NCBI GenBank assembly: GCA_964523905.1
Contig: CAZFYQ010000002.1
Coordinates: forward strand, 66,177 to 130,176
DNA length: 64,000 nucleotides
Direction of reading: 5' to 3'
DNA from: an uncultured Gammaproteobacteria bacterium
GTDB lineage: Bacteria > Patescibacteriota > Microgenomatia > Daviesbacterales > UBA10151
Part shown: positions 1-64,000 of the stretch, in pieces
How the letters are laid out: every line of letters starts with the position of its first letter
Numbering within the stretch: the stretch's first letter is position 1
Notes under the pieces: model-generated
Database searches by the model: none
Seen by the model: the letters and a program-made list of their open reading frames with translations, nothing else
Told to the model about the DNA's origin: nothing
Translations under genes and position numbers: made by a program

Positions 1-365
1 TTTATCCAGGTTGTGTTTTTAGGTAATAAGTGTTTGGCTTTTTCGGCCCATTCCACGAGTACTAAATTTTCCGGATTGTTAAAAATTTCTTCCAAACCTA
101 TGCCGGTGAAATCTTCCAAACGATACAGATCAATGTGATAAAGTGTTTTTTCGGTGTTGGGAATTTGGTGAAGGCGGATTAGCACAAAAGTCGGAGAGAT
201 AATTTTTTCTGTTATTCCTAAGGCTTTGGCAAAGCCCTGGACGAAGGTAGTTTTGCCGGCACCTAAGCCTCCTGATAAAGCAATTACTCCGTTATTAAAT
301 TCTTTAGCCAGTTTGGCTGCCAGCTGCTTGGTTTCTACATCAGACTTAGTTAGGAATTGTTTCAT
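1..365 (-). CDS. tsaE: tRNA threonylcarbamoyladenosine biosynthesis ATPase TsaE (YjeE). The start codon lies inside the window and the 3' end runs off the window edge.
   Basis: Reverse-complement translation from the ATG at 365..363 reads MKQFLTKSDVETKQLAAKLAKEFNNGVIALSGGLGAGKTTFVQGFAKALG... This carries the P-loop GxxGxGKT signature and the overall TsaE pattern. The ORF is open to position 1. Confidence 0.75.
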   Translation of the reverse strand, partial: MKQFLTKSDVETKQLAAKLAKEFNNGVIALSGGLGAGKTTFVQGFAKALGITEKIISPTFVLIRLHQIPNTEKTLYHIDLYRLEDFTGIGLEEIFNNPENLVLVEWAEKAKHLLPKNTTWI

Positions 366-1110
366 GACTTTTTCTACTGCGTAAGTATATAAAACCTAAA
401 GAGCCAAGTCCACCCAGGACTAAAATTCCTCCAATCCAGGGCAGAAAATTAAATAGTTGCTGACCAGCTACTTCGGTTTTAGTGTTTGGTTGAGGAGATG
501 GGGTAGTGGCAACTCCAGCAATTGAGGCAATTTGATAATCGGTTTTTGCAGCAGATGAAGCAGGAGAATTATTTCTTTGGCTTAGAATAGTGTATGCAGA
601 AACTGAGTTTGCTGAAGTAGTTGGAGTTTTAGTGACAGCAGAAACAGGAGTATTGGTCGGAATTTTTGGAGTTGGTGTGGGTGTTGGTGTTTTGGTGGGC
701 GTTGGAGTGGGTTTAGTTGTGGGAATTACAGTAGCAGTAGGTGCTGTTGTCGGTGTATCTGCAGCTGCCGCAAGGCTAAAAGACCAAATAGTACTCCAGT
801 CGCTCCAATTGCCACTGCTATCTTTGGCCTTTACTCGCCAATACCAGTTACCATAACTCAAAGTCGGTGCGTAATGAGTGTTACTAGTATAGTAATCTTT
901 ATTCAATGAACCAAAGCCAGAATCATCATCGACTTGTACACGATAAGGGTTGGAAGAATAAAGAGCATAGCTGGGTGCTTGCCAGTTTAAAGTGCTGGAT
1001 GACACAGTAGAATTATTTTCAGGACTACTTAGTGAAGGAGCGTCACCTGCATATACAGGAAAAGCAAATAATATGCTAGCCACAATGATCAGCAAGACGG
1101 TACGGATCAC
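346..1110 (-). CDS. Secreted or cell-surface protein. It has a signal peptide, an Fn3-like domain (WSDWS motif), a Pro/Thr-rich linker and a C-terminal TM anchor. It uses a GTG start.
   Basis: The ORF track gives 254 aa. The N-terminus is hydrophobic (MIRTVLLIIVASILFAFPVYA), followed by NWYWRVKAKDSSGNWSDWSTIWSF, then TPTPTPTKTPTPTPTP and a C-terminal hydrophobic stretch. Confidence 0.55.
   Translation of the reverse strand: MIRTVLLIIVASILFAFPVYAGDAPSLSSPENNSTVSSSTLNWQAPSYALYSSNPYRVQVDDDSGFGSLNKDYYTSNTHYAPTLSYGNWYWRVKAKDSSGNWSDWSTIWSFSLAAAADTPTTAPTATVIPTTKPTPTPTKTPTPTPTPKIPTNTPVSAVTKTPTTSANSVSAYTILSQRNNSPASSAAKTDYQIASIAGVATTPSPQPNTKTEVAGQQLFNFLPWIGGILVLGGLGSLGFIYLRSRKSHETIPN
640..730. repeat. 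Low-complexity GT-rich coding repeat (GGTGTKGG units).
   Basis: It encodes the TPTPTPKTPTPTPTP linker of the surface protein on the minus strand. It produces a spurious GVGVGV ORF on the plus strand. Confidence 0.5.
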
Positions 1111-1122
1111 GACAATATAATA

Positions 1123-2388
1123 TCACAACAGATGCCAGTAAAGAGCGACCAGGCCGATGCCGGAATCAATTACTAAACCTTTGGCTGGACCATGATCAAA
1201 GTTAATGCCGTTTATATTATTACCCGGACAGCCTGAGTCAGATAAAGAATATGAAGTACCATCAAAAGTTGCTAAAAGCGGAGTGCCAACAAAAGCATCA
1301 TCATATATATCCAGTCCGGTATGTTTTCCCAAAGCATAAATTTGGCCAAATTCCGTACTAATATGAGTTGATGTGGGATATCCCTGCATGGGCGGGCCAA
1401 TCTGGTTATTGTCCAGATAACTATGTGGATTAACTAAATAAGTCCAAATCCGGTTTGCATCACTTGATGAAGAAACCGGGACACCGGTGGTTTTATCCAC
1501 AATTGCCCCTTTTTGCACTTTGGCATTTTGGTAAATTTCAAAGTGCAAGTGTGGTCCGCTAGTACAACCAGTTAGACCCTCCTGAGCAATTACCTCACCT
1601 TTTTTAACCGGTCCAATTACAGTGCCAACATTATTAATAGCCCGGGCAATTGAATCCGCATCGGCTTTTAACTGAGTAATTAAAGCTTGATAGCGGGTTT
1701 CATTATTTTTGGTTAGTCGAAGTAGTTGGTCTTTACTTTGCTTTTGAGAATCTAACTGTTTTTGGTAACCGGCTAACTGTTGATTTAACCTCTCTTCCTC
1801 TAGCTGTTTATTTTGTTTATCCTGTTTTTGGTCATCATAGGAAAGTTTAGTGGCTTGCAGTTCATATAACTTTTGTTTTTCATAGGCCTGAGCGATTTGA
1901 ACATATTTAAATTTTTCCAACAGATCGCTAAATCCTTTGGCAGAAAACAGCAAGTTAAAGCTGCTGACAGTTTGATCATATTTGTAGGTTTGGATTATTC
2001 GAGCGATTAACAAATCAGATAAGCTGTCAACACTTACGCTAATTTGAGTAATATGCAAAGACAGGTTATTAATATCACGCTCAAGTTTAGCCAGATTTAA
2101 CTGAGTATCTTTTATTTTTAAATTAGTAACTTGGGTTTGTCCGTCAATAATATTTAACTGGGACTGCAGAGTATTTTCATTTTGTGATTCTTTATTATAA
2201 AGTTGCTGGCACTGGTTAATTAAATCATCTAAGCAGGCTTTTTTTTGATCTAATTGATCTGCAGGTATTTGGTCACATTTACTACTATCACTACAGCTTT
2301 GAGCGTAAACAGGAGTCAGGCTGTAGGCAACAGGCAACAGTAAAACTATTAAACTAATGCCTAATGCCTGTAGCCTATTGCCTCTCAT
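1123..2388 (-). CDS. Coiled-coil peptidoglycan hydrolase with a C-terminal M23 (LytM-type) metallopeptidase domain. The architecture is EnvC-like.
   Basis: It has a signal peptide, about 200 aa of Q/K/L-rich heptad sequence, and a C-terminus containing the M23 metal-binding motif TGCTSGPHLHFEIY. Confidence 0.7.
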   Translation of the reverse strand: MRGNRLQALGISLIVLLLPVAYSLTPVYAQSCSDSSKCDQIPADQLDQKKACLDDLINQCQQLYNKESQNENTLQSQLNIIDGQTQVTNLKIKDTQLNLAKLERDINNLSLHITQISVSVDSLSDLLIARIIQTYKYDQTVSSFNLLFSAKGFSDLLEKFKYVQIAQAYEKQKLYELQATKLSYDDQKQDKQNKQLEEERLNQQLAGYQKQLDSQKQSKDQLLRLTKNNETRYQALITQLKADADSIARAINNVGTVIGPVKKGEVIAQEGLTGCTSGPHLHFEIYQNAKVQKGAIVDKTTGVPVSSSSDANRIWTYLVNPHSYLDNNQIGPPMQGYPTSTHISTEFGQIYALGKHTGLDIYDDAFVGTPLLATFDGTSYSLSDSGCPGNNINGINFDHGPAKGLVIDSGIGLVALYWHLL

Positions 2389-3608
2389 TAGAAAGTAACT
2401 TTGTCAATTTCATGAATGCTGCCAATAGAATAATGGTCAGTAAAACTAATGTTGTGGCCGTTTGGCACAAATGGATCATTCATTTTATAATTTCCTCCAG
2501 AGCCACTTAGTAATACTACAAAATGATCTGGTCCCCTGCCAATTCCCACAATCACCGGGCGTCCGGCTGCCAGCTCTCCGTCAATTACTGACCCGGCTCT
2601 GCTTGATGAAATGCCATTAGCACTGATGCTGTATTTCAAAAAAGTGGGAGCATAGGCTGCAAAATTATCAGAATTAGCATTAATAGACAAAGGGGTGACG
2701 TCTTTATGACCGTAGTGGGTATAGACCATGGCCATGGAAGTCATTAAACAGCCAATATCAGCAATCCGATCACCGGTTCCATTTAAACCAACATTGCCCC
2801 ATTGAGAATCGCGCTGATTATAATAACAACCCCATTCATCACAAACTGTTTGTCCGGATAATATACTGGAATTTCCACCGGTAAAGGAAGTAAATCCGGC
2901 TAGTTGTGATTGGGCCTGGGCCAGTAATTTCTCATAAGTGGCCTCATTACCCTGAGTTTCGGAAAGCAGTTCCTGCTTGGTTTTTTTCTGATCAGTCAAT
3001 TGTTTTTGGTAAGTATCCAAATCTTTGCTAAGTTTTTCAGCTTCAGCCTGGCGCGTTACTTTATCCTGTTTTTGGTCGTTATAATCTAGCTTGGTAGCCT
3101 GCAGCTCATATAATTTTTGTTTATCATAGGCCTGGGCCACCTGGATATATTTTAATCTTTCTAAAAGATCAGTAATATTTCCAGAGGAAAAGATTAAATT
3201 AAAAGCTGAATCAGTATTGCCGTATTTATAGGTTTGGACAATTCTTTTGAGTAGCAGTTCTGATAAAGAATCCAAGGTACCGGAAATGCGATCAATTCTA
3301 GTTCCCAAATCAGAGATTTGACGCTTTAAAGTAGCTATTTTGGCATTAGTTTCTTGAATTTTTAAATTAGTTACTTTAGTTTGTCCATCAATAATAGCCA
3401 GTTGGGAAGTTAAGGTTTTTTCTTGGCCGCGGGTGACTTGCAGTTGTTGCTCACATTTATTAGTGACATCAGTTAAACAAGATACATCATCGGATCCGCA
3501 AGCTGAGGGATCACAACTTGCTTCAGCATAAACAGGGTACAGGGTGTAGGGTACAGGGTATAGGGTTAAAAATAGTAAAAAGAAATACAGTCGGATTTTC
3601 TTCATCAT
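2388..3608 (-). CDS. Coiled-coil cell-wall hydrolase with a C-terminal Cys/His (CHAP or C39-like) peptidase domain. The architecture is PcsB/CwlO-like.
   Basis: It has a signal peptide. The N-terminal coiled coil is about 55 percent identical to the upstream paralog (shared QAYDKQKLYELQATKL and DQKQDK). The C-terminus carries conserved Cys (IADIGCLMTSMAMV) and His (GPDHFVVLL) typical of CHAP/C39-like amidases. Confidence 0.6.
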   Translation of the reverse strand: MMKKIRLYFFLLFLTLYPVPYTLYPVYAEASCDPSACGSDDVSCLTDVTNKCEQQLQVTRGQEKTLTSQLAIIDGQTKVTNLKIQETNAKIATLKRQISDLGTRIDRISGTLDSLSELLLKRIVQTYKYGNTDSAFNLIFSSGNITDLLERLKYIQVAQAYDKQKLYELQATKLDYNDQKQDKVTRQAEAEKLSKDLDTYQKQLTDQKKTKQELLSETQGNEATYEKLLAQAQSQLAGFTSFTGGNSSILSGQTVCDEWGCYYNQRDSQWGNVGLNGTGDRIADIGCLMTSMAMVYTHYGHKDVTPLSINANSDNFAAYAPTFLKYSISANGISSSRAGSVIDGELAAGRPVIVGIGRGPDHFVVLLSGSGGNYKMNDPFVPNGHNISFTDHYSIGSIHEIDKVTF

Positions 3609-3617
3609 GTAGTTCCA

Positions 3618-4490
3618 TTAAATTTTTAGGTAACGTCTGACAGCGCTAAATGAACCAAAGCCGCCAATAATACAGGCAGCAAGTATTGCTGCTCCCAAAA
3701 TAGCTAACATAAATAATGGACTGACCGGAAGCAGTTTGACATCTCCTAAATAGCTTTGCAAAAAAGGTGTAAAATACCACAAAAGTCCATAAACAACTAC
3801 CCAGGCTGATAAAGCTCCGGCAACTCCGTAAAAAATACCTTCCAGTAAAAACGGATTGCGGATAAAACTAGGGGATGCTCCTAAAAGCCGCATGATTTCA
3901 ATCTCATTTCTTTTTAAACGGATTTTAAAACCAATAATCATCACCACCACCAAAGTGGCAAAGATCATTAAAAAGCCAACAATTGCCGAGCCCACTGTAC
4001 GGATAATCGTAGTCACTGAAGTTAAGGTGGCAACAACATCTTCAGGGACAATTACTTCTGAAACTGCCGGTTCTTTTTTCAAAATTTCAGCCACCGGCTT
4101 TAAATCTTGCGGATCTTGGGTAGAAATTTCCAAAGATGCCGGGAGGATGCTGGAAGTTACCAGTTCAAGGAGTGCCGGGTCATTTTGATTTTTCTGCTGA
4201 TAGATTTTTAAAGCATCCTCCTTGGAAACATATTTGGTTTTAGTAACCCGGGGTTCTTTTGATAGCGCATTTTGAATGGCTGTTACATCAGCTGGAGTAG
4301 TGCCATCTTTGAAAAAAGCAATCACCTGAGGTTTACTTTCAAAATACTTTAATGAGGCCTCACTGCCTGCTGCTACCAGAATAAAAACAAACAGCGCCAG
4401 GAAAGTTAAAAACATCACCATTGAGGCAGCAATCGCCTGCATTGGAGTTCTTCTGATATTTTTCTTGGCAAAAGTAATGGCGCGTGACAT
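3618..4490 (-). CDS. ftsX: Cell division permease-like protein FtsX.
   Basis: It has a 4-TM topology with a large extracytoplasmic loop. Its start overlaps the ftsE stop (TAATG) immediately downstream of ftsE. Confidence 0.75.
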   Translation of the reverse strand: MSRAITFAKKNIRRTPMQAIAASMVMFLTFLALFVFILVAAGSEASLKYFESKPQVIAFFKDGTTPADVTAIQNALSKEPRVTKTKYVSKEDALKIYQQKNQNDPALLELVTSSILPASLEISTQDPQDLKPVAEILKKEPAVSEVIVPEDVVATLTSVTTIIRTVGSAIVGFLMIFATLVVVMIIGFKIRLKRNEIEIMRLLGASPSFIRNPFLLEGIFYGVAGALSAWVVVYGLLWYFTPFLQSYLGDVKLLPVSPLFMLAILGAAILAACIIGGFGSFSAVRRYLKI

Positions 4491-5170
4491 TAGTGTAAAG
4501 TGTATTTCCCTTCTTTAGAATCAGACATTACTTTGCCTTTTTTTAAAGCAATCACCCGCCGTTTTAAAGTATTAACAATTTCCTGGTTGTGAGTAGCCAT
4601 TACAATAGTGGTGCCCCAGGAGTTTATCTCATTTAACAGCTGGATCACGCCCCAGGCTGTTTTAGGATCCAAGTCGCCAGTTGGCTCATCAGCCAGCAGT
4701 ACATCTGGTTTACCAACAATCGCCCTGGCAATTACGGTTCTTTGTGCCTCGCCCCCAGACAGCTGTCTAGGGAATAAATTGCGACGATCCCAAATTTCGA
4801 CCAGTTTTAAAATGTGCTCGACCTGTTTTTCTATTTCACTATCATTTTTCCCCAGCACTTCCAGAGTTAAAGCGACATTTTCAAAAACCGTGCGATCATC
4901 TAATAATTTAAAATCTTGGAAGACAGTACCGACTTTACGACGAAGAGCTGGGATTTCCGAATCCTTCATTTTAGTGATATCAGCATGTCCTACCTTGATA
5001 GTGCCGGAGGTAATGCCGGTTTCTCTGGTTAAAATTCGAAGCAGCGTGGATTTACCAGCGCCGGAAGGACCAACAATAAATACAAATTCACCCTGTTTAA
5101 TCTCTAAAGAGATATCCTCAAGGGCAAACGTCGAACCGAACTTCTTGGAGACAGATTCGAATAAGATCAT
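4490..5170 (-). CDS. ftsE: Cell division ABC ATPase FtsE.
   Basis: It has Walker A GPSGAGKST, the signature LSGGEAQR and Walker B LLADEPTGDLD. It is 226 aa. Confidence 0.85.
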   Translation of the reverse strand: MILFESVSKKFGSTFALEDISLEIKQGEFVFIVGPSGAGKSTLLRILTRETGITSGTIKVGHADITKMKDSEIPALRRKVGTVFQDFKLLDDRTVFENVALTLEVLGKNDSEIEKQVEHILKLVEIWDRRNLFPRQLSGGEAQRTVIARAIVGKPDVLLADEPTGDLDPKTAWGVIQLLNEINSWGTTIVMATHNQEIVNTLKRRVIALKKGKVMSDSKEGKYTLH

Positions 5171-5176
5171 TTAATT

Positions 5177-5620
5177 TCACTTTATTTCCTCAACCTTACC
5201 AACATCCATTAACCAGCCGGCATTTAAGGCTTTTTGAGTTTCACCGTAAACTTTAACTTTTTTACCTTCATATTTAGTTAAATCAACTACTGAGGAAGTT
5301 AGGGCCACTGGATCAGCGCCATCACGTTTTAAGATTTCCGTGCCTTCGGAATAATCTGAAGCATTTTTGTCTTTTGGTGTGACTACACCTTCAGCAAAAT
5401 CTTTGAAGGTAGTGGTATCTTGTTGAGCAGTTTTAGGAGCAACTCCGGGTAAGGAAATCGGGGAAACAGAGCCACCACCACCTTTGGTGGAAAGAATATA
5501 GCCACTGGCTACACCCAAAACTAAAGCAGCAATTAAAGTTCCCAGAAGCAGTCGTTTGGGATCGGAGGTTAACATTGGCTTGGTTAGCTTGTCTTCTGAG
5601 AATGTTTGAGATTCAATCAT
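5177..5620 (-). CDS. Hypothetical membrane-anchored protein with an N-terminal TM helix and an extracytoplasmic C-terminal domain.
   Basis: The ORF track gives 147 aa with one hydrophobic helix (LLLGTLIAALVLGVASGYIL). It sits between prfB and ftsE on the same strand. Confidence 0.4.
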   Translation of the reverse strand: MIESQTFSEDKLTKPMLTSDPKRLLLGTLIAALVLGVASGYILSTKGGGGSVSPISLPGVAPKTAQQDTTTFKDFAEGVVTPKDKNASDYSEGTEILKRDGADPVALTSSVVDLTKYEGKKVKVYGETQKALNAGWLMDVGKVEEIK

Positions 5621-5662
5621 TACTACTTATAATAACCATAAACTGGGTACTTTGTCTACCCA

Positions 5663-6739
5663 CTAATTTGACGGAAGTTTAACCTCAGCTTCAATAAAAT
5701 CAGTTAAATCACCATCAAGCACTGCCTCAGTATCTGAGGTCTCCACATTGGTTCGTAAATCCTTAACCATATGGTAAGGATGTAGCACATAAGATCGAAT
5801 CTGCGTGCCCCAGGAAGCTTGAGTATTGCTGCCTTTTAGTTCGGTTTGTTCTTTTTTCTGCTGAGACTGCTTAAGTGCCCACAGTTTAGCTTTTAACATT
5901 TTTAAAGCATTTTCCCGATTTTGCAGCTGAGAACGTTCGGTTTGACAAGTCACAGTAATTCCGGTGGGAATATGTTTTAACCGAACAGCAGTTGAGACTT
6001 TATTAACATTTTGGCCACCGGCTCCACCAGAACGGAAGCTGTCAAATTCAATTTCATCATCTTTTAATTCTATTTCTTTGTTATCCTCAATCACTGGTAA
6101 AACCTCGACCAAAGCAAAGGAAGTTTGACGCAGCTTATCGGCATTAAAAGGGGATTGGCGAACCAACCGATGCGTGCCGGCCTCGCCTTTTAAATTACCA
6201 AAGGCATAAGTTACATGAACAATCATTGAAAAAGTCTTAAAACCCGCTTCTTCTCCGGGATTTTCATCAGTGATCTCAAATTTCCAGTCACTACGTTCAA
6301 AAAAACGCTGATACATGCGGGCTAACATGGCTGCCCAGTCCATGGCCTCAACTCCCCCGGCTCCGGAATGAATGGAAACAATAGCTTCAGAGCCGTCATA
6401 TGGACCTGATAGAAAAGTTTTTAGCTCAAAAGCTTTTAGAAGCTTTTCAATTTCCCTGGCTTCAGTGAAAAGTTCATCCTGCATTGAATTATCGGCAGCT
6501 AATTCCAAAGCATCATCAATGCGCTTTTCCATAAGCTCTAGACTTTCCAATTGTTTTTGCATGTCTGCTAGCTGTCGACTGACAACTGTGGCCTGCTCCC
6601 GGTCATTCCAAAACCCCTCCTTCATAGTCAAAGCTTCCTTCTCGCGAATTTCCGTGCGAAGAGAGTCCCGGTCAATTGACAAGGAAATCTTCCCAAACCG
6701 CTCTTTTAAATCATGTAATCTGGATTTTATTTCTTCCAT
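5663..6739 (-). CDS. prfB: Peptide chain release factor 2. It is encoded in a single frame with no programmed frameshift.
   Basis: The GGQ motif ([24 protein letters not shown]) and the RF2-specific SPF motif (VRQSPF) are present. The likely ATG start is at 6739 (MEEIKSRL...). The track ORF extends to a TTG at 6787. Confidence 0.85.
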
Positions 6740-6805
6740 GAGGAAATTATATCCTATTCGCCACTTCGAAGCGTGGTTTGATCTCAACTGCTATAATACC
6801 CCCGT

Positions 6806-7255
6806 ATGGAATGGAAAAGGGGTTGGCAAGAATTAATGGCTCGCGCAAGAAGTTCTACCCCATCCCCGCATGCTGAGGTAGATGCTTTAGTGGACGGTCT
6901 ATATAATATGGCTGACGGTTGGAAAGCAGATGAGTCTTATAGATTATTGTTACCCCAACCTTACCAATTTTCTACTATTAAAGAAGTTTACCATGGTTTA
7001 CCAGAAATCACTGAAATGATTACAAGCATTGAAGGATGGAGTAGCAGGCTGCGCATTGTTTGTCATGCAGCGCCCCGCCAATTTTGGGTATTGGATATGC
7101 ATTATTCCAGGTCAAATCATAAAAGTGGAATCGATACACAAAGAACAATTAATTTTGCTGATCCCAGTTTTCGCATAAGAGTTATAGAAGAGGCACTCAC
7201 TGTTATTAATGACAATAAAGGTTTGGTGTATCAAGTACGTGGAGAAGAGGATTGA
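6806..7255 (+). CDS. Hypothetical protein. The ORF is locally GC-rich and has no recognisable domains.
   Basis: It is a 149-aa ORF with visibly higher GC than the flanks. It is followed by a canonical intrinsic terminator at 7318..7345. Confidence 0.4.
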   Translation: MEWKRGWQELMARARSSTPSPHAEVDALVDGLYNMADGWKADESYRLLLPQPYQFSTIKEVYHGLPEITEMITSIEGWSSRLRIVCHAAPRQFWVLDMHYSRSNHKSGIDTQRTINFADPSFRIRVIEEALTVINDNKGLVYQVRGEED

Positions 7256-7291
7256 CTGAGTCATTGCGAGGAGCGAAGCGACGTGGCAATC
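7254..7291. repeat. GC-rich imperfect palindromic element carrying the GTCAYY..GAG..AGCGAAG core (copy 1).
   Basis: The sequence tgactgagtcattgcgaggagcgaagcgacgtggcaatc contains the palindrome TGACTGAGTCA and shares a core with the two inverted copies at 20360..20419. Confidence 0.4.
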
Positions 7292-7317
7292 TTCTAAAAT
7301 TCCCTAGGTGTCAAGCT

Positions 7318-7345
7318 AGTCCACCTCCCAGGTGGACTTTTTTAT
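7318..7345 (+). terminator. Rho-independent terminator.
   Basis: AGTCCACCT-CCC-AGGTGGACT forms a 9-bp perfect stem with a 3-nt loop. It is followed by TTTTTTAT. Confidence 0.7.
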
Positions 7346-7356
7346 ACTTCTAGATA

Positions 7357-7935
7357 CTACCTAATCTGTCTTCGTCTAATTAATAACATCGCGCTAAAAA
7401 GCCCATTTGCTATAGTCCAGCTGGCAGGGTATAACCAGGTCACAATACTATATTGTTGTAGAGCAAACAGACTAAGTCCATGTCGAAAAGTGTTTAATCC
7501 ATATAGAAAAAGAGTTTCTGAATGAGGTTTATTCCATGATTTACGAATAGTTGGCACAAAGCCTAACATATCAGTTAAGGATACTAAAATAACTGAGAGT
7601 ACCGGCTGTTTTGCTATTACCCAAAGAAATAGAGCAATAAAAGAAAGAATTAAAAACAAAGTATCTAGTTTTGTTATATCTTGTTTACCATTTCTCAAAC
7701 CAAGTAAAAATACAGTAAAGCAGGCAATGACAATGGATAGAGTAATCCATGCACCAGCACCGGCACCGCCCTGAACTTGTAATCCAAATGCAATCGCAGT
7801 AACCAGTGCCCAGATAAACCAAGTATAAATATGGGGAGTAGTTTTTCCATTTAAAGTATCTCGAATATATGGAAAGTAGCCGACAAAAGTTAAAACAACA
7901 GCAATTACACTAATAGTAGTTTTTAGATCCAGCAT
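7357..7935 (-). CDS. Hypothetical polytopic membrane protein with about 6 TM helices.
   Basis: It is 192 aa and strongly hydrophobic, with a glycine-rich segment QVQGGAGAGAW. Confidence 0.4.
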   Translation of the reverse strand: MLDLKTTISVIAVVLTFVGYFPYIRDTLNGKTTPHIYTWFIWALVTAIAFGLQVQGGAGAGAWITLSIVIACFTVFLLGLRNGKQDITKLDTLFLILSFIALFLWVIAKQPVLSVILVSLTDMLGFVPTIRKSWNKPHSETLFLYGLNTFRHGLSLFALQQYSIVTWLYPASWTIANGLFSAMLLIRRRQIR

Positions 7936-7970
7936 ATCTGCAGTATAACAAAAAGTGGTAAAATCTGACC

Positions 7971-8318
7971 ATGCTTTTGCTAATTGATACTAAAGACCAG
8001 AAAAAGGTCACGGTTTCTTTAAAGGAAAACGGGAAAGATATTAAATCCTTAAGTAAAGAAAACGAATTTGGCTCGCAGGTTTTATTACCGATAATAATAG
8101 AATTGTTATCACGCACAAAGAAAACTAAAAATCCCGAGGTGGCATCGGGAATCAACCTCCGAGGTGGGATATGGAAAGTGATTGATGAGATAGAAGTAGA
8201 AACTGGTCCGGGTTCTTTTACCGGTCTACGTGTAGGTGTATCAGTAGCAAACTCCCTAGGTTACTCTTTGGGAATTCCGGTTAACGAAAAAAAGCTCGAG
8301 TCCGATTTGGTATACTGA
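7971..8318 (+). CDS. tsaB: TsaB/YeaZ-like protein, N-terminal domain only (short form).
   Basis: It opens MLLLIDT...VSL and contains GPGSFTGLRVGVSVANSLGYSLGIPV. This matches the TsaB N-terminal actin-like fold motif. The protein is only 115 aa. Confidence 0.5.
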   Translation: MLLLIDTKDQKKVTVSLKENGKDIKSLSKENEFGSQVLLPIIIELLSRTKKTKNPEVASGINLRGGIWKVIDEIEVETGPGSFTGLRVGVSVANSLGYSLGIPVNEKKLESDLVY

Positions 8319-8322
8319 TTAA

Positions 8323-9198
8323 ATGCAGTGGCATAAGTGGTTTATACCCCATCGTGATACTCATCAAAAAGCTCACCTACTTTCCTGGCAGGCCATGCTG
8401 GTGTATGTGCTGGTGTTTATCCTAATCCAAGTTAGTTTTTCCGTTGTTTCCTATACTAAGCCCGGAGTTTTGGGAATTACTGCTAATTTAGATCAAAAAC
8501 AACTTATTGCCCTAACCAACGTGGAACGCGCTAAGAAAGGTCTACCTCCCTTAACCGAAAATGATGCTTTGGATAAGGCAGCTGCCTTGAAAGCCCAAAA
8601 TATGTTCGCCGAAAATTACTGGGCTCATTTTGCACCAAGCGGGAAGACCCCTTGGGATTTTATTTTAGGTGCCGGGTATAAATTTACTTTTGCCGGAGAA
8701 AACCTAGCCAAAAATTTCTATAGTTCCCCGGAAGTAGTAAATGCCTGGATGAATTCCCCAACTCATCGGGATAATTTGTTAAATGGAAGTTACAAAGACA
8801 TTGGTATTGCCATTGCTGAAGGTACTTTAAATGGCCAAAAAACTACTTTAGTGGTGCAGGAATTTGGTACTACTGATTTTATTGCTCAAAAGCCGGCGGT
8901 TTCAGTCCAAGGTAAAAGTGTGGCAGTGCCGGATGCTGATTTAGCTTCTACTAAGCCGGCTTTGGCACCACCAACAGTAGAAGCGGCCACTACTCAGCCT
9001 TTGTTTGATCCGTTTAAATTCTCTAAATACGCCGGATATACCATTATTACAATGCTAGTGGTGTTACTTTTGGTAGATATGTGGGTACTCAGGAGACGGG
9101 GAGTATTTAGACTGTCATCTCATCATATTGCCCATATGGCAATTTTGGGACTGGCTGCCGGATCGTTATTTTTAGCCACACCAGGAGTTGTTCTATGA
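8323..9198 (+). CDS. CAP (SCP/PR1-like) domain protein flanked by an N-terminal and a C-terminal TM segment.
   Basis: The sequence AENYWAHFAPSGKTPWDFILGAGYKFTFAGENLAKNFYSSPEVVNAWMNSPTHRDNLLNGSYKDIGIAIAEG is typical of the CAP / YkwD family. Confidence 0.55.
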   Translation: MQWHKWFIPHRDTHQKAHLLSWQAMLVYVLVFILIQVSFSVVSYTKPGVLGITANLDQKQLIALTNVERAKKGLPPLTENDALDKAAALKAQNMFAENYWAHFAPSGKTPWDFILGAGYKFTFAGENLAKNFYSSPEVVNAWMNSPTHRDNLLNGSYKDIGIAIAEGTLNGQKTTLVVQEFGTTDFIAQKPAVSVQGKSVAVPDADLASTKPALAPPTVEAATTQPLFDPFKFSKYAGYTIITMLVVLLLVDMWVLRRRGVFRLSSHHIAHMAILGLAAGSLFLATPGVVL

Positions 9199-9353
9199 TA
9201 TTAATAAAACTGTTACTAGCAGGAGTGTTATTATATTTAGCCTTTGCCCTGAGGCATCATAAAAAAACCAAAAGTTTGACTTTGGAAATCCTTTTGGAGT
9301 ATCTTTTAATCTCTGCCCTGGTGTTAGTTATTCTTATGGGAGCTTTAACTTAA
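9195..9353 (+). CDS. Small hydrophobic protein of 52 aa. It is below the ORF-track size cutoff.
   Basis: Its ATG overlaps the upstream TGA (ATGA). Its TAA abuts the ATG of the next gene at 9354. The sequence MILIKLLLAGVLLYLAFALRHHKKTKSLTLEILLEYLLISALVLVILMGALT predicts two TM helices. Confidence 0.3.
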   Translation: MILIKLLLAGVLLYLAFALRHHKKTKSLTLEILLEYLLISALVLVILMGALT

Positions 9354-10385
9354 ATGAAAGGAATTATTCCAACCGGTGGTCGTGGTACCAGAATGCGACC
9401 ACTAACTTTTTCAACTAATAAACATTTTATCCCGGTTGCCAACAAGCCCTTAATTTTTTATCCAATAGAAACAGTAGCTGATGCCGGGATTAAAGAAATT
9501 GGCATTACCTATAATCCAGGATATCTGGAAGAGGTTAAGTCGATGCTAGGAGATGGTTCCAGATGGGGTTTAAAGATTACTTATGTGCTGCAGGAAGATC
9601 CTAAAGGTCTGGCCAATATTTTCCAGGTCTGTGAAGAATATTTAAACGGGGAATCATTTGTCATGCATCTGGGAGACAATATTTTTGTGGATGGAATCTC
9701 TGATTTAGTTTCTCATTTTGAGAAAAACAAACCAGAAGGACTGGTGGCCATGGTTCATCATAAAGAAAACACCCGTTTGGGTGTGCCATATTTTGATGAA
9801 GACGGTCATTTGGTGAAGTATGTTGAAAAACCGGAAAATCCACCTCATGATTTTGCTATTCCAGGCATTTATTTTTTCAGCTCCGTGGTTTTTCGCTGTT
9901 TTAAAGGAGCAGGCGCAATTAAACCATCTCCCAGAGGTGAATATGAAATCAGCGCGCCTTTTCAGTGGTTAATTGACCATGGTTTTAAAGTGGATGTTTT
10001 AGAATATAAAGGTAAATGGCTTGATCCGGGAAAAGTGGATGATTGGTTGGAAGCTAATGAATACATTTTAGGAAAGAATTTAGGGGACAAAGTCCAGCAA
10101 GGTAAAAATACCAAAGTGCGAAATTCCAAAATCACCGGGCCGGTAATACTGGGTGATAATGTGATCATTGAGAATTCAGAAATTGGTCCATTTACTGCAG
10201 TTGGTGACGGCTGTGAAATCATTGGCAGTAAAGTGGGCAGGTCAGTACTAATGAATGGAGTAAGAATTAGTGGAGTTAAGGAACGCCCGGTTGAAAATAG
10301 TTTAATTGGTACTGATACAGAGATAGTAGGTGATGGGGGTAAAACTGAGCTTTTTGTGGGAGAAAAGTGTAAAATTCAACTATGA
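9354..10385 (+). CDS. Sugar-1-phosphate nucleotidylyltransferase. It is a long-form RmlA-like protein with a C-terminal left-handed beta-helix.
   Basis: The N-terminal motif is GGRGTRMRPLT. The C-terminus carries hexapeptide repeats (GPVILGDNVIIENSEIGPFTAVGDGCEIIGSKVG). It is 343 aa. Confidence 0.7.
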   Translation: MKGIIPTGGRGTRMRPLTFSTNKHFIPVANKPLIFYPIETVADAGIKEIGITYNPGYLEEVKSMLGDGSRWGLKITYVLQEDPKGLANIFQVCEEYLNGESFVMHLGDNIFVDGISDLVSHFEKNKPEGLVAMVHHKENTRLGVPYFDEDGHLVKYVEKPENPPHDFAIPGIYFFSSVVFRCFKGAGAIKPSPRGEYEISAPFQWLIDHGFKVDVLEYKGKWLDPGKVDDWLEANEYILGKNLGDKVQQGKNTKVRNSKITGPVILGDNVIIENSEIGPFTAVGDGCEIIGSKVGRSVLMNGVRISGVKERPVENSLIGTDTEIVGDGGKTELFVGEKCKIQL

Positions 10386-11386
10386 AGCTTCTAGTAACAG
10401 GCGGAGCCGGTTTTATTGGCTCTAATTTTATTCATTATTGGTTAAAAAAACACCCGGATGATCAGATTGTTAATCTTGATGCGTTAACTTATGCGGGTCA
10501 TTTAGAGTCGCTTAAGGATATTAAAGATAACCCCAACTACCAGTTTATTGAAGGTAGTATTACAAATTCTGAAGATGTAAAAAATGCCATGACCGGAGTA
10601 GATTTAGTAGTTCACTTTGCTGCTGAATCTCATGTGGATCGGTCAATTATAGATCCACTGGCTTTTGTTAAAACCAATGTTTTGGGAACTGCAGAGTTAC
10701 TTAATGCTGCCTTAAATGCCAAGGTAAAACGATTTCACCATATCAGTACTGATGAAGTTTTTGGAGAACTTGGTCCTAATGATCCCGCTTTTAATGAAAA
10801 TAGTCCATATAAAGGTCGTACGCCCTATGCTAGCTCAAAAGCAGGGTCAGATTTGTTAGTAAGAGCTTATTTTGAAACTTATGGACTGCCAGTGACTATT
10901 ACTAATTGTGCCAATAATTTTGGGCCATTTCATGATCCGGAAAAATTATTTCCCAGATTTATTACCAATTTATTAGAAAATAAAAAAGTGCCTTTAATGG
11001 GAAAAGGAGAAAACATAAGACCTTGGTTATATGTCGAAGATCATTGTCGAGGGATTGAGCTAGTAATTGAAAAAGGGGAACTGGGGGAAACCTATTGTAT
11101 CGGTGGTGAAGAACAAACTAATTTAGAGGTGACCCAAAAAATAATTAAACTATTAGGAAAAGATGAAAGTTTTATAGAGTATGTCGAACATCGTTTAGGT
11201 CATGATTTCCGTTATGCCCTGGATAGTTCTAAAATTATGGCATTGGGTTGGAAACCAGAGCATAATTTTGATGAATGGTTAGAAAAAACAGTAGAGTGGT
11301 ATAAACAAAATGAATGGTGGTGGAAACCGCTTAAAGAGGGTCGGCCAAATGTAGATGCTTCGGCCCAAAAATCTTATGCAAAATAA
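10382..11386 (+). CDS. rfbB: dTDP-glucose 4,6-dehydratase.
   Basis: It has the Rossmann motif TGGAGFIGSNF, plus YAGHLESL, TDEVFG and YASSKAGSD. It is 334 aa. Confidence 0.8.
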   Translation: MKLLVTGGAGFIGSNFIHYWLKKHPDDQIVNLDALTYAGHLESLKDIKDNPNYQFIEGSITNSEDVKNAMTGVDLVVHFAAESHVDRSIIDPLAFVKTNVLGTAELLNAALNAKVKRFHHISTDEVFGELGPNDPAFNENSPYKGRTPYASSKAGSDLLVRAYFETYGLPVTITNCANNFGPFHDPEKLFPRFITNLLENKKVPLMGKGENIRPWLYVEDHCRGIELVIEKGELGETYCIGGEEQTNLEVTQKIIKLLGKDESFIEYVEHRLGHDFRYALDSSKIMALGWKPEHNFDEWLEKTVEWYKQNEWWWKPLKEGRPNVDASAQKSYAK

Positions 11387-11918
11387 CTATATTAAAGAAA
11401 CTTCTATTCCAGGTTTATTAATTTTAGAACGACCGATTCATCAGGATGACCGCGGATTTTTCCGGGAACTGTTTCATTTAGATGAGTTAGAAGAAGCATC
11501 CGGAATTTCTTTTAAAGCAATTCAAATGAATCATTCTCATTCCGAGCCGGGAGTGCTTCGGGGAATCCATGCGGAGCAGTGGAATAAAATTATCTATCCG
11601 ATAAATGGAGCAGCCTTTTTAGCAATTGTTGATATTCGTCCTGACTCCCCTACTTTTAAAAAGGTGGAAACTTTTAATATTAATGACAATAACCGGATTG
11701 GTTTATTTATTCCCAATGGTTTGGCAAATTCTGTTTGCGTCACAGGTAAAACCGCTGTTGATTATGTTTATTTGGTAGATGCCTACTGGGATGGTTCTGA
11801 TACACGGGCCATTGCCTGGGATGATCCGGAGTTAAATATTGATTGGCCGATTAAAAATCCGATTCTGTCAGAAAGGGATAAGAATAACCCTAGACTTAGG
11901 GATTTATTTCCGCTATAG
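11376..11918 (+). CDS. rfbC: dTDP-4-dehydrorhamnose 3,5-epimerase.
   Basis: It has a cupin fold signature (IPGLLILERPIHQDDRGFFRELF). The likely ATG is at 11376, overlapping the rfbB stop. Confidence 0.75.
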   Translation: MQNNYIKETSIPGLLILERPIHQDDRGFFRELFHLDELEEASGISFKAIQMNHSHSEPGVLRGIHAEQWNKIIYPINGAAFLAIVDIRPDSPTFKKVETFNINDNNRIGLFIPNGLANSVCVTGKTAVDYVYLVDAYWDGSDTRAIAWDDPELNIDWPIKNPILSERDKNNPRLRDLFPL

Positions 11919-11927
11919 TATTTGAAA

Positions 11928-12938
11928 ATGGCTAAACGAGCTTTTATTACCGGTATCTCCGGACAAGACGGATCTTATCTTTCAGAATTGCTACTGGATA
12001 AGGGTTATGAAGTAGGTGGTTTAATGCGCCGCAATGCGGTGGGGGAATTGGGTAACATTGAACACATTAAAGAAGACATCAAGATCTATTATGGTGATTT
12101 ACAGTCTCCTGAATCAATTGCCTTGGCTTTGGTAGATTTTAAACCGGACGAAGTTTATAATTTGGCTTCCCTGTCATCCCCTTTTGCTTCTTTTAGCGAT
12201 CGATTTGCCTCAATTATGATTACTGGCGTGGGGGCTTTACATGTTTTTGAAAGAGCAAAACAAATTGTCCCGGAGGCTAAAATTTATCAGGCTTCCACCT
12301 CAGAAATGTTTGGTGCTCCTAAAAATATTCCTCAAGATGAAAATACACCGTTTAATCCAGCCAATCCATATGCAGCTTCTAAAGAATTTGCCCACCGGAT
12401 GGCAGTAATTTCCCGTCATGATAAAAAATCTCCCCAGTTTATTTCCTGTGGAATTTTGTTTAATCATGAATCACCCAGACGCGGTATTAATTTTGTCACC
12501 AGAAAAATAACTGCTGCAGTGGCTTGTATAAAAAATAATAAAAAAGAGGGAATTCCCTTAAATGAACTGGGAGACCCGATTATAAAAGACGGTAAATTAA
12601 AGTTGGGTGATTTAACTGCCAAAAGAGACTGGGGATTTTCTCCGGATTATGTGGAAGCAATGTGGTTGATGTTACAGCAAGACAAACCAGATGATTTTGT
12701 AGTTGCTACTGGTGAAATCCATACAGTGGGAGAATTTGCCAAAGAAGCTTTTGCAGTGGTGGGGCTTGATGCTGACGATTACATTGTAACTGATCCTAGT
12801 TTTGTGCCACCGGTTGCAACTGGCCCTCTTTGTGGAGATGCGTCTAAAGCTAAAAAGGTTTTGGGTTGGGAGTCAAAAACTAAGTTTCAAGATTTGGTAA
12901 AAATAATGGTCCATTCAGATTTAGCCAAATTCTCCTAA
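11928..12938 (+). CDS. gmd: GDP-mannose 4,6-dehydratase.
   Basis: ITGISGQDGSYLSELLLDKGYEVGGLMRR matches the Gmd N-terminus. YAASK is the SDR catalytic motif. Confidence 0.65.
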   Translation: MAKRAFITGISGQDGSYLSELLLDKGYEVGGLMRRNAVGELGNIEHIKEDIKIYYGDLQSPESIALALVDFKPDEVYNLASLSSPFASFSDRFASIMITGVGALHVFERAKQIVPEAKIYQASTSEMFGAPKNIPQDENTPFNPANPYAASKEFAHRMAVISRHDKKSPQFISCGILFNHESPRRGINFVTRKITAAVACIKNNKKEGIPLNELGDPIIKDGKLKLGDLTAKRDWGFSPDYVEAMWLMLQQDKPDDFVVATGEIHTVGEFAKEAFAVVGLDADDYIVTDPSFVPPVATGPLCGDASKAKKVLGWESKTKFQDLVKIMVHSDLAKFS

Positions 12939-12980
12939 GTATCTTGTAAAAATCTTTCTGTTTACTTATAATCGTAGCAG

Positions 12981-13007
12981 AAAATCCTGCTTTCTTAAAG
13001 CAGGATT
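12981..13007. other. Perfect 11-bp stem-loop with no U-tract. It could be an attenuator, a terminator or an RNA processing site.
   Basis: AAAATCCTGCTTT-CTTAA-AGCAGGATT. Confidence 0.3.
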
Positions 13008-13112
13008 GAATGCAAGATTACAGTCTTCCGTGGACATTGCAATTTCTGCTACTTCTTGTAAACTTAAGAAGACCGCTGACTTTCAGTCCGCGGAAGTTTA
13101 TACTCGATCAAT

Positions 13113-14297
13113 ATGAAAAAAGTCTCAGTAGTGCTTCCTACATATAATGAAAAAGCCAACCTAGAATCGACCATTAACAAGATTTTTGCCCAGGAAAAGA
13201 ATTTACCAGGTTGGGAAATGCATATTATCGTCGCTGATGATATCCGATCTTCTGATGGTACAGACCTGATTGCCAAAAAGTTAGCAGCAAAAAATCCCCG
13301 GATTCATTTAATCAAAGTTGAACCGGGTTTAGGAGTTGGTTTAATTAAAGGGCACCAATATGCTATCGAGCATATTCATCCGGATGTGCTAGCACAACTG
13401 GATGCTGACGGTCAGGTAGAGGCAGATGTAGTAGTGCGCTTGGTCAAAGGAGTAGATCAGGGCTATGATTTTGTAATTGGTTCCCGGCATGTAGAAGGTG
13501 GAAAGAATAATTTAAGCTTGTCTCGCAGAATTTTTACTTTGGGGTCTTCCTGGGTTTGCCGGATTTTAATGGGACCAATGAATGTTAAAGAATTTTCCAA
13601 CTCGGCCAGGGCTTTTACACCGGCAATTTTTAATAAACTTAATTTAGATCGGCTTCCTTGGAAAGAAACCACTTTTATTGTCCAGCCGGCTTTTTTACAT
13701 GAAATGATGCTGGCAGGTGCTAAATATAAAGAAGTGCCCTTAATCTTTAAAAATCGTTTGGAAGGATATTCTAAAAACAAAGTTTTAAATTACACGTATG
13801 ACACCATTACTTATTGTTTTGATGCTTTTTTACACAGACTAGGTATTAATTTTCCTTTTTATAAATTTACTCATCGGATCAAAACCTTTGTTAAGTTTGC
13901 TATGGTTGGACTAATGGGCACGATTATTGATTTTTTGTTCTATAAAATTTTTATTAGGGCATTTGGACTGCCTCCGGCTACTTCCAAGGGATTCTCGGCT
14001 GAAATTGCCATCCTTTGTAATTTTGTCTTAAATAATTCCTGGACTTTTAAACATCGCAAAACCAAAACTAACACTTGGCAGAAACTGGGTATTTATAATT
14101 TGGTTAGTTTAGGAGGGTTAATAATTGGAGTATTCGTAGTTAAATATCTGCATAATCTTTATGGGGACGGTTCAATTCCTTTATTTGGTCATCCAGTGGC
14201 TTACAATAACTTTTACTTTTTAGCCACCATTCCTCCGGTGATGGTTTGGAACTTTGTAGTTAACCACTTTGTTACCTGGCGCCATCACAAGGAATGA
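13113..14297 (+). CDS. Polyprenyl-phosphate sugar synthase (GT2, Dpm1/GtrB-like) fused to a C-terminal GtrA-like 4-TM domain.
   Basis: The N-terminal half reads VVLPTYNEKANL...DDIRSSDGTD...QLDADGQV. The C-terminal segment FAMVGLMGTIIDFLFYKIF...AEIAILCNFVLNNSWTFKHR matches the GtrA family pattern. Confidence 0.7.
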   Translation: MKKVSVVLPTYNEKANLESTINKIFAQEKNLPGWEMHIIVADDIRSSDGTDLIAKKLAAKNPRIHLIKVEPGLGVGLIKGHQYAIEHIHPDVLAQLDADGQVEADVVVRLVKGVDQGYDFVIGSRHVEGGKNNLSLSRRIFTLGSSWVCRILMGPMNVKEFSNSARAFTPAIFNKLNLDRLPWKETTFIVQPAFLHEMMLAGAKYKEVPLIFKNRLEGYSKNKVLNYTYDTITYCFDAFLHRLGINFPFYKFTHRIKTFVKFAMVGLMGTIIDFLFYKIFIRAFGLPPATSKGFSAEIAILCNFVLNNSWTFKHRKTKTNTWQKLGIYNLVSLGGLIIGVFVVKYLHNLYGDGSIPLFGHPVAYNNFYFLATIPPVMVWNFVVNHFVTWRHHKE

Positions 14298-15412
14298 AAC
14301 TGCTTTTGATTTCCATTCCGGGAATTTTACTAATTAGTTTACTGGTTAGTGCACTTTTTCCACTACAATATCAGCCCCAGCCACTTTTTTTATCCGAATT
14401 AATAAATCATTCTCTTGGTGTTCCTTGGCAAATAATGCCGCTGTTTTGGTTGGGTAATTTGATTGTGATTTTTCTAATTGGCAAGCAATTATTTAATCGA
14501 AAACTGGGGTTACTCAGCAGTTTGATTTATAGCATAACACCCTATTTTGCTTATCTAACAGTTGCCGGTTCTTTTTACCTATATTTAAGCTTTTGGTTTT
14601 TGTTGCTATATTACGCTTTGTTAAAATCTAAACAGGGAAATTTATTCAAAGCAGTAGTAGTGATTAGTGTGGCAATAATTTGTTTTAGCTCTTTGTTTGG
14701 AGTGGTTTTATTAACTGGAGTAGCTTTTCTTAATCAGTCACGAATTTTTCTTAAAAGCTTAGCAGTATCAATAATAATTTTAGCTGTCTTTTGTTCTTTA
14801 AATTTTGCCGCTTTTAAAAATATTGCCAGTAATCAGATTACTTTTTTAGCCGACCCGGCGGTTTATCACAATGTGGACATTTTTCAAGGTGAGTCAAAGG
14901 CAGCTGGATACAAAATTGTAAGTCGATTAGTGGAGAATAAATATTTATACATTAGTAAATATCTATTATTAAAATTTTTGACAAATATTAATCCTTTAAT
15001 CTTTTTTACTGCTCAGGAAAAAATGTTGGGATTTTCTTTTACACCGCCTTTTTATCTAGGTTTATTAATACCTTTTTTCTTTGGGCTTTATAAACTGTTA
15101 CAAACCAAACAGATCAAAAAGTTAATCCTACTTTCTGTTATTTTGACATTACCGTCATTTTTCGGACAGAGTTTAATTGATTTAAACCGGGTAGTAATTC
15201 TGGCTCCGGTAATATTATTTGTGATCATTTTTGGACTGTGGGAAATTTATCAAATTAAATCTTTTACCATAAAAAAAACTATCTTGGGGTTGATGATGCT
15301 AATGCTGATAGTGCAAGTCTTAAGCATGTGTTTCGATATTAGGATGAGGGAATATCCTCGTTTTTTAAGATATCAAAGTAACTTTTATAATTTTAGTTTA
15401 GGGAAACAATGA
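14294..15412 (+). CDS. Hypothetical polytopic membrane protein. It may be a divergent GT-C protein.
   Basis: It is 372 aa with many TM helices. Its start overlaps the upstream stop (ATGA). Confidence 0.4.
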   Translation: MKLLLISIPGILLISLLVSALFPLQYQPQPLFLSELINHSLGVPWQIMPLFWLGNLIVIFLIGKQLFNRKLGLLSSLIYSITPYFAYLTVAGSFYLYLSFWFLLLYYALLKSKQGNLFKAVVVISVAIICFSSLFGVVLLTGVAFLNQSRIFLKSLAVSIIILAVFCSLNFAAFKNIASNQITFLADPAVYHNVDIFQGESKAAGYKIVSRLVENKYLYISKYLLLKFLTNINPLIFFTAQEKMLGFSFTPPFYLGLLIPFFFGLYKLLQTKQIKKLILLSVILTLPSFFGQSLIDLNRVVILAPVILFVIIFGLWEIYQIKSFTIKKTILGLMMLMLIVQVLSMCFDIRMREYPRFLRYQSNFYNFSLGKQ

Positions 15413-17037
15413 GTAAGCAATTGACTGTTTTAATACTAATTCTACTAACTTTGTTTGGTGGGTTTTTACGATTTTATAAAAACACGGAGAATCCCCCCGC
15501 ACTAAATATTGATGAAGTTTCTTTTGGTTATAGCGCTTATTCTATTTTAAAAACCGGCCGCGATGAAAATAATGTTTTTATGCCGGTATTCTTCAAATCC
15601 ACAGGAGATTATAAAAGTCCTGTTTTAACCTATTCATTGGTACCGGCGATTGCGGTATTTGGTTTAAATGAGTTTAGTGTCAGATTTACCACGGCTTTAG
15701 CAGGTACATTATCCATACCGGTATTTTTCCTTTTACTAATTACCTTACTCAAAAACCAAAAAATAGCTTTATACGGGACTATATTACTTACAATTTCTCC
15801 TTGGCATATTTATTATTCCAGGTATGCATCTGAAAGTGTGATTGGTATTTTTTTACTACTACTGGGGTTATGGTGCTTTCTGAAGATGTTTGAGGGAGGT
15901 AAATTCTGGGCAGTAGCAGCATCATTTATGCTTGCTTTATCAATGTATAGCTATCTTTCACCAAGATTATTTATTCCCTTATTTTTGCTGACTATTTTTC
16001 TAAACAAGGCCCGGCAATTAAAAGCTAAATCAGCAAATGTCTGGATATTTATTTTCACTATCCTAATATTAATTTCACCAATGGTCTTTTTGCTGATTTG
16101 GGGTGGTGCTAATAAAAGAGCCGGAATGGTTTTTCTATCTCAGGATATCGACTATACCAGATACGTCATACTTGATCATTCGCATCGTTTAGGTGAGAAT
16201 TTTTTACTATTTTTCTTCTGGGCTAAAAGATATTTAAATTACTTCCAACCGGATTTTTTATTCTCAACAGGATTGAATATGACTATGGCAGGTTCAGGAG
16301 GTTTAGGGGTGCTTTATCTTTTTGAATTACCATGGCTTTGTTTGGGGTTTTTAAAACTAGCTAAAAACAAATTTCCGGGTAAGTCAATTATTATCTATTG
16401 GATTTTACTAGGAATTATACCGGCAACTTTAGCAAATAATGAGCTTAGTTCATCGAGAACTATGTTAGTAGCGCCCGCACTAATTACAATAGTAGCAATC
16501 GGATTAAATTATTTCACAGAATTAATTACTTCAGTAAAAAAAACTGCCCTTAAGATAAGTATCATGCTAATCTATTCAATTTTTATATTAATCATTTTAC
16601 TTCAAGCAATATTAGTATTTGTGGTTCATTTTCCGATACAACAAGGCGAGGCATTCATGGAAGGCACCAAAGAGAGCGTGTTATATGCAATTAATAACAA
16701 GGATCAATACAAAGAAATAGTTTACGATCCTTTTCGGGGGATAGAGGCGCCTAATATTGTAAATATTCCCTATATGTATATTTTGTTTTATTCAAAATAT
16801 GATCCGGCCAAATTTCAAACCGAGCCAAAAATATCAATTAATGATTCCTTTCATTTTGATAAATACACCATCAGAAGTATTAACTGGAGAGAACATGCGG
16901 ACCGGGAAAGGAAAGGTACTTTATTTATTGGTAGCCCTTGGAGTTTACCGGAAAAGGATTTAAAAGATGCTAGGATTTTAAAGAAAATTTACTTAAGTAA
17001 TGGTAGCTTGGCTTTAATAATTGTCACACCCAATTAG
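15409..17037 (+). CDS. PMT/ArnT-like GT-C glycosyltransferase (GT39/GT83-type).
   Basis: The loop-1 motif is NIDEVSFGYSAYSILKTGRDENNVFMPVFF. The protein is polytopic and 542 aa. The same motif recurs in 7 paralogs. Confidence 0.65.
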   Translation: MSKQLTVLILILLTLFGGFLRFYKNTENPPALNIDEVSFGYSAYSILKTGRDENNVFMPVFFKSTGDYKSPVLTYSLVPAIAVFGLNEFSVRFTTALAGTLSIPVFFLLLITLLKNQKIALYGTILLTISPWHIYYSRYASESVIGIFLLLLGLWCFLKMFEGGKFWAVAASFMLALSMYSYLSPRLFIPLFLLTIFLNKARQLKAKSANVWIFIFTILILISPMVFLLIWGGANKRAGMVFLSQDIDYTRYVILDHSHRLGENFLLFFFWAKRYLNYFQPDFLFSTGLNMTMAGSGGLGVLYLFELPWLCLGFLKLAKNKFPGKSIIIYWILLGIIPATLANNELSSSRTMLVAPALITIVAIGLNYFTELITSVKKTALKISIMLIYSIFILIILLQAILVFVVHFPIQQGEAFMEGTKESVLYAINNKDQYKEIVYDPFRGIEAPNIVNIPYMYILFYSKYDPAKFQTEPKISINDSFHFDKYTIRSINWREHADRERKGTLFIGSPWSLPEKDLKDARILKKIYLSNGSLALIIVTPN

Positions 17038-18200
17038 TTAAATAAACTGACGTTAGGGATTGGAGCACTGTTAGCTAGGATAAAGTTTTGGGCGTATAAA
17101 TAGATGGCTACGGCAATAATCGGCAGAATAATTTTAAATTCCCTACTCGTTAATACTTTTTCAAAAGCAATTAAAACAAATGGGGTAATTGGTAAAATGT
17201 AACGGGAGACGTCACGATGGGCCACAAAAGCGGCGGCGGTTAAATAGGTCAACACAAAAATTGCCATTGGATATAATTTTTTCTTCCATAAAGTCACTCC
17301 GCCTAAAAAGCCTAAAATAAAAATATAAACAATATCCTCCAGCCAAATATCTCCCACCCAGAACTGGTTTTTGTTAAACACCTGAAAAGGTGGAAAAGTT
17401 AAGTGAATATTGTCTCCACTATGAAAGTAGGCCCAAAAATCTCCGTAACTTTGACTGAATAAATAGAATACTGCAAATAATCCTAGAGGAATTAGAAGAA
17501 GGGGAGAGTATTTTATATGGGTTTTCCAGGCTTTGCTAATAGTAAATGGTTTGTTAAGGAGTAATTGCCAATGAAAGTAAATTGCTAGAGCGATGAAAAG
17601 TAAAATCCCCGGGGGCCTGGTAACCTGTGCCAGTAAACCTGCTAACGCGCTATAAATTAAATAAGGGTATTTATTGGAATACTCAAACTTCATGAAAAAA
17701 TATACTGCCAGAATGGTAAAGAAAATAAAAGTTGGCTCAGATGCGCCCACACTATGGACAATTAACCAGCGGGCGGGTAGTAGCAGGAAGATAGTAGCAA
17801 GTAGTAAGGGATGATCGGATAGTTTAAAATCTTTGATTAAAAAGTAAAAGGCCCACACTGCCAAAATAGTAGAACCTAAAGTGATAAATAGCATTGATTT
17901 TAGGAATCCTAAAAAAGGTGCAAAAAGGGCAATTAATAAAGAAAACCCGGGAAAATGCGAGGCAAAGTAACTTGCCGGCAAAGATTGGGGAAGCTGGGCT
18001 ATTAAAGCCGAATTGTAAAAAGTTTTGGCAATAATTACATATTCCAAACCGTCAAAATTGCGATATATTGTGGCAAAGCCATTAGAAAAATTTAACCCCC
18101 AGAAATTTGGTAAAGCAAGTAGATGTGGTAGCCAAACTAAAAAAGTTACTGCTAAAACTAGTCCTAGTAAAATCCCCAGGTCTTTCGTTGTTTTGTGCAT
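17034..18200 (-). CDS. Polytopic membrane protein, putative GT-C mannosyltransferase-like (PIG-V/GT76-like).
   Basis: It is 388 aa with about 10 TM helices. The motif LLAQVTRPPGILLFIAL resembles 52125..53282 (AATRIFGILLLPAIL). Confidence 0.35.
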   Translation of the reverse strand: MHKTTKDLGILLGLVLAVTFLVWLPHLLALPNFWGLNFSNGFATIYRNFDGLEYVIIAKTFYNSALIAQLPQSLPASYFASHFPGFSLLIALFAPFLGFLKSMLFITLGSTILAVWAFYFLIKDFKLSDHPLLLATIFLLLPARWLIVHSVGASEPTFIFFTILAVYFFMKFEYSNKYPYLIYSALAGLLAQVTRPPGILLFIALAIYFHWQLLLNKPFTISKAWKTHIKYSPLLLIPLGLFAVFYLFSQSYGDFWAYFHSGDNIHLTFPPFQVFNKNQFWVGDIWLEDIVYIFILGFLGGVTLWKKKLYPMAIFVLTYLTAAAFVAHRDVSRYILPITPFVLIAFEKVLTSREFKIILPIIAVAIYLYAQNFILANSAPIPNVSLFN

Positions 18201-18225
18201 AATTTGATGTTAGCATATTACAAGA

Positions 18226-20358
18226 ATGATTAAAAACCTCTCGGTGTTTTTCCCGGTGTTTAATGAGGAAGGAAATATTGCTACCACGGTTGGTAAAGCG
18301 CTGGCTGTTTTGGAAAAATTAAACCTGGAACAATGTGAAGTAATTATCGTAAATGACGGCTCTACTGATGGAACCCAAAAAGTAGCCGATGAGTTGGCCA
18401 AGAAAAATTCCAGGGTGAGGGTGATTCATCATCCCAAAAATTTAGGCTATGGCGAGGCTTTAAAATCCGGTTTTTATAATGCCAAATATGAGGTAATTGT
18501 CTATACTGACGGTGATGGGCAGTTTGACTTTGCCGAAGTTTCTAAATTCCTGGAAAAAATTGAAACTGCAGATCTGGTGATTGGTCATCGCATCAAAAGA
18601 CAGGATCCACTTTTTCGGCTGTTATTTAAAGAAGGTTGGAAATTATCTTTGTTTGTAATTTTTAGATTAACTTTAAAAGATGTGGACTGTGGTTTTAAGA
18701 TGGTAAGACGCCAGGCTTTAGAAAAAATTTCTCACTTAGAATCTAGCCGGGGAGCGATGATCAATGCTGAACTGGCTATTAAAATTAAAAAAGCTCATTT
18801 AAGAACCGCTCAAGTGGGAGTTAATCATTATCCCAGGCTGTCTGGTAAACCAACTGGGGCCAATATTAATGTGATTTTTAAATCTTACTTAGATTTAGTG
18901 AAGTTATGGTGGAAATTAAAAACCGACAAAATGATTTCTGCCCTTATTATTTTGGTACTGATGCTGGCAGCTTTCCTGCGGCTTTACCAGATAGATCATT
19001 ATATGATCTTTCTGGGAGATGAAGGACGGGATGCGGTGATTGTGAAAGCGCTGGTGACAGGAGAGCATTATCCCCTAATTGGTCCACCTACATCAGTAGG
19101 AAATATTTATTTAGGACCAATGTATTACTACATGATGGCCATTCCAATGACCATTTTTTATCTAAATCCAGTGGCGGCATCAAGTATGGATGGGTTAATT
19201 GGAGTTTTTACTGTGGCTTTAATTTATCTTTTGGGGAAAATGTGGTTTGATAAAAAATCCGCTTTAGTGGCAGCTTTTCTATATGCCATTTCCCCTGTGA
19301 CCATCAGTTACAGCAATTTTTCCTGGAATCCCAATCCCCTGCCGTTTTTTTCCTTGATTTCTATTTTTAGTTTATACAAAATTCATCAAACCAAAAACTT
19401 TAATTGGCTGATATTAACCGGGTTGTCTTTGGCAGCGGCAGTGCAAATGCATTATCTGGCTTTGATTTTAATTCCGATTGCCGGGATACTTTGGTTAATG
19501 GAAATTATCCGCTACAAAAATTTAAATCATCTGATTTCCGGAACTTTGTTAGGGCTGGTGGCGTTTTTGCTTTTAATGTCTCCCCTGTTTTTGTTTGATT
19601 TAAAACATGACTTTATGAATGCCCGGTCAGTAAATCAGCTGTTTACAGGAACAACTTTTAAAGGAAATCTGCTGGATAATTTTTTAAGAATTCCTGATAT
19701 TTTTAACAATAAATTAATTGGCAGGTACATGGCCGGAGGAAATTTTTATCTGGCAGTAGTGATGTCAATTTTAGTAATTGCCGGGTTAATAGTTAACAGT
19801 GGTTGGCCTCTGTTAGCCTTAGGGATTTGGCTGGGGGTAGGGATTTTTTTGCTGTCTTTTTATCAGCAAAGTATTTATGATCATTACCTGGGATTTTTAA
19901 ATCCGGCACCATATCTTTTATTTGGATCACTTTTCTACAAAAGGAAATGGATGATGGCTTTGCCTTTGGCTGGACTACTACTGATATTAACCATTGTTAA
20001 TTTTCAAAAAAATCCTTTAAATAACCCTCCGAATAATCAGTTGCAAAGAACCAAAAATGTGGCTGGTTTTATCATCAGCAGGTCTGGGGAGCAGCCGTTT
20101 AATTTTGCTTTAATTGCCAAAAGCAATTATGATCCGGCTTATCAGTATTATTTAGATCTCTACGGACATAAGCCTTTGGTTTTGCCCACTGCAAAAGCTC
20201 AGCAATTATTTGTAGTGTGTGAAGATGCCCTGTGTGATCCAACACATAGTCCCAAATATGAAATCGCGGCCTTTGGCTATACAAAAATAGACTGGGAGCA
20301 GGATTTTGCCGGAGTTAAAATATACCGGCTGATTGCAAATCCCGGAGGTAAGCCTTGA
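18226..20358 (+). CDS. Fusion protein. The N-terminal part is a Dpm1/GtrB-like GT2 polyprenyl-phosphate sugar synthase. The C-terminal part is a GT-C (ArnT-like) membrane glycosyltransferase domain.
   Basis: Residues 1-230 read FFPVFNEEGNI...VNDGSTDGT...YTDGDGQF. Residues 235-710 are polytopic and carry the LGDEGRD loop motif. Confidence 0.65.
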   Translation: MIKNLSVFFPVFNEEGNIATTVGKALAVLEKLNLEQCEVIIVNDGSTDGTQKVADELAKKNSRVRVIHHPKNLGYGEALKSGFYNAKYEVIVYTDGDGQFDFAEVSKFLEKIETADLVIGHRIKRQDPLFRLLFKEGWKLSLFVIFRLTLKDVDCGFKMVRRQALEKISHLESSRGAMINAELAIKIKKAHLRTAQVGVNHYPRLSGKPTGANINVIFKSYLDLVKLWWKLKTDKMISALIILVLMLAAFLRLYQIDHYMIFLGDEGRDAVIVKALVTGEHYPLIGPPTSVGNIYLGPMYYYMMAIPMTIFYLNPVAASSMDGLIGVFTVALIYLLGKMWFDKKSALVAAFLYAISPVTISYSNFSWNPNPLPFFSLISIFSLYKIHQTKNFNWLILTGLSLAAAVQMHYLALILIPIAGILWLMEIIRYKNLNHLISGTLLGLVAFLLLMSPLFLFDLKHDFMNARSVNQLFTGTTFKGNLLDNFLRIPDIFNNKLIGRYMAGGNFYLAVVMSILVIAGLIVNSGWPLLALGIWLGVGIFLLSFYQQSIYDHYLGFLNPAPYLLFGSLFYKRKWMMALPLAGLLLILTIVNFQKNPLNNPPNNQLQRTKNVAGFIISRSGEQPFNFALIAKSNYDPAYQYYLDLYGHKPLVLPTAKAQQLFVVCEDALCDPTHSPKYEIAAFGYTKIDWEQDFAGVKIYRLIANPGGKP

Positions 20359-20359
20359 T

Positions 20360-20419
20360 TGTCACCCTGAACGCAGTGAAGGGTATAATCTTATATTCTT
20401 CGCTTTGCTCAGAATGACA
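20360..20419. repeat. Imperfect inverted repeat of about 60 nt, with 28-nt arms and TATAAT in and around the loop. The two arms are inverted copies of the GTCAYY..GAG..AGYGAAG element.
   Basis: The arm tgtcaccctgaacgcagtgaagggtata (20360..20387) pairs with the arm 20392..20419 (tatattcttcgctttgctcagaatgaca). There are 20 Watson-Crick and 4 G-U pairs out of 28. Confidence 0.45.
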
Positions 20420-20430
20420 AGGAATAAAAC

Positions 20431-21153
20431 ATGACTAAATTATCAGTAGTAATACCTTCTTATAACGAATCGAAGAACTTAAAAAACGGATCTTTGGATC
20501 AGGTGAAAGATTATCTTAAACAAAGTAAATTAAGCTATGAAATAATTATAGTAGATGATGGTTCCACAGATGCCTCAGTGGATTTAATAAAAAAATACCC
20601 TTTTCGTTTAATTCAAAATTCTCATGGTGGTAAAGCCATGGCAGTAATGACCGGTATGGAAAAAGCGACTGGTGACATCGTGCTGTTTACTGACATGGAC
20701 CAAGCCACTCCAATTAATCAGCTGGATAAATTCCTACCCAAATTTGAGGAGGGTTTTGATATTGTGATTGGTTCCCGAAGTGGCAGAAAAGGCGCCCCTT
20801 TTATCCGTAAATTATCGGCTTGGGGATTTTCAGTTTTAAGACGACTTATTTTAGGACTGCCTTTTTCCGATACTCAATGTGGTTTCAAAGCTTTCGACCA
20901 AAAAGCTATTAAAAAAATTATTCCTAGAATCAAAGGGGAGTGGGGAGTACTTCATTCTAAAACAGGAGCAGTAAATGCTGGTTTTGATGTAGAACTTTTA
21001 TACCTAGCCAAAAAATATGGCTTTAAAATTGCCGAAGTCCCCGTAGAATGGAACTATGTTGACACCGAGCGCGTCCAAGTAGTCAAAGATGCCGCGGCCG
21101 CCATCTATGACATGTTCCGCATTAGAATTAATGATCTTAAAGGAAAATACTAG
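20431..21153 (+). CDS. GT2 polyprenyl-phosphate sugar synthase (Dpm1/GtrB-like).
   Basis: It reads VVIPSYNESKNL...IIIVDDGSTDAS...FTDMDQAT and is 240 aa. Confidence 0.7.
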   Translation: MTKLSVVIPSYNESKNLKNGSLDQVKDYLKQSKLSYEIIIVDDGSTDASVDLIKKYPFRLIQNSHGGKAMAVMTGMEKATGDIVLFTDMDQATPINQLDKFLPKFEEGFDIVIGSRSGRKGAPFIRKLSAWGFSVLRRLILGLPFSDTQCGFKAFDQKAIKKIIPRIKGEWGVLHSKTGAVNAGFDVELLYLAKKYGFKIAEVPVEWNYVDTERVQVVKDAAAAIYDMFRIRINDLKGKY

Positions 21154-21207
21154 TATTGGGGATTTGTTGGGCTTGCCTAGTGGGCTTTGGGGACGTACAA
21201 TAAGTAG

Positions 21208-22719
21208 GTGGATTTTGTACGCAAAAATATTCTAAGTATTTCTGTTCTGTTGGGTTTAATTGCTGCCTATTTTCTAATTCGTATTCCTCATTTAACCTTA
21301 CAGCCGATTTTTGCTGATGAGGCCATCTACATCCGCTGGGCTCAGGTTATGAAATCTGAACCTACTTTGCGCTTTATTTCTTTATCCGATGGCAAAACCC
21401 CCTTATTTATGTGGCTAATGATTCCTTTATTTAAAGTAATTCATGATCCTTTAATGGCCGGCCGATTTTTATCAGTGATTTCCGGTTTTTTTACCTTGAT
21501 CGGGGTACTTTTATTAACCCGTAAAGTATTTGGTAGAAATGCCGCATTTTGGGCAGGACTTTTATATGTAATTACACCATACACTGTATTTTTTGATAGG
21601 ATGGCGCTGGTTGATTCTATGGAGTCCACCTTTACTGTCTGGATAATTTATCTGGCAATTTTGGTGGTGCAAAAAATGCGCTGGGATTTGGCCATGATAC
21701 TGGGATATTTACTGGGTGGTGTAGTGTTAACCAAAACCCCGGGAATGTTAAACAGTTTAATACTGCCGGTCTCCATCTTCGGATTCACACGGATTAAAAC
21801 GGATAAATATCGATTGCTACGGCTACTGTTGTTGTGGGCAGTAGCAATTGCCATCGCCTTAGTCATGTATAACATGCTGCGCCTGGGTCCGAATTTTCAA
21901 TCCTTATCTTCCCGCAATGCTGATTATGTTTTCTCACCGTTTGAACTAATGGGTAGACCGCTTGATCCATTTATTCCCCATTTTCATGACATTTCCGATT
22001 GGTTTCCCAAATTACTAACTTGGCCGGTGTTGGGACTTTTGGCAATTGGTTTATGGTTTCTTATTAAGAGTAAAAACAAACTGGGTTGGATGGTACTTTT
22101 GTGGGCATTGATACCAATGTTATTGTCAATGGCGTTTTTAAAAACCTTTACTGCTAGATATTTATTAACGTCTATTGCTCCGCTTTTGGTAATCGCCAGT
22201 TTTGGTGCTGCGGAATTACTGAAGATGATAAAGATACCAAATGTCGCAAAAGTCGCTGTAGTCGCAATAGTCGTGGGAGTATTGCCGCTGTGGTTTGATT
22301 TACAGTTAATTAACAATCCTCCCCCACCCAGTTTACCTAGAGAAGAAAGCCGGGGATATTTTGAAGAGTGGACTGCAGGATATGGTTTTAAACAAATTGC
22401 CAATTATTTAATTGCCCAAAAAGCTAAAGGATCGGTAGTGGTCGGGACTGATGGATATTTTGGTACTTTGCCGGATGGCTTATATATTTATTTGGATAAA
22501 GCTAATATCTCAATAGTTGGTGGGACCGGTACTATTTCTGCGAAGCTTCGCAACTCTGCCAAAGATCACCAAACCTATTATGTTGGTAATAAATTGGAAG
22601 TAGCAAAATCTGCTAAAAATTTATCTGAAATTATGGAATTTCCTAAAACTAGATCGTTAGATACTGGTTTACAAGATGCCACAGTGTTATGGCAAGTTTT
22701 ACCAATCAATGAAAAATAA
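21208..22719 (+). CDS. Divergent PMT/ArnT-like GT-C membrane glycosyltransferase with a GTG start.
   Basis: The DE loop is IFADEAIYIRWAQ. The protein is polytopic and 503 aa. Confidence 0.45.
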   Translation: MDFVRKNILSISVLLGLIAAYFLIRIPHLTLQPIFADEAIYIRWAQVMKSEPTLRFISLSDGKTPLFMWLMIPLFKVIHDPLMAGRFLSVISGFFTLIGVLLLTRKVFGRNAAFWAGLLYVITPYTVFFDRMALVDSMESTFTVWIIYLAILVVQKMRWDLAMILGYLLGGVVLTKTPGMLNSLILPVSIFGFTRIKTDKYRLLRLLLLWAVAIAIALVMYNMLRLGPNFQSLSSRNADYVFSPFELMGRPLDPFIPHFHDISDWFPKLLTWPVLGLLAIGLWFLIKSKNKLGWMVLLWALIPMLLSMAFLKTFTARYLLTSIAPLLVIASFGAAELLKMIKIPNVAKVAVVAIVVGVLPLWFDLQLINNPPPPSLPREESRGYFEEWTAGYGFKQIANYLIAQKAKGSVVVGTDGYFGTLPDGLYIYLDKANISIVGGTGTISAKLRNSAKDHQTYYVGNKLEVAKSAKNLSEIMEFPKTRSLDTGLQDATVLWQVLPINEK

Positions 22720-24346
22720 TTTACTGGCTTTAGTATTTTTAATTGTAATAACCATTCCAACATTACTGCCTTTTTTTAACGCCAGATTTTTTTATACTCA
22801 AGATTATATTTTTATTGCCCGTTTGCAACAAATGAGTACGGCTTTAGCTGACGGACAATTTCCGGTTCGCTGGGCTCCGGATTTGCGTTTTGGTGAGCCG
22901 ACTTTTAATTATTATGCTCCGTTTCCTTATTATATTGGCGCGTTAGTGCATCTTTTAGGAATTAACTATATCTGGACTGCCAAAATTTTATTTATGTTGG
23001 GCAGTATCTTGTCCGCCTTTGCAATGTATTTTTTCATCAAAGAATTATTAGGTCAAAAAGCCGGCCTGGTGTCGGCAGTGTTATATACATATGCGCCTTA
23101 CCGGGCAGTTGATATTTATGTTCGAGGATCTTTATCAGAGACCTGGGCTTTTATTTTTTTTCCTTTAATTTTTTATTATTGCCTAAAGATTGTAAAACAA
23201 ACTAGTTTAAAAAACGCTACCTTACTGGCTTTATCATTGGCCGGATTATTTTTAACACATAATGTGACTACCCTAATGTTTGCTCCTTTTTTAATTTTTT
23301 GGATGGGGTATTTAATTTGGCATTATCGTAATTTTAAAAGCCTGCTTTATTTTATTAAAGCTTTGGTTTTGGCTGTGGGACTGTCTGCCTTTTTTTTGTT
23401 GCCGGCTTTTTTGGAAAGAAATTTTATTCAGACCAAATATTTAACTGTTGGTTATTTTAATTTCCGGGCTCATTTTGTGGCAGTGCAGCAATTTTTCTCT
23501 TTATTTTGGGGATATGGTTCCTCTGTCTGGGGACCAGAAGATGGATTATCTTTTCAAGTGGGTTTAATTAATTGGTTAATTGTAGCAGCTGGAATAGTAG
23601 TGGGATTTATCAGCCGCAAAGACAAAAAAACTTTGGGGTTATTAATTTTTCTGGCAGTCAGTTTAGCTTTTTCAGTTTTTTTACAGCATAACAAATCAGC
23701 TTTTGTTTGGGAGGCATTTTCTTTAATGGCTTTTATTCAATTTCCCTGGCGGTTTTTGGCGATCTCCATTTTTATTGCGGCAATTGCCGGAGGAGTAATT
23801 ACGCCCATTTTCAAAAGCAAACAAAATATTTTTCTAGCGGTGATTATTATTGCCTCAATTGCGGCTACTTTTAATTATTTTAAGCCCAAAGAATATTCTG
23901 ATGACTCATTTTTTGATAAGTTTGTTAATGTTAGTAAAATGCATCAAGGCGTTGATTTAACTAAGGATTATCTACCAATTTGGGCGGAAAATACTGATAT
24001 CCCATTTTTCGAAACACTAAATGCTGTAAGCGGTAATATTTCGGTAACCGATATCAATAAAAGATCTACCTCCTTAACTGCTAAGATTAAAACTATCGAG
24101 GATAGTGAAGTTGTGGCTCCGATTACTTATTTCCCTGGTTGGCATGTTTTGGCTAATGGGCAGTCAGTTGCCGCTACTCCGGCCCCTCACACTGGTTTGA
24201 TTACGTTTAAATTACCAAAAGGGGAGTACAATGTAGCTATTGCCCTAACTGATACACCAATTCGGGTAATTGGTAACTGGGCCTCGCTATTTTCACTGGT
24301 GGTGGCAGCTGGATTTTTATTGATCGGTAAAAGATATTCCAAATGA
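22709..24346 (+). CDS. Large uncharacterised polytopic membrane protein (family A). It may be a GT-C or YfhO-like protein.
   Basis: It is about 545 aa with the conserved block FPVRWAPDLRFGEPTFNYYAPFPYYIGALVHLLG. The likely ATG is at 22709. Confidence 0.45.
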   Translation: MKNNLLALVFLIVITIPTLLPFFNARFFYTQDYIFIARLQQMSTALADGQFPVRWAPDLRFGEPTFNYYAPFPYYIGALVHLLGINYIWTAKILFMLGSILSAFAMYFFIKELLGQKAGLVSAVLYTYAPYRAVDIYVRGSLSETWAFIFFPLIFYYCLKIVKQTSLKNATLLALSLAGLFLTHNVTTLMFAPFLIFWMGYLIWHYRNFKSLLYFIKALVLAVGLSAFFLLPAFLERNFIQTKYLTVGYFNFRAHFVAVQQFFSLFWGYGSSVWGPEDGLSFQVGLINWLIVAAGIVVGFISRKDKKTLGLLIFLAVSLAFSVFLQHNKSAFVWEAFSLMAFIQFPWRFLAISIFIAAIAGGVITPIFKSKQNIFLAVIIIASIAATFNYFKPKEYSDDSFFDKFVNVSKMHQGVDLTKDYLPIWAENTDIPFFETLNAVSGNISVTDINKRSTSLTAKIKTIEDSEVVAPITYFPGWHVLANGQSVAATPAPHTGLITFKLPKGEYNVAIALTDTPIRVIGNWASLFSLVVAAGFLLIGKRYSK

Positions 24347-26051
24347 AAGATTTTTTAATTAAACACAAAGAGTTTTTACTGGGACTACTTTTGACTTTAA
24401 GTTTACTGTGGCCGCTGATGGCCGGCCCTTATTTTACCCATCATGACGATGTGCAAGTGATTAGGTTGTATGAGATGGATAAGTGTTTTAAGGATCATCA
24501 AATCCCTTGTCGTTGGGTGCCGGATTTGGGAGGACTGTATGGCTATCCGATTTTTAATTATTACGCACCAATGCCTATTATTTTGGAGAGTTAATTTATT
24601 TTCTAACTCATAGCTTGCTTGTTTCTGCCAAGGTGATGTTTGGGGTAAGTTTCATAGGTGCATATGTATTTATGTATCTTTTAGCTAGAAAATTCTGGGG
24701 TAATTTAGGAGGCGTCCTATCAGCCATTTTTTATAGTTTTGCGCCGTATCATAGTGTGGATTTTTATGTCAGAGGTGCAATGGGGGAAATGTGGGCCCTA
24801 ATGTTTTTTCCAGCCATTTTTTGGGCTTTAGCCCGGATGGAGGAAAATCCCAGTTTAGTTAATTTGGTACTTTTGGCACTAATGCAAGGACTGTTAATTG
24901 TTTCGCACAATTTATCAGCGATGCTGTTTTTACCAATTTGTTTGGTGTGGATGGTATTTTTGTATTTTAGAAACAAAAAGAAAAAATTTATTTGGTTTTC
25001 TTTTTTAGGATTTGTCCTGGGAATTTTACTTTCTTCTTTTTATCTTTTCCCAATGCTTTTTGAAAAACAATTAGTGCATGTTGATACCACCACCATTGGT
25101 TATTTCCACTATACCGAACATTTCAAGGGCTTAAAAAAATTATTCATTGAACGCACTTGGGGTTGGGGATCATCGGTTCGAGAAGTGCCGGGTGGAGAAA
25201 AAGACGGATTATCTTTCCAAATCGGCTGGGTGCATTTAGCAGCCTGGGCTTTGGCGCTTTTAACGGCTTTTTTATTATGGAAGAAGCAAAAATGGTTTAG
25301 TATCCTAATTATCTTAAGTACAGTAGCCACTTTATTTTCTGTATTTATGATACATCCTCGTTCGGAATTTATCTGGCGAGCAATTGATCCTTTAAAATAT
25401 ATCCAATTTCCCTGGAGATTTTTGATGCTAATTATATTTTTTATCTGTTTTACTTCCGGAAGTTTTATATTAACCAATCTTAAATTTAAAAAAATAATTT
25501 GGTGGGGGCTGATTATTTTAGTGGTCATACTTAACTTTTCTTATTTTGTTCCGGAAAAAATCATTCAAACAACTGACGCTATGCGGCTATCAGATGGTGA
25601 TTTTACCAACCAAATTAACCGTTCTATTTTTGATTATTTACCAATTTATGCTAAGGCTCCTCCAGGGGCACTGGCTGATAAAAGATATGAACTGCTAACC
25701 GGTGACTCAACAGTATTTAATTTTTATGAGGGTACCAACTGGATTAGTTTTGATACTTACACCCAAACACATACTATTATTCGTTTGTCACAGTATTATT
25801 TCCCGGACTGGAAGATTTTTGTTGACGGAAAAGAAACCATGATTGATTACCAAAATAACCCGCTTGGTTTAATGACGATTATTTTAGGCGAAGGAAATCA
25901 CCAGGTCAGAGCCAGGTTATATGATACGCCGGTCCGGTCAATTTCCAATTGGCTATCAGTTGCCACCATGTTAGCGCTTTTGACAATCTATATTATTAGT
26001 TTTAAAAAAGTCCGCAAATGGATTGCTTATTACCGGAAGGGGATTAATTAA
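24343..26051 (+). pseudogene. Frameshifted paralog of 22709..24346, split into an 83-aa N-terminal piece and a 478-aa piece.
   Basis: Frame 1 reads ...FNYYAPMPIILES* with the stop at 24592..24594. Frame 3 continues from about 24576 as YYFGELIYFLTHSLLVSAKVMFGVSF. The two pieces align collinearly to the upstream paralog across the break. Confidence 0.55.
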
Positions 26052-27480
26052 AGTGGGGGATGGTGTTAAAAAAAAGATTGCTAAGGGGTTTTTAAGTTTA
26101 ACTTTTCGAAAAGCAATTTTACTGGCCATTAATTATTTAACCATTAATATTGTGCTGGCGCGGATTTTGCCGGTTTCCACAATTGGGGTATTTAATATTG
26201 CCTCCTCAATTTTAGCTTTTTTTGCATTTTTTTCTGATATTGGTTTGGCCGCCTCTTTAATCCAAAAAAAAGAAATATCTCTGGAAGATATTAAAACCAC
26301 CTTTACTATCCAGACTATCTTAGCTTTTTCAATCAGCATTATTGTGTTTTTAGCTGCTCCTTATTTTGCTAATTTATATAATCTGGATTTTCAAGGCATG
26401 TGGTTAGTTCGCACTTTAGCCCTAAGTTTTTTCCTAGTTTCTTTAAAAGTAGTGCCCTCGGTTTTGCTGGAGCGGGACTTAAGATTTCAGCCACTGGTAG
26501 CAATTGAAGTAGCAGAAACAATTGTTTTTAATTTGATTTTAACTTTTCTGGTTTTCTCGGGTTTATCAGTTTCTTCTTTTAGTTATGCCACTGCTGCCAG
26601 AAGTATCATTGGAGTGATCTTAATCTATTCCTGGGCACCGTGGAAAGTTTCTTTAGGAGTTTCCAGACAATCAATCAGAGCTTTGCTTAGTTTTGGTTTG
26701 CCGTTTCAGCTAAATTCTTTACTGGCTTTACTAAAAGATCGCTTAGTTCCTCTGGTGATTGCCCGGATGGTTGGTAGTGTGGGAGTAGGACTAATTACCT
26801 GGTCTCAAAGTTTGGCTTTCCTACCTTTAGAGGTGATGAATATTATGACTCGGGTGACTTTTCCGGCTTTTTCCCGCTTGGCTGATAACAAAGAGCACTT
26901 AAGGGAGACTTTAGAAGATTCCTTGTTTGCAACCGGTGTGGTTTTATATCCAATGTTATTTGGATTAAATGCGGTCACTCATAGTTTAATAACGCATGTA
27001 GTATCCAGTAAGTGGCAGCTTGCAGAACCCTTAGTCCACTTGTTTTCAATCGGTGCTTTTTTTGCCACCTTATCCTCTCCTTTTACCAATTTTTTAAACG
27101 CCATTGGCAAGGTCAAAACTACTTTAAAATTAATGGTGATGTGGACGGTTTTAGAATGGTTACTGACTCCGGTATTAACTGTCTACTACGGTTTTTTAGG
27201 TGCCGGAATGGCCTCGGCTTTAATTTCTGTGACCTCAATTATTCCTTTGTTAATTATTAAGAAAATGATGAAAATTGATGTGTTAAAAAATATTTGGCAG
27301 CCGATTTTTGCCTCAGTGGTAATGGGGTTACTGGTTTATATCTTAAGTCCAATGGTAGTTTATAATTTTTTAAGTTTACTTATTCTGGTAGTTATTAGTG
27401 GGCTTTTTTATGTTGGTTTAATGTTACTTTTGGCTAAAAATAGAATGGTGAAATATTATCAAAGTTTTAAACATGGTTAA
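26023..27480 (+). CDS. Wzx-like oligosaccharide flippase / polysaccharide biosynthesis protein (MOP superfamily).
   Basis: It has about 12-14 TM helices and the N-terminal motif KGFLSLTFRKAILLAINYL. The start is uncertain. An in-frame GTG at 26053 lies just after the upstream stop. Confidence 0.55.
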   Translation: MLITGRGLIKVGDGVKKKIAKGFLSLTFRKAILLAINYLTINIVLARILPVSTIGVFNIASSILAFFAFFSDIGLAASLIQKKEISLEDIKTTFTIQTILAFSISIIVFLAAPYFANLYNLDFQGMWLVRTLALSFFLVSLKVVPSVLLERDLRFQPLVAIEVAETIVFNLILTFLVFSGLSVSSFSYATAARSIIGVILIYSWAPWKVSLGVSRQSIRALLSFGLPFQLNSLLALLKDRLVPLVIARMVGSVGVGLITWSQSLAFLPLEVMNIMTRVTFPAFSRLADNKEHLRETLEDSLFATGVVLYPMLFGLNAVTHSLITHVVSSKWQLAEPLVHLFSIGAFFATLSSPFTNFLNAIGKVKTTLKLMVMWTVLEWLLTPVLTVYYGFLGAGMASALISVTSIIPLLIIKKMMKIDVLKNIWQPIFASVVMGLLVYILSPMVVYNFLSLLILVVISGLFYVGLMLLLAKNRMVKYYQSFKHG

Positions 27481-30400
27481 ACTAATTGCTTTAATACTGA
27501 CAATATTTGCTTTTACAACTCCGGTTTTTGCCTCGGGAAATAATTTTGTTAATGTGGTAAATCCGGTAAGAGGTGGAGATTTTTGGTCAATTACCAATCA
27601 GCAGCCGGAAACTGTGGTGGAAGGACAAATTCAAATTTTAAATAAGCTGAATTTACCAGCTACCTGGCTGCTTCGCTTCGACGCCTTAGAAAATCAAAAG
27701 ATTATCACTGATTTAAATAGTCCCATTGATCAAAAAGGTCTATTTTTAGAAGTTACTCCTACTTGGGCCAAGGAGGCAGGAGTAACTTATCAAACAGGAC
27801 CTAGTTGGCATGATGCTGGCAGCGCTTTATTAACCGGCTACAGTCCTAGTGACAGAATAAAGCTAATTGATAGCGCTTTTAATAAATTCAAACAGACTGT
27901 TGGGTTTTATCCAAAAGCAGTTGGTGCTTGGTGGATAGATGCCTATTCCCTGGACTACATGCAAAAAAAATATGGTATTACCTCAAGTATGATAGTTTCC
28001 GATCAGTATAGTACGGATAATTACCAGATCTGGGGCCAGTATTTTTCTACTCCTTACTACCCGGCATTGAAAAACGCTTTGCACCCGGCACAGACCGTGG
28101 ATAATAAAATCCCAGTGGTGATGTTACAGTGGGCGCCTCGTGATCCGGTTAATTCATATGGTAATGGGGTATTTGAAAGTACATTTAGTGTTCAACCAAA
28201 TGATTATATTGATTATCATAAACTAGATGCTAAATATTTCACCAATTTACTAGATTTATATCAAAGCCAAAAGTTTAATAAATTTTCTGAAGTGGTAGTA
28301 GGTTTAGAAAATACTTATCAGTGGAGCAATTATTCTGCGGAATACCAAAACCAAATGCAGGTTTTAGCAAACCAAAGAAATAGTGGGAAAATTTCTTTAA
28401 TAACTATGGATGGGTTTGCTTCCTTTTATAAACAAGCTTTTCCGGATTTATCCCCTACTCAAATAATTGTTGGAAGTGATCCTCTAGGCACTGATAAAAA
28501 AGTAGTCTGGTATATGAATCCCTATTACCGGGCTGGGTGGTTTTACAATAATGAAGGTGCTTTATTTAGGGATATCCGTCAGTATGTTGATGGACAAGAG
28601 GAGCTTTGTTTTAGTACCAGATGCTCGACTGTTAATTTTGCTACCTCTGCCACCAGGGTGTTGGATGAAGTTAGTTTTGGCCAAAAATTATTGCTGGACT
28701 CGGGGAAAATTTCCAATTTTGATGTCACTCAAAATGCAGATAAATTTGTTTTAACATATCAGAACGAAGCCGGTAAACAAAGAGAGGTGGGTTTTCTGCC
28801 CCGGGATATTGAAATTGACGGCAAGGTTAGTTCAATTGATACCACTATTTTAAATGCCACCAAAAATAGTACGAGTAAGTCACCTACGGTTAACCAGACT
28901 ATTAGCGGTCCGTTTATTTTTTCTGTTTCATCAACCATTTTAGAATCCTTAAAGTTTCTACTATTTATAACTTTTGGCATGGTGATTCCGGGAATAGTAT
29001 TTACTAGACTGGCAATTAACCAAAAGTTGGGTTCATTAAACAGATTATTTTTATCAGCTGTTAGCGGTTTGGTGGTTTTTACTTTAATCTTTTATCTTTT
29101 GGCAGAATTTAAATTAACTGTTTTAATTTATGTTTATCTGATTTTGTCATTACTAATCTTTTTGTGGTTTTATGTTAAGGATACTTTAAGTATGGCCTTA
29201 CCAAAAATTAAAAGTATCTATGACTTAGGACTTGTGATCATAGTTACTTTGGGAACTATTTTTCAAGTCCTGCCTACTTTTCAAAGCGGTTTACGGTTTG
29301 GATATGGCATGGGACTGTGGGGACCTAATACCCATGATGGAATGTGGCATCTGGCGTTGATTAATCAGTTATTAAAACAAGTGCCACCGCAAAACCCGAT
29401 TTTTGCCAGAACTATCTTAAAAAATTATCACTATCTATATGATTTATTAGTTGCTGCTACTGTTTCCATATCTAAAGTTCCTGCCACTGATTTAGTATTT
29501 AGATTTTATCCAATCTTATTCTCACTACTTTTGGGAATTGGCAGTTATTATTTAATATCCCGATTATTTAATCAAAAATCTCTGATAAAAATTAAATTAA
29601 TTTCCTTATTTAGTTTGTATTTTATTTACTTTGCCGGATCATTTGGTTGGATTGTGGAATATATTCATCAAAAACATTGGGGAGGGGAGTCGGCTTTTTG
29701 GGCTAACCAATCAATCTCTTTTAATCTTAATCCACCGTTTGCCATCTCTTTGGTAATTATGATTGCGCTATTACAGTTGTTGCCATATTTATCTACTAAA
29801 AACCGAGGGCTCATTATTTTACTATCAATAATTTCCGGAGCTTTAATTTCTTTTAAAGCTTATGCTGGTATTTTAGTATTATCAACACTTCTAACAGTAG
29901 CCATACTAAAACGATCCATGTCCCATTTGTCAGTTTTTGTGCTTAGTTTTTTATTATCAGCATTACTATTTTTATCCAATTTTTCTGTTGGTCAAAGTCT
30001 AATTATGGTTTCACCATTTTGGTTTGTAAATTCAATGATTGATGCACCGGATCGGGTTGGTTGGTATAGGCTTTCTTTAACACGGAATGTGGGACTGGCT
30101 ACTGGTAATTGGTTTAAGTTTATTGGCGCGGAAATTATTAGTCTAGTAATTTTTATTGCGGGGAATTTGGGTACTAGGGTATTTGCGTTAATTAGTTTGA
30201 TTAAATTAAAAGCTATTTGGAAAAATAATCACTATCTATTTTTGCTAATCTTAGGACTCTTTTCATTACTAATTCCGATTATTTTTATTCAGGCAGGAAA
30301 CCCTTGGAATACTATCCAATTTATCTATTACTTTTTATATTTAGCTGCCTTAATAAACGGTGTAGTCATGGTTAAAATGCTAACAAAGTTTAACAAGGTA

Positions 30401-30895
30401 GTAGGTTTTTTACTGTGTTTCGTAATTTTAACCTTAACACCAATTAATGCTTGGACTACTGCTAAGGGTTACCTAAACGAGCAACCTCATGCTTATATCA
30501 GTAATGATGAGTTAAGTGCTTTACAATTTCTTAAGGATCAGCCGGATGGAGTGGTACTGACCTATCCTTATGATAGTAATCTAAAAGGCGGTATTGCCCA
30601 GCCCTGGCCACTGGTTGCCTATGACAGCACGGCTTATGTAGCAGCTTTTAGTAATAAACCAAGTTTTCTGGAAGATGAAGCCCAAAACCAGATTTTATTA
30701 ACTAATAATCAAAAGAGATTAATTGCATCAAAAGATTTTTTTACCCAGCCAAATCCTGATTTAAATTTTCTAAGGAAAAATCAGATTAAATACATTTATC
30801 TTCCCAAAATATATAATGTAAGGGTTGATCAAAGTCAGGGTAGCATTAAAACTTTGCTGGAAAATAGCCAGGTAGTTATTTATGAAATCAATTAG
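27473..30895 (+). CDS. Very large protein (family B). It has a signal peptide, an extracytoplasmic domain of about 480 aa and a polytopic domain of about 650 aa.
   Basis: It is 1140 aa. The membrane domain block HDGMWHLALINQLLKQVPPQNPIFA is shared with 34397..36376 (HDGLWHISLMQEYQKGYPLQNPVFA). Confidence 0.5.
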   Translation: MVKLIALILTIFAFTTPVFASGNNFVNVVNPVRGGDFWSITNQQPETVVEGQIQILNKLNLPATWLLRFDALENQKIITDLNSPIDQKGLFLEVTPTWAKEAGVTYQTGPSWHDAGSALLTGYSPSDRIKLIDSAFNKFKQTVGFYPKAVGAWWIDAYSLDYMQKKYGITSSMIVSDQYSTDNYQIWGQYFSTPYYPALKNALHPAQTVDNKIPVVMLQWAPRDPVNSYGNGVFESTFSVQPNDYIDYHKLDAKYFTNLLDLYQSQKFNKFSEVVVGLENTYQWSNYSAEYQNQMQVLANQRNSGKISLITMDGFASFYKQAFPDLSPTQIIVGSDPLGTDKKVVWYMNPYYRAGWFYNNEGALFRDIRQYVDGQEELCFSTRCSTVNFATSATRVLDEVSFGQKLLLDSGKISNFDVTQNADKFVLTYQNEAGKQREVGFLPRDIEIDGKVSSIDTTILNATKNSTSKSPTVNQTISGPFIFSVSSTILESLKFLLFITFGMVIPGIVFTRLAINQKLGSLNRLFLSAVSGLVVFTLIFYLLAEFKLTVLIYVYLILSLLIFLWFYVKDTLSMALPKIKSIYDLGLVIIVTLGTIFQVLPTFQSGLRFGYGMGLWGPNTHDGMWHLALINQLLKQVPPQNPIFARTILKNYHYLYDLLVAATVSISKVPATDLVFRFYPILFSLLLGIGSYYLISRLFNQKSLIKIKLISLFSLYFIYFAGSFGWIVEYIHQKHWGGESAFWANQSISFNLNPPFAISLVIMIALLQLLPYLSTKNRGLIILLSIISGALISFKAYAGILVLSTLLTVAILKRSMSHLSVFVLSFLLSALLFLSNFSVGQSLIMVSPFWFVNSMIDAPDRVGWYRLSLTRNVGLATGNWFKFIGAEIISLVIFIAGNLGTRVFALISLIKLKAIWKNNHYLFLLILGLFSLLIPIIFIQAGNPWNTIQFIYYFLYLAALINGVVMVKMLTKFNKVVGFLLCFVILTLTPINAWTTAKGYLNEQPHAYISNDELSALQFLKDQPDGVVLTYPYDSNLKGGIAQPWPLVAYDSTAYVAAFSNKPSFLEDEAQNQILLTNNQKRLIASKDFFTQPNPDLNFLRKNQIKYIYLPKIYNVRVDQSQGSIKTLLENSQVVIYEIN

Positions 30896-32504
30896 TAAAT
30901 CAATTCAAATACTACTGCTCATACTGTTTGTGGCATTAATTTTGCGAGTGGTTTTTATTAACTCCAGCCCGCTTTCTTTATACGGCGATGAATTGACGAT
31001 TACCTTAGACGCTAATTCTTTAATTCGTACCGGTTACGATCAGTTGGGTAATATTTTACCTTTAACTTTTCCAATGGGAGCAGGTAGACCAGGAGGATAT
31101 GTTTATTTTTCAATGCCGTTTATGCTGCTTTTTGGCCCAACTGCCTTAGGAGTTAGAGCACTGTCTATCTTATCAGGTCTGGGAATTATTACGCTTTTAT
31201 ATTTTATCTGTAGAAAATTATTTTCTGAGAAAGCCGCAGTAATGGTGGCAATTATGGCAGCAATTGATCCTTGGGAAATCTCTTTAAGCAGGGGAGGGTT
31301 TGAGGCTCATTTTGCTCTGTTTTTGCTACTTTTGGGACTTTATTTTCTGTTAAAAGCTAAGGAAAAGCCTATTTTTTATTTATGGTCAGCTATTAGTTTG
31401 GGTCTGACAGTGCACACCTATCCTACATATAAAGTGACCTTGCCCTTGTTTTTACTGCTGGCTGTTTGGTTTATTGGATTTAAACAAATGATTGGTGAAT
31501 CGAGAAAATATTTTATCAGTGGCCTGGTGATTTTATGTTTAATTGGACTAGTGGCTTTTAGCCAAACTTTTATTGGTGGATCGGAAGTGAGATTTTTTAG
31601 TATCAATGTTTTTTCACAAACAGATATTAAAGCAATGATTGAACAAAAACTTAATCTGGAAAGAAGTATCACAGTTTTGCCAGAATCTTTGGCGAAATTT
31701 TTTCATAATAAACCAGTTGAGTATTTCAAAATTTTATCTGAAAATTATTTACATAATTTTTCCTTTGATTTTTTGTTTATTCATGGTGACCGTAACCCCC
31801 GACATAATATGACCACCATGGGCGAATTTTACGCAGCAGAAATGGTTCTGATATTAATTGGACTGTTGTCTTTGGCGGGAAACAAAAAAACTTTGTTTTT
31901 TTTGATAAGCTGGATTTTAATTGGTCCTTTGGCTAGTGCGGTGATCGGAGACCCACATGCTTTAAGAAGTGCTTTGGAATTTGCTCCATTAACTATTTTA
32001 TCTGGCCTTGGGCTGCTTGCGTTATATAACCAAAAAAGTAAATTGCCATTAATGCTGGTCAGTTTTGCTTTAATTATACAAATGATTTTCTTTTTGCAAA
32101 AATTATATTTTCTGGCACCTAGGGAATATGCCAATTTCTGGGCCTATTCGGCAAAATTGGCAACCAATATTGTGTTAGAAAATAGATCTCAATATGATTA
32201 TATTTTTGTATCCGATCAAATTGACAGCGTAGAATTTGGTTATCCGGTTTATGCCAAGGTGAACCCGGCTGATGTGATTGATCGTAATAAAAATAAATAT
32301 CAGCTAAATGGCTTAAGTTTTAAAAAGTTTGATAATGTTTACGTAGGTTTTATTCCCAAAACTGACACTGAAAAATTTCTAAACACTATTAAAGGAAAAG
32401 TGTTATTTATTGGGGATGCGGAAATGAGTAAGTATTTAAAGGATTATCAAATTATCAAAGGAGAGGATAAATTTACCACCTTGATTGTAAGTAAACATCT
32501 GTAA
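30882..32504 (+). CDS. PMT/ArnT-like GT-C glycosyltransferase.
   Basis: The loop motif is LYGDELTITLDANSLIRTGYDQLGNILPLTF. It is 540 aa. Confidence 0.55.
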   Translation: MKSISKSIQILLLILFVALILRVVFINSSPLSLYGDELTITLDANSLIRTGYDQLGNILPLTFPMGAGRPGGYVYFSMPFMLLFGPTALGVRALSILSGLGIITLLYFICRKLFSEKAAVMVAIMAAIDPWEISLSRGGFEAHFALFLLLLGLYFLLKAKEKPIFYLWSAISLGLTVHTYPTYKVTLPLFLLLAVWFIGFKQMIGESRKYFISGLVILCLIGLVAFSQTFIGGSEVRFFSINVFSQTDIKAMIEQKLNLERSITVLPESLAKFFHNKPVEYFKILSENYLHNFSFDFLFIHGDRNPRHNMTTMGEFYAAEMVLILIGLLSLAGNKKTLFFLISWILIGPLASAVIGDPHALRSALEFAPLTILSGLGLLALYNQKSKLPLMLVSFALIIQMIFFLQKLYFLAPREYANFWAYSAKLATNIVLENRSQYDYIFVSDQIDSVEFGYPVYAKVNPADVIDRNKNKYQLNGLSFKKFDNVYVGFIPKTDTEKFLNTIKGKVLFIGDAEMSKYLKDYQIIKGEDKFTTLIVSKHL

Positions 32505-33766
32505 TGTTTCACGCTTTAGATAATATCAGTTTAAAAAAATTATTTATTCTGGCAATCCTTCTAAGACTTTTGGTGATGCCGTTTTATTTTCATCCGGATA
32601 TTAAAACAACTTATTTTCAAACTTCATTTTTAAGTAAAGGGGTAGTTAATATTTATACATATATCAGTAACAATAAAACTAGCTTGCCTGTTAGAGATGA
32701 TTTTACATATTTTCCCTTAACCTATTTTTTGCTGGGTGGTTATGAAATTTTAGTATCACCAATATTAGGAATTGATTTTCAAAAATGGTTATTTGATGCC
32801 TCAACTTACGCCCCAACCGCCGCTCATATTTTTAAATATCTATTTGTTTTAAAGCTGCCATATCTAGTTTTAGATATCTTAACCGGCTTTTTATTAATGC
32901 AATTTTTTGTAAATAGGCAGGATCAAAAAAAGGCTGCTGTTTTTTGGTTATTTAATCCAATTTGGCTAATTCTAATTCACATATATAGTAACTTTGATAT
33001 TATTCCGGTTTTCATTACCACAGCCGCATTACTGCTATTTATCAAAGGCAAGAATTTTCTGTCAGCTGTTTTAATTGGGGTCGCTGCTGGTTTTAAAGCC
33101 TATCCGCTACTTTTTTTACCATTTATGATGCTTTATACAAAAAATCTTAAGCAGTCGCTGGTCACTTTATTATCAGGCCTGATAACATTTATATTAATTG
33201 TCTTACCTTTTTGGTCAGAAAGTTTTAAAAATCAGGCTTTAGTGTCAGGACTAACCTCGCGAATCTTTTTATCTAGTATTAGTATCGGATTTGGTGAAGC
33301 CTTGCCGGTTTCAATTATTTTATTTTCTCTACTGTTTTTCTATTGTTTAAATAAAAAAGATAAAAAAAGAGAGGATGTGCTACCGGTTTTACTGGCAGAG
33401 CTATTAATTTTATTTTCCTTTATACATTTCCATATTGCCTGGCTGCTTTGGCTGGCGCCGCTTTTTACCATTATTTTAATCATGAAAACTGCTTTGCAAA
33501 AGATTTTATATCTTAATTTAATAATTGCTTTTTTAATCCCTCTGTTATATCAAGATCAGTCAATGACTTTTGGGCTGCTTAGGGCCATTAGTCCAATTTA
33601 TAATCAACTACCAATGCCTTTTGTAATATTGCAGCACTTTTATGATCCTTATCTGGTACAGAGTGCCCTGCAAAGTGCACTAGCAGGAGGAAGCTTAATA
33701 TTGATTTGGAATTTGTTCCAGGCAAACCCTGAAAGAACAAGTTCTTTAAGAGAAGAAAAAATATGA
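32504..33766 (+). CDS. DUF2029/GT87-like polytopic membrane protein (putative GT-C).
   Basis: WLFNPIWLILIHIYSNFDIIPVFITTAALLLFIKGKNF...GFKAYPLLFLPF is paralogous to 39232..40371. Confidence 0.4.
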   Translation: MFHALDNISLKKLFILAILLRLLVMPFYFHPDIKTTYFQTSFLSKGVVNIYTYISNNKTSLPVRDDFTYFPLTYFLLGGYEILVSPILGIDFQKWLFDASTYAPTAAHIFKYLFVLKLPYLVLDILTGFLLMQFFVNRQDQKKAAVFWLFNPIWLILIHIYSNFDIIPVFITTAALLLFIKGKNFLSAVLIGVAAGFKAYPLLFLPFMMLYTKNLKQSLVTLLSGLITFILIVLPFWSESFKNQALVSGLTSRIFLSSISIGFGEALPVSIILFSLLFFYCLNKKDKKREDVLPVLLAELLILFSFIHFHIAWLLWLAPLFTIILIMKTALQKILYLNLIIAFLIPLLYQDQSMTFGLLRAISPIYNQLPMPFVILQHFYDPYLVQSALQSALAGGSLILIWNLFQANPERTSSLREEKI

Positions 33767-34440
33767 AAAGTATAATAACCACTGTTTCCATAATTTTGCT
33801 GCTTATTGTATTGCCTGCTCTGCTTACTTTGGGAGTTAGATACTTACCTGATAGATATCAACCATCCTTAGATAAAGTATTTGATCTTTATGGACCGACT
33901 TCCTTATCTCAGAGTTTTATAGCAACAGATGATAACCTTGCCATAATTGGTCTAAGTATTAAAAATCCTAATCTACAAAACAAAAAAGATCTAACCCTAA
34001 CAGTTGTTGATAGCGGTAACAATATTTTGAGCACATCTACACTAAATGGAGCTTCGATTCCGGATGGTGATTTTGTGAAATTTAAATTCTCACCGATTAT
34101 CAGTAGCAAAAGTAAGCATTTAACATTTGTCTTGTCATCGCCATCTTCCAATAGAAATGACGCTTTGGAAATATTTTTGACAAAACAAAAACTGACCGGG
34201 GTAGATGACTTAAAGAAATTACCTCTTAGTGTTGACGCATCTGATGTGGCTTCCACCAGTGCCTCATTTGTGCCTTTTTATAAGGTAAACTCGCCGCTTT
34301 CTTTAATTAAAAATACGGTTTCAGATTTTTCCAGTCGCTTTTTTGCAGATCGAATTTTTGCAGTTTGCTATATTCTGCTAGTAGCTCTACTTTTAATTAC
34401 TTTACTTGCCAAATTTCCACTAAATCGTTTGAGAAAATAG
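33763..34440 (+). CDS. Hypothetical bitopic protein with N- and C-terminal TM helices and an extracytoplasmic Ser/Asn-rich middle region.
   Basis: It is 225 aa. Its 3' end overlaps the convergent gene by 44 nt. Confidence 0.35.
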   Translation: MKSIITTVSIILLLIVLPALLTLGVRYLPDRYQPSLDKVFDLYGPTSLSQSFIATDDNLAIIGLSIKNPNLQNKKDLTLTVVDSGNNILSTSTLNGASIPDGDFVKFKFSPIISSKSKHLTFVLSSPSSNRNDALEIFLTKQKLTGVDDLKKLPLSVDASDVASTSASFVPFYKVNSPLSLIKNTVSDFSSRFFADRIFAVCYILLVALLLITLLAKFPLNRLRK

Positions 34441-36376
34441 GTTTTAAGTCGGTTTTGGTTAGATCTACTAGGGGTTTTTGGGCTTTGGGAAAATATAGAT
34501 AACTGACATTTAGGGCTTTGATTCTAGATTCAAAAGTTTTCGGCTCAGTCTCTAAAAACAATTCTTGTTGGGTGTTTAGTCTTGGTTTTAAGTCGTATCC
34601 CATGATATCAACTTGTTCTGTATCTGCCAGATAAGTTCTTCTATTAGATAGGGCTGTCACATAGCCCGTGTCAGACCAATCCCATATTTGCGGGACAATG
34701 GATGGTAAGTTTAAGTATTGGTTGTATGGCGGCGTTAAAACTACACTGTTATCGTCTGAATTCTGTTTCAAAAAATTAAGAGCTACGAGTTCCTTTTGAT
34801 CGACTTTGGCAAAAGGAGGCCGGCTATAAAAGCTATTAATTAATGAAATCTGTGTAGGAACTGCTAACAAGATAATTAAAAAACCGAGCAGGAAATTTAT
34901 GAAGCGGTACTTAATTTTTTTAGATATTTCACTGACAAAAACCGCAGAGATTATTCCCATTAGCAGTAAATAGTATTGCAAAAACTGAATTGAATTTGAG
35001 GCCACCCCTTTTTGCAAAAAAAGCATCGGTAAAATAAATGAGATCAAAATGATCAGAATTATTATCAAATTTAAATGATTACTAAAAGATTTTTTAATAA
35101 GTCTTGGTAGGGAAAATAGAGCTAAAAATCTCATGCCAAGATTTCCAAAAAAGAAAATTAAAAAAGCCTCAGTTTCTAGCTGGATCACTCTTTTCCAGTT
35201 ATGGTCGGCAATATAGGTTTGTCTCCGGAGCTCCATATCCAGTTGGTTTAATCTGTCTGGAGTCACAACCATGGTTCTGACATACCACCATGGCTGAAAT
35301 ATTAAAAAAGCGCCTGAGTCTTGAGAGTTTGGTAAATAAAGTATTGCAGAAAGTATGCTGCTGCTAAAAAACAAAGATAGGATATTAAACTTTCTTTCTC
35401 TGATTAATTGCCAAAGGCCTACTAAGCCTAAGCTGGCTAAGATGACCACCGCTCCATAAACTTTAAATACTGCCAGGGTTCCTGCCAAAATTGTGCACAC
35501 AAAAAATAAATATTTGGTCTGTTTTTCGATAAAAAAACTAAATAAATACAAAAAAGCTAAAACAATAATAAAAGCCGCGGCTTGAGGGGGATTACCAATT
35601 GAGCTTTGGACTTGTGAGGCCCAGAAGATACTTTCTCCGCCAATAGAACGGTCTTTTAAGTAAGTGAGAATATAACCAAAGCTACCGGCAAAATAAGTAA
35701 AAACTGTCGCCCAAAGACCGGTTTGAAAATTACCACCCAGCTTTTTTCCTAACAGATATGCTAGTCCGCCTAAGAGTATTGAGAAAAGCAAAGGAAAAAA
35801 TCTAAAATAAAGATCAAACAAGGAAAATTTAAAAAACAAATTAAAATCAGATGGGGCAATATCAGAAAAAAAATGATAATTTACTAGTCTGGTACCGGCA
35901 AAGACCGGGTTTTGCAGAGGATAACCTTTTTGATATTCCTGCATTAAACTAATGTGCCACAGCCCATCATGGCCATGAGAACTCCAAAACACTAAATCTC
36001 CATTTAAATTAATTCCGCTAGGTGCAATTATGAGCAATTGTCCGGTGATGCCAATGATAAAGACTAGTAAAATTAAACTAAGTCTTTTTCCAGAAGGTCG
36101 GGTGTATTTTTTAAACAGGTTAGGTAGTTTTTTAATCTCCAGAAAAGAAAATATCAAAATTAGCGGTAACAATAGAAAATGTAACTTTATAACACTAAAC
36201 AAATAAGAAACTAAAGAAAAAAATACCAGTCCTACCACAGACCCCAGGATAATTTTTTCCCAGAAATTTAATTTATCTGTAGACTTTTCTAAAAAATAAA
36301 TGCCTGGTAGAGTAAAAAAAGCTGTTGCAAGGCCAATAAAAGCCACTAACTGAACTATCAGTAAAACGAAATACAT
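34397..36376 (-). CDS. Family B polytopic membrane protein. It is a paralog of the membrane domain of 27473..30895.
   Basis: It is about 659 aa. It shares the HDGLWH block and a C-terminal pattern with the 1140-aa protein. The first ATG is at 36376, and there is a GTG at 36382. Confidence 0.5.
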   Translation of the reverse strand: MYFVLLIVQLVAFIGLATAFFTLPGIYFLEKSTDKLNFWEKIILGSVVGLVFFSLVSYLFSVIKLHFLLLPLILIFSFLEIKKLPNLFKKYTRPSGKRLSLILLVFIIGITGQLLIIAPSGINLNGDLVFWSSHGHDGLWHISLMQEYQKGYPLQNPVFAGTRLVNYHFFSDIAPSDFNLFFKFSLFDLYFRFFPLLFSILLGGLAYLLGKKLGGNFQTGLWATVFTYFAGSFGYILTYLKDRSIGGESIFWASQVQSSIGNPPQAAAFIIVLAFLYLFSFFIEKQTKYLFFVCTILAGTLAVFKVYGAVVILASLGLVGLWQLIRERKFNILSLFFSSSILSAILYLPNSQDSGAFLIFQPWWYVRTMVVTPDRLNQLDMELRRQTYIADHNWKRVIQLETEAFLIFFFGNLGMRFLALFSLPRLIKKSFSNHLNLIIILIILISFILPMLFLQKGVASNSIQFLQYYLLLMGIISAVFVSEISKKIKYRFINFLLGFLIILLAVPTQISLINSFYSRPPFAKVDQKELVALNFLKQNSDDNSVVLTPPYNQYLNLPSIVPQIWDWSDTGYVTALSNRRTYLADTEQVDIMGYDLKPRLNTQQELFLETEPKTFESRIKALNVSYLYFPKAQKPLVDLTKTDLKPIFSNDLVEIWQVK

Positions 36377-36464
36377 ATTCACATTATGCCAGAAAGGATC
36401 GTTAGAAACTAGCTGAAGGTGGATTTGATTTTACATACACCCCCTAAATTAGTAAGATAAGACT

Positions 36465-37349
36465 ATGACAAAGATATCGGCTGTTGTAAATGCCTTTAAT
36501 GAGGAAAAAAACATTCAAATAGCCATTAAATCCGTAAAATGGGCTGCTGAAGTATTAGTGTGTGACATGGAATCTTCAGATAAGACGGTTAGTATTGCCA
36601 AAGCCTTAGGAGCTAAAGTAATTTCACATAAGAATATGGGTTTTGTTGAACCAGGGCGAAATTTCGCAATCGAGAAGGCTGCAGGGGATTGGATTTTAAT
36701 TTTAGATGCTGATGAAGAGATCCCGGAAACCTTGGCCAAACATTTGCAGCAGTTGGCTGATAAAAATCCGGAAATAAATTATGTTGAAATTCCCCGCAAA
36801 AATATTATCTTTAATAAATGGATTGAGCACACTGGTTGGTGGCCGGATACGCAGATCCGCTTTTTTAAAAAAGGTACTGTGACCTGGAAGGACCAAATTC
36901 ATAGTAAACCAGAAACTAAAGGCCTCGGTCTTACTCTGGAGCCAGAAGAACAGTGGGCCATTATTCACAGAAATTACCGCTCAATTTCTGATTACCTGGG
37001 GAAATTAAACCGTTATACAGATGTTCAGGCAAAAGAACTATTAGATACCGGTTATGAATTCAAAAAAGAAGATCTATGGAATAAACCACTTGCTGAATTT
37101 TTATCCCGTTATTTTGCAAATAATGGATACCATGATGGATTACATGGATTGGTTTTGAGTTTGCTGCAGGCGGTCTCTTTTTTGGTTTTGTATTTAAAAG
37201 TTTGGGAGAAAAAAGGATTTAGTCAACAGGATATCGAATTATCAGAGTTTAATGAGCAAACCAAAATTATTGGCAAAGATGTTGATTACTGGGTTAAGCA
37301 AATCAAAGGGGGATCTTTAAAGCAAATATTTAAGATTTTTAAAAAATGA
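36465..37349 (+). CDS. GT2 family glycosyltransferase.
   Basis: The N-terminus reads AVVNAFNEEKNI, followed by DMESSDKT and the DxD motif ILDADEEI. Confidence 0.65.
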   Translation: MTKISAVVNAFNEEKNIQIAIKSVKWAAEVLVCDMESSDKTVSIAKALGAKVISHKNMGFVEPGRNFAIEKAAGDWILILDADEEIPETLAKHLQQLADKNPEINYVEIPRKNIIFNKWIEHTGWWPDTQIRFFKKGTVTWKDQIHSKPETKGLGLTLEPEEQWAIIHRNYRSISDYLGKLNRYTDVQAKELLDTGYEFKKEDLWNKPLAEFLSRYFANNGYHDGLHGLVLSLLQAVSFLVLYLKVWEKKGFSQQDIELSEFNEQTKIIGKDVDYWVKQIKGGSLKQIFKIFKK

Positions 37350-38149
37350 TTAGTGTAATTATTATTGCTAAAAATGAGGAGCAAAGAATTAAGGTCTGTT
37401 TAGAATCTGTTAAATGGGCTGATGAAATAATTGTGTGTGCTAATGGTTCTACAGATCAGACAGTTGAGATTGCCAAAAAATATACTAAAAAAATTATCAG
37501 CTTTAAGGGTGAAGATTTTGCTGAGTGGAGAAATCAGGCTACCAAGGAAGCTACCGGAGACTGGATTCTATACATTGATCCGGATGAGCGGGTTACTGAA
37601 AAACTTAAATTAGAGATTTTACAAATTGTACAAACCGGGGATCGGGTTGCTTATGCAATTTCTCGGAAGAATTTTATTTTTGGTGAAAGAGTTACTTATG
37701 GACCATTTTGGCCGGATTGGGTCATTAGATTAATTAAACAAGATGCCCTAGAGGGTTGGTTTGGTAAAGTTCATGAACAGCCAAAATATCAAGGCAGGTT
37801 GGGTTATTTATCAGGATCATTAATACATTTGACTCATCGAAATCTAGACCAAATTGTTTTAAAAAGTTTGGAGTGGAGCAAAATTGATGCCAAATTAAGA
37901 CTAGACTCTCACCATCCAAAAATGTCCGGCTGGAGATTTCTACGGATTTTTATTAGCGAAACCTGGAATCAGGGAATTAAAAGAGGCGGTTTTTTTAACG
38001 GCACTGTTGGAGTAATGGATTCCTTGCTTCAGTCATTTAGTTTATTTATGACCTATGTTAGGTTGTGGGAAATGCAGCAGCAAAAATCCCGTGAAGAGAT
38101 TTACGATGAACTTGATCAAAAATTACTGGAAAGCCATTTTGAACTTTAA
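37346..38149 (+). CDS. GT2 family glycosyltransferase. It is a paralog of the preceding gene.
   Basis: IIIAKNEEQRI...ANGSTDQT...YIDPDERV. Its start overlaps the upstream stop (ATGA). Confidence 0.65.
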   Translation: MISVIIIAKNEEQRIKVCLESVKWADEIIVCANGSTDQTVEIAKKYTKKIISFKGEDFAEWRNQATKEATGDWILYIDPDERVTEKLKLEILQIVQTGDRVAYAISRKNFIFGERVTYGPFWPDWVIRLIKQDALEGWFGKVHEQPKYQGRLGYLSGSLIHLTHRNLDQIVLKSLEWSKIDAKLRLDSHHPKMSGWRFLRIFISETWNQGIKRGGFFNGTVGVMDSLLQSFSLFMTYVRLWEMQQQKSREEIYDELDQKLLESHFEL

Positions 38150-38161
38150 GGAAACATTATT

Positions 38162-39235
38162 TTGAAGGTAGCCATTTATTCTCCATATTTAGATACTTTG
38201 GGTGGGGGAGAGCGCTATATGATGAGTATTGCTGAGGTGCTTTCTAAGCCGGATATCAGAGTGGATGTTTTACTTGACGGCCATTTGTTTAAAATTGGTG
38301 CCGATTATTTAAAAAAGCAGTTAACGAAGCGCTTTGGGCTTAATTTATCAAGGGTTAATTTTCTTGCTGCCCCCATTGGAGGGGGCAGCAATTTTGTTTC
38401 GCGACATTTTTTTTTAAAAACTTATGACGTTTGTTTTTACCTAACTGATGGCAGTATTTTTTATCCTTCCAGCAAGAAGAACTTCTTGCATATTCAGTCT
38501 CCTCTGGTGGGACAACCAGCTAAAAGTACCTGGGGTAAGAAAAAATTGGCCGGATGGGATTTAATTATTTATAACTCCACTTTTACCAAACAAGCTGCAC
38601 AAAATTATTGGCCGATTAAATCAGAAGTAATCTATCCTCCGGTAGATACAGATGTTTTTAAACCATTAAAAAAAGAAAAAATTATTCTTAGTGTTGGCAG
38701 ATTTTTTGGTTTTCTAAAAGATAAAAAGCAGGAAATTTTAATTGATACCTTTATTAAAATACAAAAGCAACATAAGCTAACTGGTTGGAGCTTAGCTTTA
38801 GCCGGTTCTGCTAAAGAAGGAGACCTGGATTATTTAGATAATTTAAAGAAACAGGCCGGAAAATTCGAAGTAAAGTTTTTCCCTAATTTGGAGTATGATG
38901 AATTAATCAATCTCTACGGTAGATCAAGTATTTATTGGCACGGGGCGGGATACCAAGAAACTGATCCAACTAAAATGGAACATTTTGGGATTTCTACAGT
39001 GGAGGCCATGGCAGCTGGAGCTGTACCAGTAGTGATTGGTCTAGGTGGACAAGTAGAAATTGTTGAAAATGGTAAATCAGGACTACTGTGGAATAGTTTG
39101 GATCAGTTAGAGGAGGAGACCTTAAGAGTAGTTGAGGATGAAAAACTTTTTGCTAAATTGTCAAAGGCAGCCATTGAAAGAGCCAAGAATTTTAGTAAGG
39201 AAAAATTTAGAGAGAAAATTCTAAATCTTATATGA
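38162..39235 (+). CDS. GT4 family glycosyltransferase with a TTG start.
   Basis: It has the EX7E region FGISTVEAMAAGAVPVV. AAGGAA lies 10 nt upstream of the TTG. Confidence 0.6.
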   Translation: MKVAIYSPYLDTLGGGERYMMSIAEVLSKPDIRVDVLLDGHLFKIGADYLKKQLTKRFGLNLSRVNFLAAPIGGGSNFVSRHFFLKTYDVCFYLTDGSIFYPSSKKNFLHIQSPLVGQPAKSTWGKKKLAGWDLIIYNSTFTKQAAQNYWPIKSEVIYPPVDTDVFKPLKKEKIILSVGRFFGFLKDKKQEILIDTFIKIQKQHKLTGWSLALAGSAKEGDLDYLDNLKKQAGKFEVKFFPNLEYDELINLYGRSSIYWHGAGYQETDPTKMEHFGISTVEAMAAGAVPVVIGLGGQVEIVENGKSGLLWNSLDQLEEETLRVVEDEKLFAKLSKAAIERAKNFSKEKFREKILNLI

Positions 39236-40371
39236 ACAAAAAACTGTGGATTATTTTAATAATTGGCATTATTTTAAGAATTGTCCTGGCTGTTTCTACT
39301 TATCACCCGGATAGCTTAGCTTTTAAATTAGGAGGACAGTTAGTTGCCAAAGGCTTAATATTAAATCTATATGATTTTTCTGATTCTAATATTGCAGTTT
39401 TAAATTATCCCCCTGTGATTTATTGGTTTCACGGAATTTTTCAACTCTTACTTGCCAGTTTTATTCCGGCAATTTTGGCTGTGAAATTACCATATTTACT
39501 GTTTGATATAGGACTGGCATTTATTCTGCTAAATTTATTTCCCAATCAAAAACAAGGCAATCTAGCTTTTAGTTTATGGATGTTTAATCCGTTAACTTTA
39601 TATGCCAGTTACATGATGGGACAATTTGATGTAATTCCCACTTTTTTTACAGTTCTTTCTATTTATTATATTGCTAAGGGTAAACTGGATGCTGCTGCGC
39701 TGGCCTTGGGCGGAGGAATTGCCTTTAAAATTTATCCGATTTTTTTACTAATCCCACTGATATTTTTAGGAAAAGATTACTGGCAAAAGATCAAACTTCT
39801 TTTCATAGGTATGGCTCCATATCTTTTATCTATTTTGATTTATTTACCATCACACAGTTTTAGAAGTATTGCTTTATTTGCTGCCCAAAGCTCAAAAAGT
39901 TTATATGCGGCCATCCCGGTTTCTGGTGGAGAATCAATCTTACTATTTCCATTGGCTTTACTAGTTTTTTACTTAATTCTTTGGCAAAGAAAAGTCAGTC
40001 TAAATAATTTCTGGAAGATTTATTCAATCCCTTTGTTTTTCTTTTTTATATTCACACATTATCACCCCCAATGGTTAATCTGGATTACTCCGTTTTTAAT
40101 TATTGGTTTAGTAATAGAGTGGAAAGTAACAATTCTTCCAGTGATGATTATTTTGCTTAGTTGGTTAGCATCACTTTTTTTCTTTGACCCTTCATTAACT
40201 TTAGGAATTTTTTCCCCGGTAATTTTTACATCAAAGGATGCTTTAAGTATCTGGAGTTATTTGCATCTTAATCCGGATTACAACTTTTCTCGCAGTGTAA
40301 TACAGACCGTGTTTACTGGTGGTCTACTTTATCTGATATATGAATACTTCCCCCGATTTTCTAATGAATAA
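39232..40371 (+). CDS. DUF2029/GT87-like polytopic membrane protein.
   Basis: WMFNPLTLYASYMMGQFDVIPTFFTVLSIYYIAKGK...IAFKIYPIFLLIPL. Confidence 0.4.
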   Translation: MNKKLWIILIIGIILRIVLAVSTYHPDSLAFKLGGQLVAKGLILNLYDFSDSNIAVLNYPPVIYWFHGIFQLLLASFIPAILAVKLPYLLFDIGLAFILLNLFPNQKQGNLAFSLWMFNPLTLYASYMMGQFDVIPTFFTVLSIYYIAKGKLDAAALALGGGIAFKIYPIFLLIPLIFLGKDYWQKIKLLFIGMAPYLLSILIYLPSHSFRSIALFAAQSSKSLYAAIPVSGGESILLFPLALLVFYLILWQRKVSLNNFWKIYSIPLFFFFIFTHYHPQWLIWITPFLIIGLVIEWKVTILPVMIILLSWLASLFFFDPSLTLGIFSPVIFTSKDALSIWSYLHLNPDYNFSRSVIQTVFTGGLLYLIYEYFPRFSNE

Positions 40372-41845
40372 GTTATCGATATTTTTCCTAGTTTTTTTAA
40401 TTGCCGGCTGGTATTTTTTTAGTTACAGAATTACCGATGTACCTCCGGGAATAAATGGAGATGAAGCGGCAATTGGTTACAATGCGGCTCTGGTTTCCAA
40501 AACTGGCCATGATTCATCCGGACGTTTCTTACCATTATTTATTTCAGCCTTTGATTTAACTGATTGGAAGCAACCCGTGACGTTTTATTCAACAGTGTTA
40601 GCATTTAAGTTATTTGGAACCACTTATGAGATGTTAAGGCAAGTTAGTGTGGTTTTTGTATTGATTTCAGCGGCATTAGTGTTTTTTTTGTCTCGAGAAA
40701 TTTTTGGCAAAAAACTTGCCTTTGTTAGTTTAGGACTTTTTCTAACAATTCCTGCCATATTAATTCAATCCCATCTTGCCTTAGAGAATATTGCTCCTGT
40801 GCCAATTACCATTTTGTGGTTACTAATGTTGGTTAAATATCTAAAATCTAGCAAAGCTAGATTTTTGTATTTATCTGGTTTATTTTTAGGCATTGATTTA
40901 TTTACCTATCCAGGACTTCGGATTATTTTTCCGGTTTACTTTTGTTTATCACTAGGGTTAATTTTTTACTTACAAAAAAAGAGGGATTTTAAATATGTAA
41001 TACCAAAATGGTTTAAGTTTGCAGTGGTTGCTTTAATTTTTCCGGCGATTATGTGGTCAGTAAAAAATCAATATCCAGGTGCGATACTTGCTTATAACCG
41101 GCCACATTCTTTGCCTTCTTATCAAAATTTTTTCCTGTCATATATTTCCTCTTATGACCCCTCATTTTTATTTATTAATGGAGATTCCACCCCTTACCAT
41201 TCTACTGGCAAGCAAGGAGTATTTTTACTTTCCACACTACCCTTATTCATCTTAGGACTAATCTGGATTATTCGAAAAAAGGATGTCATGTTATGGTTTG
41301 TCCTACTTGTTTTTTTCTTAAGTCCTCTACTTTATGGATTGGCTGAAACAATACATAGGGGTAGCAGATTGCTCGTGATGTTGCCACCTTATGCTTTAAT
41401 CACAACAGCCGGAGTACTTTCTATAACTCAAATAAAAAAAAGAAAATGGGCAATGACTGTCTTGGGGATTTTAGTTTTATTAATTTCTCTAAATTATTTT
41501 GATTTCTTAAGAGATTATTATTTTGATTATCCTAAACGAGTGGAATCTCAATTTGCCAAGCCTTATCAATTGACCTTTGAAAAGGTTGCTATTTTAGCTA
41601 AAAGTAAGAACCTAAATCCTTATATTTGGCAGGATTTTGGAACTGAAAATAAAATAGCCATCGATTTCTTTAAGCAAGTAATGCCTGGTGATTTAAAAAG
41701 CTGGACTGAGAATGAAGTTATTCCTGCCCACAGTGTTATTATCGTTCCTGAGTATATTTTAAAAAACAGGCAGCAAGTACCCCAAGATAATAGTGGTTAT
41801 GGATTTGGCCTATTAATTAATAACTCTCAAAATGAAATTCGATAA
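40364..41845 (+). CDS. PMT/ArnT-like GT-C glycosyltransferase (tandem array member 1).
   Basis: INGDEAAIGYNAALVSKTGHDSSGRFLPLFI. Confidence 0.6.
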   Translation: MNKLSIFFLVFLIAGWYFFSYRITDVPPGINGDEAAIGYNAALVSKTGHDSSGRFLPLFISAFDLTDWKQPVTFYSTVLAFKLFGTTYEMLRQVSVVFVLISAALVFFLSREIFGKKLAFVSLGLFLTIPAILIQSHLALENIAPVPITILWLLMLVKYLKSSKARFLYLSGLFLGIDLFTYPGLRIIFPVYFCLSLGLIFYLQKKRDFKYVIPKWFKFAVVALIFPAIMWSVKNQYPGAILAYNRPHSLPSYQNFFLSYISSYDPSFLFINGDSTPYHSTGKQGVFLLSTLPLFILGLIWIIRKKDVMLWFVLLVFFLSPLLYGLAETIHRGSRLLVMLPPYALITTAGVLSITQIKKRKWAMTVLGILVLLISLNYFDFLRDYYFDYPKRVESQFAKPYQLTFEKVAILAKSKNLNPYIWQDFGTENKIAIDFFKQVMPGDLKSWTENEVIPAHSVIIVPEYILKNRQQVPQDNSGYGFGLLINNSQNEIR

Positions 41846-43394
41846 ACTACTAATTGCTTTACTATTACTGTCTCTTATTATTAGAGTTTTTCCACTGGGT
41901 TTTCCCAGTTTTACCAGTGATGAAGCCAGAATCGCAGTTCGCGGTCATGTTTTATCAACATTAGGTAAGGATGAACTGGGAAATTCTTTTCCATTATTTT
42001 TTAATTCATCAGCTGACTACCAATTTCCTGTGGTGCCATACCTAACTGCGGTAGGAGAGCTAGTATTTGGTAACAATGACTTTGGAGCTAGAATCCCGTT
42101 TATTTTAATTGGTACTATTTTAGTATTTTTAAGTTACAAAATTGCTGAATCATTTAACAGTGATCAATGGTTTAAGCTAGGCAGTGCATTTATTGTAGCC
42201 ACCAGTCCGGTTTTAATCTTTCTATCCAAAACACCAAATGAAATTATTGTTTTAACCAGTTTTTTTGCGCTGCTTTATTTATTGCTAATCAAACAAAAGA
42301 AATTTTGGATGATTGGTAGCGTGATGTTTTTAACTATACTAACATCCAAATTAGCATTATTTTTTCTAATCCCGTTTACTTGGCTGACTGTATACAAACA
42401 GAACAAAAAGTTAGTAATTCTGTCAGTTATTATTGTAGTTTTAGGGCTATTACTTTTTTTTACCAATGAGCAAGCCAAGAGAAGTTTTATGGAAAATAAT
42501 TTTTCATTGCTCTCTGATGTTACTGTTAAAAACGGTATTGATAAATTAAGGGGTGAGGGGCTTAAAGCCGGTTGGCCAAGTTTTGTTAATTTTATCTTGT
42601 TTAATAAGTCGCACTATTTAATCATTGGGTTTTTGCACTGGGTTTCGTATTTTAGTCCGGCATTATATGTTGGACAATTTGATTCATCAGGACTGGTTAA
42701 TTATTTTTTCCTGGGTGTTTGGGCCAAAATTTTAATTATTCCTTTTATAATTGGCCTGATACAACTGATTAGAAAACAAACTAACTTAAGATTTTTACTA
42801 GGGTATACACTTATTTTTACATTTCCGGCGTTATTTAATTATCCTAAATTTGATCCAGTGCTAATTGTTTTAAGTATTCCGTTTATAGCACTGGTTATTA
42901 CTTTCGGTTTACTAAAATTGAATAAATTATTTGCAATATTTGTTCTTTGTTTAGTAATTCTTGAGTTGTCTGTAAACATCTACAGCTTGACTCCGCAATA
43001 TAAAAATGCTCTAAATTTGCGGCCTAATTGGGTAAAGAGTTTAGTTTTAAGTATTGATCAAACTAGTAAATCAGAAAATACCTATGTGTCTGATGATATT
43101 GTCTCGGATATTGGTCCTTTCATGGAATGGTACACCAACTTTAATCCCAAAGATGGCTTTGAGCAAGTTAAATCGCCTTATAAATTTACTCAGTATAAAA
43201 TTGGTAAAGTTAAACTTTTGGGAGCTGGACAAATATTTACGACCTGCGGCAAAGAGCAGAAGCTGATTATTTATGCCAGTCCCAGGGATTTAAAGAAAAT
43301 AAAAAATGATTTCAAGCCGATAGTGGACGGCACTTTTTCAGACAGCAATGGTCAGATTAGACTATATCGGATTAATAATACCTGTATCAGATGA
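41832..43394 (+). CDS. PMT/ArnT-like GT-C glycosyltransferase (array member 2).
   Basis: FTSDEARIAVRGHVLSTLGKDELGNSFPLFF. Confidence 0.55.
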   Translation: MKFDKLLIALLLLSLIIRVFPLGFPSFTSDEARIAVRGHVLSTLGKDELGNSFPLFFNSSADYQFPVVPYLTAVGELVFGNNDFGARIPFILIGTILVFLSYKIAESFNSDQWFKLGSAFIVATSPVLIFLSKTPNEIIVLTSFFALLYLLLIKQKKFWMIGSVMFLTILTSKLALFFLIPFTWLTVYKQNKKLVILSVIIVVLGLLLFFTNEQAKRSFMENNFSLLSDVTVKNGIDKLRGEGLKAGWPSFVNFILFNKSHYLIIGFLHWVSYFSPALYVGQFDSSGLVNYFFLGVWAKILIIPFIIGLIQLIRKQTNLRFLLGYTLIFTFPALFNYPKFDPVLIVLSIPFIALVITFGLLKLNKLFAIFVLCLVILELSVNIYSLTPQYKNALNLRPNWVKSLVLSIDQTSKSENTYVSDDIVSDIGPFMEWYTNFNPKDGFEQVKSPYKFTQYKIGKVKLLGAGQIFTTCGKEQKLIIYASPRDLKKIKNDFKPIVDGTFSDSNGQIRLYRINNTCIR

Positions 43395-44998
43395 AAAAGA
43401 TTATCTTGTTAGTATTAATAGTTTTACTTAGTGCAGTCTTACGTTTTTGGGATTTAAGCAATTTTCCTATACAGTTGGATCATGATGAAGTAAGCCAGCT
43501 TTATGATACCCGATCAATAGTAGAAACTGGTAAGGATATTTACGGGAATTTTCTACCATTGGCTTTTCCTTCAACAGGGGATTATAAAGTAGGTCACTAT
43601 ATTTATATTTCAACTATCTTTTATCGAATATTTGGCATGAGAGAAGTTACGATTCGATTACCAGCTGCTTTTTTTGGTAGTTTAACCGTACTGGCAGTAT
43701 TTTTATTTGTCTTAGAGCTAACTGGTAATTGGTGGATCGCTTTAGCATCTAGCTTAATGGTAGCCATTACCCCGTCGGAGATTTTTTATTCTCGCAAAAG
43801 TTTTGAAAATGCCATTGGAGTCAGCTTAGATTTCTGGGGATTATTTTTATTGTTAAAGAGCTTAAAATCAAAAAAAACGACCTATTGGCTGCTAGGAGGT
43901 AGTTTGATACTAGCACTGGCAATGTATATTTATACTGCCCAAACAATTATTATTCCGCTATTAATTATTCTTTTTGCCTGGCTTTATCAAGGAAAAGAAA
44001 ATCTTTCTCGGAAAAATATTACTTTTTTAATTCTTTCCGGACTGATATTTATTGCTCCTCTTCTATATATTTCTGCCACTGATGCTGGGATTCGGTTTAG
44101 GGCTAGCTCGGTTTTTATTACTCAAGACCCCGATCTAGGTAGTCTAATTAATCTGACTCAAAATATCATAAAATCGTATCTGGATTTTGGTTTTAACAGA
44201 TACTTAAATCAATTTAACCCAATATACCTTTTTGCCAATGGATTGGATTTAACAGATCAGGGATTAATTGGGTCTGGGCCTTTATTACTTATTCAATTAC
44301 CATTTTTAATTCTGGGGATTCTGTTCCTTTTGCGATCAAAGAACTTAGGTAAGGCCGGTCAGTTGTTACTGGGAATAGTAATAATTGCGATTATTCCATC
44401 GAGCATTACTTTTGAGAAAGTTAGCCCGCATCGGGCAATGCTGGCTTTTTCCACAATGAGTATTATTTCCGGCTTTGGTTTGTACTGGTTTTATAATGTT
44501 TTACAAAAAGTAAAACCACCAGTCAAGTTGATAATTTTGTCGATAATTTCGCTAGCCTTTTTGTTAAACCTAATTTACTTTGTATTCATCTACTCAGTGG
44601 GTTATCCGTTTGAAAAATCGCATAAGCTGCAATATCCATTTAAACAAGTCGCGCAATTTGCCTGGTCTGAGTATCCTAACTTCAGTCAAATTATTTGGGA
44701 TCCCAAGTATGGAGATATTGCTCCAATTGTCGGTGTTGGCACTCATTACTATTTAGCCTATTATGGTAATTATTCACCAGTCCAATTTCAAAAAAAATAT
44801 CATACTGATTTGCGTGGTCAATATTTTGATAAATTTGCAATTCGCAATGTAATATGGGGAGGAGATAAGAATTTGAAAAACACATTATTAATTGTTAGCC
44901 CCTGGAGTGTGCCGGAAAATGAAGTGCCACAGAGTCTAATAATTAAAAAATTCTACTTCTATAATGGACAATTGGCGTTTTATGCCATTAAACTATAG
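43391..44998 (+). CDS. PMT/ArnT-like GT-C glycosyltransferase (array member 3).
   Basis: LDHDEVSQLYDTRSIVETGKDIYGNFLPLAF. Confidence 0.55.
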   Translation: MKKIILLVLIVLLSAVLRFWDLSNFPIQLDHDEVSQLYDTRSIVETGKDIYGNFLPLAFPSTGDYKVGHYIYISTIFYRIFGMREVTIRLPAAFFGSLTVLAVFLFVLELTGNWWIALASSLMVAITPSEIFYSRKSFENAIGVSLDFWGLFLLLKSLKSKKTTYWLLGGSLILALAMYIYTAQTIIIPLLIILFAWLYQGKENLSRKNITFLILSGLIFIAPLLYISATDAGIRFRASSVFITQDPDLGSLINLTQNIIKSYLDFGFNRYLNQFNPIYLFANGLDLTDQGLIGSGPLLLIQLPFLILGILFLLRSKNLGKAGQLLLGIVIIAIIPSSITFEKVSPHRAMLAFSTMSIISGFGLYWFYNVLQKVKPPVKLIILSIISLAFLLNLIYFVFIYSVGYPFEKSHKLQYPFKQVAQFAWSEYPNFSQIIWDPKYGDIAPIVGVGTHYYLAYYGNYSPVQFQKKYHTDLRGQYFDKFAIRNVIWGGDKNLKNTLLIVSPWSVPENEVPQSLIIKKFYFYNGQLAFYAIKL

Positions 44999-46654
44999 AT
45001 GATGAAATATAAGATTTACTTATCACTATTTTTGATTGTTATTGCTGCTTTCGCGCTTCGTTTTTACAAAGTAACTGAAATACCGCCTGCATTAAACTGG
45101 GATGAGGTGTCGATTGGTTATAATGCTTATTCAATTTTAAAAACCGGTAAAGATGAATGGGGGCAATTTCTTCCTGTTCATTTTAAAGCTTATGGCGAAT
45201 ATAAATTACCAGTGCAAATTTATGCTTCAATTCCGGCAATTGCCATATTTGGCTTAAACGAATTGGGTGTCAGAATTACCCCGGTGGTTTATGGAACTCT
45301 GACTGTGCTGATAACATTTTTTCTGGCAAGAGCTTTATTTCAAAGTGAGCTGCTAGGTCTAATCGCCGCTTTTTTACTAGCAATTTCTCCTTGGCATATT
45401 CAACTTACCCGAGCATCTTTTGAAAGTTCATTTTCTGTATTTTGGGTGGAGCTGGGGATATGGTTTCTAATTAAAGGGTTTTCTAATAAACGTTGGTTAA
45501 TTTTTTCGATGATACCATTTGCAATTTCGACATTTACCTATAATAGCACCCTGATATTTACTCCACTTTTTCTTTTTGTGATTTTGCTGGTGTTTCATAA
45601 GACCTTTATCAAAATGAAAAGAACAATTTTAATAGCGGCGATTATTTTTATGATTTTACTGCTTCCCGAAACCCCCTATTTATTAAGCGGCAATAGGAGC
45701 TCTCGGTATAAGCTGGTTAGTATTAGTGATGATGCCGGTCTGATACCCAGAATTAATCAAAACAGAGGAAACTCAAAGTTGCCACAACCCTTGCCAAGAC
45801 TGGTTCATAACAAGATAACTTATATTGCTTTTTATTTTACTGAAAATTATCTGGCGCATTTTACACCGCAATTTTTATTTATTAGTGGGGCACCTCATAA
45901 ACAGCACAATGTGCAAAATATGGGTGAATTATATTTATTCCAGGCACCTTTTTTGCTGCTAGGACTTTATCTGTTGTTTAAACGAAAAAATCGTCACCGC
46001 TATCTGCTGCTTTCCTGGATCTTACTGGTGAATGTTCCGGTGGCAACTACTAATGATAGTATCCCCAATGCCTTAAGAACTGCCATTGCCAACCCTTTTT
46101 ATCAACTAATTACTGCTCTGGGAATTTTGGAAATGATTAATTGGCTTAGAAATAAAAATATCTCTTTAAAAATTGGTGCTTTGGTGGTTTCGATTGTAAT
46201 TTTGGCTGTTAGCTTAAATTATTATTTCTATCAATATTATGTTGTTTATCCAGCAAGTTTCTCTAGGGATTGGCAGTATGGTTATAAACAAGTAGTAGAT
46301 TATATTGGTCAGCACCAAAATGACTACGATCTAGTGGTATTTAGCAGATACTACGGTGAGCCACATATGTTTACTCTATTTTTCTTAAACTATGATCCAG
46401 CTAAATACCAAAATAATCCCAATTTAGACCGCTTTGAAACATTTAATTGGGTGTGGGTACTCAAATTTGATAAATACTATTTTCCTGACCTAGGAGATCC
46501 TGGTACTCACTATGCCGATATTATTAAACAAAATCCTGGTAAAAAAATCTTATTTATCGGTAAACCAGGAGATTTCCCAGCTGATAAGCAAAAGCTGTTA
46601 ACGGTTGATTTCTTAAATGGAAATGAAGCCTTTGAGATAGTAGATTCTAAATAA
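44999..46654 (+). CDS. PMT/ArnT-like GT-C glycosyltransferase (array member 4).
   Basis: LNWDEVSIGYNAYSILKTGKDEWGQFLPVHF. It is nearly identical in this motif to 15409..17037. Confidence 0.6.
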   Translation: MMKYKIYLSLFLIVIAAFALRFYKVTEIPPALNWDEVSIGYNAYSILKTGKDEWGQFLPVHFKAYGEYKLPVQIYASIPAIAIFGLNELGVRITPVVYGTLTVLITFFLARALFQSELLGLIAAFLLAISPWHIQLTRASFESSFSVFWVELGIWFLIKGFSNKRWLIFSMIPFAISTFTYNSTLIFTPLFLFVILLVFHKTFIKMKRTILIAAIIFMILLLPETPYLLSGNRSSRYKLVSISDDAGLIPRINQNRGNSKLPQPLPRLVHNKITYIAFYFTENYLAHFTPQFLFISGAPHKQHNVQNMGELYLFQAPFLLLGLYLLFKRKNRHRYLLLSWILLVNVPVATTNDSIPNALRTAIANPFYQLITALGILEMINWLRNKNISLKIGALVVSIVILAVSLNYYFYQYYVVYPASFSRDWQYGYKQVVDYIGQHQNDYDLVVFSRYYGEPHMFTLFFLNYDPAKYQNNPNLDRFETFNWVWVLKFDKYYFPDLGDPGTHYADIIKQNPGKKILFIGKPGDFPADKQKLLTVDFLNGNEAFEIVDSK

Positions 46655-46655
46655 G

Positions 46656-47282
46656 ATGAAAATTTACGATGTGACAATGCCAATTTCAGAAGAAATGCTG
46701 GTTTGGCGAGGTGATGACCCTGTCTCTATTAAAGCAGTAGCAAGTGTTAAAGAAGACGGTGTAGCTGTATCCCAGCTTACCTTAAGTAGTCATACCGGCA
46801 CTCATGTAGATGCACCCAGTCATTTTCTAGAAAATAGTACCGGAGTTGACATTATTGATCCGGAAAAATTAATAGGGGACTGCATTGTGGTTGATTTAAC
46901 AGATATTGATCACCAGGAGATTACTGTTAAAGATCTGGAAAGCATTGATCTTACCTGTTTACGAGTTGTATTTAAAACCGGTAATTTTAAGTACTTAAAA
47001 CAAAATACTTTTCCTGATAAATATATCTCATTATCTGTTGAAGGAGCTAAATATCTAGTGGATAAAGGAATAGTTTTAGTAGGAACGGATTTTTTGGGAA
47101 TAGAAAAAGAGAAAAACCCTGGGCATCCTGTACATACAACACTGCTGGAGGCTGGAATTGTCAATGTTGAAGGATTAGACTTAAGCGAAGTGCCTGCTGG
47201 AGAGTATCAAATTATTTGTGCACCTCTTAAAATCAAAGACTGTGACGGCGCCCCATCCCGGGTCTTTTTAATTAAGAATTAA
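46656..47282 (+). CDS. Cyclase-family protein (kynurenine formamidase-like, PF04199-type).
   Basis: LSSHTGTHVDAPSHF is the His-rich metal-binding motif of the putative cyclase/arylformamidase family. It is 208 aa. Confidence 0.55.
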   Translation: MKIYDVTMPISEEMLVWRGDDPVSIKAVASVKEDGVAVSQLTLSSHTGTHVDAPSHFLENSTGVDIIDPEKLIGDCIVVDLTDIDHQEITVKDLESIDLTCLRVVFKTGNFKYLKQNTFPDKYISLSVEGAKYLVDKGIVLVGTDFLGIEKEKNPGHPVHTTLLEAGIVNVEGLDLSEVPAGEYQIICAPLKIKDCDGAPSRVFLIKN

Positions 47283-47308
47283 CCAGATCTTCATGCTATG
47301 ATTATGTT

Positions 47309-48709
47309 ATGGCTAAATCATGGCTATTTAGTACCAAAGGAATACTGGTTTTAATATGCGCGCTGTTTCTTTTTACCAGGCTGTATAAAATCGCTGAAAT
47401 TCCAGTTTCTGTGTACTGGGACGAGGCTTCCATTGGCTATAACGCCTATGCTATTTCTACTGATTTAAAGGATGAATGGGGCAAGATGTTACCAATCCAT
47501 TTTAGGGCCTTTGGCGAGTTTAAACTGCCGGTTTACATCTATTCAGTAGTGCCAGTTGTTAAGACATTTGGCTTAAATGCTTTTTCCGTTCGGTTTCCGG
47601 CAGTACTTTATTCCTTGGGATCAGTAATTTTAACTTTCTTTTTAGTTCGTAAACTTACTGCGAGTGAGGCAATTGGGCTATGGAGTAGTTTTTTACTTGG
47701 TATTTCTCCCTGGTTTTTTATTTTTTCCCGGACCGGCTATGAAGTTACAGCAGGATTGACGTTTTACCTACTGGGAATACTATTTTTCTTAAATATTAAG
47801 AAAAAAAACCGCTTTTTTCTATTTTCCACCGTTAGTTTTATTTTAAGTGCCTATAGTTATAATAGTTTTAGAATAATTGCCCCGCTGACGGTGAGCAGTC
47901 TATTTCTATTCAACTTAAATTATTTAAAACAACTATTGGCCAAGGGGAAATTATATTTGCTTCTCGCTATTATCTTAGTTATTGCTGCTATTATCCCAAT
48001 TTACAGGTTATATAAATATGATGCTGGAGGTGTACGACTTTCGACAATTGGTGGTGAATCTACGCAGCAAATGGTAAAAAATTATCTGTCTCATTTTAAT
48101 CCGCAATTTCTTTTTATTCAGGGGGATAAAAACCTAAGGTCCCAGCAAGCTAATTTTGGTCAGTTGTTCTTTCCGGATCTAGTTTTATTGCCTTTAGGTC
48201 TGGTGTATTTACTAAGGTCAAGAATAAAATACAAATGGTTAATATTTTCTCTAATCTTACTTGGCCCAATTCCAGCAGCAATTACTAAAGAATCGCCCCA
48301 TGCCTTGCGGTCTCTGTCCATGGTACCTTTTTTGCATTTAGTTTCCGCCTGCGGGATCCTTTATTTGATGCAAATCTCTAGTAAAAGGCTGAGCGCTTTC
48401 CTTTTCATCAGTTTGTTTTTAGTATTATTTGGCAATTATTTTTACAACTTCTTAACTGTCTATCCCAAGCAGTCCGCCAAAGATTGGCAATACTCATATA
48501 AACAGATTTTTACAGGATCGTTAAAGCCGTACGAACAAAATGGTAAGTTTGTTATTTCTGACAAAGAAGCTCAGCCATATATTTTTGGTTTGTTTTATTT
48601 AAAATACAATCCGGTTCAATTTCGTCAAGAGGTAGTGCGTAATCCAGTTAATAATTGGGGATTTTCCACAGTAAAAGAATTTGGCAATTTTCAATTTACA
48701 AATCAATGA
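47309..48709 (+). CDS. PMT/ArnT-like GT-C glycosyltransferase (array member 5).
   Basis: VYWDEASIGYNAYAISTDLKDEWGKMLPIHF. Confidence 0.55.
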   Translation: MAKSWLFSTKGILVLICALFLFTRLYKIAEIPVSVYWDEASIGYNAYAISTDLKDEWGKMLPIHFRAFGEFKLPVYIYSVVPVVKTFGLNAFSVRFPAVLYSLGSVILTFFLVRKLTASEAIGLWSSFLLGISPWFFIFSRTGYEVTAGLTFYLLGILFFLNIKKKNRFFLFSTVSFILSAYSYNSFRIIAPLTVSSLFLFNLNYLKQLLAKGKLYLLLAIILVIAAIIPIYRLYKYDAGGVRLSTIGGESTQQMVKNYLSHFNPQFLFIQGDKNLRSQQANFGQLFFPDLVLLPLGLVYLLRSRIKYKWLIFSLILLGPIPAAITKESPHALRSLSMVPFLHLVSACGILYLMQISSKRLSAFLFISLFLVLFGNYFYNFLTVYPKQSAKDWQYSYKQIFTGSLKPYEQNGKFVISDKEAQPYIFGLFYLKYNPVQFRQEVVRNPVNNWGFSTVKEFGNFQFTNQ

Positions 48710-50301
48710 GCAATTTAACAAAAATTTTACTGGGTTTAATTATCATCTTGTCCTTGGTCCTTAGAGTGTACAAGATAGATTCAGTGCCTCCTTCAATTTC
48801 TTGGGATGAAGCAGCTGTTGGATATAACGCCTGGACTATTGCCAACTACGGGCGCGATGAATACGGAAAATTTTTGCCCTTATATTTTCGCTCTTTTGGA
48901 GAAGATAAAAACCCAGTTGATATTTATATCACCGCAATTTTTGTCAAGACAATGGGCTTAAATGAATTAAGTATTAGGTTGCCCTCAGTCTTATTTGGAG
49001 TGTTAGATGTATTGATGATTTTCTTTTTGGCTAGAATACTTTTCAAGAATGATCAGGTTGGTTTAATTGCTGCATTATTTTTGGCTATCTCACCTTACAA
49101 TTTACATTTCTCACATTTTAATCACGAAGCAAATCTGGCTTTGTTTTTCTTTATGCTAGGAGTTAGCTTATTTATATTGGGTCTTAAAAAAAGCAGTTGG
49201 ATGCTTTCATTTTCCATGATCAGTTTTTGTTTGGCTTTTATCTCCTATAACCCTCCGAAGCTAATTGTACCATTGGTGATATTAATGTTGGTGTGTGTTT
49301 ATGCCAAGCAGTTAATAAAAAGTCCGAAGAAATTAATTGCCCCAGTAGTTATTTTAGTTTTATTCATTACTCTAATTTTCTTTAATCAAAATTTGCTGGC
49401 TGGTAACCGTATTAGTCAGACGATTCAGGGTAACGCTGATATTGAAAAAACCCAGTTGTTTAAAATGACTCACAATGAGTTGTTAGGTCGGGTGAATTTA
49501 GCGCTAACTCAATATAGTTGGCATTTTACGCCAAAATTTTTGTTTATTTCCGGTGATAAAAATCCAGTTCTATCATCTCAATCGAACGGAGAATTCTACT
49601 TAATTGATGGTTTATTCCTGATTTCGGGTGTAGTATTTTTGGTCTGGAAAAGAAGTCGTGAAGGCTTATTATTGTTAGGTATTGCTCTGATTGCTCCACT
49701 ACCGTCTGCTTTAACAGCAGAAGCACCACATGCTGGAAGAGCAATGTTTATGATGGGTAGCTGGAATTTAATTTCTGCATTTGGATCATATTCTTTGCTA
49801 GGACTTTTTAAAAAACTGCAGATTAAATGGGTAATTATGGGAATTACCGTGGTAATTCTTAGTTTTTCTCTAAAAAATTATCTGACCTATTATTACGTAG
49901 AGTATGCGAAAAGATATGCGATTGATTGGCAGTATGGAATGAAGCAGATCGTAAGTTATGTAAAAGCTCATCCAGAGTACGCTCAGGTTTATATGACTGA
50001 TGCTCGTTCCCAGCCCTATATCTTTTTCTTATACTACCTTCAAACTCCATTACCGGAATATTTAAACAGCGTAATATATAATAACAACAAAGAGTCAAAC
50101 AGTTTTAGTAATGTGACAACTTTTGGACGTTTCTATTTTGAGGGCTGGGATCCGATTGAGAGTACGCCGCAAAGAGATGTGTTGTATATCGTTACCCCCA
50201 GTCAATATGATGGGTTAAGACATAAAGCTGTATTTAAGGTAGAAAAAAAGATTGATTATCCAAATGGTTTGGATGCTTTTTATCTGGTGGGAATAAATTA
50301 A
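48706..50301 (+). CDS. PMT/ArnT-like GT-C glycosyltransferase (array member 6).
   Basis: ISWDEAAVGYNAWTIANYGRDEYGKFLPLYF. The ATG at 48706 overlaps the upstream TGA. Confidence 0.55.
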   Translation: MSNLTKILLGLIIILSLVLRVYKIDSVPPSISWDEAAVGYNAWTIANYGRDEYGKFLPLYFRSFGEDKNPVDIYITAIFVKTMGLNELSIRLPSVLFGVLDVLMIFFLARILFKNDQVGLIAALFLAISPYNLHFSHFNHEANLALFFFMLGVSLFILGLKKSSWMLSFSMISFCLAFISYNPPKLIVPLVILMLVCVYAKQLIKSPKKLIAPVVILVLFITLIFFNQNLLAGNRISQTIQGNADIEKTQLFKMTHNELLGRVNLALTQYSWHFTPKFLFISGDKNPVLSSQSNGEFYLIDGLFLISGVVFLVWKRSREGLLLLGIALIAPLPSALTAEAPHAGRAMFMMGSWNLISAFGSYSLLGLFKKLQIKWVIMGITVVILSFSLKNYLTYYYVEYAKRYAIDWQYGMKQIVSYVKAHPEYAQVYMTDARSQPYIFFLYYLQTPLPEYLNSVIYNNNKESNSFSNVTTFGRFYFEGWDPIESTPQRDVLYIVTPSQYDGLRHKAVFKVEKKIDYPNGLDAFYLVGIN

Positions 50302-50303
50302 CA

Positions 50304-51074
50304 ATGAAATTATCAGTTGTTTTAGCAGTTTATAATGAAGAGGAAAATCTAAAGAGCTGTTTAGACTCAGTTAAGGATTTAGCAAACGAAATTATTATCG
50401 TTGACGGAGGCTCAACAGATAAAACAATAGAAATTGCTAAGGGTTTTAAGGCCAAAGTGATTGAAACAACTAATCCAGCGGTTTTCCATATTAACAAAAA
50501 CAAAGCAATTGATGCTGCAACTGGTGATTGGATTTTACAACTGGATGCTGATGAGCAAGTTAGTCAAGAATTAGCAGAGGAAATAGGGAAAGTCATTTCA
50601 GAAACGACAGATATTAATGGTTACTGGATTCCCCGAAGAAACTTTTTTTTGGGAAGATTTTTAACAAAAGGCGGACAATATCCGGATTACACTTTGCGTC
50701 TTTATAAAAAGGGAAAGGGCCGGTTACCAGCCAAAGATGTTCATGAGCAGGCAGAAGTGGAAGGAAAGGTGGGTTATCTTAAAAATGACCTGTTACATAT
50801 ACGGGATAAGAATTTCTCAATTTATTTAGAAAGATTTAATCGCTATACCAGTTTAATCGCAGATCAGTTAAAGGATGCTAAAGTAACTGTTAATCCAATT
50901 TCTTTTCTAGATTATATTTTTATTAAACCATTGTACTGGTTTCTAAAAGTTTACTTCCGCAATCGAGCGTATGTTGATGGTTTCCCGGGATTTGTGTTTG
51001 TGTTATTTTCTTCTTTAAGATTTCCAATTGCCTATTTAAAATTGTGGAGTAAATATAATGAAAATAGCGATTAA
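50304..51074 (+). CDS. GT2 family glycosyltransferase.
   Basis: VVLAVYNEEENL...VDGGSTDKT...QLDADEQV. Confidence 0.65.
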   Translation: MKLSVVLAVYNEEENLKSCLDSVKDLANEIIIVDGGSTDKTIEIAKGFKAKVIETTNPAVFHINKNKAIDAATGDWILQLDADEQVSQELAEEIGKVISETTDINGYWIPRRNFFLGRFLTKGGQYPDYTLRLYKKGKGRLPAKDVHEQAEVEGKVGYLKNDLLHIRDKNFSIYLERFNRYTSLIADQLKDAKVTVNPISFLDYIFIKPLYWFLKVYFRNRAYVDGFPGFVFVLFSSLRFPIAYLKLWSKYNENSD

Positions 51075-52128
51075 CACCTTACCTCTTAAAACTGGGCATA
51101 AAGATCGAGGGATTGGTAATTATACTGCTAACTTAATTGAAGCTTTAAAATCAGAGGGGAAAATTGAGATAATTGAGTTTACGAATTTGTCACAAATTAA
51201 AGATGCAGATTTAGTGCATTATCCTTGGTTTGACTTTTACTACCATACGCTTCCAATCAAAAAACCTTTTCCTACCGTTGTTACAATTCATGATGTAATT
51301 CCCCTTAAATTTAAAGAACATTTTCCAACTGGTGTAAAAGCCAGATTTAGCTTAGGTTTACAAAAATTAGCATTATCTTCTGTAAAACAAATCCTGACTG
51401 ATTCTAATGTTTCTAAAAAAGATATTACGGATTTATTAGGTATAAAGCAAGACAAAATTTCTGTTGTGCATTTATCAGTTGGTGAAGATTTTAAACAGTT
51501 AACAAATACTGAAAGCTTATTTGCTAAAAGAAAATATCAGCTGCCTGATCGGTATTTATTATACGTAGGAGATGCTAATTGGACAAAAAATATCCCCTTT
51601 TTAATTGAAAGTTTTAATGAATTAGTTAAAAATGACGAATTTAAGGATGTAAAGTTAGTTTTGATTGGCGGAGTGTTCTTAAAAAAAGTGGAAAATATTA
51701 ATCACCGTGAACTGGAAAGTTTAAAATTAGTTAACCGGTTAATTGAACAATACAGGTTGACTGATCAAATAATACGACCTGGCAATATCGAAACAAAAGA
51801 TTTGGTCGCTTTTTATAATCTGGCTACCATTTACATACAACCATCAATCTATGAAGGCTTTGGATTGCCAATCATTGAGGCAATGGCTTGTGGAGCCCCT
51901 GTGGTTTCATCAAATGGAGGTAGCTTGGTGGAAGTAGGGGGGCAAGCTCCGGTTTATTTTAATCCAACAAATAGCCAGCAGGTGTTTACTCTTATTAAAG
52001 AAATACTTGCAAGTAAGTCATTGCAAAACAAATTGTCTGAGCTGGGATTAAAAAGAGCTCAACAATTCTCTCCTCTGCAATTTGCCAGCGAAATGATTAA
52101 AATTTATTCTCAAATAATTAATTCATGA
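51058..52128 (+). CDS. GT4 family glycosyltransferase.
   Basis: EGFGLPIIEAMACGAPVVSSNGGSLVEV. Confidence 0.65.
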   Translation: MKIAINTLPLKTGHKDRGIGNYTANLIEALKSEGKIEIIEFTNLSQIKDADLVHYPWFDFYYHTLPIKKPFPTVVTIHDVIPLKFKEHFPTGVKARFSLGLQKLALSSVKQILTDSNVSKKDITDLLGIKQDKISVVHLSVGEDFKQLTNTESLFAKRKYQLPDRYLLYVGDANWTKNIPFLIESFNELVKNDEFKDVKLVLIGGVFLKKVENINHRELESLKLVNRLIEQYRLTDQIIRPGNIETKDLVAFYNLATIYIQPSIYEGFGLPIIEAMACGAPVVSSNGGSLVEVGGQAPVYFNPTNSQQVFTLIKEILASKSLQNKLSELGLKRAQQFSPLQFASEMIKIYSQIINS

Positions 52129-53282
52129 AACTGATTAGAAAATCTGATGTATTAACAATCTCGGTACTATTTATTGCATGGCGGATATATTTAATGATAG
52201 TGGCTTTTTTTGCCGGTAAATTTTTGCCTTTGGCTCAGACAGATAAATTACTCGGAGGTGGGCCAATTAATTTTCCAATTGCCCCACAAGTTTTTTCTTG
52301 GGCCAATTTTGATGGAGAGCATTATTTATCAATTGCCATATTTGGCTATAAAAGTTTAGAACAAGCTTTTTTTCCGGTTTACCCAATGTTAATTTCTTTT
52401 TTTTCTAAACCGTTTTGGGGAAATCAGTTTGCAACCATCTTATCCGCCACAATTATTGGACTGCTAATATCAAACGCGGCTTTTTTGATTGCGCTAATTT
52501 TTTTATACAAATTAATTTGTTTGGAGTTTTCTAAAAGAATCGCCTTTATGTCGATAGTCCTACTACTTATTTTTCCCACATCATTTTTCTTTGGAGCTGT
52601 ATACAGCGAGTCACTTTTTTTACTATTTTCGGTTTTATGTTTTTACCTTGTCAGGAAAGAAAATTATTGGTTAGCCGGTTTTTTTGGAATGTTAGCTGCT
52701 GCAACTAGGATTTTCGGAATTTTATTACTCCCAGCTATATTAATTGATGTAATTAGGCAAAAAGAGAGCCTCTTGAAATCTTTGGGAGTTTTTCTAATTC
52801 CAATTGGTTTAGGCATATATATGTGGTATCAATACGTTACAGTAGGGGATGCCTTGGCTTTTTATCATTTACAGCAAATAGTAGGACCACAGCATCAAAG
52901 CGGTTTAGTAACCTTACCTCAGGTTTATTATCGCTACGGGAAAATGCTCATCACTGTAGATAGTGGTAATACGATTTATCAAACTATCTTATTGGAATTT
53001 TTTGTTGGAATTTCTTTTTTCCTACTACCTATATATGGATTTTTTAAAAAAATTAGGTGGTCATATCTTTTTTATGCAATGGTAGGCTTCATTGCTCCCA
53101 CCATTCAGGGAAGTTTTTCCTCAACTCCTCGGTATGTAATTGTATTGTTTCCAGCGTTTATTGCCATGGCATTTTTTTTAAATAAGTGGTCCAAATTATC
53201 AAAAACTCTTTTTTTTCTTTCTTTAGTTTTTCTACTGACGCTTGAAACAACATTATTTATTAGAGGATACTGGGTAGCATGA
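52125..53282 (+). CDS. Polytopic membrane protein, putative GT-C mannosyltransferase-like. It is related to 17034..18200.
   Basis: It is 385 aa with about 10 TM helices and the motif AATRIFGILLLPAILIDV. Confidence 0.35.
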   Translation: MKLIRKSDVLTISVLFIAWRIYLMIVAFFAGKFLPLAQTDKLLGGGPINFPIAPQVFSWANFDGEHYLSIAIFGYKSLEQAFFPVYPMLISFFSKPFWGNQFATILSATIIGLLISNAAFLIALIFLYKLICLEFSKRIAFMSIVLLLIFPTSFFFGAVYSESLFLLFSVLCFYLVRKENYWLAGFFGMLAAATRIFGILLLPAILIDVIRQKESLLKSLGVFLIPIGLGIYMWYQYVTVGDALAFYHLQQIVGPQHQSGLVTLPQVYYRYGKMLITVDSGNTIYQTILLEFFVGISFFLLPIYGFFKKIRWSYLFYAMVGFIAPTIQGSFSSTPRYVIVLFPAFIAMAFFLNKWSKLSKTLFFLSLVFLLTLETTLFIRGYWVA

Positions 53283-54523
53283 AGACTATCAGAAATTTTA
53301 TTAATAATCCACTTTTTGCAGGAAGCTTGGTAATGCTTGTTGGCCTAAGTTTTGTTAATGTTTTAAATTACCTTTACCATTTTATAATGGTAAAGCTCTT
53401 AGTTGATCCAACTCAATACGGGGAGCTAGTTGCGCTAATTTCTTTAATGGCCCTTTTGGGCATAATTCCTGGATCATTTAATTTGGTGATCATTAAATAC
53501 ATTTCCGCTGCAAAAACTGATCAGGAAGTTAGTCAACTAACAAAGTGGTTTGCTGATAAGGGTTTAAAGCTTTCTTTGCTATTTTTTGTCTTTACTATCT
53601 CAATGTCACCACTTATCTCTTCCTTTTTACATATTAGTAATGTCTGGTTTATTGTGGCCATTGGAATCTCTTTTATTTTTTCCATCCCTACTCTCTTGAA
53701 TAGAGCTGTTTTACAGGGATTGTTAAAATTTAAGGAAATGATTTTTTCTTTAATAATTGAAAATGGATTTAAGCTAGTACTTGGTGTAATTTTTGTATAT
53801 ATAGGATTAAGCGTCAGTGGAGCTATGCTTGGGCTACTGATTGCTTTAATTATCGGATGGTATATAACCAAAATATATATTGGAAAATATTCGCAAGAAA
53901 AAAGGACTCTTTTTGTTGATGTCAAATCCATTTTAAAATTTTCTATTCCAACTATTGTTTATTCTTTTGCAACTACTTCCTTATATACATCAGATATAAT
54001 TTTAGTTAAGCACTTCTTTTCGGCCCATGATGCAGGTTTATATGCTGCACTTTCAACGTTAAGTAAAATTATTCTATTTGGGGCAGGGCCTATTGGTGCT
54101 GTAATGTTTCCTTTAGTTTCCAGAAAACATTCTCGCGGAGAAAATTACAGAAAAGTATTTTTATATAGTCTAGGGGCCACATTAGTTTTTGGTCTGCTAG
54201 TTCTGTTAATATATTGGATATTCCCAGGTTTGATTATTACTCTTCTGTTTAAATCAGCATATTCTGAAATAAATGGTTTACTAGTATGGTTTGGTTTATT
54301 TATAACGCTTTTTACCCTGGCCTTACTTTTAACTACTTACAGTTTGTCTTTAGGAAGAACAAAGGTAGTGGTACTACCTTTAATAGCGGCAATAAGCCAA
54401 ATTGTTATTATTTGCTTCAATCATCAAACATTGTTTTCAGTTATCTTAACCTCAACTATGGTCGCCACTTTACTATTAGCCTCCCTACTCATATACTTTG
54501 TATACGAAGAGAGAAATCATTAA
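53279..54523 (+). CDS. Wzx-like flippase / polysaccharide biosynthesis membrane protein.
   Basis: It is 414 aa with about 12 TM helices. Its N-terminal region resembles 26023..27480. Confidence 0.5.
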   Translation: MKTIRNFINNPLFAGSLVMLVGLSFVNVLNYLYHFIMVKLLVDPTQYGELVALISLMALLGIIPGSFNLVIIKYISAAKTDQEVSQLTKWFADKGLKLSLLFFVFTISMSPLISSFLHISNVWFIVAIGISFIFSIPTLLNRAVLQGLLKFKEMIFSLIIENGFKLVLGVIFVYIGLSVSGAMLGLLIALIIGWYITKIYIGKYSQEKRTLFVDVKSILKFSIPTIVYSFATTSLYTSDIILVKHFFSAHDAGLYAALSTLSKIILFGAGPIGAVMFPLVSRKHSRGENYRKVFLYSLGATLVFGLLVLLIYWIFPGLIITLLFKSAYSEINGLLVWFGLFITLFTLALLLTTYSLSLGRTKVVVLPLIAAISQIVIICFNHQTLFSVILTSTMVATLLLASLLIYFVYEERNH

Positions 54524-55330
54524 ATGGAGATAAAGTTAATCTCGGTAATAGTCCCTTGTTATAAACAAGAAAATACAATTGTTAAAGACCTACAAAAAAT
54601 CTACCAAGCAATGGAGCAGCTAAGATATAATAGCGAAATTATTTGTGTCGTTGATGGTAGAGTTGATAAAACATTTGAAAACGCCGATCTGTTTGCCAAA
54701 GAACATCCAAATATAAAGGTAAAAGGTTATGATACCAACAAAGGTAAAGGTTATGCAGTGCGTTTTGGAATGGCAGAAAGTAAAGGAGATATTGTTGGAT
54801 TTATCGATGCTGGGATGGATATTAATCCAAATGGTCTAGCCATGCTACTAGAGCATTTTGAATGGTACAATGCAGATATTATTGTCGGTTCTAAAAGACA
54901 CCCAGTATCTAAGGTAGATTATCCCTGGCAAAGGAGAATACTTTCAATAGGTTATCAGCTTCTGGTTTTTCTTCTTTTTGGTTTAAAAATTAGAGATACA
55001 CAAGTAGGAATGAAGTTTTTTAAACGAGGAGTTCTAGAAAAAGTTCTACCACGACTTTTAGTAAAAAGATTTGCTTTTGATATAGAAATGCTTGCTGTGG
55101 CAAATTACTTACACTTTAACAGAATTTATGAAGCTCCCATAGATATAACACTAAGTTTTGGAGGGACCTCCACTATTACCAGCCAAAGATTTATCAGGAC
55201 AGTTTTAGCAATGCTGATGGATACATTGGCTGTTTTCTATAGATTGAAAATATTGAGGTATTATTCTGATGAGAATAGGAGAAAATGGAGATTTGATCCA
55301 GAATTAAACTTTAGAGTAAATATTATCTAA
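54524..55330 (+). CDS. GT2 polyprenyl-phosphate sugar synthase-like glycosyltransferase.
   Basis: ISVIVPCYKQENTI...FIDAGMDI. Confidence 0.6.
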   Translation: MEIKLISVIVPCYKQENTIVKDLQKIYQAMEQLRYNSEIICVVDGRVDKTFENADLFAKEHPNIKVKGYDTNKGKGYAVRFGMAESKGDIVGFIDAGMDINPNGLAMLLEHFEWYNADIIVGSKRHPVSKVDYPWQRRILSIGYQLLVFLLFGLKIRDTQVGMKFFKRGVLEKVLPRLLVKRFAFDIEMLAVANYLHFNRIYEAPIDITLSFGGTSTITSQRFIRTVLAMLMDTLAVFYRLKILRYYSDENRRKWRFDPELNFRVNII

Positions 55331-55340
55331 AATTTCCCCT

Positions 55341-56462
55341 ATGAAGATATTAATTTTTTCCTGGAGAGGACCAAAGCATCCGTTGGCAGGTGGAGCGGAG
55401 ATTGTAACTCATGAACATGCCAAAGCCTGGGTTAAGGCAGGTCATGAAGTAACTCTTTTTACATCTTTTTATTCTGGTGCTAAAAACAGTGATGTGATTG
55501 ATGGTGTAAAAATTATACGTGAAGGACATCAAATACTAAGTGTACAATTCGCAGCGTTTAAGTGGTACCTTTTCCAAAGAAAAGAAAAATTTGATTTAGT
55601 AATTGATCATTTTCATGGTTTGCCTTTTTTTACTCCACTGTTTGTTAAGTCTAAAATATTAGGATTTATTCATGAAGTTGCTAAAGAAGTGTGGCAGTTC
55701 AATTCTTTGCCAAGGCCTTATAGTTATTTCCCGGCAGGTTTAGGAAGAATATTTGAACCGTTTATCTTTCTAATGTACAGAAAAATTCCTTTTATGACTG
55801 TTTCAGCATCTACTAAGCAAGATTTAATTAGTTGGGGGATACCGAAGGAAAAAATATCAGTAATTCACAGTGGTGTAACCAGATTAAAAAATAGACTAGC
55901 GCACAAGAAAGAAAAACATAAAACTCTTATATTCTTAGGCGCCTTAAGTAAGGATAAAGGAATAGAAGATGCGTTAAGAGTTTTTTCCTTACTGCATAAA
56001 AAAGAAAGTGATTATAAACTTTGGGTAGCTGGAGTAGCTGAAAGCAATTACCTTAACAAAATCCAAAATTTATGTCAACAACTTAAGATTGAAAAAGATG
56101 TTACCTTTTTTGGATTTGTTAGTGAAGAAAGAAAATTTGAATTATTATCAAAAGCTCATTTGTTAATTAGTACCTCGATTCGTGAGGGTTGGGGACTTGT
56201 GGTGATTGAGGCAGCCACAGTAGGAACCCCAACAGTGGCTTTTGATGCGTCTGGTTTAAGGGATTCTATAAAGAATGGACAAACAGGTTTTCTTTGTCAA
56301 GAAAGAGATGTTAGTCAGTTAGCCGATTTAATAGATCAAATCTATAAAGATCAGGACAAGCTAAATCAAATTAGTAAAAATGCTATTATTTGGAGTAAAA
56401 AATTTACCTGGGAAGGATCAACACAGCAAAGTTTAAAGCTAATCAGTAGTCTAGCTGGTTGA
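55341..56462 (+). CDS. GT4 family glycosyltransferase.
   Basis: EGWGLVVIEAATVGTPTVAFDASGLRDSI. Confidence 0.65.
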   Translation: MKILIFSWRGPKHPLAGGAEIVTHEHAKAWVKAGHEVTLFTSFYSGAKNSDVIDGVKIIREGHQILSVQFAAFKWYLFQRKEKFDLVIDHFHGLPFFTPLFVKSKILGFIHEVAKEVWQFNSLPRPYSYFPAGLGRIFEPFIFLMYRKIPFMTVSASTKQDLISWGIPKEKISVIHSGVTRLKNRLAHKKEKHKTLIFLGALSKDKGIEDALRVFSLLHKKESDYKLWVAGVAESNYLNKIQNLCQQLKIEKDVTFFGFVSEERKFELLSKAHLLISTSIREGWGLVVIEAATVGTPTVAFDASGLRDSIKNGQTGFLCQERDVSQLADLIDQIYKDQDKLNQISKNAIIWSKKFTWEGSTQQSLKLISSLAG

Positions 56463-56500
56463 ATTTTTTTGCTAGATTAGCTACACTTTGTGATATCAAA

Positions 56501-57469
56501 ATGGAAAAAGTTGTTGTTACTGGAGCAGGGGGATTTATAGGTAGTCATTTAGTAACTTTCCTCAAGAAGAAAGGCTATTGGGTAAGAGGTGTTGACTTAA
56601 AATATCCGGAATATGGGAAATCCGATGCTGACGAATTTAAGCTTTTAGATTTAAGAGACAGAGCAAATGCATTAAAAGCCATGGCTGGAATGGATTACGT
56701 ATATTCTTTGGCGGCTGATATGGGAGGTATGGGATTTATTTCATTCAATAATGCCTTAATTTTATACAATAATGCCTCCATTGATTTAAATACCTTGGAC
56801 AGCGCTAAACAAAACAAAGTAAAGAAAGTCTTTTACTCCTCATCTGCCTGTGTATATCCGGAGTACAAACAAAGTAAAGCCAAATTAGTTCCCTTAAAAG
56901 AAGAAGACGTTTATCCGGCCCAGCCTCAGGATGCATATGGGTGGGAAAAACTTTTTACTGAACTGCTGGCTAAATACTACACAGAAGATTATGGTATGCA
57001 AACTAGAGTTGCCAGGTTTCATAATATTTTTGGACCATTAGGTACCTGGGATGGTGGTAGGGAAAAAGCCCCGGCTGCCATTTGTAGAAAAGTAGCAATT
57101 GCTAAATTATCAGGAAAGCATGAAATTGAAATTTGGGGAGATGGAGAGCAGACCAGGTCCTTTTGTTACATTGATGATTGCGTTAAGGGAATATATAAAT
57201 TAATGATGTCTAATTATAAAGAGCCATTAAACATTGGACAAGACCGCATGGTTACCATCAATCAATTAGTTGATATGGTATCTTCTATAGCCGGAATTAA
57301 AGTAACAAAAAAATATATCAAGGGCCCGCAAGGAGTAAGAGGAAGAAATTCAGATAATACAAAACTTAAGGAGGTTCTTAAATGGGAACCGGATATTACA
57401 TTAGAAAAAGGTCTGGAACAAACTTATCAATGGATTGAAGCCCAGGTAGGAAAAAAGTATGGCAAGTAA
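56501..57469 (+). CDS. GDP-mannose 3,5-epimerase-like SDR.
   Basis: [15 protein letters not shown]...[26 protein letters not shown]...[20 protein letters not shown]...[12 protein letters not shown] closely tracks the characteristic GME blocks known from plants ([42 protein letters not shown]). Confidence 0.65.
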
Positions 57470-58520
57470 GACGGTACTAGTGACTGGATCAGCTGGCTTA
57501 ATCGGTTCTGAGGCAGTTAGGTTTTTTGCAGATAAGGGTTTTAAAATAATTGGTATTGATAATAATTCCAGAAGATACTTCTTTGGTCCCGCTGCGTCTA
57601 CTCTTTGGAATAAAAACAAATTAAAAAGAGAAATTAAAGATTACACACATGTAAATGTTGATATCAGGAATCAAAAAAAAATTGAACAAGTTTTTAAAGA
57701 TAATAAAATTGATTTAGTAATTCATGCAGCAGCACAACCATCTCATGATTGGGCAGCCAAAGAGCCTCTAACTGATTTCACTATTAATGCCTTAGGTACC
57801 TTGATTATGCTGGAAGCCTACCGAAAATTTGCACCGGAGGCAGTGTTTATTTTTACTTCAACAAATAAGGTTTATGGGGATAATCCCAATAAATTGCCAC
57901 TAAAGGAGTTATCTACTCGCTGGGAATTACCGAAGACTCACAAATATTATAATGGTATCGATGAAAGTATGAGTCTGGATGATACCACTCATTCGATCTT
58001 TGGAGTTTCTAAAACCTCTGCTGATTTAATGGTACAAGAGTACGGTCGTTATTTTGGGTTAAAAACAGGTGTATTTAGAGGCGGTTGTTTAACTGGTCCT
58101 GCTCATTCTTCTGCTCAGTTACATGGCTTTTTAGCATATCTAGTGGCCTCTATTGCCAGAAAACAGCCGTATACGATTTTTGGGTATAAAGGAAAACAAG
58201 TAAGGGATAATATTCATGCTTATGATGTGGTTAATGCTTTTTATCAATACTTTCAAAATCCACGTCAAGGAGAGGTATATAATTTAGGCGGATCAAGACA
58301 TTCCAATATTTCAGTAATGGAAGCAGTGGAAAAGATCCAAAAGATAACTGGAAATAAAGCAAAAATAGAATATAACAAAACAAATAGGATAGGGGATCAT
58401 ATCTGGTATATTTCTGATGTATCCAAATTTCAAAAACACTATCCAAAATGGGAATATACATATGACTCAGATAAAATTTTAGAAGAACTTTGTGATTTTG
58501 CCATGCATCAGAAGAAATAA
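57459..58520 (+). CDS. NAD-dependent sugar epimerase (CDP-paratose 2-epimerase-like SDR).
   Basis: It has [29 protein letters not shown] and GKQVRD. Confidence 0.55.
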
Positions 58521-58521
58521 T

Positions 58522-59649
58522 TTACTGTGCTTTTAATAGCCCCTTGGCTTTTAATTGTTCAGATGCTTTTTCAAATAGATCTTCAGCTTTTTCTTTCTCG
58601 CTCCAGGTAATTAAATCTTTCATTCCTTCTGTAAAACTCCATTTAGGAGACCAGCCCAAGGTTCTCTTAATTAAAGATATATCAGAGCTGCAGTGTCTGA
58701 CATCACCGGACCTGAATTTTCCGGTAATTTCTGGGCTAATATTTTTCTTGAGTAACTTTGCCAAGATTTCTGCAATTTCCTTGATGGTAATTGCTTTGCC
58801 CGCTCCTAAATTAAAGATTTGCCCAAAAGCTTTTTCATTTTCCAAAGCTGCAATATTAGCATCTGCAATGTCATAGACTGAAACAAAATCACGAGTTTGT
58901 AATCCATCTTCATAAACCACTGGTTGGTGATCATTTTTCAATCTACTTAAGAAAATAGCAGCGACCCCGGTGTATGGATTAGAAAGAGATTGACGCGGCC
59001 CATAAACATTAAAATATCGAAAAGCTGTGGCAGCAGTTCCATAGGCTTTTCCAAAAATCATTACCATATCTTCCTGAGATTGTTTTGTAACAGCATATAT
59101 AGAATTGGATCTAAATGGTTGATCCTCGGAAATTCCTACAGGTGTAAGTAAGCGATGACAATTAGGACAAAATAGTTCCCACTTTTTTCCAGACATTTGC
59201 TGATCATCTCGAAGATTTGGTCTGACTAAACCGCATTTTGGACAATTATATAGTCCTTCACCATAGGCACTCATGGAAGAGGCGACAATAATTCGTTTTA
59301 CAGAAGTTTTATTATTTGCTAGGTAATCTAGCAGCTTAGCTGTTCCTAAAGTATTGTTATATACATATTTTTCTATCTCATACATGCTTTGACCGACTCC
59401 TACCACTGCTGCCTCATGATAAATAGCATCCATACCAACGATTGCTTTTTTCAAATCACTAAAATTAGTGACGTCTCCTTTAATAAACTCAGCTTTTTTG
59501 TTTAGATATACTGGTTTTCCATTTTGATGAACTTGATCTGTTAAATTATCTAAAATTCTGACTTGGTATTTTTTTGTAATTAACCTATCTACTAAATGAG
59601 AACCAATAAATCCGGCCCCGCCTGTAACTAAAACCTTTTTAATCTTCAT
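58522..59649 (-). CDS. NAD-dependent epimerase/dehydratase family protein with an inserted CxxC-X17-CxxC zinc-ribbon-like segment.
   Basis: It has [12 protein letters not shown] and YAVTK. An insertion reads YNCPKCGLVRPNLRDDQQMSGKKWELFCPNCH. Confidence 0.55.
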   Translation of the reverse strand: MKIKKVLVTGGAGFIGSHLVDRLITKKYQVRILDNLTDQVHQNGKPVYLNKKAEFIKGDVTNFSDLKKAIVGMDAIYHEAAVVGVGQSMYEIEKYVYNNTLGTAKLLDYLANNKTSVKRIIVASSMSAYGEGLYNCPKCGLVRPNLRDDQQMSGKKWELFCPNCHRLLTPVGISEDQPFRSNSIYAVTKQSQEDMVMIFGKAYGTAATAFRYFNVYGPRQSLSNPYTGVAAIFLSRLKNDHQPVVYEDGLQTRDFVSVYDIADANIAALENEKAFGQIFNLGAGKAITIKEIAEILAKLLKKNISPEITGKFRSGDVRHCSSDISLIKRTLGWSPKWSFTEGMKDLITWSEKEKAEDLFEKASEQLKAKGLLKAQ

Positions 59650-59672
59650 ATTTCGCTATTTTATCATATCAA

Positions 59673-60458
59673 TTAACTTGGATTATAATAGCCAGCGGCG
59701 GCTTTTATTTGTGCTGATAAGAAGCCTAGATTACCCTTGAAAAAACTAATTTTAGTGTGAACTTTGCCTGGAGCGTATCTTCTTTCAACTGGGATTTCCT
59801 TTGTTTTTAATCCCAATTGGTTAGCCCTAACTGTTAGGTACATGTTTAATTCATAACTGGTAAAGATATTACGAAAAGGTTTTACTTTAGGGTGAGTTAA
59901 ATATTTGACACTATATCCTCTAAAACCATTGGTTACATCTGTATACCAATACATTGCTCCGATAGATAAAATTGGTGCAGCAAGTAACCTAACAGCGAAG
60001 AATCTCATCGGAGGAGTATTAATGGCCCTGCCGCCTTTTACAAACCGTGATCCTTGTACATAATCATAACTTTCGTCTAATGCCTTAATGAAATCAGGAA
60101 TAGCTTCAACACCATCTTTGTTATTACCATCAATTTGGATGATTCCTTTATAACCTTGGGATAAAGCATAAGAAAAAGCCATTCTAAGTTGGGTGCCCTG
60201 TTTACCTTTAGTGACCAGTGTCAAAAGAGTTCTGACATTCATCTGTTTAAGAAACTTGGGATTGGTTGATTCATCAGTTGATCCCCAATCAGCAATAATG
60301 ATGTCTGCCAATTTAGAAAAGGGAAGCATTCTTTTTAATTGGGTTTTAATTTTTTCACCTTCATTTAATACCGGAATACAAATACAGTATTTAGCTGTTT
60401 TTTTTCTAAATTCTTGTTTTTTATAATCAGGAATTTGCCAACCGCTTTTTTTAGTCAT
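59673..60458 (-). CDS. GT2 family glycosyltransferase.
   Basis: CICIPVLNEGEKI...IIIADWGSTDEST. Confidence 0.55.
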   Translation of the reverse strand: MTKKSGWQIPDYKKQEFRKKTAKYCICIPVLNEGEKIKTQLKRMLPFSKLADIIIADWGSTDESTNPKFLKQMNVRTLLTLVTKGKQGTQLRMAFSYALSQGYKGIIQIDGNNKDGVEAIPDFIKALDESYDYVQGSRFVKGGRAINTPPMRFFAVRLLAAPILSIGAMYWYTDVTNGFRGYSVKYLTHPKVKPFRNIFTSYELNMYLTVRANQLGLKTKEIPVERRYAPGKVHTKISFFKGNLGFLSAQIKAAAGYYNPS

Positions 60459-60485
60459 GCGTTGGATATGATATCATTCTAGAAT

Positions 60486-61316
60486 ATGAAAAAGAAAGGT
60501 TTGGTTTCAGTAATTATCACTACCAAAAATGAAGCCACAGTTATCGGAACTCTTTTGCAAAGTATTCATCAGCAAACCTACCCTAAAATAGAAACTATTT
60601 TAGTTGATAATAATTCAACAGATAACACAAAAAAAATTGCTGAGCAAAATAAAACAGTGAAGATTTACTCTGTTGGTCCAGAAAGATCAGCTCAAAGAAA
60701 TTTTGGAGCCAAAAATTCTTCTGGAGATTTTCTATTTTTTCTTGATGCTGATATGGAATTAACATCAAAAGTAATAGCAGTTTGTGTTCAAAAGATAGCC
60801 AAGGAAAATATTGCTGGAGTGGTGGTGCCTGAGGAATCTAAATGGACTAACTTTTGGGGACAGGTAAAAGCATTTGAACGATCATTTTATAGTGAGAAAG
60901 GAGATCCAATTACTGATGCCGCTAGGTTTTTTTCTAAAAAAGTATTTAATAAGGTAGGTGGATACGATGAATCCATTACCGGACCGGAGGATTGGGACTT
61001 ACCAGATAGAATTAGAGAACAGGGTTATAAAATAGATAGAATTACAGAAAAAATTTATCATCATGAACAAGAATTATCTCTTGGAAGATTGTTTAAGAAA
61101 AAATTTTATTATGGCCTTAATGCGCATAGATATTTATCAAAGCACAAAATTGGAGTCCTTAGCCCAAAAACAATTTATTTTTTAAGACCCCTTTTTTACA
61201 AAAACTGGACTAAGCTAATTATTCATCCACTGCTTTCTTTGGCGATGATCTATATGCTTTCAGTAGAATTAATTGGTGGCGGATTAGGATACATTATCGG
61301 AAGGTTTAATAAGTGA
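60486..61316 (+). CDS. GT2 family glycosyltransferase.
   Basis: VSVIITTKNEATVI...VDNNSTDNT...FLDADMEL. Confidence 0.65.
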   Translation: MKKKGLVSVIITTKNEATVIGTLLQSIHQQTYPKIETILVDNNSTDNTKKIAEQNKTVKIYSVGPERSAQRNFGAKNSSGDFLFFLDADMELTSKVIAVCVQKIAKENIAGVVVPEESKWTNFWGQVKAFERSFYSEKGDPITDAARFFSKKVFNKVGGYDESITGPEDWDLPDRIREQGYKIDRITEKIYHHEQELSLGRLFKKKFYYGLNAHRYLSKHKIGVLSPKTIYFLRPLFYKNWTKLIIHPLLSLAMIYMLSVELIGGGLGYIIGRFNK

Positions 61317-62422
61317 AAGTTTTACAACTAACTGTACATTTTTCACCCAACGTAGGCGGAGTGGAGACTCACTTATCAGATTTAGTAAAGTTTTTAGTGA
61401 AACAAAATATACAGGTATTTGTACTTTGTTACCAGCCTCTTTCCGTAAAGGTTGGATGGAAGATGTATGAAAAAGAAACAGCACTGGAAATTTTCCGTAT
61501 TCCCTGGATTGCCGGTTTATTTTACAAGTTAATCAAAAGTCCGATACTGGAATTTATTTACTTAGTCCCGGGTTTGTTCATAATTACTCCTTTGATACTG
61601 GTTATTAAAAATCCTAAGATTATACATGCCCACGGAATAGTAGCAGGCTTTGTAGCTGTATTTTGGGGAAAATTATTTAACAAAAGGATAATTATTTCTA
61701 CACACAGCATTTATTCATTCCCAAAAAGCGGTTTGTATCATGACTTTGCCAGATTTATTTTTGTCGGAGCAGATCAAGTACTTTGTTTATCTAATCAGTC
61801 TAAAAATGAATTAATTAAGCTCATTAGTGTAAGTAAGCTTAAAACATTTACATACTGGATTGATTTGAATAAATTCACCAGACAAAAAGAAAGCAGTTTT
61901 AAATTTAAGGAAAAGTTTGTGGTCTTATTTGTAGGAAGACTTATTTTAGAAAAAGGATTGGATGTATTACTGGATTCGGTAAAATCCTGGAATAAAAATA
62001 TCGGATTGGTGATAGCAGGAACAGGACCATTGGAAAATTTGGTAAAAAAACAATCCAGTGAAAATTTCCAAATTCATTTTCAAGGAAAAGTAGATCAAAG
62101 CAATTTGCCGGATTTATATAATAGCGTCAATCTTTTAATTGTTCCATCTACTACAGAAGAAGGTTTTGGTAGGGTGATAATTGAGTCACTTGCATGCGGA
62201 ACCCCGGTAGTAGCTGCTAATAGGGGAGCTATTACGGAAGCGATGGATAGTAGTGTAGGTAGATTAATAGACATCTCTCCCCAAAGCATCAAAAATGCAG
62301 TTGAGGATTTATATAATCATCCGGCAAAACTGAATTTAATGGCAAAAAATGCCAGAAGCTTTGCGGAGAGGAGGTATTCGGAGAAAAATGGACAAACAAT
62401 TATCAACTCCTACAAGGATTAA
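61313..62422 (+). CDS. GT4 family glycosyltransferase with a GTG start.
   Basis: EGFGRVIIESLACGTPVVAANRGAITEAM. The GTG overlaps the upstream TGA (GTGA). Confidence 0.6.
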   Translation: MKVLQLTVHFSPNVGGVETHLSDLVKFLVKQNIQVFVLCYQPLSVKVGWKMYEKETALEIFRIPWIAGLFYKLIKSPILEFIYLVPGLFIITPLILVIKNPKIIHAHGIVAGFVAVFWGKLFNKRIIISTHSIYSFPKSGLYHDFARFIFVGADQVLCLSNQSKNELIKLISVSKLKTFTYWIDLNKFTRQKESSFKFKEKFVVLFVGRLILEKGLDVLLDSVKSWNKNIGLVIAGTGPLENLVKKQSSENFQIHFQGKVDQSNLPDLYNSVNLLIVPSTTEEGFGRVIIESLACGTPVVAANRGAITEAMDSSVGRLIDISPQSIKNAVEDLYNHPAKLNLMAKNARSFAERRYSEKNGQTIINSYKD

Positions 62423-63227
62423 ACTAGATCGATTACTTGATAATGCAGGCGATATGGCTTTAAAAAGAAGAGCAAGACGAATTATTGAGGCTATTAATCC
62501 CCAAACTAATGAACAGATTATGGATTTGGGTTGTGGCACTGGGTATTATCTTTTTCTATTATCCAGTTTACCAGTTAAACTTCAGTTAACAGGTTTGGAT
62601 AATGATAAGAAAGCTTTAGTTGAAGGAAAAGAGTCTCTTAAAGGACGGGGTATAAAATTTGTCTTGAATGATTCACGTAAATTACCCTTCCCTAAAAGCA
62701 GTTTCGATAAAATTGTAGCCTCTGAAGTATTAGAGCATGTTGAAAATGATGAACAAGTCCTAAAAGAAATTTATCGAGTATTAAAACCAGGTGGTAGATT
62801 GGTGATCTCTGTTCCGTCAATCAATTATCCATTTTTCTGGGATCCCATTAATTGGACTTTGCAACATTTATTTAATACACATATTAAAACCGGTTTTTTT
62901 TCCGGGTTATGGTATGGACATTTAAGATTATATCAAAAAGAAAACCTCAGAAAAAAATTTATCAAAGCCGGGTTTAAAGTAGCAAATTGTGAGGAATTAA
63001 CTTTCTGGTGTTTACCATTTAATCACTATCTAATTAATTTAGTAGCAAGGCTTTTATATGATGTTAAAATCTCTCCTAAAATTGCTGATAGTCTATCAAA
63101 ATTTAAAGAAACTAAGAAGCCCCTTTTTATAAGGTTAGCTTTTGGTTTAATTAATACAGTTGATAGTCTAAACGAACTATTTCCTCAAGGTAGTGGAGTA
63201 AATGTATTTGTTGTAGGGGATAAATAG
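62388..63227 (+). CDS. Class I SAM-dependent methyltransferase.
   Basis: Motif I is DLGCGTGYY. The motif VLEHVENDEQVLKEIYRVLKPGGRLVIS is also present. The start is ambiguous (62349, 62388 or 62454). Confidence 0.6.
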   Translation: MDKQLSTPTRIKLDRLLDNAGDMALKRRARRIIEAINPQTNEQIMDLGCGTGYYLFLLSSLPVKLQLTGLDNDKKALVEGKESLKGRGIKFVLNDSRKLPFPKSSFDKIVASEVLEHVENDEQVLKEIYRVLKPGGRLVISVPSINYPFFWDPINWTLQHLFNTHIKTGFFSGLWYGHLRLYQKENLRKKFIKAGFKVANCEELTFWCLPFNHYLINLVARLLYDVKISPKIADSLSKFKETKKPLFIRLAFGLINTVDSLNELFPQGSGVNVFVVGDK

Positions 63228-63229
63228 CC

Positions 63230-63955
63230 TTATTTATATAAGCCTTTGATCTCATTTAACTTTATTTTCACTAGTTCTGTAAGTGAATAAATAATCGCAT
63301 CCGGAAATTTTACTTTTGTTCCCAGATCATTCCTCCATTCTACAGGAATTTCCTTAATGGAATGTTTTTTTATCTTACCAATATATAAGATTTCAGAATC
63401 AAATCCCCATCTGCCAATTTGTTGCCTGCTAAAGATTTCTTCCGCGGCTTTATCGGAAAAACATTTAAAGCCACAGGTAAAATCAGAAATGTCCATTTGT
63501 AATATTGTCTGAGACATTTTAGTAAACATTTTTCCAAGAGCCTCACGAACTATTGGTTGCCTAATGATTATTTTAGAATTTTTCATCTTGCGGGACCCAA
63601 TAATAATTGGATATTTTTTAAAGTGGGGTAGTAATTTATTAAACTCAGTTATTGGGGTAGATAGATCAACATCCAGAAAAAAACGATACTTACCTTTAGC
63701 ACTGAGCATTCCTTGTTTTATTGCCGCCCCTTTACCGCGATTAGGAGCATAGGAAACTAGTTTAAATTTTAATTTCTTTTGTAAACTATTAAGAAGTTTT
63801 AAAGTCTTATCAGTTGAACCATCGTTAATGATAATTACTTCCCAGCTAAATTTTTGCTTCTTAAAGAAATCGATTATTGAATTAATATTACCTAATCTTT
63901 TCTGCTCATTAAAAACTGGAATAATTACTGATAAATACGGATTTTGTTTTTTCAT
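63230..63955 (-). CDS. GT2 polyprenyl-phosphate sugar synthase (Dpm1/GtrB-like).
   Basis: LSVIIPVFNEQKRL...IIINDGSTDKT...FLDVDLSTP. It is 241 aa. Confidence 0.7.
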   Translation of the reverse strand: MKKQNPYLSVIIPVFNEQKRLGNINSIIDFFKKQKFSWEVIIINDGSTDKTLKLLNSLQKKLKFKLVSYAPNRGKGAAIKQGMLSAKGKYRFFLDVDLSTPITEFNKLLPHFKKYPIIIGSRKMKNSKIIIRQPIVREALGKMFTKMSQTILQMDISDFTCGFKCFSDKAAEEIFSRQQIGRWGFDSEILYIGKIKKHSIKEIPVEWRNDLGTKVKFPDAIIYSLTELVKIKLNEIKGLYK

Positions 63956-64000
63956 TGCTTTATCTTTTTTGCAATTGTTACCAAAGATGTTCCTATAGGA

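Follow-up and report, generated by a model that had tools for sequence, protein, structure and literature searches.

The window is the whole stretch of 64,000 nucleotides that was analysed, from an uncultured Microgenomates (CPR/Patescibacteria) bacterium. The genes considered here all lie near its start, on the minus strand, and they and their parts are as follows.

5663..6787, minus strand: prfB, release factor 2 (open reading frame; PCRF and RF-1 domains in the syntenic genes of related loci)
5177..5620, minus strand: gene for a 147-aa single-pass membrane protein, between prfB and ftsE
4490..5170, minus strand: ftsE, ABC ATPase (Pfam ABC_tran, E = 6e-37)
3618..4490, minus strand: ftsX, permease-like subunit with an extracellular domain (Pfam FtsX_ECD, 67.6 bits, and FtsX, 45.7 bits)
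2388..3608, minus strand: ORF-C, 406 aa, secreted coiled-coil protein with a predicted C39_2 cysteine-peptidase head
3525..3608, minus strand: ORF-C signal peptide, aa 1-28 (read from the sequence: basic n-region, hydrophobic core, V-Y-A)
2880..3485, minus strand: ORF-C coiled-coil hairpin, aa 42-243 (AF2 model and Foldseek)
2391..2879, minus strand: ORF-C head, aa 244-406, Peptidase_C39_2, papain-like fold (Pfam, Foldseek and conservation)
1123..2388, minus strand: ORF-M, 421 aa, secreted coiled-coil protein with a predicted, circularly permuted M23 metallopeptidase head
2302..2388, minus strand: ORF-M signal peptide, aa 1-29 (read from the sequence; predicted cleavage after VYA)
1633..2253, minus strand: ORF-M coiled-coil hairpin, aa 46-252, turning at aa 141-151 (AF2 model and Foldseek)
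1414..1614, minus strand: ORF-M head segment 1, aa 259-325, with HxH (His280, His282), the counterpart of a canonical M23 domain's C-terminal half
1126..1401, minus strand: ORF-M head segment 2, aa 330-421, with HxxxD (His356, Asp360) and His419, the counterpart of a canonical M23 domain's N-terminal half
346..1110, minus strand: gene downstream of ORF-M, encoding a surface protein that is rich in Pro and Thr and has a C-terminal membrane anchor (open reading frame)

The open reading frame list gives the order ftsE, ftsX, ORF-C, ORF-M, and together with Pfam it bears out the sequence-only reading, which had placed two hydrolase genes directly downstream of ftsE-ftsX on the same strand. Stop and start codons overlap as TAATG at both the ftsE/ftsX and the ORF-C/ORF-M junctions, and the gap from ftsX to ORF-C is nine bases. 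The four genes form a translationally coupled operon. Both Pfam scores of the ftsX product are above their cut-offs; the NCBIfam FtsX models give about 177 bits, below the curated cut-offs.

Upstream, prfB is a conserved neighbour of the module, present in most of 89 loci by tblastn, and its true start is probably the internal MEEIK. The 147-aa membrane protein has no Pfam or NCBIfam match. Nearly all related loci have its gene at the same place, the ectodomain at its C-terminus is conserved, and its more than 1000 homologues include none with a name; it is a candidate extra component of the module. The Pro/Thr-rich surface protein gene downstream is a recurrent neighbour and only putatively a member of the module. 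Two loci (L078 and L073) encode related N-terminal domains downstream of their hydrolase gene, and LTD-domain proteins sit at this position in two others (L001 and L006).

Both ORF-C and ORF-M start with a signal peptide and continue with a shared coiled-coil hairpin, about 200 aa long. BLASTP aligns the two proteins with 52% identity and 71% positives over 224 aa (E = 1e-72), and their family profiles align over 247 columns with a probability of 100% (E = 2e-66), which at the level of sequence confirms a paralogy far beyond chance. The coiled coils are thus homologous, as had been claimed, but not nearly identical: protein identity is 52-53%, and nucleotide identity is 58.6% over aligned codons. 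The most similar DNA patch is a stretch of 116 nt at the start of helix 2, where 1816..1931 pairs with 3060-3175 at 78% identity. It contains the two 28-mers (1863-1890 and 3107-3134, two mismatches) that had been quoted as a duplication visible in the DNA. Where the amino acids are identical, the same codon is used at 61 of 118 positions, against about 54 expected from codon usage (p ~0.1), and inside the patch at 19 of 30 against 15.3 (p ~0.1), so there is no synonymous excess. Codon choice is therefore near expectation, and the DNA similarity is a by-product of protein conservation and codon bias. Without an excess of same-codon use, it is ruled out as a sign of recent duplication. In all four genomes with both genes that were tested, synonymous sites are saturated between the paralogues, whose proteins are 53-64% identical. 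Since the coiled coils and catalytic residues have been retained all the same, both copies appear to have been kept for long under purifying selection.

The AF2 model of ORF-C (pLDDT 90.6, pTM 0.76) has helices at residues 42-60, 66-130, 145-218 and 222-243, following a signal peptide with a predicted cleavage after VYA, judged by eye from the sequence. The isolated head exceeds the Pfam Peptidase_C39_2 cut-off of 24 bits with a score of 25.2, covering positions 5-129 of the 143 in the profile, and each of 13 family heads matches this model (best E = 4.4e-9). The family profile also matches the C39-like PDB proteins 9jdd and 9jg8, and Foldseek aligns the model with the C39 protease 6mpz with a probability of 0.92. 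The putative catalytic triad consists of the invariant Cys287 and Asp378 and the nearly invariant His362; a Cys256/Cys261 pair is also conserved. The product of 2388..3608 thus carries a papain-like Cys/His domain, as the sequence-only reading had anticipated; of the CHAP- and C39-like types that it had offered, it is the C39 type, and not the PcsB/CwlO type that it had also named. Neither the CHAP nor the NlpC/P60 Pfam family matches the head, and both assignments are ruled out, Peptidase_C39_2 being the only one of the three that Pfam returns. The papain-like Cys/His fold is shared with other C39_2 and C39-like domains, such as the B. anthracis C39-like peptidase, mycobacteriophage endolysin domain N5 and the PCAT double-glycine proteases; unlike these, the ORF-C head is fused to the coiled coil of an FtsEX partner. 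PCAT C39 domains cleave leader peptides, not the cell wall. For C39_2 domains, a role as cell-wall hydrolases is a prediction only, for example for domain N5 of mycobacteriophage endolysins (PMC3314691).

The AF2 model of ORF-M (pLDDT 82.5) has two long helices, residues 46-140 and 152-252; the M23 head comes after them in the sequence. Residues 260-290 match Pfam M23 profile positions 62-92 of 96. Against the solved M23 enzyme 6jn7, head segment 1 aligns to residues 198-238 and head segment 2 to residues 118-188, upstream of the HxH part. Like canonical M23 enzymes (LytM, lysostaphin, zoocin A, TagE and the Csd/Pgp3-type), ORF-M has HxxxD, HxH and an additional catalytic histidine. Unlike them, its HxH segment precedes the HxxxD segment, and the protein ends two residues past the catalytic His419. 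When the two halves were rejoined in canonical order, the heads of three out of three proteins gave one stretch over Pfam positions 2-92 with increased scores. Several solved M23 enzymes align with the rejoined ORF-M head over about 100 residues: 6jmx across the artificial junction (E = 1.8e-8), and TagE, zoocin A and lysostaphin, also across it. Because the alignment order to solved enzymes is reversed and the rejoined halves are colinear, the M23 head is, as read from these alignments, circularly permuted. His280, His282, His356, Asp360 and His419 are all invariant in 119 sequences, and the five residues are also kept in more distant members, indicating the complete active site of a zinc peptidase. 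A tandem M23-M23 protein is a plausible precursor of the permuted head, and such proteins exist. In the literature searched, no description of such an M23 permutation was found. The permutation had also been overlooked in the earlier reading; alignment order and the rejoined halves brought it out here.

In the PDB, both AF2 models match best with EnvC, PcsB and RipC, some of the matched chains belonging to FtsEX complexes. For the ORF-C hairpin these are PcsB (4cgk), M. tuberculosis FtsEX/RipC (8idc_E), V. cholerae FtsEX/EnvC (8tzl_E) and EnvC-FtsX (6tpi). ORF-M has its top match in EnvC of the V. cholerae complex (8tzl_E, E = 1.9e-4), followed by the RipA N-terminal domain, PcsB and 6tpi. Both proteins share the architecture of an FtsEX partner, in which a signal peptide leads into a long antiparallel coiled-coil hairpin and the hydrolase head lies at the C-terminus. 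At the sequence level, the Pfam CC_PcsB model gives the two proteins 17.7 and 21.4 bits, short of its cut-off of 27, and the NCBIfam EnvC matches are far below theirs (17.7 bits against 270 for ORF-M).

PcsB, CwlO and RipC are hydrolases that act directly under the control of FtsEX, and EnvC activates the amidases AmiA and AmiB. In its secreted hairpin with a papain-like head, ORF-C resembles the partners in FtsEX-PcsB of Streptococcus pneumoniae, FtsEX-CwlO of Bacillus subtilis and FtsEX-RipC of Mycobacterium tuberculosis and Corynebacterium, and the best PDB matches of its model fall in the PcsB/RipC group (4cgk and 8idc_E). Its head is Peptidase_C39_2, in contrast to CHAP in PcsB and NlpC/P60 in CwlO and RipC, and unlike those systems this operon encodes a second, paralogous partner. 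[quoted passage not shown] The active site of the EnvC LytM domain, however, is degenerate (PMC11627006), whereas ORF-M keeps all M23 catalytic residues in a permuted domain. Its description as M23 therefore holds, but its description as EnvC-type does not extend to function.

In every related locus that reaches upstream to ftsX, a hydrolase-type gene lies directly after it, and prfB, the small gene and ftsE are also upstream in most of them. Most loci have only the permuted M23 form after ftsX, as do most Daviesbacteria loci, and L006 and L007 have only the C39 form. Both forms occur together in the window, L001/L002, L008/L068, L009 and L040. The dual arrangement had been called unusual, and it is found at 2 of 80 species-representative loci, most of which carry one partner after ftsX; it nevertheless recurs in at least five distinct genomes, and the catalytic residues of both heads are kept in every dual genome checked. 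An M-like coiled coil is present on only 16 of 117 C39-type matches, and the M23-type coiled coils nest within the C39-type diversity. In a neighbour-joining tree of 170 residues, which is not robust, the paralogues group by genome in two genomes. The C39 form may be the widespread form, from which the permuted-M23 form would have been derived by duplication and head replacement; most lineages would then have retained one form, and this genome and a few relatives both.

We consider it fairly probable that two hydrolases of different chemistry are driven in turn by one FtsEX, in a cell-division and wall-remodelling operon that runs from prfB through the small membrane protein gene, ftsE and ftsX to a duplicated FtsEX-partner gene. 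Both proteins would be secreted enzymes that cut peptidoglycan, and would go back to the duplication of one such gene. Solved FtsEX complexes have a 2:2:1 stoichiometry, with one partner per FtsE2X2, one end of its coiled coil inserted between the FtsX extracellular domains, and interfaces rich in tyrosine and other hydrophobic residues (PMC11627006). By analogy with FtsEX-EnvC and FtsEX-RipC, the hairpin would reach with its far end between the two extracellular domains of the FtsX dimer. ATP turnover by FtsE would then act by way of FtsX and the hairpin to relieve the autoinhibition of the head. Positions conserved in both families occur all along the hairpin without concentration at the turn, and therefore single out no common FtsX-binding patch.

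An unlikely alternative takes the dual state as redundancy or as a transition during head replacement, in which both proteins do the same job, one is dispensable and the pairing has no function of its own. The predominance of single partners, the rarity of dual loci and of the M-like coiled coil among C39-type matches, and the evident viability of both single states are consistent with this. This reading is at odds with the saturated synonymous sites and retained coiled coils and catalytic residues in four dual genomes, and with the recurrence of the dual state. Overlapping reading frames and co-translation of homologous coiled coils could also favour a hetero-oligomer, FtsEX binding a C39/M23 heterocomplex and not each protein alternately. 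This is very unlikely, as each solved complex has only one partner, folded back on itself as an intramolecular hairpin of two helices (PMC11627006), AF2 gives self-contained hairpins for both proteins with high confidence, and most species have just one of the two types.

It is highly improbable that ORF-M is an EnvC-like, FtsEX-controlled activator, for example of an amidase, leaving ORF-C as the sole FtsEX-dependent hydrolase. EnvC in an FtsEX complex is its top structural match, and LytM-type activators are common (PMC10336132); but EnvC-type activators lack zinc ligands (PMC11627006), whereas the five catalytic residues of ORF-M are invariant, and its type is the sole partner after ftsX in most Daviesbacteria loci. 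That the hydrolases share transcription with ftsEX but work independently of it is barely credible: the sequence models for CC_PcsB and EnvC do remain below their cut-offs, but adjacency to ftsX holds across head types, and both the architecture and the closest structures point to known FtsEX partners.

The earlier observation is confirmed and its interpretation partly supported. It had proposed that the complex can recruit either hydrolase through the shared coiled coil; as solved complexes hold one partner per FtsE2X2, this would mean alternate, mutually exclusive binding, with ORF-C and ORF-M occupying FtsEX complexes in turn. If this is true, two hydrolases that differ in chemistry, and probably in the bonds they cut, would act at the same site under a single regulator.

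The genes around ftsE and ftsX lie together on the minus strand of the window.

Genes of the ftsEX block, listed in the direction of transcription
5663–6787, minus strand: prfB, release factor 2 (open reading frame)
5177–5620, minus strand: small gene, 147-aa membrane protein (open reading frame)
4490–5170, minus strand: ftsE, ABC ATPase (Pfam ABC_tran, E 6e-37)
3618–4490, minus strand: ftsX, permease-like subunit (Pfam FtsX_ECD 67.6 bits and FtsX 45.7 bits, both above their cut-offs)
2388–3608, minus strand: ORF-C, 406 aa (open reading frame; coiled coil and cysteine-peptidase head)
1123–2388, minus strand: ORF-M, 421 aa (open reading frame; coiled coil and M23 head)

The stop and start codons of ftsE and ftsX overlap as TAATG, as do those of ORF-C and ORF-M, and the gap between ftsX and ORF-C is 9 nt, so that the block has the layout of a translationally coupled operon. 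The Pfam matches identify an FtsE-type ABC ATPase and, by its FtsX extracellular domain, the permease-like subunit. The NCBIfam FtsX equivalog models give 176–177 bits, below their cut-offs of 225–255, as expected for a divergent CPR lineage. A scan of the window for regulatory signals was of no help in defining the operon. Promoter-like sites occur at chance level (19 versus 17.8 expected), and terminator-like sites at about twice the shuffled mean (14 versus 6.6), none of them at a gene boundary within the ftsE-to-ORF-M block. An Rfam scan of the window gave zero matches, rRNA included.

Several features of the neighboring genes were also recorded. Read from an internal MEEIK start, prfB is an uninterrupted frame of about 358 aa, and the listed TTG start probably over-extends it by 16 codons. 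A +1 frameshift site is common in bacterial prfB genes; no sign of one was seen in the sequence of the window prfB. The 147-aa protein is a single-pass membrane protein encoded between prfB and ftsE in the window and in nearly all of 89 related loci. It has no Pfam or NCBIfam match and more than 1000 homologues, none functionally named, and its C-terminal ectodomain (FKDFAEG...PVALTSSVVDLSQYEGKKVKVFGETQKA..GWLMDVGKVE) is conserved regardless of the type of hydrolase head. It is a candidate accessory component of the FtsEX module. Directly downstream of ORF-M, positions 346–1110 (minus strand) encode a Pro/Thr-rich surface protein that has a signal peptide and is anchored in the membrane by its C terminus. 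Its N-terminal domain is encoded again behind the hydrolase gene in two related loci (L078, 6346–7350; L073, 6237–7355), and in related loci this gene position often carries an LTD domain. From about 13000 to 64000 runs a long series of almost exclusively plus-strand genes, with at least five paralogous PMT_2/GT-C glycosyltransferases of 520–710 aa as well as GT2 and nucleotidyl-transferase genes; across it the GC content falls from about 40% to 33–36%.

FtsEX is a conserved switch that licenses cell-wall cleavage in bacterial division, and the described systems known to us have one coiled-coil partner each. ORF-C and ORF-M are encoded directly 3' of ftsX, and a gene of this kind has the same placement in every related locus that reaches ftsX. 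Both N termini resemble, by eye, Sec signal peptides with VYA as their last residues. Models made with AlphaFold2 from the family alignments are confident (ORF-M, pLDDT 82.5; ORF-C, pLDDT 90.6 and pTM 0.76), and in each a signal-peptide helix precedes two long helices that run antiparallel. The hairpin helices of ORF-M span residues 46–140 and 152–252. In ORF-C the hairpin covers residues 42–130 and 145–243 overall, with long helices at 66–130 and 145–218 and a further helix at 222–243. The best Foldseek match of ORF-M in the PDB is EnvC from the Vibrio cholerae FtsE/FtsX/EnvC complex (8tzl_E, E 1.9e-4), and the RipA N-terminal domain, PcsB and EnvC-FtsX (6tpi) occur further down the list. For ORF-C the best matches are PcsB (4cgk, E 4.8e-4), RipC in the Mycobacterium tuberculosis FtsEX complex (8idc_E), 8tzl_E and 6tpi. 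The sequence profiles for such stalks stay below their cut-offs: the Pfam CC_PcsB model gives only 17.7 and 21.4 bits on the two stalks against a cut-off of 27, and the NCBIfam EnvC model gives 17.7 bits against 270. The predicted architecture is that of a secreted FtsEX partner, with an antiparallel coiled-coil hairpin N-terminal to a hydrolase-type domain.

Both paralogues also carry four cysteines within about the first 30 mature residues (2209–2295, minus strand, in ORF-M, as C32, C38, C52 and C60; 3453–3518, minus strand, in ORF-C). The four cysteines are also present in some relatives, including those in other genomes with both genes, and most family members lack them. The cysteines could form a disulfide-stapled cap where helix 1 begins.

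The two stalks were described in the sequence-only reading as nearly identical, which is too strong, since ORF-M and ORF-C share 52% identity over the first 224 aligned residues (E 1e-72). Their paralogy is clear at this level, and the family profiles (119 and 120 homologues) align at a probability of 100% over 247 columns. Identity between the window paralogues peaks at residues 70–99, 120–149 and 160–199. On the nucleotide level the identity is 58.6% across aligned codons. The two 28-mers quoted earlier as a DNA-level trace of the duplication are real (1863–1890 and 3107–3134, two mismatches) and lie within a 116-nt patch of 78% identity. Identical residues in the window pair use the same codon in 61 of 118 cases, compared with about 54 expected from genome codon usage (p about 0.1); in the best 116-nt patch the count is 19 of 30 versus 15.3 expected (p about 0.1). 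Same-codon use is also near expectation in three other genomes with both genes (L009, L001 and L008), and on the basis of these four genomes an explanation of the DNA similarity by recent duplication or gene conversion was rejected. Codon use near expectation argues instead that the duplication is old and that the similarity of the paralogues has been held by selection on the protein, so that the 28-mers do not point to a recent duplication.

The head of ORF-C (residues 244–406), when searched alone, matches Peptidase_C39_2 (PF13529) with 25.2 bits against a cut-off of 24, over profile positions 5–129 of 143; the full-length protein scores 22.5 bits, slightly below that cut-off. All 13 family heads scanned match the same profile, with a best E value of 4.4e-9, and weaker matches of the C39 heads are to the papain-like families C10, C39 and C70, with BtrH_N also listed. 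Cys287, Asp378 and the pair Cys256/Cys261 are invariant among 120 homologues of ORF-C, and His362 nearly so. Foldseek places ORF-C with the C39 double-glycine protease 6mpz (probability 0.92), and a profile of the C39 heads finds weak matches in the PDB to 9jdd and 9jg8, both named "Peptidase C39-like domain-containing protein." A phmmer search of the PDB with full-length ORF-C gave no meaningful match. Neither CHAP nor NlpC/P60 was matched in Pfam at E values up to 0.1, whether by full ORF-C or by the 13 family heads. The Cys/His fold anticipated for this head is therefore borne out by the C39_2 match and the conserved Cys287, His362 and Asp378, but its assignment to the PcsB/CwlO type is not, as the head is C39-like, whereas PcsB carries a CHAP head and CwlO and RipC carry NlpC/P60 heads. 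A C39-like domain with a predicted role at the cell wall has been described as domain N5 of mycobacteriophage endolysins (PMC3314691).

The M23 domain proposed for the second protein was likewise recovered, in an unexpected form. The Pfam M23 profile matches ORF-M with 34.9 bits, above the cut-off of 28.7, yet the match covers profile positions 62–92 of 96 alone (residues 260–290). In a phmmer search of the PDB, residues 261–290 (GPHLHFE) align to the C-terminal part of M23 enzymes (6jn7, 198–238), and residues 325–400 (HTGLDI...) align to 118–188 of the same structure, an upstream part of the solved enzymes. ORF-M ends in ...LYWHLL, and the histidine of this end corresponds to the catalytic histidine that precedes the HxH segment in canonical M23 domains. 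All M23 motifs are thus present (HxxxD, HxH and the additional catalytic His), but the canonical order of HxxxD segment, catalytic-His strand and HxH segment is reversed.

The order was restored in silico by joining residues 330–421 ahead of residues 252–329 in ORF-M and, correspondingly, in two homologues. In native order the best Pfam M23 stretch of the three proteins covers positions 62–92 only, whereas the rejoined order yields a single stretch over positions 2–92 and higher scores (46.1 instead of 38.7 bits, 64.0 instead of 55.3 and 69.7 instead of 66.5). The rejoined head of ORF-M crosses the artificial junction (…LVALYWHLL joined to NNVGTVIGPVKKGEVIA…GPHLHFE) in its alignment to 6jmx 180–238 (E 1.8e-8), and its alignments to TagE, zoocin A, lysostaphin and others in the PDB extend over about 100 residues. 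The reversed order of the PDB alignments, together with the single stretch obtained solely after rejoining, indicates at the level of sequence that the ORF-M head is a circularly permuted variant of M23 and not a canonical member. His280, His282, His356, Asp360 and His419 are invariant among 119 homologues, and the conserved Tyr417-Trp418-His419 is located at the C terminus of the aligned family. An inactive domain of the EnvC type was considered, as the LytM domain of EnvC lacks metal ligands (PMC11627006). All catalytic residues of ORF-M are invariant and the NCBIfam EnvC score is far below its cut-off, so that the earlier description of this protein as EnvC-type does not apply: EnvC carries a degenerate LytM head, and ORF-M a full, permuted set of M23 residues. 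An assembly artefact was rejected as well. The database names "peptidoglycan DD-metalloendopeptidase family protein" and "M23ase beta-sheet core domain-containing protein" conceal the permutation.

Among 1.84 billion representative proteins, a profile built on the permuted head matched 17 representatives with E values below 1e-30 and 518 below 1e-10. Full-length single-stretch matches long enough to include a stalk are 357–436 aa long with the head at the C terminus; the ones read in sequence have a stalk of coiled coil and stop one or two residues after YWH. Single-stretch matches of shorter length (93–270 aa) are probably fragments. Among Daviesbacteria and their relatives, hundreds of proteins share the conserved permuted head, which is also found in Woykebacteria and, with one match, in WWE3/Katanobacteria. 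Eleven further loci from GTDB species representatives encode more divergent heads that are also permuted (e.g., HLHF...HNGID...LYLHVYY-stop). At least three such divergent sub-types occur on the same stalk in Daviesbacteria (L067, L071, L073 and L086, at about 5000–6250; L069 and L085; L077, L078, L082 and L083), with endings LYLHVYY, LYWHLQ or YYLHVL (LYLHVI, YYLHTI).

Matches in three stretches were rejected as permuted domains, as they come from tandem canonical M23-M23 proteins, where the profile runs from the end of one domain, the first, into the start of the second. Six proteins encoded outside the window (P0265, P0269, P0276, P0280, P0288 and P0267) have direct tandem arrays of two or three canonical M23 domains. 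Tandem duplicated domains are the classical precursor of permutation by duplication and truncation, and the tandem M23-M23 proteins could plausibly represent an evolutionary intermediate on the way to the permuted head.

Gene order was compared in 80 species-representative loci, mostly from Candidatus Daviesbacteria with single loci of Woykebacteria and other Microgenomates. Nearly all have the order prfB, small gene, ftsE, ftsX and a gene for the stalk with permuted M23 head. In only two of the 80 (L040 and L068) is ftsX separated from the M23 gene by an additional C39 paralogue. Besides the window, both genes are found in L001/L002 (GCA_040960095), in L008, which has the same sequence as L068, and in L009; the C39 form occurs alone in L006 (Levybacteria protein P0145) and L007. 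The catalytic residues of both heads are retained in every dual genome checked, and most C39-type members are annotated as hypothetical. The C39-type stalks fall into two groups: 16 of 117, including those of the window and of other dual genomes, have 51–75% mean identity to M23-type stalks, and the remainder are 31–39% identical to them. By neighbor joining, the M23-type stalks branch from within the diversity of the C39-type stalks; the window stalks group by head type, and those of L008 and L009 by genome. We read this as a duplication of the C39-type partner followed by replacement of the head, with one copy apparently lost later in most lineages, the stalk tree being too short for counting the events.

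The solved FtsEX-EnvC and FtsEX-RipC complexes have the composition FtsE2:FtsX2:partner1, with one hairpin end held between two FtsX extracellular domains by interfaces rich in tyrosine and other hydrophobic residues (PMC11627006). The parts are established in their identity, coupling and conservation; from architecture and synteny we infer that the coiled coils of ORF-C and ORF-M would bind the FtsX extracellular domains, and that the FtsE ATPase cycle would activate the hydrolase. If the design is that of the 2:2:1 complexes, ORF-C and ORF-M would bind alternately and so occupy FtsEX in turn, and one ATP-driven switch would have both a cysteine peptidase and a zinc peptidase under its control. 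Four tyrosines that flank the hairpin turn (Tyr135, Tyr162, Tyr175 and Tyr184) are conserved in both families. No common FtsX-binding patch stands out at the turn, since the columns conserved in both families scatter over the whole hairpin, from 73 to 242.

In the PDB alignment of the rejoined head, the stalk appears to join the ORF-M head a few residues from where the canonical catalytic-His strand continues, and this strand would now be the free C terminus. The permutation would thereby shift the M23 chain termini to the active site and fuse the end of coiled-coil helix 2 near the catalytic-His strand. A hairpin movement driven by FtsEX could then displace this strand and gate catalysis directly, a different solution from the restraining arm of EnvC. 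Such a use of the junction geometry is speculation. In dual genomes one FtsEX motor would be time-shared by ORF-M and the cysteine peptidase, and two bonds would be cut during septation in a minimal-genome bacterium. We regard it as rather unlikely that all parts of this reading hold together, with the permutation functional, catalysis gated by hairpin movement and one FtsEX time-shared for two bonds.

The module is of the FtsEX-partner kind, and its overall logic is already known. As judged from sequence, it would depart from known systems in three respects: the C39_2 head, the active-type permuted M23 head, and the presence of two tandem paralogous partners in a minority of genomes. A literature search found no description of a permuted M23/LytM domain, of CPR FtsEX partners, of two tandem coiled-coil partners or of a C39_2 head on an FtsEX partner, which leaves their absence from the literature unproven. 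LytA/LytB of Lactobacillus plantarum were rejected as a precedent, as neither enzyme has a coiled coil and FtsEX is absent from the species.

In these CPR operons the partner module swaps its catalytic head, C39_2 or M23, and the stalk is kept. The permuted head and the natural two-partner case would be useful, and mildly surprising, to specialists. The few genomes with two chemically different partners per FtsEX provide a natural test of partner specificity and competition, and the stalk-head junction beside the catalytic histidine may bear on the mechanical switching of such enzymes.

Follow-up and report, generated by a model that had tools for sequence, protein, structure and literature searches.

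The lipid-linked-oligosaccharide pathway of the ER comprises ALG transferases of family GT4, RFT1, DPM1/ALG5, the GT-C enzymes ALG3/9/12/6/8/10 and STT3; the Haloferax pathway has AglJ/AglD, AglR, AglS and AglB. Mycobacterial LM/LAM and arabinogalactan depend on Ppm1, PimE (GT87), MptA–C, Emb and AftA–D, and the ArnC/ArnD/ArnT system acts on lipid A. Three-component GtrA/GtrB/Gtr* systems, among them CsbB/GtcA/YfhO and the GT136 pentofuranose systems, have three or four genes and decorate a polymer from another pathway with one side-chain sugar (PMC11127046, PMC8035078, PMC5836110). The GT-C enzymes of streptococcal Pgf (four genes, two of them GT-C) and actinobacterial Pmt (GT39) act on extracytoplasmic Ser/Thr-rich proteins (PMC12041528; bioRxiv 10.1101/2022.10.10.511621).

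We analysed a window of DNA, that is, the whole stretch of 64 kb, from a host that the names of its relatives confirm as a Microgenomates (Daviesbacteria-like) CPR bacterium, as the original prediction of a CPR-like organism had suggested. On one conserved, operon-like sugar-adding block of ~55 kb, this tiny-genome bacterium spends roughly 5% of its 1-Mb genome, whereas the mycobacterial genes are scattered over 4 Mb. The block starts at 9354 and reaches at least 63955 (Table 1). Its start had been placed at 13113, and we moved it because RmlA/B/C (9354–11918) and Gmd (11922) sit upstream; the SDRs predicted downstream of 13113 are indeed there (three), but Gmd is not. Coding density in the block is 99%, and stop and start codons overlap, so no small GtrA gene is concealed in it.

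Between 13113 and 63955, 37 of 40 ORFs encode glycosyltransferases, flippases or sugar-nucleotide enzymes, bearing out the prediction that nearly every gene is glycosylation-related. Pfam scans of all 55 window ORFs, together with a hydropathy count, returned almost exactly the numbers first proposed: ten GT2 domains, four GT4 enzymes, two MOP/Wzx flippases and 19 polytopic non-Wzx proteins of GT-C type. The last form at least six paralogue families by sequence comparison within the window (at least five had been proposed). Thirteen of the 19 clear the gathering threshold of a Pfam GT-C family (PMT_2/PMT for 11, GT87 for one and PIG-V for one); the others were assigned by paralogy, a weak match, matches in relatives or predicted structure, the last giving GT-C folds for 34397- and the C-terminal half of 27473. 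Six GT2 domains match models of polyprenyl-phosphate sugar synthases near full length (ArnC, PgfS, PpgS, AglJ and Dol-P-hexose transferase), against a single GtrA-type domain in the block, which is fused to the GT2 at 13113. The four GT4, the four GT2 that are not Dpm1-like and the two Wzx would be the parts for building and flipping a lipid-linked oligosaccharide. The expected SAM methyltransferase and cyclase are also encoded, and the searchable literature is consistent with the system being uncharacterised.

Table 1 Features of the glycosylation block, named in the text by first coordinate (a minus sign marks the reverse strand)
Feature	Coordinates	Strand	Evidence
RmlA (long form), glucose-1-phosphate thymidylyltransferase	9354..10385	+	TIGR01208 322 bits (cut-off 320); PF00483
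RmlB, dTDP-glucose 4,6-dehydratase	10382..11386	+	TIGR01181 448 bits (cut-off 365)
RmlC-like dTDP-4-dehydrorhamnose 3,5-epimerase	11355..11918	+	PF00908 1e-45; TIGR01221 136 bits, below 156-bit cut-off
Gmd-like GDP-mannose 4,6-dehydratase	11922..12938	+	PF16363 1e-95; TIGR01472 8e-92, under cut-off
Dpm1/ArnC-like GT2 fused to GtrA-type TM domain	13113..14297	+	PF00535, PF04138; ArnC/AglJ/PgfS/PpgS-like
Short GT-C-like protein, 7 TM, no DE motif	14294..15412	+	PMT_2 E 0.007 (weak); BLASTP 2e-9 to 41832
PMT_2/GT39-like GT-C, family A	15409..17037	+	PF13231 and PF02366 over cut-off; loop-1 DE invariant
Short GT-C, 9 TM, PIG-V-like NFDGxxY motif	17034..18200	-	BLASTP 2e-5 to 52125
Dpm1-like GT2 (N terminus) fused to PMT_2 GT-C (C terminus)	18226..20358	+	PF00535 3.5e-31; PF13231 2e-12
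Soluble Dpm1/GtrB/ArnC-like GT2	20431..21153	+	Top PDB matches DPMS 5mlz 5e-17, GtrB 5ekp, ArnC
PMT_2 GT-C, distant family A member	21208..22719	+	PF13231 3.6e-11
PTPS_related/PMT_2 GT-C, family B	22676..24346	+	PF10131 5e-16
Family B GT-C paralogue	24343..26051	+	32% identity to 22676
MOP/Wzx flippase	26023..27480	+	PF13440 6e-51; WzxC/O-glycosylation Wzx/TuaB-like
Family C, 1140 aa	27473..30895	+	C-terminal half GT-C by predicted structure
PMT_2 GT-C, family A	30882..32504	+	PF13231 8e-10
GT87/PIG-U-like GT-C, family D	32504..33766	+	PF09594 30 bits (cut-off 25)
Bitopic protein, TM at both ends, extracytoplasmic middle	33763..34440	+	No Pfam or NCBIfam match
Family C, STT3/AglB/PglB-fold GT-C, unannotated family	34397..36382	-	True product 659 aa; predicted structure
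GT2, not Dpm1-like	36465..37349	+	PF00535; paralogue group with 37346 and 50304
GT2, not Dpm1-like	37346..38149	+	PF00535; N-terminal half SunS-like
GT4	38162..39235	+	PF00534 4e-23
GT87-like GT-C paralogue, family D	39232..40371	+	BLASTP 9e-31 to 32504
PMT_2 GT-C, family A	40340..41845	+	PF13231 2e-9
PMT_2 GT-C, family A	41832..43394	+	PF13231 2e-7
PMT_2 GT-C, family A	43391..44998	+	PF13231 3e-11
PMT_2 GT-C, family A	44999..46654	+	PF13231, PF02366
'Cyclase'/arylformamidase-like metal hydrolase	46656..47282	+	PF04199 1e-24; TIGR03035 1e-36, under cut-off
PMT_2 GT-C, family A	47309..48709	+	PF02366, PF13231
PMT_2 GT-C, family A	48655..50301	+	PF13231 3e-16
GT2, not Dpm1-like	50304..51074	+	PF00535; top solved relatives (PDB) GmaR 4.7e-19, SunS 9e-13
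GT4	51058..52128	+	PF00534 1e-30
PIG-V-like GT-C, family E	52125..53282	+	PF04188 39 bits (cut-off 22)
Second MOP/Wzx flippase	53279..54523	+	PF01943 3e-14, PF13440 5e-13
Dpm1/PpgS-like GT2	54524..55330	+	PF00535; PpgS and PgfS matches near full length
GT4	55341..56462	+	PF00534 2.5e-42
SDR, GDP-L-fucose-synthase-like	56459..57469	+	PF01370; NF047922 5e-37, under cut-off
SDR sugar-nucleotide epimerase/dehydratase	57459..58520	+	PF01370 1e-43
SDR sugar-nucleotide epimerase/dehydratase, GalE-like with insertion	58522..59649	-	PF01370 1.6e-52, two stretches
Divergent Dpm1/AglJ-like GT2	59673..60458	-	PF00535 22 bits, slightly under cut-off; AglJ/Dol-P-hexose transferase/PpgS-like
GT2, not Dpm1-like	60486..61316	+	PF00535 8e-25; TIGR04283-like 5e-28
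GT4	61313..62422	+	PF00534 3e-31
SAM-dependent methyltransferase	62349..63227	+	PF08241 9e-25
Soluble Dpm1/GtrB-like GT2, paralogue of 20431	63230..63955	-	PF00535 4e-24; 35% identity to 20431; PgfS-like

The related loci recovered by comparative analysis, 64 in all, belong to Daviesbacteria, Woesebacteria and further Microgenomates and show conserved gene order. Orthologues are 40–65% identical, against 24–36% for paralogues within the window, and every paralogue is represented by a conserved orthologue of its own across Daviesbacteria and Woesebacteria. 30882 has an orthologue in 50 of the 64 loci, orthologues of 44999 are ~60% identical in 39, and 14294 is a conserved partner of 15409, adjoining its orthologue in 11–13 loci. 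17034- is highly conserved among Microgenomates: its relatives are 67–78% identical, many of them match PF13231, and NCBI names one GT39. The loop-1 DE motif is invariant across ten family A sequences. The GT2–PMT_2 fusion of 18226, whose N-terminal domain resembles PgfS, AglJ, ArnC and PpgS, is kept in the related loci L005 and L001; L005 also keeps, as a 68% orthologue, the GT2–GtrA fusion of 13113, a polyprenyl-P-sugar synthase joined to a candidate flippase. These conserved fusions directly tie synthase, flippase and GT-C to one another. Synteny and one-to-one orthology point to one conserved production line of many steps, not to decoration modules that could be exchanged for one another. 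They do not fit the island of parallel combinatorial modules originally envisaged, and the locus is not a variable island.

The block contains two members of an unannotated, oligosaccharyltransferase-shaped family (family C; 27473 and 34397-). When predicted structures were compared, oligosaccharyltransferases (OSTs) came closest, the top matches being the protein-directed STT3, DPY19, AglB and PglB, not Emb/Aft. No sequence homology of family C to STT3/AglB/PglB (GT66) or DPY19 (GT98) was detectable; the WWDYG motif is absent from the family, and one would therefore not expect it to use a classical N-X-S/T sequon. By our own count, family C differs from GT66 and GT98 in having three extra N-terminal helices on an 11-TM core. 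Model-derived topology places the conserved residues D137, H141, Y167, H168 and K305 on the outer face. 27473 is laid out as a signal anchor, an extracytoplasmic glycoside-hydrolase/deacetylase-fold domain (~24–450, DUF3863-like) and an STT3-fold GT-C (~489–1140). None of the matched OST chains has the deacetylase-fold domain. The Arn system, whose lipid A is missing from monoderms, has its deformylase as a separate protein that works on the lipid-linked donor, in contrast to the fused domain of 27473 with its predicted extracytoplasmic position. The Wzx gene 26023 overlaps 27473 by 8 nt, the two are neighbours in 23–31 related loci, and in one relative (P0384) they form a single 1639-aa protein, although this one predicted fusion may stem from an error in gene calling or from a frameshift. 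The OST-like structure and the Wzx overlap and fusion suggest en-bloc transfer besides single-sugar decoration. The other family C gene, 34397-, has a conserved neighbour in 33763, with an orthologue in 42 of the 64 loci.

Our leading interpretation, which we hold tentatively and with somewhat less than even confidence, is that the block is a conserved surface-glycan factory organised like the lipid-linked-oligosaccharide pathway of the ER and archaea, not an O-antigen cluster. Each enzyme class of that pathway (GT4/GT2, MOP-type flippase, Dpm1-like synthases, GT-C and STT3 fold; PDB entries 6s7t, 9s6t, 9s6u, 9s6r and 3waj) is matched here, and partial NCBIfam matches include AglJ and Dol-P-hexose transferase. 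The locus differs in lacking an ALG7/WecA-type initiator, in the missing WWDYG and GT66 sequence signatures of family C and, relative to archaeal agl clusters, in its far larger number of GT-C genes and its bacterial host.

Building on the observed genes, their folds and fusions, and their synteny and conservation, we infer the following order of steps, donors and acceptor. RmlA/B/C, Gmd, the Fcl-like SDR and two more SDRs, identified as genes, would supply nucleotide sugars, of which the exact kinds are presumed. An initiating enzyme with its gene outside the block would begin a glycan on a polyprenyl carrier; the four GT4 and four conventional GT2, judged by their families, would lengthen it in the cytoplasm, and a Wzx-type flippase would move it outwards. 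In parallel, the six Dpm1/GtrB/ArnC-like GT2 would load single sugars onto polyprenyl phosphate. On the outer face, ~17 GT-C of five families, among them PMT_2 (with the invariant loop-1 DE), PTPS_related, GT87 and PIG-V-like types, would each add a defined sugar from lipid-P-sugar donors, analogous to ALG3/9/12/6/8/10, AglS, PimE and the Mpt enzymes. Finally, the STT3-fold paralogues 34397- and 27473, the latter translationally coupled to Wzx and bearing its hydrolase-fold domain, may hand over the completed glycan, whole or in large pieces, from its carrier to the acceptor, for which surface proteins (S-layer proteins or pilins) and the cell wall are the likeliest candidates. Since no PGT (PF00953, PF02397) was matched among the window ORFs or recognised near related loci, the lipid-PP-oligosaccharide intermediate is assumed.

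Alternatively, many parallel Gtr-type modules, family C included, could each add single sugars to protein or wall with no en-bloc step, which we regard as somewhat unlikely. As in three-component systems, the locus has GT2 synthases, a flippase and outer-face GT-C, and the Gtr-type logic of the original prediction survives in so far as lipid-P-monosaccharide synthases feeding extracytoplasmic GT-C make up a large share of it and two fusions exist, one of them a direct GT2–GT-C fusion. The family A DE motif is PMT-type, typical of protein O-mannosyltransferases, and streptococcal GtrB/PgfS with PgfM-type GT-C glycosylate Ser/Thr-rich proteins (PMC12041528); Pgf and Pmt share with the block a PgfS/GtrB-like GT2, PMT_2-type GT-C, the loop-1 DE and a locus epimerase, against which stand the 11 PMT_2-type paralogues here, with no MIR domains. 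MOP-family flippases can also serve polyprenyl-P-monosaccharides (PMC11127046), so Wzx is no proof of an oligosaccharide intermediate. However, six synthases and 19 GT-C in one conserved block with one GtrA, a direct synthase–GT-C fusion and no identified primary pathway set the locus apart from three-component systems. Parallel modules also ignore the Wzx and leave four GT4 and four non-Dpm1 GT2 unexplained; the conserved order and one-to-one orthology favour sequential steps towards one product, and family C is structurally nearest to en-bloc OSTs and coupled to Wzx.

Unlikely, in our view, is a pathway resembling that of mycobacterial LM/LAM or arabinogalactan, in which a heteropolysaccharide receives its primer in the cytoplasm before processive GT-C polymerise and branch it on the outside with polyprenyl-P-sugars. 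The product, anchored to a lipid or to the wall, would be a lipoglycan or a secondary cell-wall polymer, perhaps with much rhamnose or fucose; family C would be the polymerase or wall ligase, and the fused deacetylase-like domain would edit the polymer or peptidoglycan. Many outside GT-C, polyprenyl-P-sugars and GT87 are common to both, and family C is structurally similar to AftA, AftB and AftD. Against this, the window contains no Emb/Aft Pfam matches, decaprenyl-P-arabinose (DPA) pathway, LCP ligase, ABC exporter or RmlD, and the nearest structures to family C are protein-directed.

Very improbable is a conventional Wzx/Wzy-type cluster for O-antigen, capsule or EPS with its PGT, Wzy and ligase beyond the window. 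Such clusters typically have two Wzx, GT2, GT4 and sugar-nucleotide genes, but 19 GT-C genes and six Dpm1-like synthases lie far beyond their range, and CPR bacteria are monoderms without LPS. Profile searches of the 64 kb found neither PGT, Wzy nor WaaL, as predicted, and neither Wzz nor LCP (the sole Wzy_C match scores 17 bits, short of the 31.7-bit cut-off, and is in the PTPS_related paralogue 24615). None of the five was recognised in the related loci among the unmatched genes that recur up to 10 kb from family C.

That paralogue, 24343..26051, is broken by a 1-nt frameshift near 24576, so that its listed ORF begins at 24615; tblastn located its N-terminal 78 aa in another frame. The arylformamidase-like protein 46656 is possibly a sugar de-N-acylase, and YfhO is present in relatives.

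Pfam scans of 55 substantial open reading frames (ORFs), a hydropathy count and all-against-all BLASTP on the ORF listing reproduced the gene inventory of the original prediction, which had described a glycosylation island of more than 50 kb starting at 13113. The ORF listing places 40 densely packed genes, predominantly on the plus strand, between 13113 and 63955. The real start of the block, however, lies at 9354, where RmlA (long form) and RmlB pass NCBIfam cut-offs and RmlC-like and Gmd-like genes complete the beginning; RmlD is absent from the window. From 9354 to 63955 the DNA is 99% coding, stop/start codon overlaps are common, and scanning the window for Rfam families and tRNAs gave no match. 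GC content is 0.32–0.37 in the block (14000–64000) compared with 0.38–0.41 upstream (1–12000). Because the locus is syntenic in relatives, this reduction likely reflects a codon effect of membrane proteins and not foreign DNA. AT skew on the plus strand is persistently negative across the block.

Features of the glycosylation block and of related loci. Genes are named by their start coordinate; a minus suffix denotes the minus strand.
Feature	Position or genes	Detail
Upstream housekeeping genes	1–9.2 kb	FtsE, FtsX, two PcsB-like hydrolases, RF2, short TsaD-like ORF, CAP-domain protein
GT2		9 free-standing genes and 1 domain fused to a GT-C
GT2, near-full-length to synthase models	13113, 18226 (N terminus), 20431, 54524, 59673-, 63230-	six domains
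GT2, conventional GT-A type	36465, 37346, 50304, 60486	
GT4		4 genes
MOP/Wzx flippases	26023, 53279	PF13440, PF01943 matches
Polytopic non-Wzx membrane proteins		19
GT-C family A (PMT_2/PMT)	15409, 30882, 40340, 41832, 43391, 44999, 47309, 48655	more distant: 21208, 18226 (C terminus)
GT-C family B (PTPS_related)	22676, 24615	
GT-C family C (unannotated)	34397-, 27473	27473: residues about 489–1140
GT-C family D (GT87-like)	32504, 39232	32504: PF09594, 30 bits against a cut-off of 25; 39232: its paralogue
PIG-V-like GT-C	52125	
SDR sugar-nucleotide enzymes		3
SAM methyltransferase		1
'Cyclase'/arylformamidase-like hydrolase	46656–47282	
Bitopic conserved protein	33763	no assigned function
Daviesbacteria-type order, part 1		TsaD-like, CAP, RmlA-D, Gmd, GT2/GtrA, PMT, [17034], GT2-PMT fusion, GT2, PMT_2
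Daviesbacteria-type order, part 2		PTPS_related x2–4, Wzx, 27473, (further family C copy), 30882, 36465, 37346, 38162, 39232, 40340, 41832
Woesebacteria-type order		50304, 48655, 47309, 44999, 30882, [34397], 33763, 32504, minimal 27473, 39232, PTPS_related x3

The two family C proteins share 32% identity and had no match in Pfam (including PF02516, STT3), in NCBIfam, or in phmmer and profile hmmsearch comparisons with the PDB; 42 diverse members of the family likewise had no Pfam match. Structure was more informative. For the AlphaFold model of 34397-, built with 30 homologues (pLDDT 89.8, pTM 0.91), AglB (17.5) and PglB (17.2) rank ahead of ALG12 (17.1), Pmt2 (16.1), AftA (15.5) and ArnT (14.8) in structural comparison. 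An independent Foldseek search agreed: the top 22 chains were STT3A/B, yeast Stt3, DPY19, AglB and PglB (E values between 1e-10 and 2.5e-7, TM-scores ~0.45–0.5). The model predicts a GT-C membrane core followed by a C-terminal extracytoplasmic alpha/beta domain of the AglB/STT3 type, the fold expected of an oligosaccharyltransferase (OST). Judged from its helices and the charge distribution, the protein would carry three additional N-terminal helices, a Lys/Arg-rich cytoplasmic loop and an 11-TM core, whose first outer loop would bear the invariant HDGxWH and NYH motifs.

Eight residues (D137, H141, Y167, H168, K305, G411, Q455 and Q464) are invariant in the diverse family C alignment. Two acidic residues might correspond to the catalytic ones in EL1 and EL2 of OSTs: D137, in the HDGxWH motif of the first outer loop, is among the eight, and E248 is kept in close relatives. 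No TIXE/SVSE motif, as in EL5 of OSTs, was recognised, and WWDYG, the hallmark of GT66, was not found in the family. A candidate equivalent, IWDWxDT, is present in close relatives, but 27473 has PWPLFAYDST at this place and the motif is not kept in the diverse alignment (A4). Family C thus matches the GT66 OSTs in fold, without sequence membership and without WWDYG, and for want of this motif we call it 'STT3-fold' and do not file it in GT66. A full HMMER search retrieved 2,017 clusters (50% identity level) at E ≤ 1e-3 from 1.84 billion representative proteins. Members are ~550–680 aa long, or ~1,015–1,170 aa with a fused N-terminal domain.

The longer form is exemplified by 27473 (1140 aa), whose model (pLDDT 72 overall, 80–95 in the N-terminal domain) predicts a signal anchor, an outer-face beta/alpha domain, a beta-sandwich and the family C core, in this order. 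GH57 enzymes are listed in its structural comparison, and STT3B and AglB lead the GT-C matches of its C-terminal half. The ArnD-like fold of the N-terminal domain, taken with the arylformamidase-like hydrolase, is a hint that an amino sugar may be de-N-acylated; the hydrolase gene itself lies between two PMT_2 genes. In Woesebacteria the orthologue of 27473 is reduced to a minimal form of 548 aa, matching residues 587–1140 alone. Across six Woesebacteria-type loci (L011, L012, L014, L017, L018 and L041) these minimal forms measure 546–553 aa; they lack the deacetylase-like domain and the three additional N-terminal helices, and define the family C core. The start of 27473 overlaps the Wzx gene 26023 by 8 nt. 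One metagenomic representative protein (P0384, 1639 aa) joins a 26023-like Wzx part (residues 19–484) to a full 27473-like part (494–1634), and could be either a true fusion or a gene-model artefact.

Thirteen proteins reach Pfam gathering scores for GT-C families, 11 of them for PF13231/PF02366, and six more were assigned through paralogy, relatives or structure. In family A, D35-E36 in the first outer loop is invariant in all ten aligned paralogues. The PF13231/PF02366 proteins resemble the bacterial PMT_2/ArnT-like group. Their Pfam families, and the loop-1 DE of family A, are shared with PMT/GT39, whereas the MIR domains found in loop 5 of eukaryotic PMTs were absent from Pfam scans of the GT-C proteins. 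A short family A relative, 14294, has SE in place of DE and always stands beside a 15409 orthologue, as seen in 11–13 related loci; by analogy with Pmt1–Pmt2, the two might, speculatively, pair up as a heterodimer in which 14294 is inactive. The minus-strand gene 17034- has no Pfam match of its own, but PF13231 is frequent among its relatives (67–78% identical), one of which NCBI names GT39. An NFDGxxY motif is common to 17034- and 52125 (BLASTP, E = 2e-5).

In family B, the listed ORF 24615–26051 is part of a gene of ~567 aa (24343–26051) with a 1-nt frameshift near 24576. The N-terminal 78 aa, with the THHDDVQ loop-1 motif, lie in another frame inside an apparent 268-nt 'gap', and relatives measure 565–577 aa. 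Either the gene is a pseudogene or the assembly is wrong at this point.

Six GT2 domains align nearly full-length to synthase models (ArnC, PgfS, PpgS, AglJ and the haloarchaeal Dol-P-hexose transferase), every match being under the equivalog cut-off, and the best PDB relatives of 20431 are the Pyrococcus Dol-P-Man synthase (DPMS), GtrB and ArnC. Two of the six are fused to other domains. In 13113 the GT2 is joined to a GtrA/DPMS transmembrane domain, a fusion also present in the related locus L005; in 18226–20358 a Dpm1-like GT2 and a PMT_2 GT-C form one 710-aa polypeptide, kept in relatives at 726–785 aa (including L005 7789–9969). The latter fusion, of the Rosetta-stone kind, ties a lipid-P-sugar synthase to the GT-C that uses its product. 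Among the conventional GT2 genes, the best solved relatives of 50304 are GmaR and SunS, matching the N-terminal half only, and the same holds for the whole paralogous trio (36465–38149 and 50304–51074). Both are cytoplasmic enzymes, GmaR transferring O-GlcNAc to flagellin and SunS S-glycosylating a peptide.

Synthases and outer-face GT-Cs are two of the three components of a Gtr system, and the original prediction had read the locus as many parallel modules of this type. The third component, GtrA, is represented by a single PF04138 domain in the window, the one fused at 13113, and at 99% coding density there is no space for further small flippase ORFs. The two MOP flippases might stand in for GtrA-type partners (PMC11127046). 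Good descriptions exist of three-component systems, of protein glycosylation by Pgf/GtrB, of teichoic acid glycosylation by YfhO/CsbB and of the decoration of Rha-CWPS, each of which uses one to few GT-C genes (PMC11127046, PMC8035078, PMC5836110, PMC12041528, PMC10821137, PMC9574508). We consider it rather unlikely that a pure multi-Gtr arrangement accounts for the locus.

A pathway for a wall polymer or lipoglycan of the LM/LAM kind would account for the GT87 (PimE-type) member, 32504, and for the likeness of family C to AftA, AftB and AftD, which is one of fold only. Against this, Pfam scans of the window gave no match to the Emb/Aft arabinosyltransferase families or the decaprenyl-P-arabinose pathway of the mycobacterial LM/LAM/AG machinery, and we judge this reading unlikely. 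That the block is an ordinary Wzx/Wzy cluster with its absent parts elsewhere is highly improbable: Wzx is present, but phosphoglycosyltransferase (PF00953, PF02397) was found in none of the 55 window ORFs and no ORF in the window reached threshold for Wzy/WaaL, LCP or the chain-length regulator Wzz, upholding the prediction that the locus has no phosphoglycosyltransferase, Wzy or WaaL. The single Wzy_C match (17 bits against a cut-off of 31.7) and a weak STT3 match are sub-threshold and fall inside 24615, a PTPS_related paralogue. Two other candidates for a Wzy-like polymerase were ruled out, 39232 as a GT87 paralogue and 17034- as PIG-V/PMT_2-like.

The gene content originally described stands, and its interpretation holds in part. 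We read the organisation of the enzymes as resembling the dolichol pathway of the endoplasmic reticulum (ER) and archaea. The analysis establishes which enzyme families and folds are present, which genes are fused or coupled and how far the locus is conserved; the lipid-PP intermediate, the order of steps, the sugars and the acceptor are inferred. Sugar nucleotides would be made first, the sugars likely including 6-deoxyhexoses. GT4 and GT2 enzymes would then assemble a lipid-linked glycan in the cytoplasm, which Wzx would move to the outer face. There, GT-C enzymes would lengthen and branch it with lipid-P-sugars from the six Dpm1-like synthases. The last transfer would fall to the two STT3-fold enzymes, one of them coupled to a deacetylase-like editing domain. 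Surface proteins are the acceptor that we favour, with modest confidence, because the nearest family C structures (STT3, DPY19, AglB and PglB) all act on polypeptides. En-bloc transfer from a lipid-linked oligosaccharide to Asn is hinted at indirectly, by the position next to Wzx, by the overlap of the two genes and by a single fusion.

In its full form, our dolichol-like reading is that Daviesbacteria and Woesebacteria possess a bacterial equivalent of the ER/archaeal pathway. A lipid-linked oligosaccharide would be made inside the cell, flipped by Wzx and extended on the outside by a dozen or more GT-Cs drawing on lipid-P-sugars. Family C, acting as a hitherto unrecognised, sequon-independent OST with one paralogue coupled to deacetylase-like editing, would transfer it en bloc onto proteins of the surface, for instance those of the S-layer or pilins. 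Taken as a whole, we regard this proposal as tentative and distinctly unlikely to hold in every part.

A search with the family C profile through the species representatives of GTDB recovered 64 related loci, almost all from Daviesbacteria, Woesebacteria or other Microgenomates/Patescibacteria; the best match was 58–60% identical. Homologues of 34397-, 17034- and 27473 are 50–78% identical, their named sources being Candidatus Daviesbacteria, Woesebacteria, Microgenomates and 'Patescibacteria group'. Orthologues are typically 40–65% identical, compared with 24–36% between window paralogues, indicating that the duplications are old and that every copy has been retained. The locus is thus lineage-wide and not a strain-specific island. 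Class-wide synteny, which in L005 extends to the flanking TsaD-like and CAP genes, also argues against recent horizontal acquisition. With chromosomes of ~0.75–1.15 Mb in relatives, the block amounts to ~5% of the genome.

Patescibacteria (CPR) account for much of the diversity of bacteria. Their genomes are ~1 Mb in size and their presumed way of life is attachment to other cells, which makes the surface central to their biology. One major CPR lineage keeps a conserved ~55-kb, 44-gene block predicted to serve outer-face glycan assembly and, to our knowledge, most bacteria have fewer GT-C genes than this block even when their genomes are several times larger. Family C offers a testable target, with a predicted fold nearest to OSTs, coupling to Wzx and one paralogue with a deacetylase-like domain. 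Were it a new en-bloc transferase, it would broaden what is known of OST-like enzymes, shed light on how the N-glycosylation machinery evolved and provide tools for glycoengineering. Under the dolichol-like reading it would be an OST family of its own, deeply related to GT66 and GT98, and the glycan coat would belong to the core traits of these ultrasmall episymbionts. If family C proves to act otherwise, the locus would still be the best genomic entry to Microgenomates envelope chemistry.

Searching the literature for CPR together with GT-C, OST, PglB, AglB, GT39 or mannosyltransferase yielded no analysis of such a system. A Microgenomates genome paper mentions only "29 genes of glycosyl transferases" (PMC7143001), a freshwater CPR survey gives GT2/GT4 counts (PMC9166423) and a study of Saccharibacteria pili terms glycosylation in the group unexplored (PMC11623550). 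The component enzyme classes are known; the arrangement, scale and lineage, and the STT3-fold GT-C family, are not described in the literature searched.

Upstream of the block, the genes at 1123–5170 form a cell-division hydrolase module of FtsE, FtsX and two tandem PcsB-like paralogues, which are 52% identical over their coiled-coil part; one carries an M23 domain and the other a C39_2-like domain. The TsaD-family ORF (7971–8318) encodes 115 aa and its counterpart in L005 (19442–19762) 106 aa, too small for full TsaD or TsaB, and adjoins the CAP-domain gene in both. About two dozen of the metagenome-assembled contigs among L006–L067 are labelled 'uncultured Gammaproteobacteria bacterium' and one 'Clostridia', yet their gene content is of the Microgenomates type; these labels are probably placeholders or mislabels. 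The related loci also hold GT-C types beyond the set in the window, namely an 800-aa YfhO protein (L057 13560–15965) and a further PMT_2 subfamily in 20 loci (for example, L032 4330–5808).

What the first reader, a model, noticed from the sequence alone, without database searches (positions are those of the whole stretch)
18226..20358. Single polypeptide fusing a polyprenyl-phosphate sugar synthase (GT2) to a GT-C transferase
The first 230 residues or so form a complete Dpm1/GtrB-like GT2 (FFPVFNEEGNI, VNDGSTDGT, YTDGDGQF). The remaining 480 residues form a polytopic domain with an LGDEGRD periplasmic-loop motif typical of ArnT-like GT-C enzymes. The fusion would couple cytoplasmic synthesis of a lipid-linked monosaccharide to its use on the outer face within one protein. 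This is a rare architecture. It supports the functional pairing of GT2 and GT-C genes throughout the island.
Basis: seen in the sequence. Interest (0 to 1): 0.6.

Follow-up and report, generated by a model that had tools for sequence, protein, structure and literature searches.

The report
Fused lipid-sugar synthase and GT-C transferase
One 710-residue membrane protein of an uncultured Microgenomates (Patescibacteria) bacterium joins the enzyme that loads a sugar onto a lipid carrier inside the cell to the type of enzyme that uses such lipid-linked sugars outside the cell; it is a real, conserved fusion of two genes that are adjacent and separate in relatives, so it is a tidy natural variant of a known pathway rather than a new kind of system.

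Summary
Window 18226..20358 (+) is one uninterrupted 710-aa ORF.

- **N-terminal part:** residues 1-231 are a GtrB/ArnC/DPM1-type polyprenyl-phosphate glycosyltransferase (GT2). It has the DxD motif, the acceptor-phosphate arginines and both juxtamembrane helices, but no transmembrane helices of its own.
- **C-terminal part:** residues 235-710 are a GT-C enzyme. They match Pfam PMT_2/PMT and the ArnT fold, and carry an invariant R252...D265-E266 first outer loop and a C-terminal soluble domain.
- **Not an artefact:** more than 120 protein clusters at 60-72% identity (Daviesbacteria and other Microgenomates) keep the same full-length architecture. More distant fused forms (32-40% identity) include a Beckwithbacteria protein.
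- **Origin:** in syntenic loci of relatives the two halves are separate genes. Their stop and start codons overlap (ATGA) or lie 1 nt apart, and in the window that junction reads in frame. Fused forms are scattered among split forms in a GT-C tree. Other GT-C partners and a reverse-order fusion also exist.
- **Most likely function:** make a polyprenyl-phosphate monosaccharide in the cytoplasm and use it outside, with GT-C helix 1 standing in for the missing GT2 anchor. The sugar, the acceptor and the flipping step are unknown.

Nine full-text searches found no published description of the fusion. I rate it a new variant of a known kind, of moderate interest.

The parts
18226..20358 (+). Whole fused gene, 710 aa plus stop
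   Evidence: Single ORF. Both Pfam domains are present. AlphaFold2 model has pLDDT 89.3 and pTM 0.85. Full-length homologues are conserved.
18226..18864 (+). GT-A fold catalytic domain of a polyprenyl-phosphate glycosyltransferase (residues 1-213). It includes D44, the DxD motif D95/D97, Q99, R122, R125, JM1 helix 129-146, D152 and R204.
   Evidence: Glycos_transf_2 E 3.5e-31. PDB sequence hits to ArnC, DPMS and GtrB. Foldseek hits ArnC at E 1.8e-12, then GtrB and DPMS. D95/D97 and R122/R125 align with GtrB D94/D96 and R122/R125 (functional residues per PMC4728340). All are invariant in 63 homologues.
18865..18918 (+). Amphipathic juxtamembrane helix JM2 (residues 214-231, NINVIFKSYLDLVKLWWKL). 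Split GT2 orthologues end just after it.
   Evidence: Helix 214-231 in the model. V216, S220, D223, L224, W228 and W229 are invariant. The split GT2 proteins align up to residues 230-233.
18919..18933 (+). Fusion junction K232-T-D-K-M236. The ATG at 18931-18933 sits where the GT-C start codon lies in split orthologues.
   Evidence: Junction DNA compared in window, L016 and L017 and in L018-L020. Split forms read ...AGATGATT...TTATGAAA, TAAcATG and TAAtATG. The window reads AAA ATG ATT in frame. pLDDT is 89-97 across the junction.
18928..20007 (+). GT-C transmembrane module (residues 235-594): TM1 at 235-253, then the first outer loop with R252 and D265-E266 (LGDEGRD, nt 19012-19032), WNPNP at 367-371, QMHY at 407-410 and DHY at 552-554.
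   Evidence: PMT and PMT_2 above cutoff. Foldseek hits ArnT 5f15 at E 1.4e-8 over 583 columns with TMt 0.59, then STT3/AglB. R252, D265, G267, H409 and Y554 are invariant across 43 family members down to 29% identity.
20008..20355 (+). C-terminal soluble alpha/beta domain (residues 595-710) with a conserved Cys pair, C665 and C670. It is inferred to lie outside the membrane.
   Evidence: Secondary structure at 605-704 in the model. C665, E666 and C670 are invariant in close homologues, and C665 and C670 are nearly invariant in the wider family. The outside location is my inference from about 11 TM helices and the charge distribution.
20431..21153 (+). Context: stand-alone TM-less GT2 (240 aa), a paralogue 31% identical to the fused GT2 domain
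21208..22719 (+). Context: stand-alone PMT_2 GT-C (503 aa), only weakly similar to the fused GT-C module
17034..18200 (-). Context: divergently transcribed 388-aa polytopic protein, conserved next to both fused and split forms. Probably a short divergent GT-C.
   Evidence: No Pfam hit here. It is 59% identical to the L016 neighbour, which carries PMT_2 in precomputed annotation. It is 65% and 48% identical to the L018 and L019 neighbours.
13113..14297 (+). Context: GT2 fused to a GtrA_DPMS_TM domain (394 aa). This is the only GtrA-type (candidate flippase) domain in the window, and it is conserved in syntenic loci.

Best explanation
This is a genuine single-chain fusion of two enzymes that normally work as separate partners in extracytoplasmic glycosylation.

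- **Step 1, cytoplasmic face.** The GT2 domain (residues 1-231) is inferred to transfer one sugar from a nucleotide sugar to polyprenyl (undecaprenyl-type) phosphate, as GtrB, ArnC and DPM1 do.
- **Step 2, flipping.** The lipid-linked sugar must cross the membrane. The agent is unknown. Candidates are the GtrA-domain protein at 13113, the MOP-family proteins at 26023 and 53279, or the GT-C module itself.
- **Step 3, outer face.** The GT-C module (residues 235-710) is inferred to transfer the sugar to an unidentified envelope glycan or protein, using the Asp265-Glu266 loop.

This GT2 subfamily has no membrane helices. In the fusion its juxtamembrane helix JM2 runs straight into GT-C helix 1, so the GT-C module also anchors and positions the synthase. 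That recreates the JM2-TM1 arrangement of GtrB.

The fusion arose from an adjacent, translationally coupled gene pair by a small frame change that removed the overlapping stop/start (ATGA). It fixes the two activities at 1:1 stoichiometry and co-localises them.

Shown here: the single ORF, its conservation, both folds, conservation of catalytic residues, and the split orthologues with their junctions. Inferred: the enzymatic activities, the topology, use of the GT2 product by the attached GT-C, and the anchoring role.
For: - **Single ORF:**
- **Domains:**
- **GT2 half is of the polyprenyl-phosphate type:** its best PDB sequence and fold matches are exclusively ArnC, GtrB and DPMS. D95/D97 and R122/R125 align to GtrB residues shown essential by mutagenesis and are invariant. 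JM1- and JM2-like helices are present.
- **GT-C half:** ArnT-fold match over 583 columns. R252, D265, H409 and Y554 are invariant in a family alignment reaching 29% identity.
- **Conservation:** 120 of the 120 best clusters are full length and two-domain. Fused representatives extend down to 32% identity, including Beckwithbacteria.
- **Split orthologues:** they occur in syntenic loci with the same flanking genes. GT2 stop and GT-C start overlap or lie 1 nt apart in 5 of 5 loci carrying the same GT-C family.
- **Independent pairings:** the same GT2 subfamily is joined to other GT-C partners and in reverse order.
- **Model confidence:** the junction is modelled at pLDDT 89-97 and pTM is 0.85.
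Against: - No activity, sugar, acceptor or lipid has been determined.
- No named NCBIfam family is reached by either half; all scores are below the curated cutoffs.
- The C-terminal half has no significant PDB sequence hit. The best is Pmt2 at E 0.033 with a profile.
- Physical fusion does not prove that the GT-C uses the product of its own GT2. The island has many more GT-C genes than polyprenyl-phosphate GT2 genes, so donors are probably shared.
- The flipping step is unexplained.
- The closest named family of the C-terminal half is Agl23, which is described as flippase-associated.
- Topology is inferred from the model and from charges, not predicted with a dedicated tool.
Confidence: 0.72

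Rival explanations
1. The C-terminal module is mainly a translocator (scramblase or flippase) of the polyprenyl-phosphate sugar made by the N-terminal domain, like haloarchaeal Agl23 working with the Dol-P-hexose synthase Agl22. On this reading the protein is a synthase-flippase, and one of the many other GT-C paralogues performs the transfer.
For: TIGR03663 (Agl23, 'flippase activity-associated protein') is the only NCBIfam hit on the C-terminal half (E 6.3e-14) and the best named family for 32 of 43 family members. The N-terminal half also hits the haloarchaeal dolichyl-phosphate hexose transferase model NF041391, a 213-position profile. Purified Agl23 translocates a lipid-linked glycan in proteoliposomes and rescues yeast rft1-delta (PMC11182771). 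The island contains at least 13 other GT-C genes that could act as transferases.
Against: All scores are far below the TIGR03663 cutoff (54 against 126 bits), so the module is not a member of that family. The residues that are invariant (R252, D265-E266, H409) sit where GT-C transferases keep their catalytic loop. A conserved extracytoplasmic C-terminal domain with a Cys pair fits acceptor binding better than pure flipping. A GtrA-type domain is conserved in the cluster and could serve as the flippase.
Confidence: 0.13
2. The fusion serves only to tether a membrane-less GT2 to the membrane, the role DPM3 plays for human DPM1. The attached GT-C has no preference for that GT2's product, and the lipid-linked sugar enters a common pool used by several GT-C paralogues.
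For: The GT2 subfamily lacks TM helices, and split members end right after JM2. The same GT2 subfamily is paired or fused with different GT-C subfamilies. GT-C genes greatly outnumber polyprenyl-phosphate GT2 genes in the island.
Against: Within this family the two halves diverge in step across the split pairs: GT2 45-57% and GT-C 40-52% identity to the query. They stay adjacent with overlapping stop/start codons, which is typical of obligate partners. The GT-C catalytic-loop residues remain invariant, so the module is more than an anchor.
Confidence: 0.1
3. The single ORF is an assembly or sequencing artefact, or a pseudogene-like accidental read-through of two genes.
For: The split form is only one small indel away. 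The source is a metagenome-assembled genome.
Against: The identical protein is held under two sources, NCBI and a Logan assembly. These may derive from the same reads, so this is not independent proof. The decisive point is that at least 120 distinct clusters at 60-72% identity keep the same uninterrupted architecture, and the junction residue K235 is invariant. More distant fused forms also exist.
Confidence: 0.02
4. The GT2 domain is an ordinary GT2 acting on a lipid-diphosphate-linked or soluble acceptor, not on polyprenyl monophosphate.
For: No equivalog-level family assignment was obtained. NCBIfam hits include PgaC, EpsD and TuaG at lower scores.
Against: The top fold and sequence neighbours are all polyprenyl-phosphate GT2 enzymes, ahead of other GT2s by about five orders of magnitude in E-value. 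R122 and R125, which GtrB needs for the acceptor phosphate, and both juxtamembrane helices are conserved.
Confidence: 0.03

Closest known systems
Gtr three-component glycosylation systems (GtrA flippase, GtrB polyprenyl-phosphate GT2, GtrC-type GT-C) and their Gram-positive counterparts (CsbB/YfhO, GtlA/GtlB, GacI/GacL, PgfS/PgfM)
   Same: The logic is the same: a GT2 makes a polyprenyl-phosphate monosaccharide in the cytoplasm and a GT-C enzyme uses it outside. The GT2 half shares fold, DxD motif, acceptor arginines and JM helices with GtrB.
   Different: Here the two enzymes are one polypeptide. The GT2 has no TM helices of its own. No GtrA component is part of the fusion. None of the papers I searched or read describes such a fusion.
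ArnC / ArnT (lipid A aminoarabinose pathway)
   Same: These are the best structural matches for both halves: ArnC for residues 1 to about 330 (E 1.8e-12) and ArnT for the C-terminal module (E 1.4e-8, 583 columns). ArnT also has a C-terminal periplasmic domain.
   Different: ArnC and ArnT are separate proteins. Sequence identity is only 12-22%. The ArnC NCBIfam score of 57 is far below its cutoff of 529. Nothing suggests aminoarabinose or lipid A in this organism.
Eukaryotic and actinobacterial DPM1 (Ppm1) with PMT protein O-mannosyltransferases
   Same: Human-type DPM1 is likewise a TM-less GT2 that depends on a partner for membrane attachment (for the multi-chain DPMS; the DPM3 tethering role is my own knowledge). 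The GT-C module matches Pfam PMT and PMT_2. Its loop-1 pattern, Arg then Asp-Glu 13 residues later, matches my memory of the PMT loop-1 motif; only the weak Pmt2 hit touches on this.
   Different: No MIR domain was found. The only PDB sequence hit to Pmt2 is weak (E 0.033). From my own knowledge, M. tuberculosis Ppm1 is a precedent for a polyprenyl-phosphate GT2 fused to a membrane protein, but its partner domain is an acyltransferase-type membrane domain, not a GT-C.
Haloarcula hispanica Agl22 / Agl23
   Same: Both halves give their closest or near-closest NCBIfam hits to haloarchaeal models: NF041391 dolichyl-phosphate hexose transferase (a short 213-position profile) and TIGR03663 Agl23. 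Agl22 and Agl23 act in the synthesis and use of lipid-linked hexose (title of Lu et al. 2020, cited).
   Different: All scores are below the family cutoffs, so neither half is a member. Agl22 and Agl23 are separate archaeal proteins. Agl23 is described as a flippase, whereas the module here keeps all hallmarks of a GT-C transferase.

Membership tests
Polyprenyl-phosphate glycosyltransferases (PI-GT: GtrB / ArnC / DPMS, CAZy GT2) | GT-A fold with DxD metal/nucleotide motif | tested here: met
   Glycos_transf_2 E 3.5e-31. D95-G-D97 aligns with GtrB D94/D96 and DPMS DAD and is invariant.
Polyprenyl-phosphate glycosyltransferases (PI-GT: GtrB / ArnC / DPMS, CAZy GT2) | Basic residues that bind the acceptor phosphate (GtrB R122, R125, R200) and the catalytic Asp (D157) | tested here: met
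   R122 and R125 align directly and are invariant. D152 aligns with the conserved Asp of ArnC and DPMS. The R204-to-R200 equivalence is inferred, because it was not covered by an alignment.
Polyprenyl-phosphate glycosyltransferases (PI-GT: GtrB / ArnC / DPMS, CAZy GT2) | Two amphipathic juxtamembrane helices (JM1 internal, JM2 preceding TM1) | tested here: met
   Helices 129-146 and 214-231 in the model. These positions are conserved. The feature definition comes from PMC4728340.
Polyprenyl-phosphate glycosyltransferases (PI-GT: GtrB / ArnC / DPMS, CAZy GT2) | Own C-terminal transmembrane helices (2 in GtrB and ArnC, 4 in archaeal DPMS) | tested here: not met
   The GT2 part ends at JM2. The next helix is TM1 of the GT-C module. 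Split orthologues are 224-241 aa with no TM helices. This resembles the TM-less DPM1 subclass.
Polyprenyl-phosphate glycosyltransferases (PI-GT: GtrB / ArnC / DPMS, CAZy GT2) | Transfers a monosaccharide from a nucleotide sugar to polyprenyl phosphate | not testable with these tools
   This needs an enzyme assay.
GT-C glycosyltransferases of the PMT / ArnT / STT3 type | Polytopic GT-C fold | tested here: met
   Foldseek hits ArnT 5f15 at E 1.4e-8 (583 columns, TMt 0.59) and 5ezm, then STT3/AglB. PMT_2 scores 48.1 bits against a cutoff of 26.1, and PMT scores 41 against 22.7.
GT-C glycosyltransferases of the PMT / ArnT / STT3 type | Conserved acidic residue(s) in the first extracytoplasmic loop just after TM1 | tested here: met
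   D265 is invariant and E266 is at least 90% conserved in 63 close homologues. D265 is also invariant across 43 family members down to 29% identity. It lies at the start of helix 265-279, after TM1 at 235-253.
GT-C glycosyltransferases of the PMT / ArnT / STT3 type | N-terminus cytoplasmic and catalytic loop outside, which here puts the GT2 domain inside | tested here: inconclusive
   This is consistent with the charge distribution (37 K+R before TM1, 2 in loop 255-322) and with a conserved Cys pair in the C-terminal domain. No dedicated topology predictor or experiment was available.
Protein O-mannosyltransferases proper (GT39) | MIR domain in the large luminal loop | tested here: not met
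   There is no MIR hit in the Pfam scan at E up to 1. I therefore do not file it as a true PMT.
TIGR03663 (Agl23, flippase activity-associated protein) | Score at or above the curated cutoff of 126.25 bits | tested here: not met
   The full protein scores 51.8 bits. The best score among 43 family members is 54.1 bits, and 32 of the 43 hit the model weakly.
Gtr-type three-component system | Dedicated GtrA-family flippase component | tested here: inconclusive
   The fusion contains no GtrA domain. A GtrA_DPMS_TM domain is conserved in the cluster but is fused to another GT2 (13113..14297). In L018 it occurs as a stand-alone 184-aa protein. Whether it serves this pair is unknown.

The most novel reading that the evidence does not exclude
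The fused protein is a self-contained 'make, flip and transfer' machine. On this reading the GT-C module, a distant relative of the flippase-active Agl23, itself moves the polyprenyl-phosphate sugar made by its own GT2 domain across the membrane and then transfers it, so no GtrA-type flippase is needed. If true, it would be a one-protein experimental handle on how polyprenyl-phosphate monosaccharides cross membranes, which has not been settled biochemically for Gtr-type systems or for Dol-P-mannose.
Probability: 0.12. Interest if true: 0.8.

Novelty: new variant of a known kind. Interest (0 to 1): 0.42.

Why it matters
Gene fusions are classical evidence that two proteins act together. Here, matched fused and split orthologues with an identifiable junction argue that a TM-less polyprenyl-phosphate GT2 and its GT-C partner form a physical unit. 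That is usually only assumed for Gtr-, Arn- and DPM/PMT-type pathways.

The fusion also offers a practical target, because both steps sit in a single stable chain suitable for structural work. It could be used to ask how the lipid-linked sugar gets from the inner-leaflet active site to the outer-leaflet one.

The locus also documents how much coding capacity these small-genome Patescibacteria devote to surface glycosylation: at least 14 GT-C genes in 64 kb. None of this changes the known chemistry, and the architecture already sits unremarked in public protein databases, so the finding is of moderate interest.

Tried and rejected
- **Artefact hypothesis:** rejected on conservation.
- **Downstream pair as a recent duplicate:** I asked whether the unfused pair at 20431/21208 is a recent duplicate of the fusion. 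It is not. The GT2s are 31% identical and the GT-Cs barely alignable.
- **L003, L005 and L010:** I first took these as split orthologues. Their GT2 is related (42%), but the downstream 568-aa GT-C belongs to another subfamily (27% over 246 residues). They show pairing, not orthology. True split orthologues came from L016-L020.
- **PDB sequence searches for the C-terminal half:** nothing significant, either with the single sequence or with a 43-sequence profile (best Pmt2, E 0.033).
- **Genome-contig scan:** with a single protein it reached only close relatives. It returned some short contigs labelled Clostridia, Gammaproteobacteria or Pseudomonadales. I did not resolve whether these are mis-binned. 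In L012 the matching region does not sit in one clean ORF.
- **NJ tree:** it has no support values and short internal branches, so '8 fusion or fission events' is indicative only. P0124, a truncated fused protein, was scored as split.
- **Literature:** nine full-text searches found no description of a natural GT2-GT-C fusion. Subscription journals are largely not covered, and the Agl22/Agl23 paper could not be read.
- **Sugar specificity:** it could not be inferred, because all NCBIfam equivalog scores are far below their cutoffs.
Full report
**1. The observation**

Window 18226..20358 on the + strand is one ATG-initiated ORF of 710 aa without internal stops. Pfam places Glycos_transf_2 on residues 6-168 (E 3.5e-31), PMT on 246-434 (2.2e-10) and PMT_2 on 298-453 (2e-12). 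All are above their gathering scores.

**2. Is the fusion real?**

A search of 5.8 billion proteins found 945 clusters with E below 1e-10. The best 120 are all 706-740 aa, cover 98-100% of the query at 60-72% identity and carry both Pfam domains. The named ones come from Candidatus Daviesbacteria, the Microgenomates group and Patescibacteria. The identical protein is held under NCBI and under a Logan assembly.

In a 63-sequence alignment the mean column identity is 70%, and the junction residue K235 is invariant. A missed stop or frameshift is excluded for practical purposes.

**3. The N-terminal half**

Sequence search of the PDB hits only polyprenyl-phosphate GT2 enzymes at the top: ArnC, Pyrococcus DPMS and Synechocystis GtrB. 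An AlphaFold2 model built from the 63-sequence alignment is confident (pLDDT 89.3, pTM 0.85). Its best Foldseek matches in the PDB are ArnC (E 1.8e-12), GtrB and DPMS. Ordinary GT2 enzymes score about five orders of magnitude weaker.

The GtrB structure paper names D94, D96, R122, D157 and R200 as active-site residues. [quoted passage not shown] Here D95/D97 and R122/R125 align with GtrB D94/D96 and R122/R125 and are invariant. D152 aligns with the conserved Asp of ArnC and DPMS. Helices 129-146 and 214-231 occupy the JM1 and JM2 positions.

What is missing is any transmembrane helix belonging to the GT2. After JM2 there is a four-residue link, and then comes helix 235-253, which is TM1 of the GT-C module.

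**4. The C-terminal half**

- **Fold and sequence.** Foldseek aligns 583 columns with ArnT (5f15, E 1.4e-8, TM-score 0.59 on the target), followed by STT3 and AglB oligosaccharyltransferases. There is no significant PDB sequence hit. A 43-sequence profile reaches only yeast Pmt2 at E 0.033.
- **Conserved residues.** Across 43 family members down to 29% identity the invariant residues are R252, D265, G267, G286, P287, G292, P298, H409, P453 and Y554. R268, D269, W367-N368-P369, Q407, C665 and C670 are nearly invariant. D265-E266 lie at the start of the first helix after TM1, where GT-C enzymes keep their catalytic acidic residues. The Arg-to-Asp-Glu spacing of 13 residues matches the PMT loop-1 motif as I remember it.
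- **Not a true PMT.** No MIR domain is present.
- **Topology.** My reading of the model helices and charges gives about 11 TM helices with the N-terminus inside. The 116-residue C-terminal alpha/beta domain, with its conserved Cys pair, would then lie outside. This is an inference, not a prediction from a dedicated tool.
- **Closest named family.** The best NCBIfam family is TIGR03663 (Agl23), at 52-54 bits against a cutoff of 126. It is the best hit for 32 of 43 family members, and none reaches membership.

**5. Where the fusion came from**

An exhaustive HMMER search of 1.84 billion representative proteins returned three kinds of relatives among the best 150:

- 8 full-length fused proteins, down to 32% identity;
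- 122 stand-alone GT-C proteins of about 480-530 aa matching residues ~235-705;
- stand-alone GT2 proteins of 228-241 aa matching residues 2-231 at 44-57% identity.

One fused representative is a Candidatus Beckwithbacteria protein (UniRef100_A0A2H0W9T3).

Looking up the contigs of split forms shows that they are orthologous pairs in the same gene order as the window. L016 has GT2+GtrA, a reverse-strand membrane protein, a 224-aa GT2, the 513-aa GT-C and then a 247-aa GT2. L018 and L019 are similar. The divergent upstream neighbour is 48-65% identical to the window's 388-aa protein.

| Locus | GT2 identity to query | GT-C identity to query | Junction |
|---|---|---|---|
| L016 | 50% | 42% | ATGA overlap |
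| L017 | 57% | 52% (partial ORF) | ATGA overlap |
| L018 | 56% | 48% | TAAcATG, 1-nt spacer |
| L019 | 55% | 40% | TAAtATG, 1-nt spacer |
| L020 | 45% | 47% (partial ORF) | ATGA overlap |

Identities are and the junctions. In the window the same place reads AAA ATG ATT in frame, with M236 where the GT-C start codon used to be. A one-nucleotide frame change therefore converts one form into the other.

In a neighbour-joining tree of the GT-C module (124 sequences, no support values) the fused forms are scattered among split ones. Parsimony gives a split root and about eight changes. This suggests repeated fusion or fission but does not prove it.

The same GT2 subfamily is also found in other arrangements:

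- coupled by an ATGA overlap to a different GT-C subfamily (L003, L005 and L010);
- fused to other PMT_2 modules (P0204, P0233);
- fused in reverse order, GT-C then GT2 (P0262);
- preceded by an overlapping GT-C gene (L021).

**6. Mechanism**

The best-supported reading is the known two-step pathway carried out by one chain. The GT2 domain makes a polyprenyl-phosphate monosaccharide on the cytoplasmic face. The lipid-linked sugar is flipped. The GT-C module then transfers the sugar to an envelope acceptor outside.

The fusion adds fixed stoichiometry and co-localisation. Because this GT2 subfamily has no TM helix, it also adds membrane anchoring. JM2 continues into GT-C TM1, which mimics the JM2-TM1 unit of GtrB.

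The activities, the sugar, the acceptor and the flipping agent are all inferred or unknown. Candidate flippases in the window are the GtrA_DPMS_TM domain fused to another GT2 (13113..14297; conserved in syntenic loci) and two MOP-family proteins (26023 and 53279).

**7. Rivals**

- **Synthase-flippase.** The most interesting rival is that the C-terminal module is, or is also, the flippase. Its closest named relatives are Agl23 proteins. Purified Haloarcula Agl23 translocates lipid-linked glycans in proteoliposomes and works with the Dol-P-hexose synthase Agl22 (PMC11182771). Against a pure flippase role are the sub-threshold scores, the invariant catalytic-loop residues and the conserved external domain.
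- **Tether only.** A second rival is that the GT-C merely tethers the GT2 and the product enters a shared pool. This fits the excess of GT-C genes over GT2 genes. It is weakened by the tight, co-diverging pairing.
- **Artefact or ordinary GT2.** Both readings are poorly supported.

**8. Comparison with known systems and novelty**

The protein works like the GtrB/GtrC, ArnC/ArnT, DPM1/PMT and Agl22/Agl23 pairs. It passes the tests for the polyprenyl-phosphate GT2 class except for lacking its own TM helices. It passes the tests for the GT-C fold class. It fails membership of true PMTs (no MIR domain) and of TIGR03663 (score below cutoff).

Nine full-text searches found no description of a natural GT2-GT-C fusion. 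The architecture is nevertheless present, uncommented, in public databases.

I classify it as a new variant of a known kind. It is of moderate interest as a natural 'Rosetta-stone' fusion and as a possible one-chain system for studying how lipid-linked monosaccharides pass from synthase to transferase.

**9. Context**

About 55 kb of the window (roughly 9.3-63 kb) is a glycan-assembly island. It contains:

- rmlA, rmlB and rmlC, a GDP-mannose-dehydratase-like gene and further epimerase/dehydratase genes;
- three polyprenyl-phosphate-type GT2 genes: 13113 and 20431, assigned by architecture and similarity, plus the one studied here;
- at least 14 GT-C paralogues of the PMT_2, PTPS_related, GT87-like and PIG-V-like kinds;
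- several GT2 and GT4 genes, a methyltransferase and two MOP flippases.

Noticed in passing
window 14294-53282 (ORFs at 14294, 15409, 18226, 21208, 22676, 24615, 30882, 32504, 40340, 41832, 43391, 44999, 47309, 48655, 52125): The density of GT-C-type membrane glycosyltransferase paralogues is very high: at least 14 in about 40 kb, of the PMT_2, PTPS_related, GT87-like and PIG-V-like kinds. Six lie in a near-continuous run at 40340-50301, interrupted only by a cyclase-family gene (46656-47282). That is a lot for a small-genome Patescibacteria organism. The syntenic Daviesbacteria locus L014 shows a similar run.
   Followed up: partly
window 27473-30895 (+), 1140 aa; 34397-36382 (-), 661 aa; 39232-40371 (+), 379 aa: Three large ORFs inside the glycosylation island have no Pfam family at E below 1e-3. 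The 1140-aa protein overlaps the upstream MOP flippase gene by 8 nt and the downstream GT-C gene by 14 nt, so it may be co-transcribed with them. It could be an acceptor, a polymerase or a surface protein.
   Followed up: no
window 17034-18200 (-), 388 aa: This polytopic protein is divergently transcribed from the fusion gene and conserved at the same place next to both fused and split forms (48-65% identity). It has no Pfam hit here, but its L016 and L019 orthologues carry PMT_2 in precomputed annotation. It is probably a short, divergent GT-C and may be a functional partner of the pair.
   Followed up: partly
window 11355-12938 compared with L014 1343-3838: The rhamnose gene set here runs rmlA (9354), rmlB (10382), rmlC (11355) and then directly a GDP-mannose-dehydratase-like gene (11922). 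The syntenic Daviesbacteria locus has an RmlD-like reductase between rmlC and that gene. An rmlD equivalent may lie elsewhere. Candidates with RmlD_sub_bind hits are at 57459 and 58522(-).
   Followed up: no
P0262 (673 aa, JGI contig of 2159 bp); L021 1272-3717: A reverse-order fusion exists, with PMT_2 at residues 67-217 followed by the same GT2 subfamily at 430-655. A matching split arrangement also exists, in which a PTPS_related GT-C gene overlaps the start of the GT2 gene by 8 nt. This implies a GT-C whose C-terminus is cytoplasmic.
   Followed up: partly
P0233 (1032 aa), P0202 (647 aa), P0204 (684 aa): The same TM-less GT2 subfamily is fused to other C-terminal modules. P0233 has PMT_2/TMEM260-like plus about 400 extra residues. 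P0204 has another PMT_2. P0202 has a module with no Pfam hit.
   Followed up: partly
window 13113-14297 (+), 394 aa; L018 541-1095: A second kind of fusion lies in the same cluster: a GT2 joined to a GtrA_DPMS_TM domain, the architecture of archaeal DPMS. In L018 the GtrA domain is instead a stand-alone 184-aa protein. The candidate flippase component therefore also alternates between fused and free forms.
   Followed up: partly
L002, L008, L010, L011, L012: Contigs carrying close relatives of this Patescibacteria-type gene are labelled uncultured Gammaproteobacteria, Pseudomonadales or Clostridia in their MAG records. These are probably binning errors. Horizontal transfer was not excluded.
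   Followed up: no
window 346-5170 (-): A cell-division and wall-hydrolase block lies upstream of the island: FtsE-like ABC ATPase (4490-5170), FtsX (3618-4490), a PcsB-like coiled-coil protein with a weak C39-like peptidase match (2388-3608) and an M23 peptidase (1123-2388).
   Followed up: no
window 5663-6787 (-), 374 aa, TTG start: This is a peptide chain release factor (PCRF + RF-1 domains) whose longest ORF starts at TTG. I did not check whether it is an RF2 with the usual programmed +1 frameshift.
   Followed up: no
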